Assembly: GCA_963761305.1 (NCBI GenBank)
Contig: CAVXGK010000002.1
Span: 640,001-704,000, forward strand
Origin: an uncultured Gemmatimonadaceae bacterium
GTDB taxonomy: Bacteria > Gemmatimonadota > Gemmatimonadetes > Gemmatimonadales > Gemmatimonadaceae
DNA: 64,000 bases
Direction of reading: 5' to 3'
Shown here piece by piece: positions 1 through 64,000 of this stretch. Position numbers and translations under genes: made by a program. Below the pieces are notes generated by a model. That model did not search any database. It worked only from the letters and a program-made list of their open reading frames with translations, and was not told the DNA's origin. How positions within the stretch are numbered: the first letter of the stretch is position 1; each line of letters opens with the position of its first letter.

Positions 1-2
1 TC

Positions 3-95
3 GTGTGGTCCCCGATCGCCGCGGCGATAACGGCCGTCGCCGGCGTCATCGTGCTGACGATCATGCGGCCGTTGATGGAGACGCGGACGGCATGA
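3..95 (+). CDS. mreD: 3' end of probable rod shape-determining protein MreD (partial)
   Basis: Hydrophobic tail VWSPIAAAITAVAGVIVLTIMRPLMETRTA*; its TGA overlaps the mrdA ATG (ATGA); expected position in mreBCD-mrdA-rodA. Confidence 0.6.
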   Translation: MWSPIAAAITAVAGVIVLTIMRPLMETRTA

Positions 96-1888
96 GCTTT
101 CATCCGAACGACGTGGTTCGCCGGGGGCGCGCGGCGAGCCTGATCGTCTCGGGCGCGGTGCTGTTTCTGCTTGGCGCGTTCTTCCGCGCGCAGGTGATTC
201 GCAACGAGGAGTCGCTGCTGCAGTCGGAGGAGAATCGGCTCCGGCAGATTCCCACCGCCGCGCCGCGTGGACGCATCCTCGACCGCAACAACCGGCCGAT
301 CGCCGAGAACGTGGTCGGATACTCGGTGGCGCTGCTTGCATTGTCGGAAGACACGCTGCGCGCCACGCTCGACCGTCTCAAGAACACGATCCAGCTCACG
401 CCCAAGCAGTACCAGGACGCGATTCGCCGCTTTCACCAGGCGGCAAACCGCCCAACGGTGATCGTGCAGGACGCGTCGCTCGACGTCGTGTCGGTGCTCG
501 AAGAGCATCACATGGATTTCCCGAGCTTGATCATCCAGTCCGCGCCCAAGCGGATCTATCCGGATGGCCAGGCGGTCGGCGCCTTCGTGGGCTACATCGG
601 CGAAATCAGCGAGACAGAGCTCGCGAGCATGAGCGCCGACGGCTACAAGTCGGGGCAGCTCATCGGCAAACAGGGGCTCGAGAAGCAGTACGAAAAGCTG
701 CTGCATGGCCGCGAGGGAATTCAGTTCGTCGAGGTGGACGCGCACAACCGCGTCGTCACCAACGGCCGAGCGCGCGAGGCGGTGACGCCGCAGGAAGGGC
801 CGCCGCTCTACACCAACATCGATCTCGACCTGCAGGAGTACATCCACTCCCTCTTCGGCGACTCGCTGGCCGCGGCAGCAGTGGCGATGGTGCCGCAGAC
901 GGGCGAGGTGCTGGCGCTCTACAGCTCGCCGGCGGCCGATCCGAATCGCTGGGTCGGCGGCGTGTCGCAGTCGTACTACGACTCGCTGCGCAACGACCCG
1001 CGGCAACCGCTCTACAACAAGGCGCTCCAGGCGTTGCAAGCACCCGGGTCCACGTTCAAGCTGGCCACCGCGACGATGGCGCTCGAGGACAGCCTGATCA
1101 ACTTCGACTCGCACATGCCGGAGACGTGCAAGGGCTTCTACTACTTCGGCAACCGGACGTGGCATTGTTGGAAGAAGGAAGGACACGGCAGCCTCAGCCT
1201 GCTCGGCGCGATCGCGCAGTCGTGCGATGTCTACTTCTATCAACTCGGGCAGCGGCTGACGTTGTCGCGTCTCGTGGCCGGCGGCGTGAGCCTCGGGTTC
1301 GACAAGCGCACGGGCATCGACCTGCCTGAAGAAAGCCGGCCGCGATTTCCGACGAGCTTCCCGGACTATTTCAACCAGCGCTACGGGCGCAACTGGACGA
1401 TCGGGTCGACCGAATTGAACATGGCGATCGGGCAGGGCGAGAACGCGCAGACGGTGATCAACATGGCGCGCTTCTACAGCGCGCTGGCCACCGACGGCAG
1501 TGAGCCGACGCCGATGCTCAAGCGTGGCCCACCGAAGCTCACCAAGGCGATCCGTCTCGGGCCGGACCAGATGGACCAGCTGCGCAAGGCGATGATGGGC
1601 GTCCTCGCGGCCGGCGGCACGGCTGCCGGCGCCGCCATCCAGGGTGTGAGCATCGCCGGAAAGACGGGCACCGCGCAGGTGCCGGGCTTCAAGACCGACA
1701 AGAATGGAAAATCGCTCTACTACGCGTGGTTCGCGGGCATGGCGCCGGCAAATGCGCCGCGAGTGGTCGTCGTGGTGATGGTGCCGAACGTGACGTTCGA
1801 GGGCGCGACCGCGGCGACGTTCGCGACCAAGATCATCGAGCATTATCTGCACACGCAGGTGAACAACACCATCGAGAACACGGGCTGA
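92..1888 (+). CDS. mrdA: Penicillin-binding protein 2
   Basis: N-terminal TM, APRGRILDRN, SxxK (PGSTFK), SCD, KTGTAQ; directly upstream of rodA. Confidence 0.95.
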   Translation: MSFHPNDVVRRGRAASLIVSGAVLFLLGAFFRAQVIRNEESLLQSEENRLRQIPTAAPRGRILDRNNRPIAENVVGYSVALLALSEDTLRATLDRLKNTIQLTPKQYQDAIRRFHQAANRPTVIVQDASLDVVSVLEEHHMDFPSLIIQSAPKRIYPDGQAVGAFVGYIGEISETELASMSADGYKSGQLIGKQGLEKQYEKLLHGREGIQFVEVDAHNRVVTNGRAREAVTPQEGPPLYTNIDLDLQEYIHSLFGDSLAAAAVAMVPQTGEVLALYSSPAADPNRWVGGVSQSYYDSLRNDPRQPLYNKALQALQAPGSTFKLATATMALEDSLINFDSHMPETCKGFYYFGNRTWHCWKKEGHGSLSLLGAIAQSCDVYFYQLGQRLTLSRLVAGGVSLGFDKRTGIDLPEESRPRFPTSFPDYFNQRYGRNWTIGSTELNMAIGQGENAQTVINMARFYSALATDGSEPTPMLKRGPPKLTKAIRLGPDQMDQLRKAMMGVLAAGGTAAGAAIQGVSIAGKTGTAQVPGFKTDKNGKSLYYAWFAGMAPANAPRVVVVVMVPNVTFEGATAATFATKIIEHYLHTQVNNTIENTG

Positions 1889-3147
1889 TGCCGGCCCCGC
1901 GACGCATCAACGTCGACTTGCCGCTGCTCCTCACCGCGATCGCGCTCACCGCGTTCGGGTTGGCGGTCGTCTTTTCGGCGGGTCAGACCGACGTGCAGAC
2001 GCCGGCCACCGGCGCGTACAAGCTTCAGATCATCTGGACCGTCGTCGGCATCGTCGGCGCGTATTCGGTGAGCCGTGCGTCGGTGCGACTGATCGAGTGG
2101 ATGACGATTCCCGCATACGCGTTCACGATCGTGATGCTCGTCGGGCTGCTCATAGGCTTGGGATCCGGGGGCGGCACCGCGACGAGCACGTCGGGTTGGC
2201 TCACGATTGCCGGGCACCGACTTGGACAACCGGCGGAGCTGGCCAAACTCACCGTCGTGCTGATGCTGGCGCACATGCTGAGTCAGAACCGCGTCACGCC
2301 GAAATCGATGATCGAGCTGTGGAAGCCGCTCGCCATCGCCGGCGTGCCGCTGCTGCTCATCATGGCGCAGGGCGACCTCGGTACGTCGATCGTGTTCGTC
2401 GGGATTTTCTTCGCGATGCTGTTCTGGGCGGGCGTGCCGTGGCAACTGCTCATTCTGCTGGCGAGCCCGGTCATCAGCCTGATCCTCGGCTTCGACCCAT
2501 ACGTGTGGGGCGCGTGGTTCCTGCTGCTCCTCGGGCTCGTGCTGTGGTACAAGCCGTTCCTCGGCGAAGGCCTCTTCGTCGTCGCGGCGAACGCGATGAT
2601 GGGAATCGTCGGGCCGCTGCTCTGGGAACACATGAAGCCGTATCGCCAGAACCGGCTCAAGGTCTTTCTCGATCCGACGGCCGACCCGCGCGGCAGCGGC
2701 TACCACGTCATCCAGTCGATCACCGCGATCGGATCGGGCGGGTGGTTCGGACGCGGCTATCTCAACGGCCCGCAGAAACGCGGCGGCTTTTTGCCCGAGC
2801 AGTACACCGACTTCATCTTCGCCGTCGTCGGCGAGGAGCTCGGCTTCGTCGGCGTGATGATCGCGCTCACGCTGTTTCTGTTTCTCTTTCTGCGCGTGAT
2901 TCGCATTTCCGAACGCGCGAACGATTCTTTCAGCAGTCTCGTGGCGTTCGGGCTTCTCGCGAGCTGGTTCACCCACGTGTTGGAAAACGTGGGGATGACG
3001 CTCAACGTCATGCCGATCACCGGCATTCCGCTGCCGTTTTTCAGCTACGGCGGATCGTTCATGCTCGCGTGCTGGTTGTCGGTGGGATTGCTCGCGCGCA
3101 TCTCGAGCGAAGGCCGTGGAGGCCTCGCCGGGCCCCTGAAGGTATGA
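1888..3147 (+). CDS. rodA: Rod shape-determining protein RodA (SEDS)
   Basis: GQPAELAKL, DLGT, LPEQYTDFIF, GIPLPFFSYGGS; coupled to mrdA. Confidence 0.95.
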   Translation: MPAPRRINVDLPLLLTAIALTAFGLAVVFSAGQTDVQTPATGAYKLQIIWTVVGIVGAYSVSRASVRLIEWMTIPAYAFTIVMLVGLLIGLGSGGGTATSTSGWLTIAGHRLGQPAELAKLTVVLMLAHMLSQNRVTPKSMIELWKPLAIAGVPLLLIMAQGDLGTSIVFVGIFFAMLFWAGVPWQLLILLASPVISLILGFDPYVWGAWFLLLLGLVLWYKPFLGEGLFVVAANAMMGIVGPLLWEHMKPYRQNRLKVFLDPTADPRGSGYHVIQSITAIGSGGWFGRGYLNGPQKRGGFLPEQYTDFIFAVVGEELGFVGVMIALTLFLFLFLRVIRISERANDSFSSLVAFGLLASWFTHVLENVGMTLNVMPITGIPLPFFSYGGSFMLACWLSVGLLARISSEGRGGLAGPLKV

Positions 3148-3215
3148 CGGCGCGTGTAGCGTCAAGCCGGTCTCGGCCCTAGCCTTGGGCTCCCGGTAAC
3201 CCCCAAATTTCCACC

Positions 3216-4082
3216 ATGGCATGGTGGAACAAGCAGGGCAAGAAAGCCCGACAACCCCGGCGCGAACGACTCGAGATCCCGGCTGACGTCTGGGAGAAGT
3301 GCGAGGCGTGCGGACACACGGACATCCGTGAAAAGTTCGCGCGCAACATGAACGTCTGCCCGAACTGCGACTATCATCGCCGCATTCGAGCGTCCGAGTA
3401 CTGCGCCCTGCTGCTCGACGAAGGGTCGATGGAAGAGGTCGAGGTCGACCTTCGCTCGACCGACCCGCTCGGCTTTCCCGAATATCCGGCTCGTCTCAAG
3501 AAAGCCTCGGCGAAGGTCGGCGACACCGACGCGCTGCTGGCGTGCACGGGAACGCTCGACGACCTCCCGGTGAACGCCGGCGTGATGGACTTCGCGTTCA
3601 TGGGCGGCTCCATGGGATCCGTGGTCGGCGAAAAGATCTCGCGCCTCGCCCAGCGGTCGCTCGAGCGGAAGTATCCGCTCATCATCGTGTCCGCGTCGGG
3701 CGGCGCGCGCATGCAGGAAGGCGTGCTGTCGCTCATGCAGATGGCCAAGATCGCGGCCGTGCTCGCACAGCTCGCCGAGCGCCGGATTCCGTACATCTCG
3801 ATCCTCACGAATCCCACGACGGGCGGCGTGAGCGCCAGCTACGCCATGCTCGGCGATGCGATCCTCGCCGAGCCGGGCGCGGTGATCGGATTCGCCGGGC
3901 CGCGCGTGATCAAGCAGACGTTGGGACAGGACCTTCCCGAAGGATTCCAGACGTCGGAATTCCTGCTCGATCACGGCATGTTGGACAGCGTCACGCATCG
4001 CCGGAATCTCAAACGAACGGTGAGCCAGCTGCTCCGCCACATGTCCGGGCGTCCGGCGGCGACGGGTTGGACGTCGCCCTGA
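3216..4082 (+). CDS. accD: Acetyl-CoA carboxylase carboxyltransferase beta
   Basis: C4 zinc finger (CEAC..CPNC), FMGGSMGSVVGEKI, SGGARMQEG, PTTGGVSAS. Confidence 0.96.
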   Translation: MAWWNKQGKKARQPRRERLEIPADVWEKCEACGHTDIREKFARNMNVCPNCDYHRRIRASEYCALLLDEGSMEEVEVDLRSTDPLGFPEYPARLKKASAKVGDTDALLACTGTLDDLPVNAGVMDFAFMGGSMGSVVGEKISRLAQRSLERKYPLIIVSASGGARMQEGVLSLMQMAKIAAVLAQLAERRIPYISILTNPTTGGVSASYAMLGDAILAEPGAVIGFAGPRVIKQTLGQDLPEGFQTSEFLLDHGMLDSVTHRRNLKRTVSQLLRHMSGRPAATGWTSP

Positions 4083-4090
4083 GGGCGCCG

Positions 4091-5392
4091 TTGTCCGTGT
4101 CTTCCGCCAATCCGAAGCTCGCCGACTATCGCGACGCACTCGCCTTCTTGTTCGCGCGGACGACCGGCGCGTTCAAGTTCGGCCTCGAGCGCACGGCGGC
4201 CCTGCTCGCCGCGCTCGGCAATCCGGAGCGTCGCTATCCGTCGATCCACATCGCCGGCACGAACGGAAAGGGAAGCAGCGTCGCGACGATGTCCGCTCTC
4301 CTCGCGGCGAAAGGACTCCGTGTGGCGACGTACACGTCGCCGCATCTGGTGGATTTTCGCGAACGGATGGTTGTCGGCGGTCAGATGATCTCGTCCGACG
4401 ACGTCGTCTCGTTCATCGCGACGCACATGCCGCTCATCGAGGAGATCGGCGCGAGCTTCTTCGAGGCGACGACCGCGATGGCGTTCGACCACTTCGCGCG
4501 TGCCGGCGCCGACGTCGCCGTGATCGAGGCGGGGCTCGGCGGTCGGCTCGATTCGACAAATGTGCTCGATCCGATCGTGGCCGGTGTGACGTCCATCGGG
4601 CTCGACCACATGGAGTATCTCGGTTCCACGCTCGCGTCGATCGCGGGAGAGAAGGCGGGCATCTTCAAACCCGGCCGGCCCGCCGTGATCGGCGAGCGCA
4701 ATCCGCGCGTCCGCGACCTGCTCGTGGAGCACGCCTTGCGCGCGAACGCGTCGGCCGTGAGGACGTCCGACGAGATCCGTTTCGATCGCGTCACCGTGGA
4801 CGCGAACGGCACGTCGTGTGACGTCGAGTGGCGCGACGAGCGGGTGGCGCTGCGAACGCCGCTCGCCGGCCGCCATCAAGCCTACAATCTGGCGTTTTCG
4901 CTGGTCGCGCTCGACGCCGCCGGTCCGCACTACGCGGTCTCCGCCGCGGAAGCGTCTCGCCACCTCGCGAGCGTGCACATGTTGGGGCGGTTCCAACGAC
5001 GCGGCCGGTTCGTCTTCGACGTGGCGCACAATCCCGCCGGCGTCGAGATGCTGGTGCAGACGATTCACACCGTCTCGCCTCCGCGGCCGATCACGGCGCT
5101 TCTTTGCGTGCTCGGCGACAAGGATTGGCGCTCGATGATGCAAGCGCTGAGCGAAGTCGTCTCGCGTTTCGTGCTCACGATGGCGCCGACCGCGCCGGCG
5201 AGCCGCATGTGGAACCTCGAGGAAGCCGCCGCCTTTGCGCGCTCGCTCGGCGTGAACGTCGAGGTGATCCCGGAGTTCGCGGTGGCGCTCCATCGAGCGG
5301 AAATGGACGCGGAAACCGTGCTGGTCACCGGCTCGTTTCACACGGTAGGCGATGCACTCGCGCTGTTGCAGGTATCGCCAATAGCCCGATAG
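4091..5392 (+). CDS. folC: Folylpolyglutamate synthase/dihydrofolate synthase
   Basis: HIAGTNGKGS, YTSPHL, EAGLGGRLDSTN, DVAHNP; follows accD; start approximate (TTG 4091 or GTG 4097). Confidence 0.93.
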   Translation: MSVSSANPKLADYRDALAFLFARTTGAFKFGLERTAALLAALGNPERRYPSIHIAGTNGKGSSVATMSALLAAKGLRVATYTSPHLVDFRERMVVGGQMISSDDVVSFIATHMPLIEEIGASFFEATTAMAFDHFARAGADVAVIEAGLGGRLDSTNVLDPIVAGVTSIGLDHMEYLGSTLASIAGEKAGIFKPGRPAVIGERNPRVRDLLVEHALRANASAVRTSDEIRFDRVTVDANGTSCDVEWRDERVALRTPLAGRHQAYNLAFSLVALDAAGPHYAVSAAEASRHLASVHMLGRFQRRGRFVFDVAHNPAGVEMLVQTIHTVSPPRPITALLCVLGDKDWRSMMQALSEVVSRFVLTMAPTAPASRMWNLEEAAAFARSLGVNVEVIPEFAVALHRAEMDAETVLVTGSFHTVGDALALLQVSPIAR

Positions 5393-5401
5393 CTTTAGAG
5401 G

Positions 5402-6664
5402 ATGGCCCAGGGCGCCCTCCCCGGCTTTCGCGACTTCTATCCCGAACAGTTCGCCGAGCGCGCGCACCTCATGGGTGTGTGGCGCGAAGTGGCGCGCCGG
5501 TTCGCGTTCGTCGAGTACGACGGACCGCCGCTCGAGCCGCTCGAGCTCTACACCAAAAAGAGCGGAGAAGAGATCGTCGGCCAGCTCTACAACTTCACCG
5601 ACAAAGGTGGCCGCGACATCGCGCTGCGTCCGGAGATGACGCCGACGCTCGCCCGCATGGCGGCCGCCAAAGCGAACGCGCTGCGCAAACCCGTGCGATG
5701 GTTCTCGGTGCCGCAGCTCTTTCGCTACGAGCGACAGCAGCGCGGGCGCCTGCGCGAGCACTTTCAGCTGAACGTCGACATCATCGGCGAAGCGGACGTC
5801 ACCGCCGACGCCGAGCTGCTCGCCGTCGCCATCGAGATCATGCGCGGCTGCGGCCTTACCTCGGCCGACGTGCGAGCGCGCGTCTCCGACCGCCGGCTGC
5901 TCCGCGCCATTCTCGCGGCGCTCGGCGTCGACGACGCGCGGACGGGCGAGGTGTTTGGCGTGATCGACAAAGTGCAACGCCAGCCGCGCACCGTGTCGGT
6001 CGAGAAGCTCGAGAAGCTGGGCCTCGCCGCCGACTCGATCGAGGCGCTGATGCAGATCCTCGACCGCACGGAGCTCGACGACATCGCTCGCCGGTTCGCG
6101 AAATCCCCCGACGTCGTAGCGTCGGTCGCCGAGGTGCGTCGCTATCTGGCGCTCGTGGACCAGCTGGGCGTGAGCGACTGGGTGACGCTCGATCTCACGA
6201 TCGTGCGCGGCCTCGCCTACTACACGGGTATCGTCTTCGAGCTGTTCGACGCGAAGGGAGAACTGCGCGCCATCTGCGGCGGCGGCCGCTACGACGATCT
6301 GCTCCAGTCGCTCGGCGGCGTCGATTTACCGGCGCTCGGGTTCGGTATGGGCGACGTCGTGCTCACCGAGCTGCTCCGCGATCGAAAACTCTTGCCGACG
6401 TCGGCGACGGGGCCGCAAGTCTGGGTCGCCACGGAGGCGGAGGATCGCCAGCACGACGTGCGACGCGCCGCCACGGCACTGCGCCGCAGCGGCGTGAGCG
6501 TCGAGTACGCGCTCAAACCGCAACCGCTCATGAAACAGGTGAAGGCAGCGCGCTCCGCGGGCGCGTCGATGGTGCTCACCTTGCTCGAAGGTCGAGCGAA
6601 TCACTCGTGGAGCGGAGAACCGCCCGCCGAGTGGAAGCAGGTGCTCGCGGACCTCGGTATCTAG
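5402..6664 (+). CDS. hisS: Histidine--tRNA ligase
   Basis: LRPEMT, FRYERQQRGRLREHFQ, VRGLAYYTG, GGGRYD. Confidence 0.96.
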   Translation: MAQGALPGFRDFYPEQFAERAHLMGVWREVARRFAFVEYDGPPLEPLELYTKKSGEEIVGQLYNFTDKGGRDIALRPEMTPTLARMAAAKANALRKPVRWFSVPQLFRYERQQRGRLREHFQLNVDIIGEADVTADAELLAVAIEIMRGCGLTSADVRARVSDRRLLRAILAALGVDDARTGEVFGVIDKVQRQPRTVSVEKLEKLGLAADSIEALMQILDRTELDDIARRFAKSPDVVASVAEVRRYLALVDQLGVSDWVTLDLTIVRGLAYYTGIVFELFDAKGELRAICGGGRYDDLLQSLGGVDLPALGFGMGDVVLTELLRDRKLLPTSATGPQVWVATEAEDRQHDVRRAATALRRSGVSVEYALKPQPLMKQVKAARSAGASMVLTLLEGRANHSWSGEPPAEWKQVLADLGI

Positions 6665-6687
6665 TTCTTCTCACCTCACGGCAACAA

Positions 6688-8163
6688 ATGGCCCCCCCCG
6701 ACGACAAAAAGCTCACCACCCGCGAAGCCGACTTCAGCGCCTGGTACAACGAGGTCGTGCTCCGCGCCGAGCTCGCCGACTACTCGCCCGTGCGCGGATG
6801 CATGGTCATCCGCCCGAACGGCTACGGCATCTGGGAACGGATGCAGCGTGCGTTGGACGACATGTTCAAGGCGACGGGCCATCAGAACGCCTACTTCCCG
6901 CTGTTGATTCCGGAGAGCTTCCTCCACAAGGAGGCGCAGCACGTCGAAGGCTTCGCCCCGGAGGTGGCCGTCGTCACGCACGGAGGCGGCAAGAAGCTCG
7001 ACGAGCCACTCATCATCCGGCCGACGTCGGAGACGATCATCTACTCGATGTTCGCCAAGTGGGTGCAGAGTTATCGCGACCTGCCGTTGCTCATGAACCA
7101 GTGGGCAAACGTCGTCCGCTGGGAAATGCGCACTCGCCTCTTTCTGCGCACGCTCGAGTTCCTCTGGCAAGAGGGACACACCGCGCACGCGACCCACGAC
7201 GAGGCCGAGGAGGAGGCGCGCCAGATGCTCGGCGTCTACAGCGATTTCATGGAAGGTTGGATGGCGATGCCGGTCATCACCGGCCTCAAGACCAACGCCG
7301 AGCGGTTCGCCGGCGCGCTGCGGACGTACGCGTGCGAAGCGCTCATGCAGGACAACAAGGCGCTGCAGGCCGGCACGTCGCACCATCTCGGGCAAAATTT
7401 CGCCAAGGCATTCGACCTCAAGTTCCAAGCGGAGCACGGGGGACTGGAGTTCGCCTGGAACACGAGCTGGGGCGTGTCGACGCGGCTCGTCGGCGGGCTC
7501 GTGATGACGCACGGCGATGACGTCGGGATTCGCATTCCGCCGCTGCTCGCGCCCACGGAGCTCGTCATCGTGCCGATCTACAAGAGCGACGATGAGCGCA
7601 CGCGCATCCTCGAAGCGGCCGATCGCGTCGAGCAGAAGCTGCTCGACTGGGAGCGCCGCGATCCGGGCCGCCTCCGCGTGCACGTCGATGACCGCGAGGG
7701 CATCAAGCCCGGTGCGAAGTACTACGAGTGGGAGCTGCGCGGCGTGCCGCTCCGCATGGAGCTCGGTCCTCGCGACGTCGACGCCAACCAGGGCGTTCTC
7801 GTTCGCCGCGACAACCGCGCCAAGAAGCCCGTCTCGCTCGACACCGCCGGCGAGGACGTCGCCGACTTGCTGATGCGCATCCAAGACGACATGCTGATCG
7901 CGGCGCGCGAGCGGCGTGAGGCGAACAGCATCCGGCACAAGATCAGCTACGGCGACTTCAAGGAGCTGATGGAAGGGAAGGGCGCGTTCGTCTATGCCGG
8001 CTGGTGCGGCGACGAAGCGTGCGAAGCGCAGATCAAGGAGGAAACCAAGGCGACGATTCGCGTACTCCCCGACGAGGAATTCCGCTCGGCCGAGGCGCCG
8101 GCGGCCTGCCTCAAGTGCGGCCGCGCATCGACCGCCGAGGCGGTATGGGCCAGAGCGTACTGA
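6688..8163 (+). CDS. proS: Proline--tRNA ligase (archaeal/eukaryote-like)
   Basis: DFSAWY, IRPTSET, LFLRTLEFLWQEGHT, QAGTSHHLGQNF, C-terminal Cys cluster ending ARAY. Confidence 0.96.
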   Translation: MAPPDDKKLTTREADFSAWYNEVVLRAELADYSPVRGCMVIRPNGYGIWERMQRALDDMFKATGHQNAYFPLLIPESFLHKEAQHVEGFAPEVAVVTHGGGKKLDEPLIIRPTSETIIYSMFAKWVQSYRDLPLLMNQWANVVRWEMRTRLFLRTLEFLWQEGHTAHATHDEAEEEARQMLGVYSDFMEGWMAMPVITGLKTNAERFAGALRTYACEALMQDNKALQAGTSHHLGQNFAKAFDLKFQAEHGGLEFAWNTSWGVSTRLVGGLVMTHGDDVGIRIPPLLAPTELVIVPIYKSDDERTRILEAADRVEQKLLDWERRDPGRLRVHVDDREGIKPGAKYYEWELRGVPLRMELGPRDVDANQGVLVRRDNRAKKPVSLDTAGEDVADLLMRIQDDMLIAARERREANSIRHKISYGDFKELMEGKGAFVYAGWCGDEACEAQIKEETKATIRVLPDEEFRSAEAPAACLKCGRASTAEAVWARAY

Positions 8164-9455
8164 CGTCGGGCTTCGCCCGCGTCCGTGGGGATGACGGCGA
8201 GGGCGTGATGTACTGCGAGGGCGTGTCCCTCGAGCACATCGCGCGCGAGGTGGGCACGCCGGTGTTCGTGTACAGCGCTTCGACGATGCGCGACAGGTTC
8301 GAGCGGCTCGAGCGAATGCTCGCGCCGCTCCCGCACCGTATTCATTACACGCTCAAGGCCAACTCCAGCCTTGGCATTCTGCGCCTGATGCGCGAGCTCG
8401 GCGCGGGCGCCGACGTCGTGAGTGGCGGCGAGCTGCATCGCGCGCTGCGCGCCGGCTTCACACCGAGCGACATCATCTTCGGCGGCGTGGGCAAGACCGC
8501 GGCGGAGCTCGCGCAGGCGATCGACGGCGGGATTCTCTTCATCAACGTGGAGAGCGAAGGCGAGATCCATCTCGTCAGCCAGCTGGCGAGCGAACGGCAC
8601 ACGACCGCACGCGTCTCGATTCGCGTGAATCCGGAGATCACGCTCGACACGCCGCACGACTACATCAAGACGGGCGGCCGGGGACACAAGTTCGGCATTC
8701 CCTACGACGACGTCGTGCACGTGGCCGAGATCGCGCGCTCGCTGCCGAATATCGAGCTGGTCGGGCTCGACATGCATCTCGGCTCGCAGCTCTCGCGCAT
8801 CGATCCCTATCGTGAAGGCGCCGAGCGGCTCGCGGCGATCCTCGCCGAGCTCGCGGAACGTGGAATCACCGGACTCCAGTATCTGGACATCGGCGGCGGG
8901 CTCGGCGTGCGCTACGACACCGAGGAGCCACCGAATCTCGAGCGCTTCGCCGAACTGGTGCTGCCGATCGTCGCCTCGACGGGGCTCAAGCTGATCATGG
9001 AGCCGGGACGTTTTCTCGTCGGCAACGCGGGCGTGCTTGTCGGCCGCGTGTTGTATCGGAAGCACAGCGGCGGCAAGGACTACGTCATCGCCGACGCCGG
9101 AATGACGGAGCTGTTGCGCCCGTCGCACTACGGCGCCTTTCATCGCGTCGACGCGATGCGCCAGCACGGCAACACTCGGCGCGTCGACGTCGTCGGCCCG
9201 GTGTGCGAGAGCGGCGATTTCCTCGCGCTCGACCGCGAGCTGGACGATGTTCAGCCGGGCGACTTCATCGTCGTTTCCGACGTCGGCGCCTACGGCTACG
9301 CGATGGCCTCGAACTACAACAGCCGCGGCCGCGCCGCCGAGGTGCTCGTGGACGACGATCGCTTCGCCATCATCACGGCGCGCGAGCTGTACGACGACCT
9401 GACGCGTCTCGAGATCGACGCGCCCACGTGGGAAGCCGGAGAACCGCACGAATGA
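8145..9455 (+). CDS. lysA: Diaminopimelate decarboxylase
   Basis: YTLKAN (PLP lysine), HLGSQ, EPGRF, GPVCESGD, GAYG..MASNYN; start approximate. Confidence 0.94.
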   Translation: MGQSVLTSGFARVRGDDGEGVMYCEGVSLEHIAREVGTPVFVYSASTMRDRFERLERMLAPLPHRIHYTLKANSSLGILRLMRELGAGADVVSGGELHRALRAGFTPSDIIFGGVGKTAAELAQAIDGGILFINVESEGEIHLVSQLASERHTTARVSIRVNPEITLDTPHDYIKTGGRGHKFGIPYDDVVHVAEIARSLPNIELVGLDMHLGSQLSRIDPYREGAERLAAILAELAERGITGLQYLDIGGGLGVRYDTEEPPNLERFAELVLPIVASTGLKLIMEPGRFLVGNAGVLVGRVLYRKHSGGKDYVIADAGMTELLRPSHYGAFHRVDAMRQHGNTRRVDVVGPVCESGDFLALDRELDDVQPGDFIVVSDVGAYGYAMASNYNSRGRAAEVLVDDDRFAIITARELYDDLTRLEIDAPTWEAGEPHE

Positions 9456-9961
9456 AGATCGGACTCATCGCCGACACGCACGATCGGTTGCCCGCCATCG
9501 CCGAGTTGGTGAAACAACTCCAGGCAGGCGGCGCCGGCATGCTGCTCCACGCCGGCGACTACTGCTCGCCGTTCTCGCTCACCCCGGTCGAAGACGCGCA
9601 GATGTCGCTCGCCGGCGTGTTCGGCCGCAACGACGGCGATCCGCAGGGATTGATCACGCGCGCACAGTCGGCGCTCGGCATCGAGCTGTTCGAGTCGCCG
9701 CACAGCCTCGAGGTGGGCGGGCGGCGAATTCTCGTCGTGCACGATATCGGCGAGGTCCACGAACGCTCGGTGTTGGCTCACGAGGTGGTGGTGCACGGAA
9801 GCACGCACCAGCAGGAAATGAAGACGCGCGGCGAGACGTTGATCGTGAATCCGGGTGAAGCCTGCGGGTGGCTGTTCGGCAAGCCGACGGCGGCGCTGCT
9901 CGATCTCGACACGCGACGCGTCGAGTTCCTGACGCTCTCCGGCCCCGAGTGGGCCCGCTGA
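9452..9961 (+). CDS. YfcE/MJ0936-like metallophosphoesterase
   Basis: IADTHD, HAGD, GRND, HGSTH, NPGE. Confidence 0.88.
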
Positions 9962-11511
9962 TGTCGTCGCGGATCCTCATCATCGACTACGGATCGCAGT
10001 TCACGCAGCTCATCGCGCGCCGCGTCCGCGAGGCGCGCGTCTACTCGGAGATTCATCCCCCGACCCGCTCGCTCGAGTGGATTCGCGATTGGAAGCCGAC
10101 GGGCATCATCCTCAGCGGCGGACCCAATTCGGTGTACGAGGATGGCGCGCCGACGGTCGACCCGGGCGTTCTCGATCTGGCCCCGGTGCTGGCGATCTGC
10201 TACGGCATGCAGTTGGTGGCGCGGCTGGCGGGCGGTGACGTCATCGGCGCCGGTCGTCGCGAGTACGGGCGATCCGAGCTCCGGGTCGACGAGACGTGCG
10301 GCCTGTTCGACGGATTCGCCGCGCACGACGTGATGCAGGTGTGGATGAGCCACGGCGATCACGTCGACGCGCCGCCGCATGATTTCGTCGCGACCGCGTC
10401 CAGCCCGAGCGTGCCGATCGCCGCGATGCGCCATCGCACGAAGCCGATTCATTGCGTGCAGTTCCATCCGGAAGTGGCACACACGCCGCGCGGCGGCGAG
10501 ATTATCTCCAACTTCCTCTTTCACGTCTGCAAAGCCGAGCCGAGTTGGACGCCGGGGGCGTTCGTCGAGAGCGAGGTCGCGAAGATCAAGCAACTCGTCG
10601 GCGACTCGCGCGTCGTCTGCGGTCTCTCCGGCGGGGTCGACTCGGCCGTCGCGGCCGCGCTCGTGCACCGCGCGATCGGCGACCAGCTCACCTGCGTGTT
10701 CGTCGATACCGGATTGCTGCGCTTGCACGAACGCGAGCAGGTGGAGCGTACGTTCCGCGCGAATCTCGGCATTCGCCTCATCACGGTCGACGCGGCGGAC
10801 CAGTTTCTCGAGAGGCTGGCCGGTGTCGAGGAGCCCGAAAAGAAGCGAACCATCATCGGCCACACGTTCATCGACGTCTTCGAATCGACGACCGATTCGC
10901 TCAGAGCCGAGGGGGAGTACAAGTTCCTGGTGCAGGGAACGCTTTATCCAGACGTGATCGAATCGTTCTCACCGCGCGGCGGACCGTCGGTCACGATCAA
11001 GACGCACCACAACGTCGGCGGCTTGAAACCAGCCATGAAGTTCCAGCTCATCGAGCCGCTGCGTGAGCTGTTCAAGGACGAGGTGCGGAACGTCGGGCGC
11101 GAGCTCGGACTGCCCGAGGAGATGGTCGGACGACATCCGTTTCCGGGTCCCGGGCTGGGCATTCGCGTGCTCGGCCCGGTCGACCGGGCGGCGCTCGACG
11201 TCCTCAGGAAGGCCGACGCCATTTACCTCGAGGAGATTCGAGACGCCGGGCTGTACAGCGAGATCTGGCAGGCGTTCGCCGTCTTGTTGCCGGTGCGCAG
11301 CGTGGGCGTGATGGGCGACTATCGCACCTACGAGAACGTGGTGGCGCTGCGCGCCGTGACGAGCACGGACGGCATGACGGCGGACTGGTATCATTTCCCG
11401 CACGACTTGCTGGGAAAGATCTCGACGCGGATTATCAATCAGGTCCGCGGCGTGAATCGCGTCGTCTACGACATCAGCTCCAAGCCGCCGGCGACGATCG
11501 AGTGGGAGTGA
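9961..11511 (+). CDS. guaA: GMP synthase (glutamine-hydrolysing)
   Basis: [44 protein letters not shown]. Confidence 0.97.
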
Positions 11512-11517
11512 GACGCC

Positions 11518-11645
11518 GAAGGGCGAAACTAACGAAAGGCGAAGGTGACGAAGAGCGAAGGTAACGAAGAGCGAAACTGACGAAGAGCGAAACTGACGAA
11601 GAGCGAGGATAACGAAGGGCGAGGATAACGAACGGCGAGCAAGGC
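11518..11645 (+). repeat. Purine-rich 16-bp tandem array (~8 units, e.g. GAAGAGCGAAACTGAC)
   Basis: Units gaagggcgaaactaac/gaaaggcgaaggtgac/gaagagcgaaggtaac/gaagagcgaaactgac x2/gaagagcgaggataac/gaagggcgaggataac, then one degenerate unit. Confidence 0.9.
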
Positions 11646-11671
11646 GAAAACAGCGATAGGGGTCCGCGCTC

Positions 11672-11701
11672 TACCCGTCCACCCGTCCACCCGTCCACCC
11701 G
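11672..11701 (+). repeat. 8-bp tandem repeat (YACCCGTC x~3.7) abutting the DUF3667 start
   Basis: tacccgtc cacccgtc cacccgtc cacccg. Confidence 0.85.
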
Positions 11702-11702
11702 A

Positions 11703-12617
11703 ATGACAACCGAGCTCCGACCCAAGCAGTGGAGCGCGGCGGCGCCGGCCGTCGAGGTTGAGCAGCAGGCGTGTCTCAACTGCGGCGCGGTGCTGCACGG
11801 CACGTTCTGTTCGACGTGCGGGCAGCGTGTCGTGCCGCCGCGGCCGTCGTTGCGCGAGCTGCTTGGCGAAGCGTTCGCGGAATTCTCAGGATGGGACGGG
11901 AAGCTCGCGACGACGCTTCGCCTCCTGGTCATCCGCCCCGGACAGCTCACGGTCGACTTTCTCGAGGGGAAGCGGGCGAGGTACATCACGCCGCTGCGGC
12001 TCTACCTGAGCGTAAGCCTCGTGTACTTCGTGCTTTCAGCGGCGGCGCCCCCGTCGGCGGTGCCGAGCGAGGTCGCGAAAGTCGGTCAGGTCGGCGACGC
12101 GAAAATCACCGTCGGCTTTGGCGGTAGCAGTCCCGACCAATTGTCAGCCGAGCAGCGAGCCGCGCTTCTCGCCTCGGCGAAAAATGCCCCCGCGCTGTTT
12201 CGGCCGGCGCTTCGTCGCCTGGCCAGTGACCCCAAGGGATTTCAAGACGACTTCGTCGCCGTCATGCCGAAGCTCATGTTCGGCCTGCTCCCCGTCTTCG
12301 CGCTGATCCTGGCGCTCTTCTACCGCGGGCGAGGATTCGTCGAACATCTCTACTTCACGATCCACGTTCAAACTTTCTTCTTCATCGCCCTCGGACTCGG
12401 CGTCGCCGCCCGGTTCACGCACCTCGTCGCCGCGACGGTCGTGACGGGCATCGTGACGTTCCTGTGGGCGCCGCTCTACGCCCATTACTCGCTGCGACGG
12501 GTGTACGGCGAGAGCAACGGAAAGACGTTGCTCAAGGAGCTCGGGATCGGCGCGCTCTACGCGGCCGTGTACATCCCGTCGGTCGTCGCGCTCGCGCTTT
12601 GGGTGGGAAGAACTTAG
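11703..12617 (+). CDS. DUF3667-family membrane protein
   Basis: CLNCG..GTFCSTCGQ zinc ribbon, RPGQLTVDFLEGKRARYITPLRLYL, YRGRGFVEHLYF, several TMs. Confidence 0.85.
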   Translation: MTTELRPKQWSAAAPAVEVEQQACLNCGAVLHGTFCSTCGQRVVPPRPSLRELLGEAFAEFSGWDGKLATTLRLLVIRPGQLTVDFLEGKRARYITPLRLYLSVSLVYFVLSAAAPPSAVPSEVAKVGQVGDAKITVGFGGSSPDQLSAEQRAALLASAKNAPALFRPALRRLASDPKGFQDDFVAVMPKLMFGLLPVFALILALFYRGRGFVEHLYFTIHVQTFFFIALGLGVAARFTHLVAATVVTGIVTFLWAPLYAHYSLRRVYGESNGKTLLKELGIGALYAAVYIPSVVALALWVGRT

Positions 12618-12914
12618 AAGGGCGAAGGTGACAAAGGGCGAAGCTGACAAACGGCGAAGATAACGAAGATCGAAGATAACGAAGATCGAAGATAACGAAG
12701 ATCGAAGATAACGAAGATCGAAGGTAACGAAGAGCGCAGGTGACGAAAGATCGAAGGTGACAAACGCCGAGAAGGGCGAGACTGCGAGTCAGACCATCGC
12801 ACTCTCGCCCTTCTCGGATTTTGTCAGCTTCGCCTTTGTTAGCTTCGCCGTTTGTTATCTTCGCCGTTTGTTATCTTCGCCCTTTGTTAGTTTCGCCGTT
12901 TGTTAGTTTCGCCG
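12617..12914. repeat. ~300-bp imperfect palindrome: nine 16-bp units, central 21-bp-stem hairpin, six inverted units
   Basis: Left arm gaagatcgaagataac-type units 12617-12761; hairpin CCGAGAAGGGCGAGACTGCGA (12767-87) / TCGCACTCTCGCCCTTCTCGG (12797-817); right arm tttgttatcttcgccg-type units to 12914; between convergent genes. Confidence 0.9.
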
Positions 12915-12922
12915 TCCGCAGT

Positions 12923-13375
12923 TCAGACTCCCTTTTCCTCGAGCAGCGCCAGGAACTGTTTCGGCTCGGTGATCTCGAGCAGTCGTCCCGGCACGTCCGG
13001 CTCCTTGCTGAACTGCGCAATCTTGCCGAGCACCGGGAGGTACTGATTCGAGACCTCGAGCGGTGGGGCGACGATGAGGAAGAAGAAATTCACCGGCTTC
13101 TCATCGATCGCCTTGAAGTCGACGCCCTCTTTCCGGCGGCCGAAGGCGACGCGCAGCTTGTTCACGACGAGCGAGCGGCAGTGGGGAATGGCGATCCCTC
13201 GCCCGATTCCCGTCGAACCGAGGTTCTCGCGCCGCTTGAGCATCTTGAACAGCATGCCTTCTGATTTCTCGTCGAGCTTGAGCAAGCCGATCAACTCGCG
13301 GAGGACGTCATCCTTGGTCGTCCCCTTGACGTTGAGCTCGATTGCGTCTTCGCTGAAGAATTCTCGCAGTTCCAT
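12923..13375 (-). CDS. PTS IIA component (PtsN/fructose-mannitol type)
   Basis: RRENLGSTGIGRGIAIPHCR with phospho-His, DFKAIDEKPVNFFF. Confidence 0.9.
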   Translation of the reverse strand: MELREFFSEDAIELNVKGTTKDDVLRELIGLLKLDEKSEGMLFKMLKRRENLGSTGIGRGIAIPHCRSLVVNKLRVAFGRRKEGVDFKAIDEKPVNFFFLIVAPPLEVSNQYLPVLGKIAQFSKEPDVPGRLLEITEPKQFLALLEEKGV

Positions 13376-13470
13376 CCGTGGCGATTCGCGGCGTAAGTCG
13401 TAAGAAAGGCAGGCAACTGGCGTGAATCAGCGAAGCTATCCGGGCTGAGAACGTGTGTCAAATGCGCGCG

Positions 13471-13499
13471 TTGCTTGGACTTCGCCTCACTCTTACCTT
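13471..13499 (+). promoter_or_regulatory. Putative sigma70 promoter of dusB (leaderless)
   Basis: TTGCTT-17bp-TACCTT, 6 nt before ATG 13506, no SD. Confidence 0.5.
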
Positions 13500-13505
13500 T
13501 GGCGA

Positions 13506-14556
13506 ATGGCGCGTTTTCCGTTTCCGCTCGACGCGGCCGTCCCGCTCTACCTCGCGCCGATGGCCGGCGTGTCGGAGTCGCCGTTCCGGCGCCTCTGCCG
13601 CCGCTTTGGCGCCGACGTCGTCGTCACGGAATTCCTCTCGGCCGAAGGCATCCGCCGGGAGAACCCCGCCACCATCGACAAGCTCCGCTTCGGTCCGGAC
13701 GAGCGGCCGATCGGCGTGCAGATCTTCGGCGCCGACGCCGGCGGCGATGGGTGAAGCGGCCGCGTTCGTCACCGACGTGTTCGCACCCGAGTTCATCGAC
13801 ATCAACTTCGGCTGCCCGGTCAAGAAGGTCGTGCGCCGCAACGGCGGGTCGGGCTGCCTCAAGGATCTGAATCTGGTGCAGGACGTGATCCGCGCCGTCG
13901 CGCGCAGCACGTCGCTGCCCGTGACGTGCAAGATCCGCAGCGGCTGGAACGAAGAGATGCGCGACCCGGTAACGATCGCGCTACGGTGCCAGGACGCCGG
14001 CGTCCGCGCCATCGCGCTGCACCCGCGGACGCGCACGCAGATGTACTCGGGCAACGCGCGCTGGGAGGAGATCGCCGCCGTCGTCGACGCGCTCGACATC
14101 CCCGTGCTCGGCAACGGCGACATCAAGACGCCGGAAGACGCGGCGCGCATGCACCGCGAGACCGGCTGCGCCGGTGTGATGATCGCGCGCGGCTCGTTCG
14201 GCCAGCCGTGGATCTTCGACCAGACGCGCGACCTGCTCGAAGGACGCCCGATGCGCCCGGCGCCGACTATAGAAGCGCGATTTGCAATCGCGCTCGATCA
14301 CGCGCACATGGCGGCCGCCTACGAGCCCGATCGTCGCGGCGCGGCGATCGAGTTCCGCAAGCACCTCGGCTGGTACGTGAAGGGGCTGCCCGCGTCGGCC
14401 GAGCTTCGCAAGAGGCTGCATGCCGTCAACTCGCTCGACGAAGTCGAAGGGATCTTCGACGAGTATCTCCGCCTGCGCGACACGTTCGGCGCCGACATCG
14501 TGATGAGCGACGACGCGGCGGACGACACGGACTCGATCGAGACGGCGGCCGCATGA
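13506..14556 (+). CDS. dusB: tRNA-dihydrouridine synthase B, frameshifted near 13737 (likely sequencing error)
   Basis: LAPMAGVS and VQIFG in one frame; IDINFGCPVKKV, KIRSGW, HPRT, NGDI in the next; removing one G restores GAD-PAAM. Confidence 0.88.
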
Positions 14557-15311
14557 GACGCGAGCACGTCCGCGACCTGCTGCGGCAGGTGGCGGACGGA
14601 TCGCTCGACGTCTCGCACGCGCTCGACGCACTGGCCCTCGAGCCGACCGAGTCGCTCGGCTTCGCGACGATCGATCACCATCGCGCGCTTCGGCAGGGAT
14701 TTCCGGAAGTCATCTACGGAGCGGGGAAGACCCCCGACCAGATCTGCGAGATCGCACGCCGCATCGTCGCCCGCGGCGATGGTGTACTCGTCACGCGGAT
14801 CGCCGACGACGCCGCGCGTCGCCTCGCCGACGCACTGCCGAACGTCGAAGTGAATGACGTCGCGCGCACCGCGTTCGTGCGCGCCGAGTCGCCCGCGCCG
14901 CGCGGAACGGGAACGGTCGCCGTCGTCACCGCCGGCACGAGCGATCTGCCGGTGGCCGAGGAGGCCGCGGTGACTCTCGACGCACTGGGCGACTGCGTGA
15001 TGCGCGTGACGGACGTCGGCGTGGCCGGCATTCACCGCGTGCTGGCGAAGCACAAAGAGCTGATGTCGGCGTCGGTGGTGATCGTGGTGGCGGGAATGGA
15101 CGGCGCGCTGCCGTCGGTCGTCGGCGGCATGGTGCGCGCGCCGGTGATCGCGGTGCCGACGTCGGTCGGATATGGAGCGTCGTTCGGCGGGCTGGCGGCG
15201 CTGCTCACCATGTTGAACTCGTGCGCGGCCGGAGTCACCGTGGTGAACATCGACAACGGATTTGGGGCGGCCGTAGCGGCATCTCGAATCACTCACGCCG
15301 GAGCAGGGTAA
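14553..15311 (+). CDS. larB: Nickel pincer cofactor biosynthesis protein LarB (PurE-like)
   Basis: DHHRALRQGFPEVIYGAGKT, AGTSDLPVAEEA, DVGVAGIHR, PTSVGYG, VVNIDNGFGAA. Confidence 0.92.
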   Translation: MRREHVRDLLRQVADGSLDVSHALDALALEPTESLGFATIDHHRALRQGFPEVIYGAGKTPDQICEIARRIVARGDGVLVTRIADDAARRLADALPNVEVNDVARTAFVRAESPAPRGTGTVAVVTAGTSDLPVAEEAAVTLDALGDCVMRVTDVGVAGIHRVLAKHKELMSASVVIVVAGMDGALPSVVGGMVRAPVIAVPTSVGYGASFGGLAALLTMLNSCAAGVTVVNIDNGFGAAVAASRITHAGAG

Positions 15312-15329
15312 CCGCTCCGGTTTCGGCTG

Positions 15330-16200
15330 ACGGCTATCGGTACGCCGGTGAGACGTCGGCCGGCGCGCGGCCGATGCGATCGCACGACGACGGAGATCGG
15401 TCCGTCGACGACGGAGTTCGGTCCGTCGACGACGGAGTTCGGTCCGTCGACGACGGAGTTCGGTCCGTCGGCGGCGGATTGCGGTCATGAGTTCACTGAC
15501 TTCGGTCTGAGCTCGCCGGACTTCGGTCCTTTGCTGCGTTGCCGCAACATTTGTGGCACGCATCTCGATCCGTTGACGATTCGCGGCAGGAGTTTGCTGG
15601 CTTTGCGTCGTCCGGAGCTCGCGTTGCGCGGTCGTGAGTTGCCTTGGAGCAGTCTGGCGCGGGCGATCGACGATGCGTAACGCCCGGAGTGCCGGCATGA
15701 GCTGAAACCGAACGGGGCATTGCTCGCCGGATCCATAATCGTCGCGCGCGACGGTGTTGAAATGTGGATTGCCGCCGGTAGTTGACGGCGGTTCCACGGC
15801 TCGTCACAGATTGATGACGGGGAGTCGCGAGCGCACCACGATCCTGCCTCGACGGAGTTCGGTCACTTCGCGGCGGAACGCGATCCGTCGTCGAGTGAAC
15901 TCGCGGAGGTGACGACGCAACGGCGGGTGGTGGCGATGAAAATCGCGCGATGTGGCGCGCACGCCACGGCGAAGCGATTTGAGTTCGCGCCGTGACGAGG
16001 GATGTCCGACTCGTGGCGGAGTTGATGCGATCAGCGGCGAGTTGCAACCGAGGATCGACGCATTGGCGTCGGGGCGGAGCCGAGTGTTCGCGTGGACGTC
16101 CAGAGTGAAATCGGGTCACGTGAGAGTTGTACGCGGCGCGCGACGCCCGCATCCGAAGTCTTTCCACAAGAGTGCGGGCCGCACCGAAGTGAGAGTCGGA
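15330..16200 (+). repeat. Degenerate 21-bp-periodic tract 1 (core 4x CGACGACGGAGTTCGGTCCGT at 15385-15468)
   Basis: Near-perfect units, then degenerate ones; GACGGAGTTCGGTC recurs at 15851, exactly 441 (21x21) bp after 15410; boundaries approximate. Confidence 0.8.
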
Positions 16201-16212
16201 CGACGTGGAGTG

Positions 16213-16323
16213 AGCGGGTGGACGGGTAGACGGGTAGACGGGTGGACCGGTAGACCGGTAGACCGGTAGACCGGTAGACCGGTAGACCGGGCGACCGGTA
16301 GAACGGGAGACGGGAGATGGGAA
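16213..16323 (+). repeat. 8-bp tandem array (GACGGGTR/GACCGGTA, ~13 units)
   Basis: gacgggta x2, gacgggtg, gaccggta x5, gaccgggc, gaccggta... Confidence 0.9.
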
Positions 16324-16431
16324 GAGCTCGCGAGCCTCGAGATCGCACGGCACTTGAGCTTCCCATCACAACCAATTGCCCACGCGGAGCTTAACTCAGT
16401 CAATCGACGCGCCGATTTAGCGCGGATTTCG

Positions 16432-16460
16432 TTGCGTCCGCCGCCCGAATCGTCTAGATT
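16432..16460 (+). promoter_or_regulatory. Putative sigma70 promoter of ssrA
   Basis: TTGCGT-17bp-TAGATT, 11 nt upstream of the mature 5' end. Confidence 0.55.
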
Positions 16461-16471
16461 TCGTAGAGTAA

Positions 16472-16827
16472 GGGGGCGACTGGCTTCGACGGGGTATGTG
16501 AAGCCGTGGCTGCGTGCCGAGGTCGTGGGGCACCTCGTTAAACACTCCGCAAACTTCCAACTGCGAACAACAACTTCGCCCTTGCCGCCTAACTTTTAGT
16601 TAGGCCTGCAAGTGCCTGAGAGGAAGCCCGCCCGGGGCGGCTTCTCAGGTATCGGAAATCCGGGATTGCTGGCTCGACCGCCTCCGGCGGGCCGGTGAAA
16701 TCAAGGGGGCTCATCCGCGAGTGGGTCGTTCGCCAACCAGCGCGCGGAAACATCTAACGGCGGACTACGCACGTAGTGGCTGTGGTCGATCTATTCTCGG
16801 ACCCGGGTTCAATTCCCGGCGCCTCCA
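16472..16827 (+). ncRNA. ssrA: tmRNA; tag peptide (A)ANNNFALAA* at 16563-16592
   Basis: 5' GGGGGCGACTGGCTTCGAC; T-arm CCGGGTTCAATTCCCGG; acceptor GGGGGCG/CGCCTCC with G3.U, discriminator A; tag ORF ends ALAA-TAA; CCA not encoded. Confidence 0.95.
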
Positions 16828-16849
16828 TGCCGAGGGAATCCAGCATGAT

Positions 16850-16886
16850 GCAACGGCGTCCAGAAATGGGCGCCGTTGCTCGTTTT
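16850..16886 (+). terminator. Intrinsic terminator after ssrA
   Basis: GCAACGGCGTCCA-GAAA-TGGGCGCCGTTGC followed by TCGTTTT. Confidence 0.75.
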
Positions 16887-17068
16887 ACCCAGTGAAACTC
16901 GTCCAATCCAGACTTGACGCGTCCGACCTTCGCCCGGCGCGGCGCCTGCGACTTGGATCGAGAGAGCACCGGCTTCCTAATCCAAACATGACGCACTATG
17001 AGGATGCGTTTTCATAGTGCGGCATGAGTGTTTATAGGCACGATTTTGCGCCATTGGCAGGCATGGAC

Positions 17069-17091
17069 CGGCAAACATTACGGCAAACATT
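17069..17091. repeat. Tandem 11-bp direct repeat CGGCAAACATT x2
   Basis: 17069-79 and 17081-91; a hairpin lies nearby at 16987-17026. Confidence 0.6.
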
Positions 17092-17288
17092 CTCACGTCG
17101 GCCAACGCTAGAGCATCCGCACGGTGAGGAACACACTCGGGGCCATTGCCGAAGTACTTCGTTGCGTCGCGTAGCCGGCCGTCGGCCTCATCGCCCTCGT
17201 CTATTTCCGGAACGAGCTTAAGGGCCTAGTCAAGTCGGAGGAACGGAGGCGAAATACCCGGCGAAGGTCGCCCAGTCTCGTCGGTGCC

Positions 17289-17646
17289 TCATCGCTGCGC
17301 TCCGTTCGCAGCAATCAGCAAGGCAACTGCTTCCGAGTAGCGCTCCCATTTGGAGAGTTCGATGGCGAGGCGCCCACGGCCGGCGGCGGTGAGGCGATAA
17401 AACTTGGCTCTGCGTCCCGCTGGTGTCTGGCCCCAGTGAGTCGAGCCAGCCCTTGTCCTCCATTCGGTGAAGCGCCGGATACAGTGCCCCTTCTTCCACC
17501 CGAAGGCGTTCCACCGTGGACTCCTCGATCCAACGGAGAACGGCGAGGCCGTGCCTCGGTCCCCACGAGAGAGTCCTCAAAATGAGAAGATCGAGCGTCC
17601 CACGAAGCAGTTCGAGATCTGATTTGTCGAGGGCAGCGGGTGCCAA
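17289..17646 (-). pseudogene. PadR-family regulator, frameshifted at ~17436
   Basis: LLRGTLDLLILRTLSWGPRHG..EEGALYPALHRME, then in another frame WGQTPAGRRAKFYRLTAAG..WERY; no intact permease gene follows. Confidence 0.8.
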
Positions 17647-17678
17647 AGGGCGCCTCTGATATATAAGGTTGTTAGGCC

Positions 17679-17708
17679 AGACTATCTCGACGCTTCGAGG
17701 ACTGTCAA
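17679..17708 (-). promoter_or_regulatory. Promoter of decayed padR with palindromic operator candidate
   Basis: TTGACA-18bp-TAGTCT on minus strand, with CTCGA-N4-TCGAG in the spacer. Confidence 0.55.
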
Positions 17709-17776
17709 GGCGCCTCTTTCTCGGCCAACCGTCGCGCCATTGCGGGATTGTTACATGACGGGCATATTCGCGCGGG

Positions 17777-18424
17777 TTGTCGCCAGTTGTTCTCCCCTCC
17801 CCCGCGACAACTGAGGCCTCAGCTGTGCCCCCGTCTCTGCGGCTATCCTCGAGTTCGTCCAACATCGCGTCGTCCTCTCCTCGGCCGCTCTCGGACGAGG
17901 AGCTGTTGCGGCAATTAGCCCTCGACGAAACGCGGGCGCTCGAGGTAGCGCTGGCTCGCTACTGGACGCTGGTCGTCGACTACGTCGCGCGGCTCACGCA
18001 CTCCGAGGACGCCGCGCAGGACGTTGCCCAACGCGCGTTCTGCCAACTGTGGGATCGCCGGGCCCAATGGGCGGCCGCCGGATCGCTCCGTGCGCTCATC
18101 TGCCGCATCGCGCGCAACTATGCCATCAGCGATTATCGCCGCCAACAAGCCGACGAGCGGAGCGCCGCGACATTCCTGGAGTTGAGCGGGCCGTCAGCGG
18201 CAACGGTGTCGGACGGCGACACCACCCGCCTTCGCGCGATCATCGATCGCGAGATGGCACGTTTGCCGGAACGGCGCCGCGAGATTCTTGTCCTTCGCTG
18301 CTACCACGACCTCTCGTACAGAGAGATCGCCGAGGTGATGGGAATCGCCGAGCAGACCGTGGCGAACCAGCTCAGCAAAGGGCTCGCGGCGCTTCGAAAA
18401 TCTCTGGGACGGCTGCTCGACTGA
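17777..18424 (+). CDS. ECF sigma-70 factor (FecI-like)
   Basis: Region 2 DAAQDVAQRAFCQLW; region 4 LPERRREIL..LSYREIAEVMGIAEQTVANQLSKG; start uncertain. Confidence 0.88.
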   Translation: MSPVVLPSPATTEASAVPPSLRLSSSSSNIASSSPRPLSDEELLRQLALDETRALEVALARYWTLVVDYVARLTHSEDAAQDVAQRAFCQLWDRRAQWAAAGSLRALICRIARNYAISDYRRQQADERSAATFLELSGPSAATVSDGDTTRLRAIIDREMARLPERRREILVLRCYHDLSYREIAEVMGIAEQTVANQLSKGLAALRKSLGRLLD

Positions 18425-18467
18425 CGACCCAATAGTAGAGCAAGCGCCGCTGGTGCGTGTAAGGGCG

Positions 18468-21400
18468 ATGCGATCCCTTTCCATCGCCGCCGCGTTGCCT
18501 TTTTGCCTCGTTGCCAGCCCCGCCGCCGTTGCCCAGCGGGGCGGTCGGACGAGTCCGCCGATTTCCCAACCGGCCGTCGCGATTTCGCGGCCCTGGCCGA
18601 ACGCCGCGAGTTGGCGGCAGATCGGCCCGGCGGCGTTCGGCGGCCGAGTGAACGACATCGAAGCCGTACCTAGCGACCCTCACGTGATTTTCGTCGCCAC
18701 CGCGGCGGGCGGCGTCTTCCGAAGCAAGAACAACGGTACCACGTGGGACGCCACGTTCGACGGTTTCGGAAATACTCTCTCGATCGGCGACATCGCCATC
18801 GCACCGAGCAACCCGAATGTCGTGTGGGTGGGGACGGGCGAAGCAAACAATCGCCAAAGCTCGACGTGGGGCGACGGCGTCTATCGCTCGACCGACGGCG
18901 GCACGAGCTGGCGTCACATGGGCTTGGCCGAAACGCAGAGCATCGGCCGCATCGTCATCGATCGCCACAATCCGGATATCGTCTTTGTCGCCGCGGTCGG
19001 CCATCTCTTCGGGCCGAACGACGAGCGCGGCCTCTATCGCACGAGAGACGGCGGAGCGACCTGGCAGCGCGTGCTGTGGGTGGACGCCAACACCGGTGCC
19101 ACTGACGTCGTGATCTCTCCGGATGGGCGCACGCTGGTGGCGGCAACCTATCAGCGCCGGCGCCGCGAGTTCGGATTCGCCGGCAGCGGACCTGGCAGCG
19201 CGCTGTGGCGGTCCACCGACGGCGGCGACACCTGGTCGCGCGTGACGAACGGCTTGCCCGCCGCCGACCTCGGACGGATCGGCCTCGACATCTCGGCGAG
19301 CAATCCAAACGTCGTGTACGCGGTCGTCGAGGCTTTCCCGCCGGGGGGAGGCGTCTATCGGTCGGACGACGGCGGCGCGACGTGGGCGCGACGCAACGCG
19401 GTCAATCAACGGGGCAACTACTTCAGTCAGATTCGCGTCGATCCCAAGAACCCGAATCACGTCTGGTTGCTCGCTACCGCGCTCGTCGCGTCGCATGACG
19501 GCGGGACGACGTTCTCCAGCGACTCAATCGCGCCCTATGCGCATCCCGACCATCACGCGATGTGGATCGACCCGAACGATCCGCGGCACGTCATGCTCGG
19601 CAACGACGGTGGCGTGTACTTCTCGTACGACGACGGGCGTTCGTGGAGCTACATCGACAATCTGCCGATCAGCCAGTTCTACGACATCGCCATCGATGAT
19701 CGCGAGCCGTACTGGATCTATGGAGGTGCCCAGGACAACGGCTCGTGGGCGTTTCCGAGCGCCACGTACTCGCGCGGCGGGATGACGAACCTGGACGTCC
19801 AGAACACCGGGTTCGGCGACGGTTTCCAATCGGCCGTGGATCCGCTCGATCGACGATTCGTTCATGCGAATTCTCAGAACGGCCGCGCGTTTCTCGCCGA
19901 CATGGTAACGCGCGAGGAACGCTTCATCCAGCCGGTCGCGGCGGCCGGGCAGGACCCTTATCGATTCAACTGGAACACGGCGATGCAGCAGTCGCCCAAC
20001 GATCCGCGCGCGCTCTACCTTGGCGCGCAGAAGTTGCTGCTTTCGACGGATCGGGGAACGACGTGGCGCGAGATCAGCCCCGATCTCACGAAACACCTCG
20101 GGCGCGGCCAGCTCAGCGTGGGCGACGGCTTTCCCGCAGGTCGATCGCTGTCGCAGAACGACGGCGTCAGCGCGTACGGCAACATCACGACGATCAGCGA
20201 GTCGCCGAAGGCGCGCGGCACGATCTACGTCGGGACGGACGACGGAAACGTGCAGATGACCACCGACGGCGGCGGCCATTGGACCGATCTGACGCCGCGC
20301 TTCGCGATGCCGCAGACGCGCTACGTGAGCAAGGTCTACGCGTCTCGGCACGACGCGCGCACCGCCTACGCTGCATTCGACGGGCACTGGGACGACGACA
20401 ACAAGCCCTATCTGTTCAGCACCGATGACGGTGGTGCGACGTGGAAATCGATTGCCGCCGACCTTCCGAACTGGAAGCCCGTCAAAACCATCGAGGAAGA
20501 TCCGCGCGATCCGCGGGTGCTCTTCGCCGGCACCGAGTTCGGTCTGTACTGGACGAGTGACGCCGGTGCTCACTGGTTGCCGGCGAGCGGGAACGTGCCG
20601 CCGGTGATGGTCGATCGAATCATCGTCAATCCCAAGAACAACGATCTCATCGTGGCGACGCACGGCCGCGGCGTGATGATTCTCGACGACATCGCACCGA
20701 TCGAAGCATCGGCTGGACTAGACGACGTCCGGTTGTTCGCGCTGCGACCGGCGACCGAGGTGCAGATGTATCGCGACCTTCCATGGCCTGGTGGAAACGC
20801 GTTCGTCGCGCCCAACGCCCCGGTCGGTACTTACATCTCGTACGCGCTTGCCAACGATCCGCGCACGGCCGACAGCGTGAGGATCCGGATCTCGGCACCC
20901 GACGGCGCCGTGGTGAACGAGATGGTCGGCCCGGATCGACGCGGAACGTTCCGTGTGTTGTGGGACCTGCGCTACCGCTTCAAGTACGTGCCGCCGCCGT
21001 CCGATTCCGGCTTCTACGGCCCGCCGCGAGCGCCGTACGTGGCACCCGGCGAGTATACCATCGCGCTCACGGCGCGGGGCCGAACGGTGACGCAGAAGGT
21101 GCGCGTGCAGAGCGATCCGCGCGCCGCGCGCACCGACGCCGGTTTGCGCGACCGCGCCGCGATGAATCTCCGTGCACGCGACCTGAGCCGCGTCTACTTC
21201 GACGCGATTGCGGCCCTCGACGCCATCGACGCCGAGCTGAAAACTCTGGGCGAGTCGACGGACAGCGCCGCCAAGGCGATCTCGGCGCGCGTCGTCACGC
21301 TGCGACAGCGGGCGCGAGGCAACAGCATCACCTCGGGGATCGGACGGCTTTTCGACCTTACTGCGGCGATCGAGTCGTCGTCGATGCCGCCGACCGACGC

Positions 21401-21551
21401 CCAGCATCGAAGCCTCGCTGCGTCGGTTGCCGAGTTCACCGATGTCACCACCGCGGTAAACGCCCTGATCACGACCGATCTCCCCGCGCTCCTGGCCGGG
21501 CTCGGCAGGCCGCCGAGCAACGCCATCGCCGTCGTCGCTCCGCCCACCTGA
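18468..21551 (+). CDS. Secreted VPS10/BNR Asp-box beta-propeller protein
   Basis: Signal peptide, WRQIGPA..GGRV, repeated S/TxDGGxTW boxes, HPDHHAMWIDP, YGGAQDNG, ATHGRG. Confidence 0.88.
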   Translation: MRSLSIAAALPFCLVASPAAVAQRGGRTSPPISQPAVAISRPWPNAASWRQIGPAAFGGRVNDIEAVPSDPHVIFVATAAGGVFRSKNNGTTWDATFDGFGNTLSIGDIAIAPSNPNVVWVGTGEANNRQSSTWGDGVYRSTDGGTSWRHMGLAETQSIGRIVIDRHNPDIVFVAAVGHLFGPNDERGLYRTRDGGATWQRVLWVDANTGATDVVISPDGRTLVAATYQRRRREFGFAGSGPGSALWRSTDGGDTWSRVTNGLPAADLGRIGLDISASNPNVVYAVVEAFPPGGGVYRSDDGGATWARRNAVNQRGNYFSQIRVDPKNPNHVWLLATALVASHDGGTTFSSDSIAPYAHPDHHAMWIDPNDPRHVMLGNDGGVYFSYDDGRSWSYIDNLPISQFYDIAIDDREPYWIYGGAQDNGSWAFPSATYSRGGMTNLDVQNTGFGDGFQSAVDPLDRRFVHANSQNGRAFLADMVTREERFIQPVAAAGQDPYRFNWNTAMQQSPNDPRALYLGAQKLLLSTDRGTTWREISPDLTKHLGRGQLSVGDGFPAGRSLSQNDGVSAYGNITTISESPKARGTIYVGTDDGNVQMTTDGGGHWTDLTPRFAMPQTRYVSKVYASRHDARTAYAAFDGHWDDDNKPYLFSTDDGGATWKSIAADLPNWKPVKTIEEDPRDPRVLFAGTEFGLYWTSDAGAHWLPASGNVPPVMVDRIIVNPKNNDLIVATHGRGVMILDDIAPIEASAGLDDVRLFALRPATEVQMYRDLPWPGGNAFVAPNAPVGTYISYALANDPRTADSVRIRISAPDGAVVNEMVGPDRRGTFRVLWDLRYRFKYVPPPSDSGFYGPPRAPYVAPGEYTIALTARGRTVTQKVRVQSDPRAARTDAGLRDRAAMNLRARDLSRVYFDAIAALDAIDAELKTLGESTDSAAKAISARVVTLRQRARGNSITSGIGRLFDLTAAIESSSMPPTDAQHRSLAASVAEFTDVTTAVNALITTDLPALLAGLGRPPSNAIAVVAPPT

Positions 21552-21572
21552 TCGTTCTCACAACACACTTCC

Positions 21573-23273
21573 ATGAAACTCGCATCGCTGTCCCGCGCGC
21601 TTCCCATGGCCAGTCTGGCGCTCTCTCCCGGCATCGCCTGGGCGGAGAGGCACCACCCCGTTCCGATGGCCACGCCGCGATTCGAAATCACGTTTCCGGC
21701 AGCGGCTCACCCCGGGCCGATCACCGGGCGACTCGTGCTCGTCGTCGCCAAGACCGCGCAGCCCGAGCCGCGACTCGCCATTTCGCCGCGCGGGCCGGCG
21801 TTGTTCGCGATCGACGTCGACCAGTGGTCGCCGGGCCGTGCCGTCGTCATCGACGAGGCCGCGCTCGGCTACCCGATGGCCCTCTCGGCGCTGCCACCCG
21901 GCGACTATTTCGTCCAGGCCATCATCAACGTCTACGAGCAAGTTCACCGCGCGGACGGCAAGACCGTGTGGCTGCCGATGAACGACGGGAACATCGAGTT
22001 CTTCAGCAACGCGGCGCACAATCTCTACAGCGACGTGGTTCCGGTTCATGTGGGCGGCGACGGGGCGGAGGCAAACGCTTTCAAGGTCGACGTCACTCAC
22101 GTCCTGCCCGCGTTCACTCGCCCGAAGGACACCGAGTGGATCAAGCAGGTGACGTTCCAGAGCCCGATGCTCACCAAGTTCTGGGGCCGCCCGATTTTCA
22201 TGCACGCGTCGGTGCTTCTGCCCAAAGGTTACGACCAGCATCCGGCGACCCACTACCCGACGGTCTACACCCTCGGCCACGGCGAGTCTCCGCTCAGCTT
22301 CTCGACGAACCCGCCGCGCGCGGGCGCGCCGGCCGGCGTCAGTCCGGTGACCGGCACCGAGAGCGGGTATGCGACGTTCCAAAAGTGGAACGCCGACGAC
22401 TATCCGCGCGTGGTCTGCATCAGCCTACAGCAGCAGACGCCCTATTTCCCCGACTCGTACTCGGTGAACTCGGCGAACAACGGCCCGTACGGCGACGCCG
22501 TCGTGGAGGAGATGATTCCGTTCCTCGAGAAGACCTTCCGTCTGATCGCCAAGCCATACGCCCGACAGCTGGAAGGCGCATCGACCAGCGGGTGGCAAAC
22601 GCTGGCGCTCCAGCTCCAACATCCCGAGTTCTTCGGCGGCGCGTGGGTTTTCCAGCCCGATCCGATCGATTTCACGCGCTATCAGGAAGTCAACATCTAC
22701 ACGGACACGAACGCGTTCGACGTTCAAACCGGCCCCTTCACCAAGACGGAGCGCTATTTCCAACGCACGACCGACGGGCAGACGCTGTTCACAACCCGAG
22801 AGCTGAGCCGGTTCGAGGCGGTGCTCGGAAGCCACGGTCGTTCGGCGTACCAGCTCGAGGCGTGGGAAGCGGTCTATGGTCCGATCGGCGCAGACGGTTA
22901 TCCGGTGCCGCTCTGGGACAAGGCGACGGGACACATCGACCACACGGTCGCCGAGTACATGCGCGACCACGGTTTCGATCTGCGCGCGTACGCCGAGAAG
23001 AATTGGCCGACGATCGGGTCGCAGCTCGTCGGCAAGCTGCACTTCTCGGCCGGCGACATGGACGACTACTGGCTGAACCTAGCCGTCTACAAGTTCGAGG
23101 ATTTTCTCAAGACGACGACGAACCCGCATTACGAGGGCGACTTCGTGTACGGGCGTCCCATGAAAGGCCATTCGTGGCACTATGCCCCGTGGGCCGATTT
23201 CATCCGCAAGGTCGCCACGACGGTCAAGGCGCAGGCGCCGGCCGGCGAAAACCCCACTCTCTGGAATTACTGA
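21573..23273 (+). CDS. Secreted alpha/beta-hydrolase (esterase-like)
   Basis: Signal peptide, SYSVNSANNGPYGDA, nucleophile elbow GASTSGW, GDMDDYWL, C-terminal His. Confidence 0.75.
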   Translation: MKLASLSRALPMASLALSPGIAWAERHHPVPMATPRFEITFPAAAHPGPITGRLVLVVAKTAQPEPRLAISPRGPALFAIDVDQWSPGRAVVIDEAALGYPMALSALPPGDYFVQAIINVYEQVHRADGKTVWLPMNDGNIEFFSNAAHNLYSDVVPVHVGGDGAEANAFKVDVTHVLPAFTRPKDTEWIKQVTFQSPMLTKFWGRPIFMHASVLLPKGYDQHPATHYPTVYTLGHGESPLSFSTNPPRAGAPAGVSPVTGTESGYATFQKWNADDYPRVVCISLQQQTPYFPDSYSVNSANNGPYGDAVVEEMIPFLEKTFRLIAKPYARQLEGASTSGWQTLALQLQHPEFFGGAWVFQPDPIDFTRYQEVNIYTDTNAFDVQTGPFTKTERYFQRTTDGQTLFTTRELSRFEAVLGSHGRSAYQLEAWEAVYGPIGADGYPVPLWDKATGHIDHTVAEYMRDHGFDLRAYAEKNWPTIGSQLVGKLHFSAGDMDDYWLNLAVYKFEDFLKTTTNPHYEGDFVYGRPMKGHSWHYAPWADFIRKVATTVKAQAPAGENPTLWNY

Positions 23274-23344
23274 TGGTAGATCGTCGCCTCCACGTGCGTG
23301 TGGGCGATGCAGACTCTCTCCCTCGGGATCGAGGTCCCACCTAC

Positions 23345-24118
23345 ATGAGCCAGTCCATCGAAAAGGATGTGCGCTTCCTGAAACGATATGCCATCGTGAC
23401 GACGACGCTGCTCGCCGTCCTGTCGGTGGCGGCGTTCACGCGATCGTCGGGGATCGCGAAGTTCGACGAGATCGACGTCGAGCGGATCAACATCCGCGAG
23501 CCGAACGGCAACTATCGGATGGTTCTCTCGAATCGGCCGCGATCCATCGGACCCGTTTACAAGAACAAACCGTTCGGCTACGCGGGGGGCGGTCGCCCCG
23601 GGATCATCTTCTTCAACGACGAGGGCACCGAGAACGGCGGGCTGACGTTTACCGGCAGCACCTGCACGGAGGGGCGATCGGTCACGACGGGCGGCGCCTG
23701 CACGAACGGCAGCTACCGGGCGTCGACGCACATGTCATTCGATCAGTTCAACCAGGACCAGGTCGTGAACCTGGACTACAGCGACAACAACGGTCAGAAG
23801 CTGATGGGTTTCTCGATCAACGACCGGGCGCCCATCGACATCAAGCAGATGGTGGACGAGCGGGATTCGATCATGAAGATCGCCGACACGTCCGCACGGC
23901 GGGCCGCGCTGACGCGATGGACGGCGCCGCGGAACGGATATCCGCTCAACGTGCAGCGCCTGTTCATCGGCCGCGATCCGTCGAAGTCGGCGGTGCTCAA
24001 CCTTGCCGATCCAAATGGCAAACCCCGCCTTCGCTTGGTGGTCGACTCGCTCGGCGGCGCGCGCATCGAGTTTCTCGACGAGGCCGGCCACGTCACCTCG
24101 ACGGTACCAGGCAAATGA
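23345..24118 (+). CDS. Membrane-anchored hypothetical protein
   Basis: N-terminal TM; FDEIDVERINIREPNG, IIFFNDEGTENGGL, GKPRLRLVVD; stop overlaps fecR start. Confidence 0.75.
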   Translation: MSQSIEKDVRFLKRYAIVTTTLLAVLSVAAFTRSSGIAKFDEIDVERINIREPNGNYRMVLSNRPRSIGPVYKNKPFGYAGGGRPGIIFFNDEGTENGGLTFTGSTCTEGRSVTTGGACTNGSYRASTHMSFDQFNQDQVVNLDYSDNNGQKLMGFSINDRAPIDIKQMVDERDSIMKIADTSARRAALTRWTAPRNGYPLNVQRLFIGRDPSKSAVLNLADPNGKPRLRLVVDSLGGARIEFLDEAGHVTSTVPGK

Positions 24119-25128
24119 CGTTTCGCCCGTTTGGCACCGGCGCCCGCGATCGGAATATCGACGAGCTGATTCTTCGTTCGTTGCGAAACGAGCTGACGGA
24201 CGATGAGTCCGCGCGGCTCGCGGAATGGCGGCACGAGTCGTCGGTCAACGAACAGCTGTATCGGCGATCAGCTCGGTTGAGCGACGCGATGGCTCCTCGC
24301 GCTGTCGCCGCCAGGCAGCCTCCGGCCGTCGAGTCGATCCTGTCGGGCGAGCGCTCGTCGCCGATCGCGCCGCGGTGGACCAGCGGTCGGCGCACTGTGC
24401 TGCGCGCATCGCTGGCGGCGGGCATCGTGCTCGTTGTGTCGGCGGCGGCGTTCGAGTGGCGACATCGCCCCGCGACGCCCCAAGTTGACCGACCGTTGGC
24501 CGAGGGTGTCGGCTATTCGACCGGCCCGTCGGAGATGGCGACCGTGCAACTCAGCGACGGGAGCGTCGTTCGCCTCGCGCCGAGCAGCAAGCTGCGCTTC
24601 GTGCAGCACGCAGCGATGCGTGAGGCGACGCTCGAGGGACGTGCCTTCTTCTCGGTGGCCAAGATCGCCGGCCGAGCGTTCCGTGTGCATACGCGATTGG
24701 GCGAGGCGACCGTGCTCGGAACGAAATTCGAGATGGCGACCGATTCGAGCGAACTGAAATTGCTCGTCGTGTCCGGCCGGGTCGCTCTCGCCGGTTCGCG
24801 CAATCAAGTCGAGGTGCACGGCGGCGAGGTGAGTGGAGTTCGCCAGGGCACTGTCGCCGAGCCGACGCGTCTTCCGGACGCCGCGAAGATGAACGAATGG
24901 GTGGGGAAGTTCCTGGCCTTTCAGTCGACGCCCATGCGCGAAGTCGCTCGCGAGATCCAGGAGACGTACGGGATTCGAATCGTGATCGAAGACTCGGTCA
25001 TCGCCAATCGCACGGTCATCGGCACGTTCACCGATCGTGATTCACGCGACGTGATCGACATGGTGTGCTCGGTAGTGAACGCACAGTGCGTGAATCGCCC
25101 CGGCGAAGTCGTGATGTCGGGCCGGTAG
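24115..25128 (+). CDS. FecR-family anti-sigma/sensor
   Basis: ESARLAEW, single TM, LSDGSVVRLAPSSKL, LEGRAFFSV, VLGTKF, LAFQSTPMREV. Confidence 0.88.
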   Translation: MTFRPFGTGARDRNIDELILRSLRNELTDDESARLAEWRHESSVNEQLYRRSARLSDAMAPRAVAARQPPAVESILSGERSSPIAPRWTSGRRTVLRASLAAGIVLVVSAAAFEWRHRPATPQVDRPLAEGVGYSTGPSEMATVQLSDGSVVRLAPSSKLRFVQHAAMREATLEGRAFFSVAKIAGRAFRVHTRLGEATVLGTKFEMATDSSELKLLVVSGRVALAGSRNQVEVHGGEVSGVRQGTVAEPTRLPDAAKMNEWVGKFLAFQSTPMREVAREIQETYGIRIVIEDSVIANRTVIGTFTDRDSRDVIDMVCSVVNAQCVNRPGEVVMSGR

Positions 25129-25167
25129 CGCAGCGCACATGCGCGCGTCGAACGTCCTTCCAGAGGA

Positions 25168-28100
25168 ATGAGGAACATGAGGACAACACTTCGTACGAGT
25201 GCCTTGTACGCCGCGATGGGATCGGCGTTGACTCTCGCGCTTGCCGCGCGGACCGCGTCGGCGGTCGCGACGCGCGGCGATGCTATCGAGCGCCGCCAGT
25301 CGGACGACGTACTCGAGCGGCCGGCGCGTCTCGAGGTGCGAGACGTGGCGCTGGCCATGGCGTTGCGTGACCTCGCCCACCATGCACGCGTCGCACTGGT
25401 CTACAGTCCGAGCCTCGTGCCCGAGGTCACCGTGAGTTGCCGCTGTGCGGCCGCCACGACTCGGGAGGCCCTCGAGACGTTGCTTGTGAAGACGACGCTG
25501 ACGTTTCGAGAAGCCGATGGACAGGTGATGCTGGTTCCGGCGCCGCTGCAACGTTTCGAGGTGCCGGCGGCGGGTGCCGATGACACGTCCGTGCCGGCGG
25601 CGATCACGCTGGCATCGTCCGACGTGTCGGCCGTCCCGAGCCGGCGCCAGTTCGCCGACTCGTCGATTGTGGTCGGCCAAGCGACGAGCGATGCCGGCGC
25701 ACCGATTGCGGCGGCGCTGGTGACGATTCCCGATCTGCGCCTCTCGACCACGACGAGCGACGCCGGCCTGTTCCGACTGGTCGTTCCCCCGGATCGATAC
25801 AGCGCGAGGATTGACACACTGCACGTCGTGCGGATCGGGTATCGGCCCGCGCTGATCCCATTTCAACTGAGGCCGGGCCGCGTCGTTGTCGACGTCGTAA
25901 TGTCGGCGGCGGCTGTGGCACTCGACCAGATCGTCGTCACCGGCACGGCCGGAAATCAGGAACGCCGCGCCCAGGCCGCCGTCGTCGCCAGCGTCGACGC
26001 GACGGACCTCATGGCGAAGGCGCCGGTGCTCGACGTGAGCCAGCTCCTCTACGCCCAGACGCCGGGTGTCTCGATGACGACGGCGTCGGGAACGAGCGGC
26101 GCCAATACCAGAATCGACATACGCGGCCAGGCTTCGATCTCTCTCTCGAACTATCCCCTCGTCTTCATCGACGGCGTGCGCGTGACTGCCGGCCCGCGCG
26201 GCACGGCAGGCAGCGGCGTCGGCGGCCAGACGTTGAGCGCACTCAACGACCTCAACCCCGACGACATCGAAAGCATCGAGGTCGTGAAAGGTCCGGCGGC
26301 GGCAACGCTGTACGGCGCCGACGCGTCAGCTGGCGTGATTCAGATTCTCACGAAGAAGGGACGGCCGGGCGCGCGTCGGTTCTCGCAGAAGGTGACGCTC
26401 GAATACGACAACCTGAGTCCGAACTTCACCCCGTACACCAACTACGCGAAGTGCACCGCCACGCTCGTGGCGGCGACGAGCACGAATCCATTGTGCAATG
26501 GCCAGGCGGTCGGAGCAGTCGTCTCCGACAACGTCCTGGTCCGCAACGACGTGTTCACCAACGGTTCGGCGGGCACGCTCGGGTACAGCGTGCAAGGCGG
26601 GGGCGACAACTTCGGGTACTACGGCTCGTTCGACGCGACGAACGAGCAGGGCACCACGCCGGACAACTTCCTGAACCATCGCAGCGGCCGCATCAACTTT
26701 ACCTGGATCGCCACGCCGAAGGTGTCGGTGGACGCCAGCGTCTCGGTCGCACGGATGGACGACAAGCTGCCCAAAGGCGATCAGGATACCGATGGATTTC
26801 TCTTGGGCGGCGATTTCGGATCGCCGCTGTCGGTGACCAGGGATCCGACCGGCGCGCTCGCCGGCGGTTGGTTCATCGCGTCGGAAAACGTGCAGGCCAT
26901 CTCGGCGATCAATACGGAGGACAACACCCTTCGCGCGACGCCAAGCGTGCAACTGCACTACACGCCGGTTTCGTGGTTCACCAACCGCCTCACGCTCGGC
27001 GAAGACTTCACGCACATCCTGGCCAGCCAGCTCTACCCAAAGAACAACCTCAATTGGTACAGCTCGTTGCAAAACACCGGCGTCATCTCGGTGAGCGAGT
27101 CAGACGCCAACCTCTACACGGCCGACTACCTCGGAAATCTGAGCGGCCGCTTTGGGCCGGCCGGTCGCATGTCGTCCGATTTCTCGTTCGGCAGCCAATG
27201 GATCAACACCGTGAGCAGTGGACTGGGCGGTGTCGGGACGGGATTGCTGACCAATACGAACGACGTCGTCGGCGCGGCGACGACGTCGACGGCATCGCAG
27301 AGCTACGCCCAGTCGAAGTCGTTCGGCTACTTCGGGCAAGAGCAGCTCGGGCTGAACGATCGGCTTTTTCTGGAGGCCGGCGCGCGTGTAGATCGGAACT
27401 CGGCGTTCGGTAAGAATTACGGAGCCTTCTTTCTGCCCAAAGCCGGCATCTCGTACGTCCTGTCGCAGGAACCGTTTTGGCAGGAACGACTCTCGAACAT
27501 TTCCACATTCCGCCTGCGCGCTGCCTACGGGACGACCGGCCGCTCGCCCAGTAGCACTGCGGCTCTCCAGACGTATAGCAAGGCCAATTACATAACCGAC
27601 GCGGGCGTCGTCCAACCGGGCGTGTCGCCGGGCAGCCCGGGGAACGCGAATCTCGAGCCCGAGCGGGGGTCGGAGTTCGAGGGAGGTTTCGACGCCGGAT
27701 TCCTTCACGATCGCGTCGGTCTCGAGGCAACGTACTTCGACAAGCGCTCGAAAAACTTGTTGCTGAGCCTCCCGATCGCGCCGTCGTCAGGTTTCTCATC
27801 GAGCCCGCTAGTAAACATCGGTGAGGTGTCGAACAAGGGCTATGAATTGTCGCTGCGCGCCACGCCGGTTTCGACGCGCAACGTGACCTGGGACTTCACG
27901 GCGACGGCGAACACCGTCCAGAACCGCATCGAGAACATGGGATCGGTGGCGCCGTTCGTGAGCAGCAACAACCAGTGCTTCAAGCCGGGCATGGAAGTGG
28001 GCGCCTGGTGCGTGCCGCAAGTCGTGCGCGTGGACACCGTGGCCAACAAGGCGTTCGTCACCGACACCGCCGTCAACGTCGGCGGTCAGTTGGCCAAATT

Positions 28101-28611
28101 CGAATCGAGCCTGAGCAGCACGCTGACCCTCCGACGTAACCTGCGATTCTACGTTCAGTTCGACGGCAAGTCCGGCTACAAGATTTATGACCTGACACAG
28201 GACTTCCGCGATCGCTCATTGGCGAATTCGGCCGAGTCGGTTCTGCCCGCCGGCCAGGGCGGCTATTCGACCGCCGAGCGACTGCGCCGGTTTGGGCCCT
28301 TCTTCACGGAGACCAGCGGGACGCCGGTGGGACAGGCGCTGGTCCGCGATCCGTACATCGTGTCCGGCAATTTCCTTCGGCTGCGCGAGGCAGCGGTGAC
28401 GTTCTCGCTGCCGACGCAAATCGGTGAGCGCCTGGGCATTCCGGGCTCGTCGATCACCGTCGGGGGACGAAATCTCTGGCTCTCGACCAAATACCCGGGA
28501 TGGGATCCGGAGGTGAACGGCGCGGACGGACTGGTCAACCAGTTCCGCGCGGACGTGTTCACGACGCCGCAAAGCCGCAGGCTGTTCACGCGGCTCAACG
28601 TCCAGTTCTGA
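25168..28611 (+). CDS. SusC/RagA-like TonB-dependent receptor with N-terminal signalling (STN-like) domain
   Basis: STN-like extension, carboxypeptidase-reg-like domain, plug LNPDDIESIEVVKGPAAATLYG..GVIQILTKKG, GNANLEPE, C-terminal F. Confidence 0.9.
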   Translation: MRNMRTTLRTSALYAAMGSALTLALAARTASAVATRGDAIERRQSDDVLERPARLEVRDVALAMALRDLAHHARVALVYSPSLVPEVTVSCRCAAATTREALETLLVKTTLTFREADGQVMLVPAPLQRFEVPAAGADDTSVPAAITLASSDVSAVPSRRQFADSSIVVGQATSDAGAPIAAALVTIPDLRLSTTTSDAGLFRLVVPPDRYSARIDTLHVVRIGYRPALIPFQLRPGRVVVDVVMSAAAVALDQIVVTGTAGNQERRAQAAVVASVDATDLMAKAPVLDVSQLLYAQTPGVSMTTASGTSGANTRIDIRGQASISLSNYPLVFIDGVRVTAGPRGTAGSGVGGQTLSALNDLNPDDIESIEVVKGPAAATLYGADASAGVIQILTKKGRPGARRFSQKVTLEYDNLSPNFTPYTNYAKCTATLVAATSTNPLCNGQAVGAVVSDNVLVRNDVFTNGSAGTLGYSVQGGGDNFGYYGSFDATNEQGTTPDNFLNHRSGRINFTWIATPKVSVDASVSVARMDDKLPKGDQDTDGFLLGGDFGSPLSVTRDPTGALAGGWFIASENVQAISAINTEDNTLRATPSVQLHYTPVSWFTNRLTLGEDFTHILASQLYPKNNLNWYSSLQNTGVISVSESDANLYTADYLGNLSGRFGPAGRMSSDFSFGSQWINTVSSGLGGVGTGLLTNTNDVVGAATTSTASQSYAQSKSFGYFGQEQLGLNDRLFLEAGARVDRNSAFGKNYGAFFLPKAGISYVLSQEPFWQERLSNISTFRLRAAYGTTGRSPSSTAALQTYSKANYITDAGVVQPGVSPGSPGNANLEPERGSEFEGGFDAGFLHDRVGLEATYFDKRSKNLLLSLPIAPSSGFSSSPLVNIGEVSNKGYELSLRATPVSTRNVTWDFTATANTVQNRIENMGSVAPFVSSNNQCFKPGMEVGAWCVPQVVRVDTVANKAFVTDTAVNVGGQLAKFESSLSSTLTLRRNLRFYVQFDGKSGYKIYDLTQDFRDRSLANSAESVLPAGQGGYSTAERLRRFGPFFTETSGTPVGQALVRDPYIVSGNFLRLREAAVTFSLPTQIGERLGIPGSSITVGGRNLWLSTKYPGWDPEVNGADGLVNQFRADVFTTPQSRRLFTRLNVQF

Positions 28612-28621
28612 GAAGACGCCA

Positions 28622-29868
28622 ATGACCTCAATCAAATCGGCGTGTGTGTCCGCCGCTCTCGCGCTCCTCGCGCTGTCGTCGTTTGCCTGCAACATGGACG
28701 TTATCAATCCCGGCGTCGTCGACGCCACGACGTTCGATCCGACGCAGGATGCGTCGACGCTGTCGCTGTCTGCGCAATCGAATCTGTACAAGGGATACGG
28801 TAACCTCATCTACTACTCGGCCTTCCTCTCCGGTGAGGCGAGCGTCGGCGCCGTTCGGCAGGAGACGAACGACATCGGTCGACGCGTCGAGAGCGCGGCG
28901 ACGGCCGACGTCGCCAGCGTCTGGTCGCCGCTTCAGAAATCGCTCGCAACCAACGAGCTCGCCATTCCGGTATTGTTGGCTGGGGCATCGGCGGCGTCGG
29001 ACATCAACCTGGCGCGCGTCGAGATGAACTCGGGCTTCTCGCTCGTGCTGCTCGGCGAGACGTTCTGTCAGGGAGACATTCTCGTCGGTCCGCCGCTCAC
29101 GCCGACGCAGGTCCTCGATACCGCCATTGTGCGATTCACGAAGGCGATTGCCGTCGGTACCGCGGCGGCAGCGGCGGGCGTGACCGAGGGCACCAAGGTG
29201 GTGAACGCGTCTAACGTCGGCTTGGCGCGCGCATACCTCCAGATCGGAGACAACGCGCACGCGGCGCAGGCTGCCGCGCTCGTTCCGTCGACGTTCGTCT
29301 ACAACGCGGTCGCGATCGACGACGCCAGCAACCGCACGCTCGGCAATCTCGTCTACCAGTACGATATCGGCGGAAACCTGATCGTGGTGCCCGATGCCTA
29401 CCGTGCGCTGAACGATCCGCGCGTGCCGTGGAAGGATGCGGCGAAGAAGGCCCAGGACTCGCAGCTCGAGTACTTCCAGCAACTCAAATTCACGGGTACG
29501 CCACGCCCATTCGGATCGCCTCGGGCCTCGAGGCCAGCTACATCGTAGCCGAGGCAAACCTCAAGACGGGCGATGCGACCGCTGCATCGACGTTGATCGC
29601 CGCTCGTCGTGCGGCCAACGGCCAGCCCGCGTTCACGGGTGTCGGAACGCCGGCCATTCTCGCCGAGCTGATGAACCAGCGCGCACGCGAATTCTGGCTC
29701 GAGGCCAAGCACCTGGGCGACTGGATTCGCAATCCGACGGCGACGCCGTTTGTCAGCCCGTCGGGAACGACGTTCTACAAACCGGCGCAAGGGAACTTCG
29801 GCACGAGCACATGCCTTCCTGTGCCGGTCAGCGAGACGACCGCGAACCCCAACTTCCCGAAGACGTGA
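28622..29868 (+). CDS. SusD/RagB-like lipoprotein, frameshifted at ~29495
   Basis: Lipobox SFAC, LGETFC, GLARAYL; other frame EASYIVAEA, QRAREFWLEAKHLGD, CLPVPVSE..NPN; one G missing in GGG. Confidence 0.8.
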
Positions 29869-29875
29869 CGCAGTG

Positions 29876-32058
29876 ATGAGCCGATCTGCTATAGTCGTGC
29901 TGACGGCGCTCGCCCTCGCCGCCGGCGCGAATCGGCACGCGGGTGCGCAGGCACTGGCGAAATCGACCATCGCGCCGACGCCCGAGGCGCTCGCCACTCT
30001 GTTCATGAAGACCTTTTCGTCGGGCACGCCCGAGGAATTCGCGGCCATCGACCCCGACTCGGCGGGGCGCGTCTTCATGCGCGAAGCCCGAGGCACGAGG
30101 GCCGCTGAGTTGAGCGAAGTCGTCTGGAAGAGCGGACGGCGCGCGGTCCTGCTCCTCGGTGGAGTGGTGCGCTCCGGCGCGGGCGGCTCGCGGACCGCGT
30201 CGGTCGGATCGAACGAGACGAATGGCGCCCGGCATTTTTCTGGCTTTTACGAGGCGGTGCGATCCGGCGACAGCTGGGCGATTATCCGCCAGATCCCGTT
30301 CGACAGCACCAACTTCATTCGCACCCAGAACTTGTCGGTGGATGTTTTCCCCGCCGACGGTATCGAGGTCGTGGACACGGTCGGCATCGTGGTCGGTGCG
30401 CCGTGGGATTCGGCGTTCGGCTAAACAACGCGCTCCGCCTCCGTGCCGTGAGCGTCGACGGCAAGCCGGCCGACCACGCGTTCGGCGGAGGCGTGCTCTG
30501 GATCAAGACGCAGCAAGCGCGATCGGCACGGCTCGTTCTCGCGTATTCGCTGGCAGCAAGTCGCGTCAACGCCGGCCGCGGGTCCGACACGGTTGCCGCC
30601 GGATCACCGGCGTTCGGCGCATACAACAACACCGACGTGTGGCATCCGTTCTTCGACTATCTGAGTCCGAACGAGTTGGCGCAGATCGACATCACGGTGC
30701 GGATCCCGGCCGAATACTATCTGACAACGACGATCCCTCAGACCGACACGGTGAGAGAGGGAGTGCGGACGGTGTACGGCCGAAGCCTGCACAACGAGTT
30801 CGCGCTCGCCCTGATCTTCGACCGCGACTGGCGGCCGCGGACTACGGATTTCGGAAGCTTTCGCTTCGAGTCGTTCACGTCGCCGACCTTTCGCTATTCG
30901 CACGACTCGCTGGCAGCGGCCACGAAGCGCGTCTATGACCTGCTGCAACCGAGGTTCGGCGAGCCTCAGTTTCCGTCGCGCTACCTGGCGGCCGTGCAAG
31001 ACCGCGCACTCGGCGCCGGAGGATTCAACGTCCGGATGAACAACGCGGCGGTGTCTGGAGCCGGCGGAGGCTCGCTGGGATCTGCGTCGTCGCAAACGTT
31101 CGCGCACGAGACCGGGCACGCATGGACCATGAACGGAACCGGCCTCGCGTCGAATTTTCTTCACGAAGCGTGGGCCACGTTCGTCGAAGGCCTGATGATC
31201 CGTTCGGTGTACGGCGCCGATGCCGATCACACGTTTTGGGAGTCGATGCGGAACGCGTACATGGTCGGCGCCGACCGAGCGGGGTTTGCAGGCGGGTTCG
31301 AGGGCCAGCAGAGCATTCTGGCGAACTACGACAACGGAAGAATTCACTATCGCAAGGGTGTGTGGATTCTGTACTCGGGCAACTACGTCATGGGGGACTC
31401 GGCGTTCAACCGCGGAATGCGGTTGTTCATCGACGGCATGGGGAAGGGCCCGAGTGGTTACGAGGAGCTGATCGCTTCGTGGTCGAAGGCGGCGGGGCAT
31501 GACATGACGTCGTTCGTGATGCCTTGGCTGCGGAGCAAGTACATCCCCGACATCGACGCCCGGGTGGACGGCGCGCGACTGATCGTCACGCAAAGTCAAC
31601 CCGACGAGCTCTTCGATCTCCCGAAGTTCGAAGTCGAGCTGGCGACGGCGTCCGGGGTGATTCGGCGGACGATCCATCTGGCGCATCGAGCCGACACGCT
31701 TTCACTGCAAGACATCGGCGCCGTGACGGCGGTGCACGTCGACCCGGATCATGATTTTCTCATTCAGCGCCACTGGGGTGAGCCGGTCGTTCGATTCGCT
31801 CTGCCGATGTCGGCGGCCTTGGGGGCTTCCAAGGTCTCGCTGAATGGCACCTTCCTCCGCGCGCCGATCCCCGCCACGGCGACGGGCGACGCATGGGTAG
31901 TCGAGTTGCCAATGAGCGAGGGGCGATACACGTGGTTCTGGCAGCCGGCGGGCGGCCCGACGGCTCCTCCGAATGGCGCGGCCGCGGACTCCACGCTCAC
32001 CGGCGTTCGCGTCGTCAAGCCCATCGAGCGAGTCGCTGGCAGTTACCCGGGACGATAG
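29876..32058 (+). CDS. Secreted M1-family metallopeptidase with C-terminal beta-sandwich, frameshifted at ~30405
   Basis: Signal peptide; HETGH plus downstream E (FLHEAWATF); YRKG; one G missing in TGGGA. Confidence 0.78.
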
Positions 32059-32161
32059 GCGCTTCAGAACACCGAGTCCGGGCCGGTGAGCGATCACGAC
32101 GAAGCCACACGGTGCGGCGCACACCCGGCTGGCCGCCCGAGCGCGTCAATCGAACACGGGC

Positions 32162-32407
32162 TCAACGAGCAATCAGTCGCGGCTCACAACACGGGCCTGG
32201 TGGTCGACGAGCGTTGCTCCGGAGCCACGCGAGCACGTCGGCGCGTAGGTAGCGTCGCGTCTTGTGGCCGAGCACGAGGCATGGGATGCCGAAACGCTCA
32301 ACCTGTCGCGGCTTGATCTGAAGCCACGCGGCCACCTGCTGCGTGGTTAGTACGTCGAGATCCGCGTGGCCGCTGGCGCTGTTCGGCGGGGAAGGGCGGC
32401 CGCTCAT
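32162..32407 (-). CDS. Small excisionase/HTH_17-like DNA-binding protein
   Basis: DVLTTQQVAAWLQIKPRQV..GIPCLVLG..RRYLRADVLAWL. Confidence 0.65.
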   Translation of the reverse strand: MSGRPSPPNSASGHADLDVLTTQQVAAWLQIKPRQVERFGIPCLVLGHKTRRYLRADVLAWLRSNARRPPGPCCEPRLIAR

Positions 32408-33054
32408 CGGGTAGGACAGCGGTTTGAGATACCGCTGCGCCACGGCAAGTGTTTTGGCTTTGGCTGATAGCGTGTCGGACCCACGCTAACAAAACGGAAG
32501 GAATTCGCTCGTTCGGACAGCGGTGATGGAGGCTCGCCCCGAGGCCAGTTGACGCGCCCGCAACCGAACCGGTGCGAGCGACGCGCTGAACGCGCGGAGA
32601 CTTGCGCGAATGTCGCGGTGCGCGCCGGCCCCGAGATCCCCCCACCGGAACCCCCGACGGCAGAAAGCCGATTCGCGACTCAGGAGGGACCACGACGCAC
32701 TCACAGTCCAAGTCTGCACTCGAGCAAGCCTGAAGTCGTTGCAGTGCGGCAAGAGGTTAGCTCGTTGGGTCGTCCCCGACTTCCGTCAAATCGCTGAATA
32801 CCAACAGCATGCGCAGAGTGGAGTGGTGCTAATTCGGAACCCGCCGTCCTCATCGCCGCGAAGAGAAACTGTACGCCGCCGAAGTGCGACCCGCGGTTGG
32901 TCCGACGAGGCGACCATTGCGGATGAGGCCCTTCTCTAGGCATCGTGTATCAGGCAACGCGCCGATGCGCTGACCGTTCGATGGTGCGGACGCTGTCTTC
33001 GCACCGCCCCGGCCTTGATGCGTTGGGGATGGAGCCTTGCGGCAGGGGGTGCAC

Positions 33055-34710
33055 ATGGCCGACACGAAAGCGTTGTTTACCCAACGTTTCGATGCAGCGC
33101 GCACAGCACTGGCCGTGGGGGACGAGCTCGGTGCGACCGCAGCGCTCCACTTGGCAATAGTCGCGGCGCGGACCGATTCCAGTCTCCGGCCGGAACTCGC
33201 CACCGCGCTCCTCCAGCTTGGAAAACTCTCGCGGAAGTTCGGCGCGGCAGGCGAATCAGAAGCGGAGCCGCTCCTCACCGAAGCGCTCCTCATCAGCGAA
33301 CGCCTCTACGGAAGAGAACATCGCGGAGTCGCCCCGCTGCTGAACGAATTGAGCCGGCTCCACATCCAGCGCTCGCAGCACGCGCGCGCCGAGGAGGCCC
33401 TCAAGCGTTTGCTCGCGATCGCACGGGCGCAGGGCGAGGAGAATGCCGACGCCGCCATTGCGCTCGCCGGCCTCGCCCTCGTGAAACGCAAGCTCGGCGA
33501 TGAAGCCTCGGCGGAAGCGTTGTACAGAGAGGCGTTGCGGATTCGAGAGAACGTGCTCGAGTCGAATAACATGGTTACCGTCGTCACGCTCGAGCAGCTC
33601 GCGGAAACATGCGTGGCACGCGGCAACGTCGCCGAGGCGGTGACGCTGCTGCGGCGCGCGCTGTCAACGCGTGAGGCCGCACTGGGCCCTGGCCATGCAA
33701 GCGTGCACGCCGCGCGGTCTCGCGTCACCGAGCTGGAACCGAAGACCACCGTCGCGGCCGATGCGGCGGCTGCTGAACCGCAGGGTCGCCCCGCCACCGG
33801 TTCACACGAACGCGCGAAAACGCCGACTGTCACCGTTGCCGCGGGTGTCGCGCGCAATGATGTCGCGAATGACGCGCCTCGAGACTGGCGACCCACAATC
33901 GCGCCGGCGCGGGACGATTCGCCCGAGCCGGCGCGCAAGAGGCGAACGCTCCTGTATTCATCCGTTGGAGTGGCCTCGGTCGCGATGGCCGGCCTGCTGA
34001 TGTTGCGCCCGCGCGCTCGCGGCGGCAGCGACTTCGCGTCCGGGGAGCTCACCGTCGCGCCGCGCGTCACTGCTCCCGTCGCTACGACGCCGTCGACCAT
34101 GATCGCATCGACCGTAGCCGGCGCAACGCGTGGCAACTCTTTCCGATCGAGGAGCGCGGCGACCGCGACCGGCGCCCCGGTTACGCAGGCGGAGCGTCGT
34201 GCTTCGGCGGCCGCTGCATCGGAGCTCCGCTTGCCCCGCATCGATGTTGACGTGTCCCCGGTAAATGTCCCGACGATCGCCGTTCCGAGCATCTCGGCGG
34301 CTCCGAGCATGGACTCCATCGCTCGTCTGGCAACGGAGAGACCGCGAGCGTCCGATACCGACAGGACTGAAACGGGGGAGAAAGTCTCACCTCCGGCGTC
34401 GGCGGACGCGGTTGACGGGGTCACCCCACCCACCATCATCGGGCGGCCGCCGGCGCCGCGCTTCCCCGAGGCGGTGCTTCGCTCCGGAGTCCGCGAAGGA
34501 CAGGTCGTCGTCCGGTTCATGGTGAACGAGCTCGGGAATGTCGACGTCGCGACCATGGTCGTGGAGCAATCGGATCACGAGCTGCTCACGTCCGCCGTGC
34601 GCGACATCCTGCCGCGCTTTCGCTTCGAGCCCGCCCGCACGCGCGCACCGGAATCGAAGCCTGTTGCCGCGTGGGTGACCGTGCCCTTTCGGTTCACGAC
34701 GAAGAGATGA
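33055..34710 (+). CDS. TPR-repeat / TM / TonB C-terminal fusion protein
   Basis: TPRs (AEPLLTEALLISERLYG, AEALYREALRIRE), TM, Pro/Ala linker, PRFPEA..GQVVVRFMVNELG..RFEPA..VPFRF. Confidence 0.8.
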   Translation: MADTKALFTQRFDAARTALAVGDELGATAALHLAIVAARTDSSLRPELATALLQLGKLSRKFGAAGESEAEPLLTEALLISERLYGREHRGVAPLLNELSRLHIQRSQHARAEEALKRLLAIARAQGEENADAAIALAGLALVKRKLGDEASAEALYREALRIRENVLESNNMVTVVTLEQLAETCVARGNVAEAVTLLRRALSTREAALGPGHASVHAARSRVTELEPKTTVAADAAAAEPQGRPATGSHERAKTPTVTVAAGVARNDVANDAPRDWRPTIAPARDDSPEPARKRRTLLYSSVGVASVAMAGLLMLRPRARGGSDFASGELTVAPRVTAPVATTPSTMIASTVAGATRGNSFRSRSAATATGAPVTQAERRASAAAASELRLPRIDVDVSPVNVPTIAVPSISAAPSMDSIARLATERPRASDTDRTETGEKVSPPASADAVDGVTPPTIIGRPPAPRFPEAVLRSGVREGQVVVRFMVNELGNVDVATMVVEQSDHELLTSAVRDILPRFRFEPARTRAPESKPVAAWVTVPFRFTTKR

Positions 34711-34789
34711 GCGGCGAACGGCAGCTGTCGCGCGGTTCATTCGACGTGGTCACCTCGTTTTTTGTGGACAAACGCTTCCGAGCAACAGC

Positions 34790-34931
34790 ATGCACGCAGG
34801 CGCCTCTTACGCGTGGGAGCCTCTGTTCGAGGTGAACACCATCCCGGTGTCAGAGATAGCCATCGAATACTACGCTTCCGCCGCTCACGCGCCGGTCAAG
34901 TACGCAGTTCTCAATTCACAGTGCGGCGTGA
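34790..34931 (+). pseudogene. Fragment resembling the C-terminus of a plug-domain protein
   Basis: PLFEVNTIPVSEIAIEYYASAAHAPVKYAVLNSQCGV; no N-terminus. Confidence 0.45.
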
Positions 34932-35024
34932 AGGAGTCGTTGTTCGGGCCGCTGATGGCCCCGACGGTCTTCGTCACGAGTGGGGCGGTCACGGGTCCGA
35001 TCTGGCAGCCAACGCGTATGGTTC

Positions 35025-35550
35025 CATGCTCGCAGCCTATCCGCGCACGTCCGGCGCGGTCAACGGTTACGGCGTGGCCGGCGCTTTGAGGGCGTCGCCC
35101 CAGCGGAGGTTGCCTAATCAGCTCGATGCTATGATGCTGCTCCAGGCGCGAGTCTTTTGGAGAAATGACATGGCACAGGCTCAACCAGGCGGCGATCCGA
35201 TGACCGCCGTGCGTTTCATGCTGCCGCCTGGAGCCGCCCACGCCCTACTCGAGGAGGCGGTGTTCGCGCGCGCCTGTGACGCTGGGTTTGCCGACCCACG
35301 GCTTGAGTTCGAGGACAGCAATCAGTCCAAGGAAACTCGAATCGCGTGCGGCATCCCGATGGCGCGATTCGTTCTCGCGGAATTGCGGCGCATCAAATCC
35401 CAACGGCAAGACGAACTCGGGATCTCGTTCCATTTGACAGTAGCGGCGATCGTGGTGCGACGTGCGATCGAAGCGCGCGAGCTGCGAACGTAGCGTCGGC
35501 ATGCTCGCATGCCTATCCGCGCGCGGCCGATGGGGTCAACGGCTACGGCG
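35025..35550 (-). repeat. Two ~50-bp imperfect direct repeats (35025-35074, 35500-35550), promoter-like on minus strand
   Basis: catgctcgca-gcctatccgcgc..ggtcaacggttacggcg vs catgctcgcatgcctatccgcgc..ggtcaacggctacggcg. Confidence 0.8.
35170..35493 (+). CDS. Hypothetical protein
   Basis: Protein-like ORF (MTAVRFMLPPGAAHALLEEAVF...) between the two repeats. Confidence 0.45.
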   Translation: MAQAQPGGDPMTAVRFMLPPGAAHALLEEAVFARACDAGFADPRLEFEDSNQSKETRIACGIPMARFVLAELRRIKSQRQDELGISFHLTVAAIVVRRAIEARELRT

Positions 35551-35629
35551 GGGGCAGTCGGTCAGTTTGGCCGTGACCTTAAAGCAGTGTTTGCTAGCGA
35601 AAAATCGCCGGACGCACCAATCTGTCAGG

Positions 35630-35950
35630 GTGAGCGATTACAACCACGCCGCAGAAATCGCGGGCGCGCTTGCAGCGCGCCTCGCCGAAGTCAGCTTCCC
35701 GCTGCCCGCGCCCCTGGAGCGCGAGATTCAGCGGCAAGTGTGCGAGTACGCCGATGAACTCAAGGGGCTCGGCTTGCCGCCCGAACGCGTCATTGTCGCC
35801 GTGAAGCGGGTCGCGAACGAGGCGGGCGTCTCCTCGACCTCGCGCATCGTTCCGTCGCCGACGCTGCTGGAAGGAAAGGACAAGCTGCTCGTCGACATGG
35901 TCGGCTGGTGCATCGAGCGGTACTACTACCGTTCATCACGCGCCGACTAA
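35630..35950 (+). CDS. Small helical hypothetical protein
   Basis: VCEYADELKGLGLPPERVIVAVKRVA..MVGWCIERYY; hairpin follows the stop. Confidence 0.6.
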   Translation: MSDYNHAAEIAGALAARLAEVSFPLPAPLEREIQRQVCEYADELKGLGLPPERVIVAVKRVANEAGVSSTSRIVPSPTLLEGKDKLLVDMVGWCIERYYYRSSRAD

Positions 35951-36170
35951 CTGACCCGCCAGCCACCGGCTTGGCGGGCTGGGTCTCCCACACATATCGC
36001 TGTCGCCGTCACAGGCGAATAGCGAAAACGAAAAACGCCCCGCACGATGAACGGTGCAGTTGGATCGGTGCGCGTTGGCTTGTCGCGTGGCCGACGCGAT
36101 TCTCGTGATAGTCTCCAGATGCTGTAGGTCCCTGACTGACCACCAACCATCTTCGGGTAGGGAACCGCCA

Positions 36171-36365
36171 ATGAACGCACGACGCGACGCCGTATTCGCA
36201 TGCCTCATGCTCGCCGCCCGAACCGCTTCGATGCCGGCGCAGTGTAGCGTGGCGACACTCAATGGGACCTTCGGGTTCTACATCGACGGGTACGCAGCTT
36301 CACACAATCCTGTCGCCGCCGTTGGGATCGCGACCTTTGATGGGAAAGGAACGGGCGCAGATTGA
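36171..36365 (+). pseudogene. Truncated secreted protein
   Basis: Signal peptide, then QCSVATLNGTFGF..AVGIATFDGKG, ending abruptly at the padR promoter. Confidence 0.45.
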
Positions 36366-36377
36366 GTTGGTGATACC

Positions 36378-36417
36378 TTGACCTCCGACAACAGTCGTCG
36401 TAAGCTGTTGTCGAAGG
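36378..36417 (+). promoter_or_regulatory. padR promoter overlapped by an inverted repeat
   Basis: TTGACC-17bp-TAAGCT; IR CCTCCGACAACAG / CTGTTGTCGAAGG. Confidence 0.6.
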
Positions 36418-36442
36418 TTGAGGTAACTCCAATCCGCTCGCC

Positions 36443-36772
36443 ATGACCGAACGCGCTGACCTGCTTCAGGGCACGCTCGACCTCCTCATCCTCAAGAGTC
36501 TCCTCGCCGGCCCGCTCCACGGCTGGGGTGTGTCCAAGCGCATCCGCGATTGGTCGCGCGACGTGCTCCAGATCAACCAGGGCTCGTTGTACCCGGCGCT
36601 CTATCGCCTCGAGGAACGCGGGCTGATTCGCGCCGAGTGGGGCACGTCGGACGAGGGGCGACGAGCGAAGTTCTACACCCTCACGGCGACCGGCCGAAAA
36701 CAGTTCACGGGCGAGCGCGCCGATTGGCGGCGGTTCGCGGCCGCCATCGAAGAAGTGCTCCAGGCGACATGA
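36443..36772 (+). CDS. PadR-family regulator (Acidobacterial type)
   Basis: LLQGTLDLLILKSL..LHGWG..QGSLYPALYRLE..WG..GRRAKFY. Confidence 0.92.
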   Translation: MTERADLLQGTLDLLILKSLLAGPLHGWGVSKRIRDWSRDVLQINQGSLYPALYRLEERGLIRAEWGTSDEGRRAKFYTLTATGRKQFTGERADWRRFAAAIEEVLQAT

Positions 36773-39409
36773 TCCGCTGGCGGACGCTCCAGTCGCTCGT
36801 CCAGCGCTCGACGCGCGAGCGCGAGATGGACGAGGAGATGCGCTTCCACGTCGAGATGGAAGCCGCGGAACTCACGCGTGGCGGCATGCCCCCGGACGAA
36901 GCGCGCCGCGTGGCCGCCGCGACATTCGGCGGTGTCGAGCGGCACAAGGACGACGCCCGCGACGCCATCGGGATACGCCTGCTCGACGACTTGGGACAGG
37001 ACGTTCGTTACGCCCTGCGACAGCTCCGCGTGAGCCCGGGATTTGCCGCGGCGACGATTCTCACGCTCGGACTTGGCGTCGGCGCCACGACCACGATGTA
37101 CACGATCGATCGCGCGATCACCGTCGCGAACGTGGCCGTTCGCGCGTCCCGACGAGCTGGTCCACTTCGCGCAGGGCACGGGTGGCGACTGCAACGCGTG
37201 CTGGCGGCTGGCGAAAGGGAATTACATGACCGTGCGCGACGAATCGCGTACGCTGACCGGCGTGACCCTCGTCGCTGGCTGGAGCGCGATTCTTCGCGGT
37301 CCGGAACACACCGAAATCGTCAGCGGCGCGAAGGTGACGCCGGCGATGTTCGAGATGCTCGGCGTGCCGGCGCTGCTCGGCCGCACGATCGTGACCGCGG
37401 ACAGCGCTGAGGGCCGCCGCAACGCGGTCGTCGTGAGCGAGGTGCTCTGGCGCACGCGTTTTGGTGCCGATTCCAACATCGTCGGCTCGACGATCGTCCT
37501 CGACGCCATTCCACGGACAATCGTCGGCGTCATCTCGGCACGATACACGTTTCCCCATGACGTGATGGTGTGGGCGCCGAGGATTCTCGGGCCTGCCGAT
37601 GCGAGCGACCGTTCGTGGACGAACGACGACGCCATCGGCCGTTTGCGCCCGGGTGTGACAATGGCGCAAGCGCGTGTCGAGCTGGCGACGATCGCCGCAC
37701 GTCTCGGCATCGAGTATCCGGCGGCGATGAAGCACTGGACGATCGACGCGATGCCGTTCAGGGATTGGTTGGCGCCGGGCCACAACGACAAGACCGCCAA
37801 TTTACTCTTTGCCGCCGTCGGGCTCGTGCTGCTCATCGCGTGCACCAACCTCGCCGGATTGCTGCTGGCACGACTCACCGCGCGACAGAAGGAGATTGCC
37901 GTTCGCGCGGCCATGGGCGCGAGCGCGGCGCGAATCGCCCGGCAACTACTCACGGAAACGGTACTCGTGACGCTGATCGCCGGAGCCGTGGGCGCCGGTG
38001 TCGCCGCCGCGGCGACGCATCTCATTCGCGATGGGATGCCCGACTTCGTCATCGAGCAACTTCCCAACTGGGGCTCGATGGGAATCGACGTCACGGCGCT
38101 GCTCGTCGCGCTTGGGACGGGCGCCATCACGGGTTTCATCATCGGGCTGTGGCCTGCGTGGCAGTTCGGACGGCCAGCCCTGGTGAATGTGCTCAAAGAC
38201 GGCGCGCGGACCGCTACGTCGGGACGTCCCTCGAGGACGCGGCGCGGCCTCGTCATCGCCGAAGTTGCTTTCGCCATCGTGCTGCTCGCAGCGGCAGGGC
38301 TTCTCACACGGACGCTGCGCAATCTTCACGCGGTGCATCCGGGATTCCGCGCCGACCACGTGCTCGCGTTTCGCATTACCGGGCCGCCGCGGGTCCCGGG
38401 TGACAGCCTGCCGCTGGATTCCCTCAAGTTCGATCGGCTCTCCTCAATGATCGACGCGGTTCCCGGCGTCATCCGCGCCGCCGCCGTTTTCGGTGCGCCG
38501 TACACGCACTCCGCGAGCACCAATGGATTCGGCATTCGGGGCACGGAGTCAGACCGTCCCGGGCACGGCTACAGCGTGCGCATGATCCCCGCCAGCGCGG
38601 ACTACTTCGAAACGCTCGAGATCCCGATCGTGCGGGGAAGAGCGTTCACATCGAATGACCGCTCGGGCACGGCGCCCGTCGCCATCGTCGACCAGACGGT
38701 CGCGCGGCGTTTCTTCGCCACCCAGGATCCGATCGGCCGCTTCATCCATATCGACGGCGTTTACTGGCAAATCGTCGGCATCGCCTCGGACACGCGCTAC
38801 GACACGCGCGATCGGAAGGTCGCGATGTACCCAGGCGAGGTCTATCGCCCGATGGCGCAGTGGCCGTGGCGCCAAGCGCAGTTCGTCGTGAGGGCGAAAG
38901 GCAACCCCCTCGACGTCGCGCCCGCCGTCGCGCGAATCGTTCATGATTTCGACCCCGACCTCGCCCTCACTCGCGTTCAAACGATGGAGTCGGTGATCGA
39001 TGAAGACGTAGCGCCGGACCGCATGATCTCGGGAATGATGCTCGGCTTCGCGATCGCCGCCGTGATCATCGCCGCCATCGGGCTGTACGGCTTGATCAGC
39101 TACGGCGTCGCCCAGCGCGTTCGCGAGTTCGGCATTCGCCGCGCGCTTGGTGCGGAGTCGTCGGCGCTGCTCTCGCTCGTACTCGGGCAGGGGCTTCGTC
39201 TCGCGGCCTTGGGATCGCTACTGGGTCTCGCCGGCGCGTTGGCCACGACGCGACTCATGGGCGCGCTGCTCTACGGCGTTTCGCCGATGGATCCCGTCAC
39301 GCTCGTCGCCGTGGTGGCCGCGATGTGCCTCGTTGGATTGGCGGCGGCGTTCATACCGGCGCGCCGGGCCAGCATCGCCGATCCGATGGAGTCGTTGCGC
39401 GAGGAGTGA
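36769..39409 (+). CDS. ADOP-type duplicated ABC permease (MacB/FtsX x2), frameshifted at ~37121
   Basis: EMDEEMRFHVEME prefix, QDVRYALRQL, LLIACTNLAGLLLAR, REFGIRRALGA, DPMESLREE; coupled to padR. Confidence 0.88.
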
Positions 39410-39703
39410 CGCGAGGGGCCCGGTTTCGTCTCAACGTTCACACGATCAATAGTGAACTCCGACTTCGGTGACTCGAGCCTCTCTACTTATTACTTATCCG
39501 CCGACCGCGGTTTCGGGGTATCCCCTAACCGTCGTGAACAGTTATAAGCGTCAGCCGAGCGTCATCGCGGCGTATAAAGTCGTTCAATTGAAGGTTTAGA
39601 AGATCATGGGCCCGCGAGAATGACGCCTCGATCGCCGGCGGCGGCTCGGCGATGCGGGCAGTTAAGTCCGTCTGGCGACGGATAACGTCGGGCAGAAACT
39701 AAG

Positions 39704-39766
39704 CTCTCCTAGATCGACTAGGCGAAGATCCGCAGCACTCGACTTTGCCTAAATCGTCTAGGAGAG
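39704..39766. repeat. Inverted repeat of two 24-bp arms, each with an internal CCTA-N7-TAGG dyad
   Basis: CTCTCCTAGATCGACTAGGCGAAG ... CTTTGCCTAAATCGTCTAGGAGAG. Confidence 0.7.
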
Positions 39767-39830
39767 AGCGCCCGCGAATCGCCGAACTTCGCCGTCTTGT
39801 GGGCCCGGCTGCCAGCAAGAATGGGTCACT

Positions 39831-39929
39831 ATGACCGGCCTCGGCGTGGTAAAGTTCTTCAATGAGGCTTTTACAGCCGGCAAAATTTGCCCTGCCCCAA
39901 AACGCGATCCGGCGATAAGACATAAGTAG
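39831..39929 (+). pseudogene. Possible cold-shock protein N-terminal remnant
   Basis: MTGLGVVKFFNEA matches the CSD start G.VK[WF]FN; KGFGF and the rest are absent. Confidence 0.35.
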
Positions 39930-39999
39930 AGAGGCGCGTGTCGCGAAGTTCTCGCCCGCCTCCCGGCGCAGCAGCGCGAACGGCCATGCCTCACCCGTT

Positions 40000-40515
40000 C
40001 ACATCCGAAACCGTTGAGTAGGCCGACTCGCGCCGCCGGCTCCGCCGAGCCGGCGTGGGCGTAGCGGGCACCACTCGCCGCTCCGCGACCATTCGCGAGC
40101 GTTGACGCGGCGTTCTCGAGGTCGACGCAGAGCGTTCGACCGTCGCACGCATTCACTCGACCGTGTTCACCGTTCACTCGACGGCGTTCATCGTTCACTC
40201 GACGGCGTTCACCGTTCACTCGACGGCGTTCATCCTTCGCTCGACGGCCTTCGTCGTTCACTCGACCGAGTTCGCCTTTCACTCGGCGCGGAACCGTCTA
40301 CACTGGGCCGATCTCAACACCCATCACAAGGAGGTGCCACAACATCGCCGCATGAACCGCTCACGTTGGAGCTCGTGAAGACGACGTCGACACGTCTCGA
40401 GCGAGCATCAACTCACCGAAACGGCATTCAAGGAGGCAAGGCGACGGCATCAATTGTTCGGAAACGCAGTTCACAAGGACTGCAAGACAGCTCGACAGCA
40501 GTTCATCTAATCATT
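40000..40515 (+). repeat. Degenerate 21-bp-periodic tract 2 (core 7 units TTCACTCGACGGCGTTCACCG, 40152-40298)
   Basis: Units read directly; flanks degenerate; boundaries approximate. Confidence 0.8.
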
Positions 40516-40532
40516 CATGTGTCGGAGGACAC

Positions 40533-40720
40533 TTGAACAGTTTACAAGAACGGATCTACAACCCCGGCCACCGCATGCAGGCGTTCTTGATCACCAACGA
40601 CGCGGTGTTGGGCACCATCAACAAGTCGGGAATGCGCGCCGACCTCGACGCGATCGTCGATGCACTCGGCGACAGCGGCGGCCAACAGGCCGCGGGGCGC
40701 GTCAACGCGATCGGCGTCGT
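40533..40720 (+). pseudogene. 5' fragment of a helical hypothetical protein gene
   Basis: GGAGG RBS + TTG; MNSLQERIYNPGHRMQAFLITNDAVLGTINKSGMRADLDAIVDALG.., then runs into the 3' end of the convergent kinase gene. Confidence 0.5.
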
Positions 40721-40753
40721 TCCGACTGAGCTCCTCGGCCGCCTCGAGCGCGA

Positions 40754-41680
40754 TCAGGCAGTAGCCGGTGCAAACACGTTCCGCACCGCCTGGACGTGCG
40801 GTGTCAGATCCGAGCCTGCCTCGTACGCATACGCGAGGTGGATGGTCGCGAGCGTCTGAGACATTGTGCGCATCCGCGTTCGGAACCCGTCGTCGACTCT
40901 GAGCGGATAGTGCATCAGCACCTGCTCGACGAAGGGCCAGCCCTGCCACGCCGCGACAAAAACAAAATCTCGCGCGGCATCGCCAAGCGTCATGCCCGTC
41001 CAATCCAGAATACCGGTGAGAGTGCCGGCGTTCGGGTTCACCAGGACGTTCTCGGTCGACAGATCGCCGTGAACTGGCTGCAGCCGACCACCCCACGGCT
41101 CAGCCGACAGCGGGATTTCGCTCAGCCAAGTCGCGGCTCGATCGACGACCGGATCGATCCCTTTCAGTTGTTGTACGACGGCAACACCGTGTTCGACCCA
41201 TTCGCGAGCTCCCTCCTCGTTCGGGTCACTCTCTCGAATTCCAGCGGCGCGGGCTGCGCTTTCGGGAATCGAGTGGAGCGCCCCGAGCAGTGTCGCGATT
41301 TCTCGCCCGACCGCTGGAAAGAGGCTCGCAGGAACCGAATCGGCCGGAACACCGGAGATGAAGCGGTGGCCGGCGAATCTGTACGGATACCCGAGCGCCG
41401 GCGCGCCGACTCGCTCCACTCGGGGAACCGAGATGTTCGACGGGAGCCTGTCGGCGACGAGACGATGAGCGCTCGCCTCGGCGTCGAACAGATCCGCGCA
41501 CCAGCCATGACGTGGGAAGCGAAAGACCCAGTCGTCTGTGGTCAGGAACACGTCGAAGTGCCAGCCCGATCCCAGTGCTCGCAGAGCTTCTGCGTCAATG
41601 TCGGGGAAGCGCGTTGCGATGATTCCAGCCGCCGTCGCCGGCGTGAGCGGGTAATCAGGTTTCCACGGCGAAATACTCAT
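40754..41680 (-). CDS. Aminoglycoside phosphotransferase-like kinase
   Basis: LGSGW, WVFRFPR, HGDLSTENVLV, GILDW, GDAARDF. Confidence 0.85.
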   Translation of the reverse strand: MSISPWKPDYPLTPATAAGIIATRFPDIDAEALRALGSGWHFDVFLTTDDWVFRFPRHGWCADLFDAEASAHRLVADRLPSNISVPRVERVGAPALGYPYRFAGHRFISGVPADSVPASLFPAVGREIATLLGALHSIPESAARAAGIRESDPNEEGAREWVEHGVAVVQQLKGIDPVVDRAATWLSEIPLSAEPWGGRLQPVHGDLSTENVLVNPNAGTLTGILDWTGMTLGDAARDFVFVAAWQGWPFVEQVLMHYPLRVDDGFRTRMRTMSQTLATIHLAYAYEAGSDLTPHVQAVRNVFAPATA

Positions 41681-41764
41681 TCGATGGAAGGGAGAGTGAG
41701 CGGTTCGCTCGGCCGGCGGCTGCACCCGGGTCGAGCATCCAATTTGTCTCATCGAACAATCGAC

Positions 41765-42500
41765 CGCCACCAAGCCGACTCTCTACGCCACCAGCGAACA
41801 AACGAGTTTCCCGAACGACGAGCTGACTTTCCCGTCGGTGCACGTCCCCGGTTGCATCGAAGAGATCATCGCCACCGTCGCACGAAGTCATTGGTCGCAT
41901 CGGGCGAGGCGGCCGGCCGACGCGACGAGTTCATCGGAAACACTGCGGAGGTCATCGTACACCACTACAACGATCGGTCGACTCACCGCCGAGGTCAGTG
42001 CCACCACCGCGGAGTTCAGTGCCATCACCGCGGAGTTCAGTGCCATCCCCGCGGAGGGCATCGCACTGCGCGCGCCAACGAATTGGTCGCAATGCGTGTG
42101 GGAGTGGCAACATCGGCGCACGACATCGTCCTGCTCGCAGAGGCGATCGCCACCGTCGCTTCGTTCATCGCCACCAGCGGCGGGTTCACCGCACCGGCCG
42201 TCGAGTTGATCGGAACCGGCGCTGAGCCCTGTGGTCGCGCGACATCTGGTATCGGTCGCAATGCATAGGGCACTGGCACCACCGCGTGGATGACGCGAAC
42301 CACTCGATGCGTCTCAACGCCACCGGTCGAGAGATGACCTGACCCCTCCGCGAAGGTCACCGCCACCACCGCGAGCCTTACCGGTCGCGGCGCGTAGATC
42401 ACCGTCTCGCCTGCCGAACCGATCGCCACCAAGGGGAAGTCGATGCGACGGTCTGTCGAACCCATCGCCACCATCCCGCAAGGCATCGCCACCAAGAAAT
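41765..42500 (+). repeat. Degenerate 21-bp-periodic tract 3 (~35 units; core CACCGCGGAGTTCAGTGCCAT at 41984-42067)
   Basis: CGCCACC and GAGTTC recur at 21-bp spacing across ~740 bp. Confidence 0.8.
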
Positions 42501-42679
42501 GTGCGGCAATTGTGGTTTGGACAGGCGCTTCGACGTCGACGCCGATGAATCAACACTGGACGACCATTCGGCGCAGCCTCTGAAACACGACATGTTGTAG
42601 GAGCGAGGCAGCTTGCCCATCCGCGCGCCGCGTCATAAGCTTGGCTCGCCCATCTCCCCCTCCTTCTCGCGGAAGCACA

Positions 42680-44101
42680 ATGACGCGTCGACACCTTCGC
42701 CTGATCGGCCTGCTGGTGCTCGCCGTTCTTCCCGGATCTACCGCGATCGCCCAGCGCGGGCAATTCGATCTCGAGAAGACGAAGAAGGTGCTCTCGGGCC
42801 TGATCGAGAAAACGCTCGCCGAGAACGGCGTTCCATCGATGTCGATCGCCCTGGTTCGCGGCGACTCGATCGTCTGGACGGCCGCGTTCGGCTATGCCAA
42901 CATGCGGACCCGCACGCCCGCCACGACGGCGACGCTCTACAGCACCGGCTCGTCGTTCAAGTCGGTCACCGCGACTGCGGTGATGCAGCTCGTCGAGCAG
43001 GGCAAGGTCCACCTGGACGATCCGATCAACCGCTACCTCGGCGAGAGCCAGGTGCACGATCAGGCGGACAAGCCCGTCACGTTCACGCACATCCTGTCGC
43101 ATTGGTCCGGCCTCACGAACGGCGCCGAGACGCAACCGATCTGGGGCCGGAAGCTGCCGAAGACCCTCGAGGCGATGACCGCCGGGCTCTCGTCAGTTCG
43201 GCCGCCCGAGACGAAGTGGGAGTACAACAACTTCGCCTATGGCACTGCGGGTCTCCTCGTACAGAAAATTTCCGGCGTCGACTACGAGACGTACATGCTC
43301 GAGCACGTGCTGAAGCCGCTCGGCGTGACGACGCCGCATCCGGTCTATCCGACGCCCGAGATGGTCGAGGTGATGGCGCTTCCGTACAAGGCGGGAGGTG
43401 CGTTCGGCAAGCCGGTGCCGGAGGTGCAGGTGCACTTCGACGTCTATCCGGCCGGCGACGTGTATCTGACCGCCGAAGACATGGCTCGCTACCTCGCGGC
43501 GCAACTGAACGGCGGTGTCTTTCACGGCACCCGGATCCTGTCGGACGCGTCGGTGCGCGAGATGCACACGCCGCGCTTTGGCGGCGACTACGGGTTCGGG
43601 TTCTGGCTGGTTCATGACAGCGCGAGTGGACACACGCTGATCCACCACGGCGGCGCCATCGGCGGCCAGCGGGCGTTCCTGATCGGCGACCTCGATGCGC
43701 GCGTCGGCGTCTACTACATGACGAACTCCGACTACCTCCCTGACGCGACTCCGCCGGCGCAATCGGAGATCGTGTACGCCGCTCTCAAGCTGTTGCGCGG
43801 AGAGGATTACATCCCGCGGCCACAACAAAAGGGCATCGCCGTGGACCAGAAGGTGCTCGACAGCTACGCCGGCACGTACGATTTCGGACCGGCAGCGTTC
43901 ATCGTGAGCCGTGTCGGTCACGCTCTCGCGGTTCAGCAGACCGGTCAGGCCGCGATCAACGAACTGATCGCCGAGACCCCGACGCGGTTCGTCCTGCGCG
44001 GCAGCACCTTCAAGTTCACCTTCGAAGGTGACGGCGGCAAAATCGATCGACTCGTCGTCGACGCCGGCGGCCAGCACGTAACAGCGACTCGCCGCAAGTA
44101 G
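42680..44101 (+). CDS. Secreted serine hydrolase (beta-lactamase class C-like)
   Basis: Signal peptide, SxxK (GSSFKS), LSHWSG, YNN, HGG, C-terminal extension. Confidence 0.88.
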   Translation: MTRRHLRLIGLLVLAVLPGSTAIAQRGQFDLEKTKKVLSGLIEKTLAENGVPSMSIALVRGDSIVWTAAFGYANMRTRTPATTATLYSTGSSFKSVTATAVMQLVEQGKVHLDDPINRYLGESQVHDQADKPVTFTHILSHWSGLTNGAETQPIWGRKLPKTLEAMTAGLSSVRPPETKWEYNNFAYGTAGLLVQKISGVDYETYMLEHVLKPLGVTTPHPVYPTPEMVEVMALPYKAGGAFGKPVPEVQVHFDVYPAGDVYLTAEDMARYLAAQLNGGVFHGTRILSDASVREMHTPRFGGDYGFGFWLVHDSASGHTLIHHGGAIGGQRAFLIGDLDARVGVYYMTNSDYLPDATPPAQSEIVYAALKLLRGEDYIPRPQQKGIAVDQKVLDSYAGTYDFGPAAFIVSRVGHALAVQQTGQAAINELIAETPTRFVLRGSTFKFTFEGDGGKIDRLVVDAGGQHVTATRRK

Positions 44102-44167
44102 CTCGGAGCGGCGGCGGACATCGTCGCGATTACAACCGGTACGGTTCGCCGAGGAGCTCGTCGCCAA

Positions 44168-44728
44168 ATGCGATTCATCGTCATTGCATCCGTGTTACTG
44201 TCGGCGCTTGTCGGTTGCGCGTCGACGGGCACCTCCGGCAGCGCATCCGGTCAACCCGGTGCCGAGACGCTCGCGCAAGTCAGGTTCCGCGACAGGGAAG
44301 TGAAGGTCTCGCAACACGTCGATGCGACGGTTGACGATACGTGGAAGGTGCTCGGACCCGCATTCCAGGACCTCGGGTACAAGGGCGGCCCATCAGGGAG
44401 TGGGAATGAGCGAATGTATATGACTTCCTGGCTGCAGCTCCCCGGGGCGCTCTACGAAGGTGAACCGAATGCGGCGTACTTCGAGTGCGACCGGTCGCCG
44501 CTCGGGACTCCCACCGCGGACACCTACGAGCTGACCTTCGCTGTTTTCGCCTGGGTCGCGCCCGACCAACCCGCTGGAAGCGTCGTTCGGGTCCTGGTGA
44601 ATGGCTCGGGGCGAGATCGCGCGAATCCCTCGGCGATTGTGTCGTGCGCCGGAACGGGAAAGCTCGAGGCGATGTTCATGCAGGCGATTCAGCGGCGGCT
44701 GAAGCTCGTGGCCAAGCGGCCGGAATAA
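44168..44728 (+). CDS. Lipoprotein of unknown function
   Basis: Lipobox LVGC; YFECDRSPLGTPTADTY..VSCAGTGKLE. Confidence 0.75.
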   Translation: MRFIVIASVLLSALVGCASTGTSGSASGQPGAETLAQVRFRDREVKVSQHVDATVDDTWKVLGPAFQDLGYKGGPSGSGNERMYMTSWLQLPGALYEGEPNAAYFECDRSPLGTPTADTYELTFAVFAWVAPDQPAGSVVRVLVNGSGRDRANPSAIVSCAGTGKLEAMFMQAIQRRLKLVAKRPE

Positions 44729-44756
44729 ATCACAGGAGCCGACAGCTCAGCCCGAA

Positions 44757-45077
44757 CTACAGCCAGTGGCCGTCGCTCCAGAACCAACCGTGCCCATCAC
44801 TTTCCCAAATGCCCGGCACCCATATCGAGTGCCCGGTCGCCGGTAGGACCCAGGAGCCCGGAACCCACGCGAAGTCGTTGTTGCTCCAGCCCCATCGGCC
44901 GGCTATCCAGACGTAGTTAGCTCCGGGCGAGGGCGGAACTACCTCGAGCCGGGCGGTGGGCGGCGGCCTGGTCGCGGCGCGCGAGACTGCGTAACTCGGC
45001 GGCTGATGGTAGCATGCCCCGACCGCGCTGGTGGCGACGAGTCCGGTTATGAGCGACAGGTTCAAGAGTTTCTTCAT
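44757..45077 (-). CDS. YXWGXW-repeat lipoprotein
   Basis: GGAGG RBS, signal with VGAC, PPPTARLEVVPPSPG, WIAGRW/WVPGSW/WVPGIW/WSDGHW. Confidence 0.85.
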   Translation of the reverse strand: MKKLLNLSLITGLVATSAVGACYHQPPSYAVSRAATRPPPTARLEVVPPSPGANYVWIAGRWGWSNNDFAWVPGSWVLPATGHSIWVPGIWESDGHGWFWSDGHWL

Positions 45078-45143
45078 TGCTGCCTCCTCCTTCGGTGCTT
45101 CTCTCGTCAGGTGCAAGGAGGGAGCCCTCTCCCGCACTGCCAT

Positions 45144-45256
45144 GAATGTATATGACTTCCTGGCTGCGGCTCCCCGGGGCGCTCTACGAAGGTGAAGCGA
45201 ATGCGGCGTAGTTCGAGTGCGACCGATCGCCGCTCGGGATTCCCACCGCGGACACC
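45144..45256 (+). repeat. 113-bp intergenic copy of 44412-44524 (internal part of the lipoprotein gene)
   Basis: 108/113 identical, no indels; TAC->TAG in the copy. Confidence 0.92.
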
Positions 45257-45392
45257 CAGGCGCGCCCATGGTGCACCCAAGAAGAAAACGAGAGGCTGCG
45301 CTTGATTTTGTTGACTGCACCGACGGAGTCGCGCACGTTTCATGACCGGTAACGGCGCAATCGCGCGCCAGCCGAAGCGCGCGGAGGCGACG

Positions 45393-46121
45393 ATGTCGAC
45401 GCAGAGTGGGACGACTCACGGTGATGGAGTACGTTTTCACGGCAACTTCAAGCGGCTCCTGTCAATACTGGGACTTGCGTCGCTGTTGCCCGCGGCTCTA
45501 TCCGCACAGTCGTCGGACGCGCAGGGGACCGATCTCTCGCTCGCAGTGCGTTTCGGCACGCTGGGCATCGGCGGTGAAATCTCGAAGCTGGTAACGCCAC
45601 ACGTCGGGCTTCGGGTGAGCGGGAATTACTTCACATACAACAAAAATTTTACCAATAACGACGTCAGTTACGACGCCAGTCTGAAATTCGAGGGCATCAC
45701 CGGGTTGATCGATCTCTACCCGGCCAGTCGCGGCGCCTTCCACTTTAGCGCCGGCGTGATGACGCGCCCGATCACGCTTTCGGGCGGCGGCGTGCCAAGC
45801 AACGGCACGTTCACAATCAATAGTCACAGCTACACCCAAGCGCAGGTCGGCACGCTGACGGAGACCGCGCAGTGGGCCAGCGCACTTCCTTATGTCGGAC
45901 TCGGATTCGGTACGCCGGCGGCAAAGCACGCTGGACTGGGCTTCCTTTTCGATCTGGGCGCGGCGATCGGCAAGCCGACCGTCGCGCTCACGGCGACTGG
46001 CGCCGGCAGCAACGCACAATTGCAATCGGACCTCAACGCGCAGGTCGCCAAGTCAGCGAGCAACGCGAACAAGATCCCTGTCTACCCCGTGCTGTCGCTG
46101 GGGCTCGCCTACCGGTTCTGA
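45393..46121 (+). CDS. Outer-membrane beta-barrel-like protein
   Basis: Signal peptide, GTLGIGGE, PYVGLGFG, ends YPVLSLGLAYRF; start approximate. Confidence 0.75.
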   Translation: MSTQSGTTHGDGVRFHGNFKRLLSILGLASLLPAALSAQSSDAQGTDLSLAVRFGTLGIGGEISKLVTPHVGLRVSGNYFTYNKNFTNNDVSYDASLKFEGITGLIDLYPASRGAFHFSAGVMTRPITLSGGGVPSNGTFTINSHSYTQAQVGTLTETAQWASALPYVGLGFGTPAAKHAGLGFLFDLGAAIGKPTVALTATGAGSNAQLQSDLNAQVAKSASNANKIPVYPVLSLGLAYRF

Positions 46122-46171
46122 CCACGTGACTCCAGCCCGGACAGGCTGAGAGCGCAATCATTCTCGCGGGC

Positions 46172-46204
46172 AAAAACGGCCGCTCCGGTGTGGAGCGGCC
46201 GTTT
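46172..46204. terminator. Bidirectional intrinsic terminator
   Basis: AAAAACGGCCGCTCC-GGTGT-GGAGCGGCCGTTT between convergent genes. Confidence 0.75.
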
Positions 46205-46263
46205 GCAACATCAATCGGGTTTCTCTAAGAGACCCGTGAGATCCGCCGTCCTGACGGCGCCGA

Positions 46264-48729
46264 TTAGGCCGATCGCAAAGCGCCGAGCGGATCGACTTTG
46301 CTCGCGCGCGCGGCGGGGATCCACACCGCGGCCAGGGCAACGACCGCCAACAACAACGGCACGCCCGCGAACACGAGCGGATCGCGCACCTCGACACCGA
46401 ACAAAAGACTCCTCATGTATCGCGACAGTGCATACGCCGTCGCAACGCCGATGACCACGCCGATGAGCGCGAGCCGCATTCCCTGCAACACGACCATCGT
46501 CCGCACCTGATTCGGCTCCGCTCCGAGCGCGAGACGAACGCCGATCTCGCGCGTGCGCTGCTGCACCGCGTACGCCATCACGCCGTAGATGCCGATCGCC
46601 GCGAGCGTGAGCGCGGAGAGCGCGAACACCGCCATGAGCAAGGTGTTGAACTGCTCGCGCGACGTCGATCGCGAGACGATCTGGTCCATCGATCGGACCT
46701 CGGCCACCGGCAGACCGGTCGCCTCACGGAGCCGTGACTCGACGGCAGCGGCGATGGAGAGCGGCGGCACCCTCGTGCGGATCACCCACGACATCGGCGC
46801 GATCTTTGTATTGAGTACGTTCACGTTGTCGGGGATCTGCGCCTGCGGGACGAACATCTTCGGCCCGGGGTTCTGATTGAGCCCGTCGTCGCGGCTGTCG
46901 GCGACGACGCCGATGATCTGCCGGTCGGGCTCCGCGGCGAACTCCTTCATGCCGCCGCGGCCGATGGTCAACCGATCGTTGAGGGGATCGCCGTTCTTCC
47001 ACGTCTCCTTCGCCATCGCTTCGTTGATGATGGCCACCGGAGGCGCATTCGCGTCGTCGCGATCGGTGAACGTTCGGCCGCGAAGCACCGGGATCTTGAA
47101 CACCTCGAAGTATCCCGGCGACACGGTGATCCAGTCGCCGTTGCCGTGAAACTGCTGTCCCTCGGGAAGCGCCTTGCCCACGACGCGGAACGGCAGGCCG
47201 TACCCGCCTTGAAGCGGCACGCAGCACGAAGCACTCGCGAGTTCGACACCGGACACCGTGCGCAACCGATCGGCTCCGTCGCGAATCGCTTGCTCGACCG
47301 ACATCGACGTCTGAAACCTCGGACCCGTAAACGACATGGTCATCGTCAACACGTTCGACGCGTCGAAGCCTGGCGCGACCGCGCGGAGTGCCAGCGATGT
47401 GCGAATCAAGAGTCCGGAGCCGATCACGAGCGCCAGCGCGAGCGCGATTTCGACCACCACGAGGGTCGAACGCACATGATGATTGGCACGTCCAGCCGAG
47501 GCCCCGGTTCCGTCCCTCAGCGTGCCGCTTAAATCCTGCCGCGCGGCCTGAAACGCAGGCGCTACCCCGAAGAGCAATCCGGTCACGATCGAGACGACGA
47601 TGGTGAACACCGCCAACCGCCAGTCCAACTGAATCGCCGTGCCGCCCTCGCCCAGACGCGGCAGATTCGCCGTGTTGATCGACATCAGCGAACGAATGCC
47701 GACGAGGCCGAGCGTCAACCCAGCGGCACCGCCCACAATCGAGAGCAGCACACTTTCCGTGAGCAACTGTCGTATGATGCGGGCGCGATCGGCGCCCATC
47801 GCCGCGCGAATCGCAAGCTCGCGTTTTCTCACCGTCGAGCGGACGAGCAGCAAATTGGCGACGTTGGCGCACGCGATCAGCAGCACGCCCGCAACGGCCG
47901 ACATCAGGACGACGAGGAGCGACTGCGAGTTGCGAACGAAGATCTTCTGCATCGGCTCCACGCTGAATGCCTCCTTCGGCCCGAGTGAGCCGGGGAAGCG
48001 CTCGCGGTACGCGGCCGCCGATTGCGTCAGTTTTGCCTGTGCCTGCGCGAGTGTCACGCCGGGCGCGAGCCGGCCGAGCACTCGGAAGTAGTGCGCCTGG
48101 TCCTGCGTGTTCGGATCGATCGGAAACATCGTCCACAGGTCCGGAGTGTCACCGAGGTCGGACTGGTCGAAGCCGTTCCCGATGACACCGATGACGACGT
48201 ACGGCTCGCCGCTGAGGGAGATCGTCTTGCCCACGATCGCTCGATCGGCGGCGAAGCGTCGCGTCCACCAGCCGTAGGAGAGGACCGCGACCTTTCCTGC
48301 GGTCGGAAGATCTTCGTCGGTCGTGAAGATGCGCCCAAGCACCGGCGTCGCGCCGAGCAGGTGAAAGAACGGCGGACTGACCTGCTCGGTGGTGACCTGT
48401 TCCGGCGTGTCGCCGCCCGTGTAGTTCACCAAAACGGAGCGGTAGGCCGACGCGTCCCGCACGGCATCCGTCTGACGCCGCCAGTGCGCGAACTTGGCGG
48501 GCGACGCTGCCGGAAAGCTGTTGCCGTTCGGAGACGTGTTCATGAAGAGCACGATCCGGCCGGCATCGGGGAACGGAAACGGGCGGAGAAGGACGGCGTT
48601 GACGACCGAGAAGACGGCGGTCGTTGCGCCGATGCCCAGCGCGAGCGTCGCGACCGCGGCGATGGTGAAGGCCCGCTGCTGTCGGAGCGTTCGAAGACTG
48701 TACTTGAGATCCTGGAAGAAATGCTCCAC
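46264..48729 (-). CDS. ADOP-type duplicated ABC permease (no prefix domain)
   Basis: FQDLKYSLRTL, LALGIGATTAVFSVVNAVLL, LLIACANVANLLL, REIGVRLALGA, VDPLGALR. Confidence 0.9.
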   Translation of the reverse strand: MEHFFQDLKYSLRTLRQQRAFTIAAVATLALGIGATTAVFSVVNAVLLRPFPFPDAGRIVLFMNTSPNGNSFPAASPAKFAHWRRQTDAVRDASAYRSVLVNYTGGDTPEQVTTEQVSPPFFHLLGATPVLGRIFTTDEDLPTAGKVAVLSYGWWTRRFAADRAIVGKTISLSGEPYVVIGVIGNGFDQSDLGDTPDLWTMFPIDPNTQDQAHYFRVLGRLAPGVTLAQAQAKLTQSAAAYRERFPGSLGPKEAFSVEPMQKIFVRNSQSLLVVLMSAVAGVLLIACANVANLLLVRSTVRKRELAIRAAMGADRARIIRQLLTESVLLSIVGGAAGLTLGLVGIRSLMSINTANLPRLGEGGTAIQLDWRLAVFTIVVSIVTGLLFGVAPAFQAARQDLSGTLRDGTGASAGRANHHVRSTLVVVEIALALALVIGSGLLIRTSLALRAVAPGFDASNVLTMTMSFTGPRFQTSMSVEQAIRDGADRLRTVSGVELASASCCVPLQGGYGLPFRVVGKALPEGQQFHGNGDWITVSPGYFEVFKIPVLRGRTFTDRDDANAPPVAIINEAMAKETWKNGDPLNDRLTIGRGGMKEFAAEPDRQIIGVVADSRDDGLNQNPGPKMFVPQAQIPDNVNVLNTKIAPMSWVIRTRVPPLSIAAAVESRLREATGLPVAEVRSMDQIVSRSTSREQFNTLLMAVFALSALTLAAIGIYGVMAYAVQQRTREIGVRLALGAEPNQVRTMVVLQGMRLALIGVVIGVATAYALSRYMRSLLFGVEVRDPLVFAGVPLLLAVVALAAVWIPAARASKVDPLGALRSA

Positions 48730-48739
48730 GGGCGTTCCC

Positions 48740-49324
48740 TCAGCCGCTCCGGCTTGCAACGAGTGCGACGACGATTCCGCCGGCGCCGGCGAGGCAGGCC
48801 AGCATGAGCACCTTTGCCTGGCGGGTGAGCGCGGCCACCGCACCGAGCGCGATCGCCACCTGGAGCAGCGCGACAGCGAAGGCATAGTGATGGTGCTCGG
48901 CCAGCAAGCGCGCCGCTTCGGCGACCTTCGTATCGCGCTCCTGCTCGAGCTTCCGCGCCTCGGTCTGAATGTCGGCTTGCTCTCTGCCGTACCGCGCCGT
49001 CAGCGCGAGCAGGGAATCGGGAGCGGCGCGATTGTTGGCCGCGTAGGCGTTCGCCGCCGTCGCGGCGACGGCCCCTTTGATCCCCTTCGCTTGATAGTAG
49101 GCCCACTCGTCGGAAGCGCGCGCCTGCAGTTGCGTCGCTTCGCTCTCCAGCACGAGCGCTTCGTTGACCGTCGATCCGGCTCGCAACGAAACGACGGCCG
49201 TCACCGCCGCGAGTATGGCGGTAATGAGCGCGGTGATGCGCAGCATCCGCCCGCCCGACTTTTCGATTTCGTCGTCGATCGTCTCGCGCAGCTTGTCGGT
49301 GTCGATCTCGATTTCTTCCGGCAT
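48740..49324 (-). CDS. DUF4337-like membrane protein
   Basis: ASDEWAYYQAKGIK, coiled coil, AVALLQVAIAL; 3 TMs. Confidence 0.75.
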   Translation of the reverse strand: MPEEIEIDTDKLRETIDDEIEKSGGRMLRITALITAILAAVTAVVSLRAGSTVNEALVLESEATQLQARASDEWAYYQAKGIKGAVAATAANAYAANNRAAPDSLLALTARYGREQADIQTEARKLEQERDTKVAEAARLLAEHHHYAFAVALLQVAIALGAVAALTRQAKVLMLACLAGAGGIVVALVASRSG

Positions 49325-49439
49325 CCTGAAAACTACGCGACGACCGCCTCAGTGGTCCACAATGGTCCAATACGAAAGGACGGCGTCCTGACACGGACGC
49401 CGTCCTTCGCTTACGGTTTCCAAACCAGTCAAACGCGTT

Positions 49440-50024
49440 TCAGCTGGTCTTCGCGGCCTTGATCGCTGCCGTGAGCTTGTCGTAGCCGTCCTGGGCGAGC
49501 GCGTTGAAGCGCGTATCCTCGTACGCGATCTTGCCATCCTTGCCGATCACGAACACGGTGCGCTTGAAGTAGGGACGGGCGCCGCCCTGCGAGCCGTACT
49601 TGGTCGCCACGTCACTCTTGGTGTCGGCGATCATCGCGAACGGGAAGTGCGCGTCCTTGGCCCAGCTCGCGTGCGACTGAAGGCTGTCGACCGAGGTCGG
49701 GAACACAACGACACCGTCGCCGAACAGCGAGGTGTACTCATCGCGGAACTTGCTCAACTCCGCGGTGCAACCGGAGGAGCGGTCGAGCGGGTAGAACGCG
49801 AGCACGACGACCTTGCCGCGCAGCGACTTGAGCGAAACGGGGATCGTCTTGCCGGTCGAGTCGGTCGCCGTGGCGGTGAAGTCGGGGGCCATGTCGCCCG
49901 CGGCCGGAAACGCCGCCGCGGCAGGTTGGCCCGACTGAGCCGGAGCGCCCTGCTGCGCGTGCGCCACGGCGGCCGCGCCGATGGCGACGACGCCGGCAAA
50001 AGACATGCGGAACATTCTGTTCAT
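49440..50024 (-). CDS. Exported peroxiredoxin (AhpC/TSA, BCP-like)
   Basis: Signal peptide (AHA|Q), GDMAPDF, FYPLDRSSGCTAE, RTVFVIGKDGKI. Confidence 0.85.
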   Translation of the reverse strand: MNRMFRMSFAGVVAIGAAAVAHAQQGAPAQSGQPAAAAFPAAGDMAPDFTATATDSTGKTIPVSLKSLRGKVVVLAFYPLDRSSGCTAELSKFRDEYTSLFGDGVVVFPTSVDSLQSHASWAKDAHFPFAMIADTKSDVATKYGSQGGARPYFKRTVFVIGKDGKIAYEDTRFNALAQDGYDKLTAAIKAAKTS

Positions 50025-50174
50025 ACAATCCTCAATGTGGTCGGTCGGCGTAGGGTCGCGCTCCGCCTGCGGAACGCGTCAAAGCAGCTTGCGGTAATGT
50101 CACGACCGGTGCAAGCGCGCCCCGCGTCTTCGCCCGGCGTGGCTACATTCTGGTCTCTCGCACCGCCCCATGAC

Positions 50175-52229
50175 ATGACCGCTCCGAACGCGCTCCCCGC
50201 CGGTGCCCGCCCAGCAGGCGGGAGCCCGCTGGCACATCGCCAGGTCCTGGTCGCGTTCAGTGGACTGGTGCTGGTGATGCTCCTCGCCGCGCTCGACTCG
50301 ACCATCGTCTCGACCGCGCTGCCGACGATCGTCGGCGACCTCGGAGGGCTCGACCACCTCGCCTGGGTCGTCACCGCCTACTTGCTGGCCCAGACGGTCG
50401 TCACGCCCGTTTACGGGAAGCTCGGCGATCTCTATGGTCGCAAGATCGTGCTCCAGTCGGCGACCGTCCTCTTTCTCGTCGGCTCGATGCTGTGCGGGCT
50501 CAGTCAGAACATGACGGAGCTCATCCTGTTCCGGGCGATTCAGGGATTGGGCGGCGGCGGTCTGACGGTCACCACGCAGGCGACGGTCGGCGACATCGTC
50601 GCCCCGATCGACCGAGGCCGATACCAGGGCATTTTCGGCGCGGTGTACGGTCTGGCGAGCATCGCCGGGCCTCTCCTCGGCGGATACTTCACGACGCACC
50701 TGACTTGGCGCTGGATCTTCTACATCAACCTGCCGTTCGGCATTCTCGCGCTCTTCGTGCTGGGCACCACGCTGCCGTCGCAGACCGAGCGTGTGTCGCA
50801 CGCGATCGACTACTGGGGTGCGCTGCTGCTCGCCGTGTTCCTCACCGCCGTCACTCTGATGTCCGACTTCGGCGGAACGACGTTTCCGTGGTCGTCGCCG
50901 AACATGATCGCGATCGTGGCTGTCGTCGCTGCATCGCTCGCCGGCTTTGTCGTCGTGGAGCGCTCGGCGGTGGAACCGGTGATCCCGCTGCGGTTGTTCG
51001 GCAACCGAACCTTCGCGCTCACGTCCGTCATCGGACTCATCGTCGGCTTCGCGCTCTTCGGGTCGGTCACGTATCTGCCGGTCTTCCTCCAGGTGGTGCG
51101 GGGCGCAACGCCCACGTCGTCCGGGTTGCAGATGCTTCCAATGATGGCCGGGATGCTCACGGCGTCGATCGCATCGGGACATCTCATCAGCCGCACCGGG
51201 CGCTACAAGATCTTTCCGGTGATCGGCACCGCCGTGGCGACGGGCGGGCTGGCGCTGCTGTCGCGCGTGTCGGTGACGACGACGACGCTGACGACCTCGA
51301 TCGCGATGCTCGTGTTGGGGCTGGGCATCGGGATGGTGATGCAAGTGCTCGTGATCGCCGTGCAGAACTCCGTCGAGTACCGTGACCTGGGCGTGGCGAC
51401 GTCGGGCGCGACACTCTTCCGCCTCGTCGGCGGGTCGCTGGGCACAGCGCTCCTGGGTGCCGTGTTCGCGGCGCGCCTGGCGTCGAACCTCGCGCAATCG
51501 GCGGCGGGGGGCGGACCCGCCGGAATCGCCCCGACGGGGAGCGGCATGAGTGTGGGCGACCTCGCTGCGCTCGCTCCCGCCGCGCGCGCGGTGTACACCC
51601 ACGCGTTCGCGGCGGCGCTCGGGACCGTTTTCTTGATCGCCGCGGCGACGGCGGCCGTCGGCTTCGTGCTGACACTCCTGCTCCCGGAGCAGCCGCTGCG
51701 TCGCACCGTCGCGGCAACGGCAGCGGAGACGGGTGAGGAAGTCGCGAGCGCGTTCGGACGTCCGGAGTCGGCGGAGTCGGAGACGGAGCTGCGCCGGTCG
51801 CTCGCCGTCTTTGCCGACCGCGACGTGCAGCGTGCGCACATAGGCCGGATCGTGGAGCGCGCGGGGCTGACGCTCAGCCCCGGCGCGGCGTGGCTGTTGG
51901 TACGACTCGAACGCGAGCCGTCGCTCGATCTGACGCAGCTCGCAAGTCGGTACCGCATTCAGTCGGACCGGCTGGTGGCGAGTGAAGTTGAATTAGAACG
52001 CTCCGATTTGATCACCGCGAGGGGCCGGGGTGCTTCCGGCCAACGGAACTTGACGGATGCCGGACGCGCCGCGCTGGCGCGGCTCATCGACGCCCGCCGC
52101 GCGCATCTCGACGATCTGCTCGCCGACTGGCCGGCCGAGCAGCGCGGGGCCGTGCTCGAGGAATTGCGACGTGTCGTCCGCGGACTCGTCCCGGACCTTC
52201 CGGATCGGGCGGTCACGGGGCCGGGATAG
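50175..52229 (+). CDS. DHA2 MFS efflux pump with C-terminal MarR-like winged helix
   Basis: LDSTIVSTALPTI, GKLGDLYGRK, WRWIFYINLP; C-terminal LSPGAAWLL..LTDAGRAALARL. Confidence 0.88.
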   Translation: MTAPNALPAGARPAGGSPLAHRQVLVAFSGLVLVMLLAALDSTIVSTALPTIVGDLGGLDHLAWVVTAYLLAQTVVTPVYGKLGDLYGRKIVLQSATVLFLVGSMLCGLSQNMTELILFRAIQGLGGGGLTVTTQATVGDIVAPIDRGRYQGIFGAVYGLASIAGPLLGGYFTTHLTWRWIFYINLPFGILALFVLGTTLPSQTERVSHAIDYWGALLLAVFLTAVTLMSDFGGTTFPWSSPNMIAIVAVVAASLAGFVVVERSAVEPVIPLRLFGNRTFALTSVIGLIVGFALFGSVTYLPVFLQVVRGATPTSSGLQMLPMMAGMLTASIASGHLISRTGRYKIFPVIGTAVATGGLALLSRVSVTTTTLTTSIAMLVLGLGIGMVMQVLVIAVQNSVEYRDLGVATSGATLFRLVGGSLGTALLGAVFAARLASNLAQSAAGGGPAGIAPTGSGMSVGDLAALAPAARAVYTHAFAAALGTVFLIAAATAAVGFVLTLLLPEQPLRRTVAATAAETGEEVASAFGRPESAESETELRRSLAVFADRDVQRAHIGRIVERAGLTLSPGAAWLLVRLEREPSLDLTQLASRYRIQSDRLVASEVELERSDLITARGRGASGQRNLTDAGRAALARLIDARRAHLDDLLADWPAEQRGAVLEELRRVVRGLVPDLPDRAVTGPG

Positions 52230-52304
52230 CGAATCGCCGGGTCGCGCGACGCCCCGGCGGTGCCAATCGTTACGAGATGTTGCCTTGACGACCGCTGAGG
52301 TCGG

Positions 52305-52532
52305 ATGCCAATTGGGGGCATGCTCTCGGCCAAGGCGCTCGACGCGTTGCGATCACGGGTACGAAGACGCGCATTTGCGTCGTCCGACCAATCGCTCCAA
52401 CGCGACGTTCAATCGGCGCAGACGGCGCATGACCGCGTCAGCACGGCCGAGATGCAGGCGGCGACGCAAGTCGTGCTGGAAGCCTACCGCGGCGAAGCCG
52501 AGCGACGACGCGCCCTCAGCGCGGACGCTTAG
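52305..52532 (+). CDS. Short hypothetical protein or fragment
   Basis: 75-aa helical ORF in an intergenic gap; no recognised motif. Confidence 0.25.
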   Translation: MPIGGMLSAKALDALRSRVRRRAFASSDQSLQRDVQSAQTAHDRVSTAEMQAATQVVLEAYRGEAERRRALSADA

Positions 52533-52626
52533 AACACAGCACCGCTCGAAGCGCTGTGCGCGTCAGGATCGGCATGAGAGATGCCGGTCAGGCGGCGCTA
52601 CTGCTGCGACCTCGAGAGCCACTCGT

Positions 52627-53979
52627 ATGGCAAACATCCCTGACCTGAATCGCCGTCGTTTCTGCACCGCCGCGGTCGCCGGCGTGGCTGCGAGTCAGGC
52701 AGGTCTCGCCGTTTTTGCCAGGAGAGTGATGGCCATGACCGACGTGATGACGGAAGTGGAGACCGCGAGCGAGGCGGGCGACATTCGTCCCTTCCACCCC
52801 AAGTTCTCCGACGCGGACCTTACCGAGCTGCGCCGACGAGTCAACGCGACGAAGTGGCCCGAGCGCGAAACCGTCCCCGACGCATCCCAAGGCGTCCAGC
52901 TCGCTACGATGCAGAAGCTCGCTCGCTATTGGGGGACCGACTACGCCTGGAGCAAGTGCCAGGCGAAGCTCGACGCCACTCCACAGTTCATCACCGCGAT
53001 CGATGGGCTCGACATTCATTTCATTCACGTGCGCTCGAAGCACGAGAACGCGATGCCGATCATCATCACGCACGGATGGCCGGGTTCGATCATCGAGCAG
53101 ATGAAGATCATCGATCCACTGACGAATCCGACGGCCCACGGCGGCACCGCAGATGACGCCTTCCACGTGGTGATTCCGTCACTCCCCGGCTACGGATTCT
53201 CGGGAAAACCGACCGCGCCCGGGTGGAATCCCGTCACCATCGCGCGGGCATGGGCGACGCTGATGAACCGCCTGGGGTACACGCAGTACGTGGCGCAGGG
53301 CGGCGATTGGGGGAACGCCATCTCGGAAACGATGGCTCTGCAGGCGCCACCGGGGCTGCTCGGTATTTCCACGAACATGCCGGCGACGGTGCCACCGGAG
53401 ATCAGCAAGGCGCTCGCGACTGGCGGGCCGGCTCCCGCCGGTCTCTCCGCCGAAGAGAAGAACGCCTGGGATCAGCTCGACTTCTTCTATAAGAAGGGGG
53501 TCGGTTACGCCAACGAGATGGGCCTCCGGCCGCAAACGCTCTACGCGCTCGTCGATTCGCCGGTGGGGCTCGCCGCCTGGATGCTCGATCACGATGCGCG
53601 AAGCTACGAGCTCATCGTGCGTGTCTTCGACGGGCAGCGTGAAGGTCTCACGCGAGACGACATCCTCGACAACATCACGCTCTATTGGCTGACCAACACA
53701 GCGATTTCGTCGGCCCGTCTTTATTGGGACGCGCGGCAACTGCCGGGCAAGGGCGGCTTCTTCGATGCGAGAGGCGTCGCGCTTCCGGTCGTCGTCACCG
53801 TTTTCCCTGACGAGATCTACGCGGCGCCGCGTAGCTGGGCCGCGCGCGCGTATTCCAAAATGATTTTCTACGTGCGGCATGACAAAGGCTGCCACTTTGC
53901 CGCCTGGGAGCAACCTCAACTCCTGACAGAAGACCTTCGAACTGGCTTCAGACCGCTGCGGCAGAAGTTGGTGCGATAA
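52627..53979 (+). CDS. Epoxide hydrolase (EHN family) with possible Tat signal
   Basis: NRRRFC, IRPF, IDGLDIHFIH, HGWPGS, QGGDWG, HFAAWEQP. Confidence 0.9.
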   Translation: MANIPDLNRRRFCTAAVAGVAASQAGLAVFARRVMAMTDVMTEVETASEAGDIRPFHPKFSDADLTELRRRVNATKWPERETVPDASQGVQLATMQKLARYWGTDYAWSKCQAKLDATPQFITAIDGLDIHFIHVRSKHENAMPIIITHGWPGSIIEQMKIIDPLTNPTAHGGTADDAFHVVIPSLPGYGFSGKPTAPGWNPVTIARAWATLMNRLGYTQYVAQGGDWGNAISETMALQAPPGLLGISTNMPATVPPEISKALATGGPAPAGLSAEEKNAWDQLDFFYKKGVGYANEMGLRPQTLYALVDSPVGLAAWMLDHDARSYELIVRVFDGQREGLTRDDILDNITLYWLTNTAISSARLYWDARQLPGKGGFFDARGVALPVVVTVFPDEIYAAPRSWAARAYSKMIFYVRHDKGCHFAAWEQPQLLTEDLRTGFRPLRQKLVR

Positions 53980-53985
53980 GCAATC

Positions 53986-54807
53986 ATGGCGTTCGAGACG
54001 ATCAGAGTGCACCGGGACGGGGGGGTTCTGTCCGCGGAAATCCTCGCTCCGCCGATGAACCTCCTCGGACCGGAGTTGGTGCGCGATCTGGTCGCCCTCA
54101 TCCAGCAGACCGAAGCCGACGACGCCCTTCGAGTAGTCGTGTTCAAGAGCGCGGATCCCGACTATTTCATTTCCCACGCCGACGTGAACCGCATCAAGGA
54201 ATACCGTGCGGAGGCCGCGAAACTGACTGGCGAGGCCTCGATCGGCCTGCTGTTTCGTCATTTGAGCGCAAGTCGCGTCGTGACCATCGCGCAGATTGCT
54301 GGGCGCGCACGCGGAGCCGGCAGCGAGTTCATACTCGCGTGCGACATGGCGTTCGCTTCGCGAGAGTCGGCGATCTTCAGCCAGCCTGAGGCGGCGTTCG
54401 GGCTGAGCCCCGGCGCGGGCGGCATTCAGCACCTCGCGCGACTGATGGGGCGCGCGCGAGCGCTGGAGGTCATTCTGAGCGCGCAGGATTACGACGCCGA
54501 GTTGGCTGAGCGGTACGGATGGATCAATCGATCGATGCCCGCCGACGTACTCGATGACTTCGTCATGTCGCTCGCGCATCGGATCGCCGAGTTTCCGGCT
54601 ACCGGCGCGCGCGTAGTCAAGGATCGAATCAACGCGATCGCGCTCGCGGCGGCCGACGACTACCGTCGTGATTCCGATTTGTTCGGCGAAGCCGCGCTCA
54701 AACCCGAGGCTCAAGGCCGGACGCAAGCCGGGATGAATTGTGGTTTCCAGACGCGCGATGCGGAAATGGACCTCGGCAAGATGCTGGGCGACTTGAGGGG
54801 GAGTTAG
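53986..54807 (+). CDS. Enoyl-CoA hydratase/isomerase family protein
   Basis: APPMNL, FISHAD, ARGAGSEFILACDM, QPE, AERYGWINR. Confidence 0.88.
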   Translation: MAFETIRVHRDGGVLSAEILAPPMNLLGPELVRDLVALIQQTEADDALRVVVFKSADPDYFISHADVNRIKEYRAEAAKLTGEASIGLLFRHLSASRVVTIAQIAGRARGAGSEFILACDMAFASRESAIFSQPEAAFGLSPGAGGIQHLARLMGRARALEVILSAQDYDAELAERYGWINRSMPADVLDDFVMSLAHRIAEFPATGARVVKDRINAIALAAADDYRRDSDLFGEAALKPEAQGRTQAGMNCGFQTRDAEMDLGKMLGDLRGS

Positions 54808-54815
54808 GAGCATAA

Positions 54816-55229
54816 ATGCAAGTCAGTTGGCGACGCTCGTGGATGTTGACGACGCTCTTCCTCGCGCTGCCGGCATGCTGCCAGGACTCGGACACCTCCA
54901 GCCGGATTTCGAAGACCCAACCCGGCTGGACGGCGTTGACCGAGGCCACGGGTTCCATGCACGCCGCCGTGGCGCCGGTCCGCCCTTCGGGCGACAACGA
55001 CGTCGATTTTACGACGCTGATGCTGCCGCACCATCAGGCGGCCATCGACATGGCCAAAGCGGAACTGCTCTACGGCGCCGATCCACAGATGCGCCGACTG
55101 GCTCAAGAAGTCATCACGGATCAACAATCCGAGATGGACTTAATGCGACTCTGGTTGGAGCGGCGGGGCAGTGCGGCGGAAACCTCGCACACAGTGTCCG
55201 GACACGCTTCCACGAGAGTTCTCCGATGA
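54816..55229 (+). CDS. DUF305 (CopM-like) protein
   Basis: DVDFTTLMLPHHQAAIDMAKAEL..QQSEMDLMRLW. Confidence 0.85.
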   Translation: MQVSWRRSWMLTTLFLALPACCQDSDTSSRISKTQPGWTALTEATGSMHAAVAPVRPSGDNDVDFTTLMLPHHQAAIDMAKAELLYGADPQMRRLAQEVITDQQSEMDLMRLWLERRGSAAETSHTVSGHASTRVLR

Positions 55230-56689
55230 CGCGCGCGTTATCGCTGGCGCTCGCTCTCGTGCCCGTCTATGTCTGCGCCCAACAAGCCCCATGGGGCCGC
55301 CGAGACATTCCGATAACGAGCCACGATCGCGTGTACGCGGCGGATCAGACGTCGAACACGGTTTCAGTCATCGACCCGTCCAGCAACACACTGCTTGGGG
55401 TGATCCGACTTGGCGTTCCAGTGCCGGCGTCGATCGCTCCGCTCTACACCGGCCAGCTGCTCGTTCACGGACTCGGCTACTCTCCCGACTCGAGGACGCT
55501 CGCCGTCGTGTCGATCGCTTCCAATTCCGTGACATTGATCGCAACGGCCACCAACACGGTGCGAGGAACCATCTATGTTGGTCGGTCGCCGCACGAGGCC
55601 TTCTTCACACCCGACGGCCGGGAGTTGTGGGTGACGGTGCGCGGGGAGGATTACGTGTCTGTCATCGACCCCGCGCGAATGGTGGAAACGCGACGCATCA
55701 AGATGGCCAACGGGCCGGGTATGGCAATGTTCAGCCCGGACGGCCGTTTCGCGTTCGTCTGCTCCAGCTTCACGCCGGAGCTGGCGATTGTCGATCTTGG
55801 AACGCATCAGGTGGTGAAGCGGGTGCCGCAGGCGAGCCCGTTTTGCCCGAACATCGCGGTGACGCCGGAAAACGACGAAGTCTGGGTCACGTTGAAAGAC
55901 GTCGGCAGAGTCCAGGTGTTCAATGCCAAGCCGCCGTTCGAACAGAAGGCCCTGCTCGAGACGGGGCCGATCACGAACCACGTGAATTTCGCCAACAACC
56001 ACAACGGCAGGTTCGCGTACGTGACGATCGGCGGACTGAACGAAGTGAAGGTCTTCCGACGCGGCGCGAAGCCGGAGCTGGTCGCGACGATAACCGTCGG
56101 CGACCTCCCGCACGGCCTCTGGCCGTCGGGAGATGGCTCGCGCATGTACGTCGCGCTCGAGAACGGCGAGGCGGCCGTGGCGATCAACACGCTCACCAAC
56201 TCCGTCGTCGCCAGCATTCCGATCGGCCAGACGACGCAAGCGCTCGTGTATGTGCCGAGCGCGGTTCCGAGCGGCGACGGCGCGGCCAACCTGGTGCCGC
56301 TCGGTGAGGCCGGGAACACCGCCCACCTCCATCTACAAATGGGCGCACCCGAGTTGCCCAACGCGCAGGCGACGGTCGCCGTCAACTCGCTGGGCCTGCT
56401 GGATCTCCTTCAGATTGCCGCTCGCGGCCTCACTCCAAAGACGCGATATCAGGTGTACCTCACGACCTCGGACCGCGCTCCATTCGAAAACCTCGAACCG
56501 CTGGCGGTCCTCGCGACGAATGCCGACGGCGCCGGGATCGTTCAGGCGATCGGTCCGCTGAAGACCTTGGCACCCGCAACGCAGGGCGCAACCAGCGCGT
56601 TGGCGCGCCGGTTCGTCGTTGTGACGGAGCTGGAGAACCGTTCAGTGGTCGTGCTGCGTCCGGGCGCCGGCTCCTCCGCCCGCCCGTAG
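55226..56689 (+). CDS. Secreted YncE/YVTN beta-propeller protein
   Basis: DRVYAADQTSNTVSVID, VGRSPHEAFFTPDG, PHGLWPSGDG; coupled to DUF305. Confidence 0.85.
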   Translation: MTRALSLALALVPVYVCAQQAPWGRRDIPITSHDRVYAADQTSNTVSVIDPSSNTLLGVIRLGVPVPASIAPLYTGQLLVHGLGYSPDSRTLAVVSIASNSVTLIATATNTVRGTIYVGRSPHEAFFTPDGRELWVTVRGEDYVSVIDPARMVETRRIKMANGPGMAMFSPDGRFAFVCSSFTPELAIVDLGTHQVVKRVPQASPFCPNIAVTPENDEVWVTLKDVGRVQVFNAKPPFEQKALLETGPITNHVNFANNHNGRFAYVTIGGLNEVKVFRRGAKPELVATITVGDLPHGLWPSGDGSRMYVALENGEAAVAINTLTNSVVASIPIGQTTQALVYVPSAVPSGDGAANLVPLGEAGNTAHLHLQMGAPELPNAQATVAVNSLGLLDLLQIAARGLTPKTRYQVYLTTSDRAPFENLEPLAVLATNADGAGIVQAIGPLKTLAPATQGATSALARRFVVVTELENRSVVVLRPGAGSSARP

Positions 56690-56739
56690 CCCGATCGCAA
56701 TCAAGCCAAGCGATCGAAAAAGGCGGCGGAGTAGTCGGA

Positions 56740-57597
56740 TCAGGCGGTGACGTCGGCGACGAATCGGGCGACGTCTTGCGTGAAGCGTTCCGGAAATTGA
56801 AATAGCGAGCCGTGCCCCGAGTCGGGATACACGAGCAGCTCGCCGTTCACGAGCTGTTGCGACAGGTTGTAGGAATTGATTGTCGGAACCATCACGTCGT
56901 GGCTGCCGCTCACCACGAGGACGGGCTGACGTACCTTCGCCAACCCGTCGGGCGAAGCGGGCTTTTGCGACCATGCGTGAAGCGCGGCGACGTGCGCGTT
57001 CACCGCCGCCTCACTCGCCGGTGGCTCGCGGTCTCTGCGCAGCATGACGCGCTCGACGTGCCGACGCCCGGCGCTTTGACTCGACTCGGACGGTTCGAAG
57101 AACAGGGAGAGGAGCGACTGCGCATCGGCCGGCATTTTCGACGCCGCCTTCTCCACCTCGGGAGAGAACACACCGACCGAGCCGCGCGGTCCTGTGCCGA
57201 CGAGAATCGCGGCGCGCACGAGCTCGGGGCGGTCTACCAGAATCTGCTGGGCGATCATCCCGCCAAGCGAGAAGCCGAGCAGGTCGACGTGCTCCTCGCC
57301 GAGCGAGTCGATGAACGCGGTTGCGTCCTTGGCCATCGCGTCGACGTCGCTCGGGGTCGTGCCACCGCTGCGCCCGATGCCGCGGCCGTCGACCAGCACG
57401 ACGGGCCGTTCGTAGGCGAGTCCGTCAACGACGAGCGGATCCCAATCGTCCATGTTGCCGCGGAAGCGCTGAAACATGACGAGTGGAATGCCAAGTGACG
57501 GCCCGATCCGGCGAGAGGCGAACGCGACACCGTTGGCGTCGACGAACTGCGTCGTCGCCGTCTGATGAGAATCCGTTACCGCGGCTGCGCCTCGCAT
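56740..57597 (-). CDS. Alpha/beta hydrolase
   Basis: FRGNMDDWDP, GFSLGG, GSHD, GHGSLFQ. Confidence 0.88.
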   Translation of the reverse strand: MRGAAAVTDSHQTATTQFVDANGVAFASRRIGPSLGIPLVMFQRFRGNMDDWDPLVVDGLAYERPVVLVDGRGIGRSGGTTPSDVDAMAKDATAFIDSLGEEHVDLLGFSLGGMIAQQILVDRPELVRAAILVGTGPRGSVGVFSPEVEKAASKMPADAQSLLSLFFEPSESSQSAGRRHVERVMLRRDREPPASEAAVNAHVAALHAWSQKPASPDGLAKVRQPVLVVSGSHDVMVPTINSYNLSQQLVNGELLVYPDSGHGSLFQFPERFTQDVARFVADVTA

Positions 57598-57739
57598 TCA
57601 TTCTCCGGTAATGCGGGCCAGCGTGGTGCCGGCCCGTGCGGGAAATGTCGACCACACGAATCGTGCCTCGCTTTTCGAGCGCCCTTCGGCTCGCCGTCGA
57701 TTGCGAACACGGCACCTTCACGAACCGGCTGCTTTCCGT

Positions 57740-58762
57740 TCACCGACTCGTTTTCACCGGCGCGACCGCGAGGGCGTCGACGTCCCAGCCGCCGAGCGTG
57801 GCCGCGACCTCGTAGGTGCTCTCGAGAAACGCCGTGATCGCCGCCGAGGGATCGGGCGCGGTGCGAACTGCATCGTACGGAAGGATCCACTCGCGCAACT
57901 CGGGATGATAAAAGGCGGCGGCCGGCCGGATGCGTGCCGACGCGCAACCGACGGGCTCCGGATACGCGTACGCGTAGAACGCCGCCTCAGCGACCGGTGA
58001 TCCCGGCGTACCGGGCCACCAGCCAGCACTGATGCACTCGTGCGAGTAGGCTTCGCGCATCACGTACGTGGGGCAATTCGGGATTCCACCAGCATGCGGC
58101 GGCGCGCGGCGCCCGGAGAAGCGAGTGCACGCGAGGTCGAACCCACCCCACCAGAAATGCACCGGGCTCGACTTGCCCACGAACCGGCCGCGGAATTCCT
58201 TCAGCACGTGATCGACGCTCGAGAGGGCCCTGAACCACCGGCCCACGGCGTCGGCGTCGTAGCTGGCGTGTTCCCGATCGGCCGCGAAAGGCGTGGCGTC
58301 GGCGATTTCATTCGGTCTCGGCCAAATCCGGACGTCAACGTCCAGCCCGCGCAGCAGCTCGAACCACTCTCCGTAGAAATCGGCCACCGATTTCTTCTCG
58401 AGCTCGATGGTCCGGGTCTCGCCGCCGCTGTGGCGCACGGTGAGCTCATGGTTCACGAAATCGAACTCCGCGTCGATGGCGCGACCGTTAGTAGGCATCG
58501 ACGAGGTCGTGAGGCCCCACGGCGTGACGTAGAGCGCGCTGTGCCACCAATGGTTCATGAAAGGCGCGAGCGCGAGACGCGTCTTGCCAACGATCTGCAC
58601 CCACCGGTGCAGCGTTTCATACGTCGGGCGCCACTCGGCCAGCGGGAGCCGCGGCCACTCTCCAGCCGTCGGCGGCGTGGCAGCGACTGGCGTTTTCGGC
58701 GCTGCCACCCGCGACTGAATCCGTCTCGGGCTACGCCGACCGTGCGAGCGGCTGCTTGGCAT
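57740..58762 (-). CDS. DUF5996 (Ava_C0101-like) protein
   Basis: [50 protein letters not shown]; start uncertain. Confidence 0.8.
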
Positions 58763-59588
58763 TCTTTGCCGACGTGACGAACGCGAGCAGCTCTTCGTTC
58801 ACGCGATCCTTGAGCGTCGTGCACATGCCATGCGGAGCGCCCTTGTACACCTCGAGCCGCGCCCCTTTGACCATTTTGACCGCGCGCTGCGCCGCCGCCG
58901 CGATCGGCACGATCTGATCGTCGTCGCCGTGAATGAACAACGTCGGCACGTCGAAGCGAGCGAGATCGGCCGTTTGATCGGTCTCTGAAAAGGCCTTGAT
59001 GCAGTCGTACGAGTTCTTGAGCCCCGCCATCATCGCTTGCAAACTGAACTGGTCGCGAACGCCCTGGCTCACTTTGGCGCCCGGCCGGTTGTAGCCGTAG
59101 AACGGCATGCTCAGATCCATGAAGAACTGTGACCGGTCCGCCGCCACGCCGGCGCGAAGCTGATCGAATACTTCTATCGGAGTGCCGTTCGGATTTGCCG
59201 GCGTCTTGAGCATGAGCGGCGGAATGGCACCGATGAGAACGGCCGCGGCAACGCGCTCGGTGCCGTGGCGCCCGATGTAGCGCGCCACCTCGCCGCCGCC
59301 GGTCGAGTGCCCGACGTGGACGGCATCTCGAAGGTCGAGCGCGCGCACCAACTCGGCGAGATCGTCGGCATATGTGTCGAGGTCGTTGCCATTCCAGGGT
59401 TGGTCCGAGCGGCCGTTACCGCGCCGGTCATGACCGACGCAACGATAGCCGTGCGAGGCGAGAAACATCATCTGATCCTCGAACGCGTCGGCTGACAGCG
59501 GCCACCCGTGGCTGAACACGACTGGTTGGCCGGTGCCCCAATCCTTGTAGTACAGCTGAGTATCGTCTTTTGTCTTGAACGTGGGCAT
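58731..59588 (-). CDS. Non-heme chloroperoxidase/arylesterase family hydrolase
   Basis: [40 protein letters not shown]. Confidence 0.9.
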
Positions 59589-59752
59589 GAGCACTGATCC
59601 CCATGAGGATTTTCTAGGCGGCACCAAACGCGAAACGCGGGCCGGGCCGGGAGGGAACGCCCATTAGGAAGAGGGTGTGCCAGATCGCGCTGGGCCAATT
59701 ACGATGGTGTAGGGATGTAGGCGGATCTACACTCTTGCTCGCCGAGGCCGAC

Positions 59753-60799
59753 ATGGCAAACGATCAGAAGGCGAGCTCGAGTCGCGCTGCGCTTTTACTC
59801 GTTGCCGCCGCGATCACGGTGACCTTGATCGGCGCCTTGCCCCTCGCGGCCGGCCTCGTCGCCGCGCCGGCGTTGGCCGTCATCTGCCGGCCGGTCTACG
59901 AGCGACTCGCGAAGCGCCTGCACCGGAGCGGCGCGGCTCTTGTCGTGGTCGTCCTCGTCTGGCTCTTCCTCGCTGCGCCGGGAGCATTCCTCGCGACGCT
60001 GGTGGTTCGACAAGCGCCGGCGGCCATAGCCGAGGTGCAGCACGCCGTCGACCGCTTACGGGTTTCGCCGCCGTCGCTGCTTGGCGCAAATCCCGACACG
60101 CTGGTCGCCCATCTCGGTGCCTCCTCGATGGGCTGGCTTTCAGCGGCGGTCGGCCCGGCGCTCGGCGGCGTCGGTCACGCGATCATCGATCTGTCGATCG
60201 CTCTACTCGGGCTGTACTTCCTCCTCGTCGCGGGCGACGACGCCTGGCATGCGGTGCGAAGACACCTGCCGTTCTCGGCAAACGGCAGCGACGGTCTACG
60301 ACGCACCTTCGTCGAGGTGACGCGCGCGACGCTGCTCGGCACTCTCTTGTCGGCGGGGCTTCAGGGGCTGTCCATTGGGATCGGGCTCCGGATCATCGGT
60401 AACAGCGCGCCGGCGTTTTGGGGAATGATCGCCGGATTCACGACACTAGTGCCAGTCGTCGGCAACGCGCTGGTGTGGATTCCAGCCGTCATCGCGCCGC
60501 TCATGCAACAACGCGTCGGCGCCGCGTTGGTGATGGTCCTGTTGGGCAAGATCGTTCCGTCGCTGATCGATCGCGTCGTTCGCACGGTCGTTTCTCGCCG
60601 TGTCGGCAACACACACCCAATGATCACGCTCGTGGGCGCGATGGTTGGCTTGCGCCTCCTCGGACCGGTCGGCGTGCTCATCGGGCCGACCATCGTTCAA
60701 TGCACGTTGGCGCTCATTCAACTCTACGAACGCGAGTACGCCCCGACGTGGGTGAGCGCCAAAGCCGGAGTGACGCACATTGACCTCGTCGCAGCCTGA
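59753..60799 (+). CDS. AI-2E family transporter
   Basis: Multiple TMs, LVPVVGNALVWIP, HPMITLVG..GPVGVLIGP. Confidence 0.85.
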   Translation: MANDQKASSSRAALLLVAAAITVTLIGALPLAAGLVAAPALAVICRPVYERLAKRLHRSGAALVVVVLVWLFLAAPGAFLATLVVRQAPAAIAEVQHAVDRLRVSPPSLLGANPDTLVAHLGASSMGWLSAAVGPALGGVGHAIIDLSIALLGLYFLLVAGDDAWHAVRRHLPFSANGSDGLRRTFVEVTRATLLGTLLSAGLQGLSIGIGLRIIGNSAPAFWGMIAGFTTLVPVVGNALVWIPAVIAPLMQQRVGAALVMVLLGKIVPSLIDRVVRTVVSRRVGNTHPMITLVGAMVGLRLLGPVGVLIGPTIVQCTLALIQLYEREYAPTWVSAKAGVTHIDLVAA

Positions 60800-62392
60800 A
60801 GTGCAGGGTAGGCACAGAGCGCGTGGCGCCCGCTTCGCAATCCGGTCTTCCGCAAGCTGCTGCTTGCCGACGTGGTGTCGGACGTCGGCACGTTCATGCA
60901 GACGGTCGGCGCCGCCTGGCTCATGGTCTCGCTGCACGCCGGCCCGATGTACGTCGCGCTCACGCAGACCGCGTCGGCGCTCGCGTTCTTCGTGTTCGCG
61001 CTCCCGGCGGGCGCCATCGGTGACATCGTCGATCGGCGCAAGCTCATTCTCTATACCGAGACGTGGATGGCGAGCGTGGCGATCGTCATCACCGTCGTCA
61101 CGTTCGGCGGCGCGATGACGCCGTGGCTGCTGCTGTCGCTGACCTTCGCGCTCTCGGCCGGCGACGCCATCGAGTCGCCGACGTGGCGCGCGGTGCTTCC
61201 CGAGCTCGTGGGCAAGGATGACCTCGCGGCGGCGTCGGCCCTCAACGGAATCGAATTCAACTTTGCGCGGGCGGTTGGCCCCGCACTGGCGGGCGTCGTC
61301 ATCGCCGTGGCCGGTGTGGGTGTGGCGTTCGCCATCAACGTGCTGTCGTTTGCGGGCGTGCTGACCGTTGTCGCGCGGTGGAAGCGGCCCGCGACCCGTC
61401 GCACGACGCCGCCCGAAACAGTCGTGGGCGCGATCGTCGCCGCGGTGCGGTACGTTCGATATTCGCCGGCGTTGCGCCGCGTCATGTTTCGCGCGGGCGT
61501 GACAATGTTCTTTGCCAGCGCGCTCCTCGCGCTGTTGCCGTCGGTGGCGCACGGCGTGAGCGCAAGCCCGACCGGGTACGGAGTCCTGTTGGGTTGCTTC
61601 GGGGCGGGCGCCGTCCTCGGCGCCGTGGTCTTGCCACAGGCACGATCGCGCTGGTCGACTGAGGTCGTTGCTTCAGGCGGCATCGTGGTCGTCGGCCTGG
61701 CGACAATCGCCGCGGGGTTGGTCCACGTCATGGTGATCCTCGCGGCGTTGATGCTTGTCGGGGGCGCGGCGTGGATCGTGTTCATTTCGCTGGTCAACGC
61801 GTTGATGCAGATTCTCGCTCCCGATTGGGTCCGGGCGCGGGTGCTTGCCGTGTTCCTGCTGGTGTTTCAAGGAAGCCTGGCCGCGGGAAGCGCATTCTGG
61901 GGAACGGTCGCCGCGCATCGCAGCATTCTGTTCGCGCTCGTTGGCGCGGGCGTCGGAACGATCTTGTCGGTGGCGCTGGCGCGCCTGGCGCGATTGCCGG
62001 ACACCACTGCCGACGCCAGTCCGTGGAACCACTGGCGCATGCCGGTGCCGCCCGAAGGCGGGCAGCCGGCGCTCGACGATGGGCCGGTGTTGGTGACCGC
62101 CGAGTACACCGTGCCGGACGCACAGGTGGATGCGTTTCTCGAAGCGATGCACGAATACGCCCGAGTCCGACGGCGGGACGGCGCCTATCGATGGGGAATT
62201 TTTCGTGACATCGAGAAAGCCGACCTGTACGTCGAGACGTTTCTCGTCAGCTCGTGGGCGGAGCATCTCCGCCAGCACGCCCGGTCGACGGCCGCCGATC
62301 AAGCCATTGAGAGTCGAGTGTTTCGCTACGCAACCGGCACGAGTGTGGTGCGACACTTCATCTCCGCGGAGACGGTGACGCACGCGTCCTAG
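60780..62392 (+). CDS. MFS_3 (DUF894) transporter with C-terminal soluble domain; apparent frameshift at ~60813
   Basis: SAWRPLRNPVFRKL lies behind an in-frame TAG; VSDVGTFMQTVGAAW, GDIVDRRKL, RRRDGAYRW, SWAEHLRQH. Confidence 0.82.
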
Positions 62393-62576
62393 GACAAAAG
62401 TGATATCTCATTTAGGCCGTTCGCCGGATTGTCGCGTGGGACCGGCCCCGGCACCATTCCTCCGCGCGCGTCGAGATCGACGTCGTAAGCGAACGGATAC
62501 AACGGAGGCTCGCGCTATGACTTTCGACGGATGCCGCAACGGCCGGCGGCTATGGCTCACGCACTATCTTAGACAG

Positions 62577-63699
62577 ATGTCTCCCCGTCGCGCCACCGAG
62601 AACGGCCTCCGTCGCGAACGAGTGTCGGCGTCGCCACAGTTCAACGGCCGAGTTTTCAAGAATACCTATCCCGTGTCGTCGGGGCTCAAGCCAGGCGTCG
62701 AGCGTCCAACGATGCGCGAGTTCCTCTGTCCCGACGAGAACCGCATTCCGTCGACGCCATTGCCGCTCGTAAACCCAGTTCCATTCTGGGACACGCCGCC
62801 CTCGTCCGGGCTGCGTGTGACATGGCTGGGGCATTCCACGCTGCTCATCGAGATCGACGGCGTGCGAATCCTCACCGATCCGGTCTGGAGCAATCGTGCG
62901 TCGCCGTTGCCATTTGCCGGTCCGAAGCGCTTTCATCCGCCTCCGGCCGCGCTCGATGCGCTACCGCCGCTCGACGGCGTCATTCTGTCGCACGACCACT
63001 ACGACCATCTCGATCGCTCGACGATCCTGTCGCTCGCCAAGCTGCAAACCCGGGCACGAATCATCACATCGCTCGGTGTCGGCGAGCGGCTCGAGCGCTG
63101 GGGAATCCCGCCGCAGCGGATCACAGAACTGGACTGGTGGGACGAGACCGATCTCAAGGGCGTTTCGATTACGGCTGCGCCGGCACAACACTTCTCGGGG
63201 CGAGGGATCAAGGATCGCAACGCGACGCTGTGGTCGTCGTTCCATTTGCGCGGACCGCGACACTCGTTCTTTTTCGGCGCCGACACGGGACTCACGCCCG
63301 AATACGATGACATCGCGCGGCGCCTCGGCCCATTCGACATGGTCGCGCTCGAGATAGGCGCGTATCACCCGTCATGGGGCGACATCCATCTCGGACCCGT
63401 CAATGCATTGAGCGCGTATGGGCGCCTCGCCAGCGGCGGGTTTCTGCCCATTCATTGGGGGACGTTCAACCTCGCGATACATCCCGTGGAGCGAACCGGC
63501 GGAGACGCTCCTCCGACTTGGCACGGCGGCCGCTGTTCCCCTGATCATGCCGAAGCTCGGTGCGCCTGTGGAGCCTGACCGGTCGAATGGGGGAGGGGTC
63601 GATCCATGGTGGCGTGCCGTTTCGAGCGCTGCTCCAGAGCCGCTTGCCGAGCGGGACGCGCCGGAGAGTACGATGGAAGTCGAGCGGATGATGGATTGA
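62577..63699 (+). CDS. MBL-fold metallohydrolase (RomA/NAPE-PLD-like), frameshifted at ~63484
   Basis: WLGHST, TDPVWS, SHDHYDHLD, PAQHFSGR, PIHWGTFNL; HPWSEPAE is restored by removing one C. Confidence 0.85.
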
Positions 63700-63710
63700 C
63701 CCGGTCAGGT

Positions 63711-64000
63711 TCACCGCGCGACGCGCAGGACGACCCTACCCAGCAGGTGTCCCTTCTCGACCATACGGTGCGCTTGCGCCGCCGCGCCGAGCGGAAACTG
63801 CTTGGCGATTGGCACGATCAACGATGGCTTGTCGAGCGCGCGATTCAGACGGGCGAATTCCTTCACACCCGGCTTGGCGTCGTAGGAAACGAGTTTGATG
63901 CCGCGCCGCTTGCGCGGCGCCGGCTCGATACCGTTTGGATACGCGACGCGCCCGCCGCGACGGAGTGCCGCGATGCATTTCGTGAGCACGTTGCCGCCGA
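63711..64000 (-). CDS. 3' end of NADPH:quinone oxidoreductase / MDR-family protein (partial)
   Basis: LRRGGRVA..IAKQFPL..AAQAHRMVEKGHLLGRVVL. Confidence 0.75.
   Translation of the reverse strand, partial: GGNVLTKCIAALRRGGRVAYPNGIEPAPRKRRGIKLVSYDAKPGVKEFARLNRALDKPSLIVPIAKQFPLGAAAQAHRMVEKGHLLGRVVLRVAR

Follow-up and report, generated by a model that had tools for sequence, protein, structure and literature searches.

A period of 21 nucleotides, rather than a sequence, is kept in the leaders of an unnamed helical-bundle gene family in a Gemmatimonadaceae genome

What are three long intergenic tracts that keep time at 21 bp and yet share so little sequence? The question arises in the window, a 64,000-nt stretch of a Gemmatimonadaceae genome (G000), where a sequence-only reading had singled out the tracts, called T1, T2 and T3 here (Table 1), as its candidate for an undescribed system. 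In agreement with that reading, we found no description of such a system in the openly accessible literature searched. T2 lies directly 5' of a truncated copy of a helical-bundle gene, and the linkage of leader and gene keeps the period, not the sequence.

Table 1. Coordinates of the tracts and of the features around them (positions in the window)
Feature	Position	Strand	Remarks
T1, likely an orphan period-21 leader	15330..16200	- (strand inferred)	near-perfect 21-bp core 15385-15486, 4.9 copies; belongs to a colinear family of 6 in G000
Left arm of paired outward-pointing motif AAA..N~11..GAT(A/T)A..AAGTAG(A/G)GGG	39461..39537	-	lies on the side of the sigma gene in full cassettes
Right arm of paired motif, points into T2	39880..39952	+	putative promoter
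T2, non-coding leader with period-21 array	39953..40520	+	near-perfect core 40152-40285, 6.4 copies; periodic from ~40136
Helical-bundle gene stub, 5' ~61 codons of ~255 aa	40533..40716	+	homology; GGAGG ribosome site upstream
APH-family phosphotransferase gene, between stub and T3	40754..41680	-	PF01636 E 3e-27; context, outside cassette
T3, orphan period-21 tract without its own helical gene	41701..42556		near-perfect core 41983-42057, 3.6 copies; family of 6 in G000

The tracts had been said to hold their period, in phase, well beyond the near-perfect cores. Gauged as z at lags 21 and 42 against 300 dinucleotide shuffles, this stood for the T1 tail (5.4 and 7.6), the T3 tail (6.0 and 5.8), the T2 tail (2.0 and 3.3) and the T3 head (2.9 and 1.7), but not for the 5' part of T2, 39900-40135, which is without period (-0.4 and 1.5). 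The exact recurrence reported for T1 is also real: GACGGAGTTCGGTC is present at both 15410 and 15851, 441 nt (21x21) apart. The common motif CnnCGG(A/C)GTTC fared less well. It does occur on the + strand of all three tracts (4, 3 and 2 times), but eight of these nine occurrences sit inside cores, and over all tracts of the genome it stands 12 times on + and 11 times on -. Nor are the tracts co-oriented, as had been claimed, since T2 runs on the + strand with its gene, while T1 matches, in antisense, leaders whose orientation is given by a gene remnant or by the motif (E 8e-12 over ~500 nt for the gene-remnant leaders). The unit profiles of T2 and T3 are no more alike than chance (p 0.32), those of T1 and T2 and of T1 and T3 weakly so (p 0.03), and a universal unit yields just a weak common profile (IC 2.88, versus 2.23 with shuffled columns and 2.60 with random strands). 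Within one array or across families, units have little in common beyond their CG/TTC content. Pooled autocorrelation of the upstream leaders peaks solely at multiples of 21, with no peak at the sub-periods 7, 10-11 (10.5) or 14. Among these arrays the unit sequence is not conserved; the period is.

Homology between the stub behind T2 and the helical gene breaks off at ~40716, adjacent to the APH gene's 3' end, and comparison of contigs shows the gene running on intact past this point in a relative. T2, the motif pair and the gene start are 84-90% identical to full-length copies in G000 and in four other genomes (G024, G022, G005 and G017). Neither the truncated gene behind T2 nor the paired motif before it figured in the sequence-only reading. 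To ask how far the association reaches, we took the best period between 5 and 45 in the 500 nt 5' of each gene. It was 21 or 42 at 13 of the 14 helical-gene copies of G000, against 88 of 600 random genes. The same held at 24 of the 27 loci with enough DNA from a scan of the phylum (other genomes, mostly with distant homologues of the protein), where the downstream count was 5/25, and at 24/24 loci in genome contigs, from a set of genomes that overlaps another one used here. Loci that lack a perfect core show the period too, as do those of very distant proteins, so that phase kept under drifting sequence, proposed for this window, extends to other genomes.

The gene that accompanies the period encodes a protein of ~255 aa which forms 1,531 clusters at 50% identity, unnamed and without a Pfam family. 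Its predicted fold is all-helical, and its conserved basic and polar residues are R35, Q52, R70, H77, R155, R177 and R209. Foldseek returned no match at E<=0.001 and the best VIA matches (Z up to 9.3) were generic bundles, Avd among them at Z 7.9, which does not imply a new fold; we recognised no known nucleic-acid-binding fold and no catalytic motif. Among the family leads, PF19775 (DUF6261), an atlas lead at just 0.86, has no match in G000, NF052641 (PQLLE) gives 19 bits against a cut-off of 80, with weak matches in 2 of 28 members, and PF05635 does not match. The gene was not found in the phage, plasmid and viral collections searched.

How do T1 and T3, which have no such gene, fit in? G000 contains 55 intergenic period-21 tracts in colinear families, and clipped, pseudogenised and gene-less copies are numerous: 27 of the 55 have no adjoining gene or motif, and 17 are not linked to one by blastn. 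None of the six T1 copies has a helical gene, and the family of T3 is likewise without one. Among the relatives of T3, motif arms enter three from the right, and one contains an 83-nt patch of T2 in + orientation. T1 and T3 probably come from the same dispersed cassette as T2, as orphaned leaders. A look-up of the empty site of T2 and T3 gave three permease matches, 76-77% identical and followed by pruA; they are possibly paralogues, because of that identity and because pruA lies elsewhere in G000, and the gene on the right flank was not found in five congeners. Two genomes that lack the helical gene showed no non-coding period-21 region in 699 kb, G005 showed 2 in 400 kb, and G075, which has 12 helical genes, showed none in 400 kb.

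The paired motif offers a further clue. It stands at the 5' end of the leader with its arms pointing outward, and 22 of its 23 loci adjoin a tract or a helical gene, although these cover ~4% of the genome. In full cassettes the left arm faces a sigma gene, which is absent at the T2 locus. The five best matches to the sigma profile in G000 are each divergent from a helical gene and upstream of it, and in four cases the motif pair separates the two. These sigmas, ~190 aa with Sigma70 r4_2 and r2 only (PF08281 and PF04542), are ECF-like; they adjoin 5 of the 14 G000 helical copies, and two of the five are without region 2. The T2 clade has neither sigma nor lysis genes, and at 26 distant loci, examined within <=1.5 kb, only one (L071) has a sigma. 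No sigma-70 consensus promoter was found in 39400-42700, and the distance from motif to gene start is not fixed modulo 21. From its position and bipartite shape, we infer that the motif pair represents two sigma-dependent promoters. According to PMC7826278, ECF sigmas often autoregulate through their own promoter. The modules that it describes resemble ours in the r2 plus r4_2 architecture of ~190 aa and in a conserved motif upstream of the sigma's own gene; ours differ from them in the divergent target, the second copy of the motif and the periodic leader, and have no recognised anti-sigma domain.

What the leader might control is suggested by the fullest copies. Their order is an ECF-like sigma running divergently, the paired promoter-like motif, the 21-nt leader, the helical gene, X, Y, an amidase and Z. 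X and Y are two small membrane proteins and Z is membrane-anchored, as judged from predicted membrane segments. Sigma, helical gene, X, Y, amidase and Z occur together in G000 (L168), G022 (L170), G006 (L171) and G018 (L169), the last with a co-directional sigma and a Z cut by a stop; G023 and G010 have partial cassettes. The amidase matches Amidase_2 (E 7e-10 to 5e-15), and one of the two amidases scanned matches a PHROG endolysin (E 1.5e-6). X, Y and Z match nothing in Pfam, PHROG or the atlas, holin and spanin families included, and are called holin- and spanin-like here by analogy only. On the tree of helical genes, sigma and lysis-like genes appear in two clades that are supported and separate from each other. 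Lysis genes accompany 1 of the 13 intact G000 copies, and the array of one complete cassette (gI) is among the weakest (0.044). Phage late or lysis units similarly line up a regulator, a late promoter, a leader and holin, endolysin and spanin genes, as in the lambdoid Q-pR'-S-R-Rz and in late genes driven by phage sigmas. The cassette shares with them the regulator beside its promoter, the long leader, the small membrane proteins, the amidase and an N-terminally anchored protein. It departs from them in that an unnamed helical gene comes first, behind a period-21 leader, in that most copies have no lysis genes (lost), and in that no phage structural or integration gene was recognised: inspection by eye of 98 ORFs at six 18-19-kb cassette loci (20 of the 98 scanned against PHROG) revealed no capsid, tail, terminase or integrase.

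Because the fullest copies combine a sigma with cell-wall-lysis-like genes, the array is likely a control leader that the helical protein would bind. In line with the phased protein-binding array of the earlier reading, we tentatively favour a sigma-switched unit of lysis-like genes in which the helical protein would bind the periodic leader of its own gene. One arm of the motif would then be the promoter through which the sigma autoregulates, while the other would fire into the leader. The helical protein would bind this leader either as RNA or as DNA, of which 21 bp make two helical turns, one protomer or dimer per 21 nt, with a tolerance for sequence. Bound protein may delay or gate read-through to the holin-, endolysin- and spanin-like genes. 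Copies would spread by recombination together with flanking DNA and later decay into solo leaders. Unit-wise gain and loss speaks for such a unit, with 13 of the 19 tract indels of >=10 nt within 1 of a multiple of 21. Against it speak the lysis genes at just one intact G000 copy, the variable distance from motif to start, the weak gI array, the tracts with neither gene nor motif, the fast-changing T2 leader, and a net length offset that comes within 2 nt of phase in only 11 of 19 tract pairs. A bolder and more doubtful proposal is a spacing-reading switch or selfish element of a new class, in which the helical protein would polymerise on a leader of free sequence and make it a length-tunable timer of a stand-alone, sigma-triggered lysis cassette, the solo leaders being decoys or passengers.

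Could the tracts instead be coding, or simply repeats? They evolve as non-coding DNA. No credible protein spans them, as had been noted from the start: the six ORFs scanned across them have no Pfam match, and there is no coding signature. Between paired tracts substitution is flat over codon positions, whereas gene controls show a third-position excess, and 64 of 104 indels are of 1 nt. That the tracts are decayed or cryptic heptad-repeat ORFs for coiled-coil leader peptides, akin to the heptad reservoir suggested earlier, is thus very improbable, even though some cores give heptad-like runs on the gene strand (LERDYSK at L167, LATLRNE, RLQRIEV): the antisense scores as well for coiled coils (31/51, p 0.24), T-T spacings of 9 or 12 nt are not in excess, and stops in all six frames match the dinucleotide expectation. 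A periodic structured RNA, also proposed, found no backing in a covariation term of -0.06 (four T1 copies, + strand only) or in Rfam, whose sole match in the window is the tmRNA; folding energy lies ~5 kcal under shuffles, alike on both strands (39 leaders). A self-perpetuating minisatellite that has no function itself is a possibility that we take seriously while doubting it. A 21-nt repeat present in the ancestral leader of the cassette would hitchhike with the gene and keep its period through slippage and unequal exchange in whole units. Cores do gain and lose 21, 42 or 63 nt. The units are unconserved, and substitutions per site amount to ~5-8% in the T2 leader but ~2% in the gene start, which points to weak sequence constraint on the leader; solo copies are many, and the same genome holds about 140 8-bp arrays. 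A minisatellite would hardly keep its period at coreless loci and across very distant proteins, however, nor leave the T1 copies, at 65-71% identity, nearly colinear in length over 500-700 nt. Bacterial deletion bias removes useless DNA, and 400-800 nt of useless leader would be expected to be lost.

The scatter of copies invites another explanation, a selfish mobile element whose leader is the cis substrate copied to new sites by the helical protein or, in trans, by a host enzyme, solo and pseudogene copies being non-autonomous. At unrelated sites G000 has 13 copies that are intact, 4 that are pseudogenes and several that are clipped. The pseudogene family was duplicated once it had decayed, its members being 76-89% identical, with frameshifts in common and without codon bias. 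T1 is missing from its larB-tmRNA site in 4/4 congeners and was not found in 30/30 other genomes of the genus. The element as such occurs patchily across the genus (12/24), and 5 of the 6 T1 copies lie directly against the stop of a gene in convergent orientation. We nevertheless consider such an element unlikely. Transposase, integrase and reverse transcriptase are not constant neighbours (48 of 120 flanking ORFs scanned), the helical protein offers no catalytic motif or fold, ends are ragged with long flank duplications in 2/34 versus 3/60 controls, and a single inherited site, next to a PadR gene, accounts for 5 of the 10 other T2-type copies. Base-biased mutagenesis is not seen either, with equal substitution rates for A, C, G and T in the T1 family (0.17-0.18) and nearly equal ones in T2, and a search of phage, plasmid and viral collections did not find the element. 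Still less probable is a helical protein that acts as anti-sigma factor or lysis-timing protein and never touches the leader, whose length would merely delay expression. The all-helical fold would suit it, as would the divergent sigma, which accompanies 5 of the 14 copies in G000 and occurs in two clades; most copies, the whole T2 clade included, have no sigma and yet keep the gene intact under purifying selection, and the period of 21 would go unexplained.

Known repeat systems resemble the cassette in parts. Minisatellites/VNTRs, REP/BIME and MITEs also show unit-wise expansion and dispersed intergenic copies, often behind stop codons; here the period instead of the sequence is kept, in a link to a single protein family that has lasted through deep time, and, unlike REP/BIME and MITEs, the inverted motif pair stands at one end and no Y1/RAYT or MITE-type partner was found. 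We tried and rejected an IS1595-type element or MITE: there is no PF12762 in G000 (93% complete), the motif pair is at one end only, and flanks are not regularly duplicated. A link to IS1595 through L173 was dropped too, since the IS1595-like gene there has no motif copy. Plasmid iterons, parC centromeres and TRAP-bound leader repeats are arrays that retain a sequence motif. Our arrays share with them a place directly 5' of the gene for a candidate binding protein, and differ in units that share little and in having no plasmid context. DGR and four-helix-bundle genes (Avd-like, 23S rRNA IVP) likewise put a helical-bundle protein beside repeats, but our cassette has no constant RT, no adenine bias and no PF05635 match, and its period is 21 versus 7-9. 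A diversity-generating retroelement was itself rejected, with no adenine-biased change and no RT among the 48 neighbours scanned.

If true, binding sites would here be encoded in an unusual way, by a non-coding element whose period is conserved across very distant homologues and whose sequence is free to vary. The arrays mark a protein family of 1,531 clusters that lacks annotation. They also lead to a lysis-like cassette that is linked to a sigma and has no recognisable phage around it, in a soil lineage that is abundant and poorly cultured. The cassette would be relevant to programmed lysis and DNA release by soil bacteria.

The period-21 tracts are real, non-coding and part of a cassette so far undescribed, whose anatomy, gene linkage, non-coding evolution and decay series are described here. 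Titles and abstract openings yielded no description of such tracts or of the cassette; the known systems for comparison are phage late units, iterons, TRAP, REP/MITE and DGRs. Within the window, the near-perfect cores of tracts T1, T2 and T3 lie where the sequence-only reading had placed them, and an exact 14-mer does recur at a spacing of 441 bp. Phase, which was thought to persist beyond the cores, does so in the tails of T1 (z 5.4 and 7.6 at lags 21 and 42) and T3 (6.0 and 5.8), is weak 3' of the T2 core (2.0 and 3.3) and is absent 5' of it. The proposed common motif is not supported: its matches in the three tracts fall almost entirely inside cores, and across all tracts of the genome they are strand-neutral (12 plus, 11 minus). 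Nor are the tracts co-oriented. In fact, the T1 profile aligns antisense to a pseudogene copy's leader over ~500 nt (E 8e-12), and its remaining cross-family matches agree in orientation wherever strand is known, so T1 reads minus and T2 plus.

Across the 5.2-Mb source genome (G000), 61 period-21 regions exceed z 5, and ten other periods give 4-47. Fifty-five of the 61 are mostly intergenic; the corresponding counts are 0-3 for periods 15, 18, 22, 27, 30 and 33 and 12-31 for periods 14, 16, 20 and 24, the latter probably short microsatellites for the most part. A gene, remnant or motif adjoins 28 of the 55 tracts, and 38 belong to a blastn family with such a member. The tracts fall into colinear families (65-92% identity) over their whole length, diverged stretches as well; the T1 family is tied to gene-bearing tracts via its profile alone. 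T1 and T3 each have six copies in G000, and T1 has none in 30 other genomes of the genus. In one T3 relative, a patch of 83 nt matches the T2 end at 94% identity, which suggests exchange between tract families. The larB-tmRNA interval around T1, a variable site 5' of tmRNA, holds other genes, different each time, in all four congeners with both flanks (L057-L060). Conserved islands stand amid the drift of the T1 family, one of them presumably DnaA-box-like.

Other repeats also occur in the window. Arrays of 16 bp flank a DUF3667 gene (47 period-16 regions genome-wide); 8-bp arrays, about 140 in G000, are probably a separate phenomenon because they adjoin just 4 of the 61 period-21 regions.

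Coordinates of tracts, motifs and accompanying features (window positions unless a contig or locus is named)
Feature	Position	Remark
T1	15330-16200	
T2	39953-40520	
T3	41701-42556	
Paired bipartite motif	39461-39537 + 39880-39952	arms pointing outward, 5' of T2
larB-tmRNA interval	15312-16471	
T1-family island	~15757-15772	TGTTGAAATGTGGATT (alignment A3)
T1-family island	~15952-15967	palindrome TGGCGCGCACGCCA (alignment A3)
T1-family island	~16160-16168	TTTCCACA, DnaA-box-like (alignment A3)
Weak period-21 signal	25500-26000	z 3-4, within long coding gene
16-bp tandem arrays	11517-11638, 12617-12756	CGAAGAGCGAAGCTAA-like
16-bp tandem array	12820-12915	CGAAGAGCGAAGCTAA-like, inverted
8-bp arrays	16217-16311, 11673-11701	GGTAGACC type
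T2-like patch	G000 C2:224572-224654	in T3 relative
Tandem double motif pairs	G000 C1:16937-17369, C2:402062-402665; L170:14146-14562	
Degenerate long flank duplications	L107 (G024:C15); G000 C1:276-278 kb; C2:225177 v 231160	either side of inserted unit
IS1595-like transposase	L173:2817-3880 (G023)	

T2 leads into a ribosome site and the first 61 codons of a helical gene, cut at ~40716 beside a phosphotransferase (APH) gene. G000 holds 13 intact paralogues, the T2 stub, four pseudogenes and further stubs. The family (1,531 clusters at 50% identity) is present in 46 of 201 phylum genomes, confined to two families, and has no assignment in Pfam, NCBIfam, PHROG or PDB; its predicted structure (pLDDT 86) shows a long bundle of helices plus a disordered tail, and structure comparison gave no specific fold match. 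The named relatives are Gemmatimonadaceae or unplaced MAGs. For 13 of 14 G000 copies the strongest period upstream is 21 or 42, versus 88 of 600 control genes. The same holds upstream of 24 of 27 phylum-scan loci (30 returned, two already seen and omitted, 28 analysed, one too short), with 5 of 25 downstream, and of 24 of 24 further loci (four others too short), whose genomes are partly shared with another relative-locus set. The link appears on both main branches of the helical tree, kin loci being non-independent.

Motif loci adjoin a tract or gene in 22 of 23 cases, and the reversed-genome control gave two matches (E 0.45 and 0.57). Flank scans revealed an ECF-like sigma gene, transcribed divergently from the leader, upstream of 5 of 14 G000 copies, of 8 of 24 loci in one set of relatives and 3 of 12 in another (15 of these genes built the profile), and, within the limited DNA per locus, of 1 of the 27 loci from the phylum scan. 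Downstream follow X (one membrane segment plus coil), Y (membrane), Amidase_2 and Z (N-anchored). L168, L170 and L171 have this series in full, L169 almost in full, and G023 and G010 in part; holin and spanin labels for the membrane proteins would be by analogy. Inspection by eye recognised no phage structural genes around the cassettes. An IS1595-like transposase lies 3.5 kb behind the partial G023 cassette, without the paired motif. Tandem motif pairs adjoin genes resembling type IV pilins, both in G000 C1 and in G022; sigma may have additional targets.

How do the leaders evolve? A cryptic heptad ORF is very improbable: heptad-like translations exist, without strand bias, substitutions in 19 tract pairs are flat over codon positions (four gene controls are not), and most indels (64 of 104) are single-nucleotide. 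Stops in 39 leaders, in all six frames, equal dinucleotide expectation. No covarying RNA structure was found on the plus strand of four T1 copies, and substitutions in the tracts show no base bias. A minisatellite hitchhiking with the gene is a possibility we rate as rather unlikely: unit sequence varies freely from family to family and large indels lie near a multiple of 21 in 13 of 19 cases, which would fit it; against it stands the recurrence of period 21 on both branches.

A selfish mobile element seems unlikely. Copies do occupy unrelated sites, and pseudogene copies were duplicated after their decay. Their ends are ragged (the T2 copy is clipped at 39457, most other copies sharing ~30 more bases), flank duplications show no excess over control, the 48 of 120 flanking ORFs scanned include no constantly recurring mobility enzyme, and searches of plasmid, phage and viral collections turned up no copies; five of ten other T2-type copies sit at one inherited site. 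Degenerate long duplications do flank some inserted units, and one repeats the 3' end of the upstream gene. Improbable, too, is an anti-sigma or timing protein with a passive leader. The sigma gene divergent from some leaders would fit it; the T2 clade, which keeps its motif pair, lacks both sigma and lysis genes.

To explain these results we tentatively favour a joint reading: sigma-fired arms, a helical protein gating the leader, spread by recombination and decay to solo leaders. Counting against it are the weak constraint on leader sequence, phase that is loose in 8 of 19 tract pairs, the presence of lysis genes in a single one of the 13 intact G000 copies, the weak array of that very copy, and a relative (G075) with 12 helical genes and no tracts in 400 kb scanned. 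We envision that sigma would drive transcription from both motif arms and that the helical protein would coat its own 21-nt-phased leader and gate read-through to the lysis-like genes. Copies would spread via recombination and then decay, leaving solo leaders, T1 and T3 among them.
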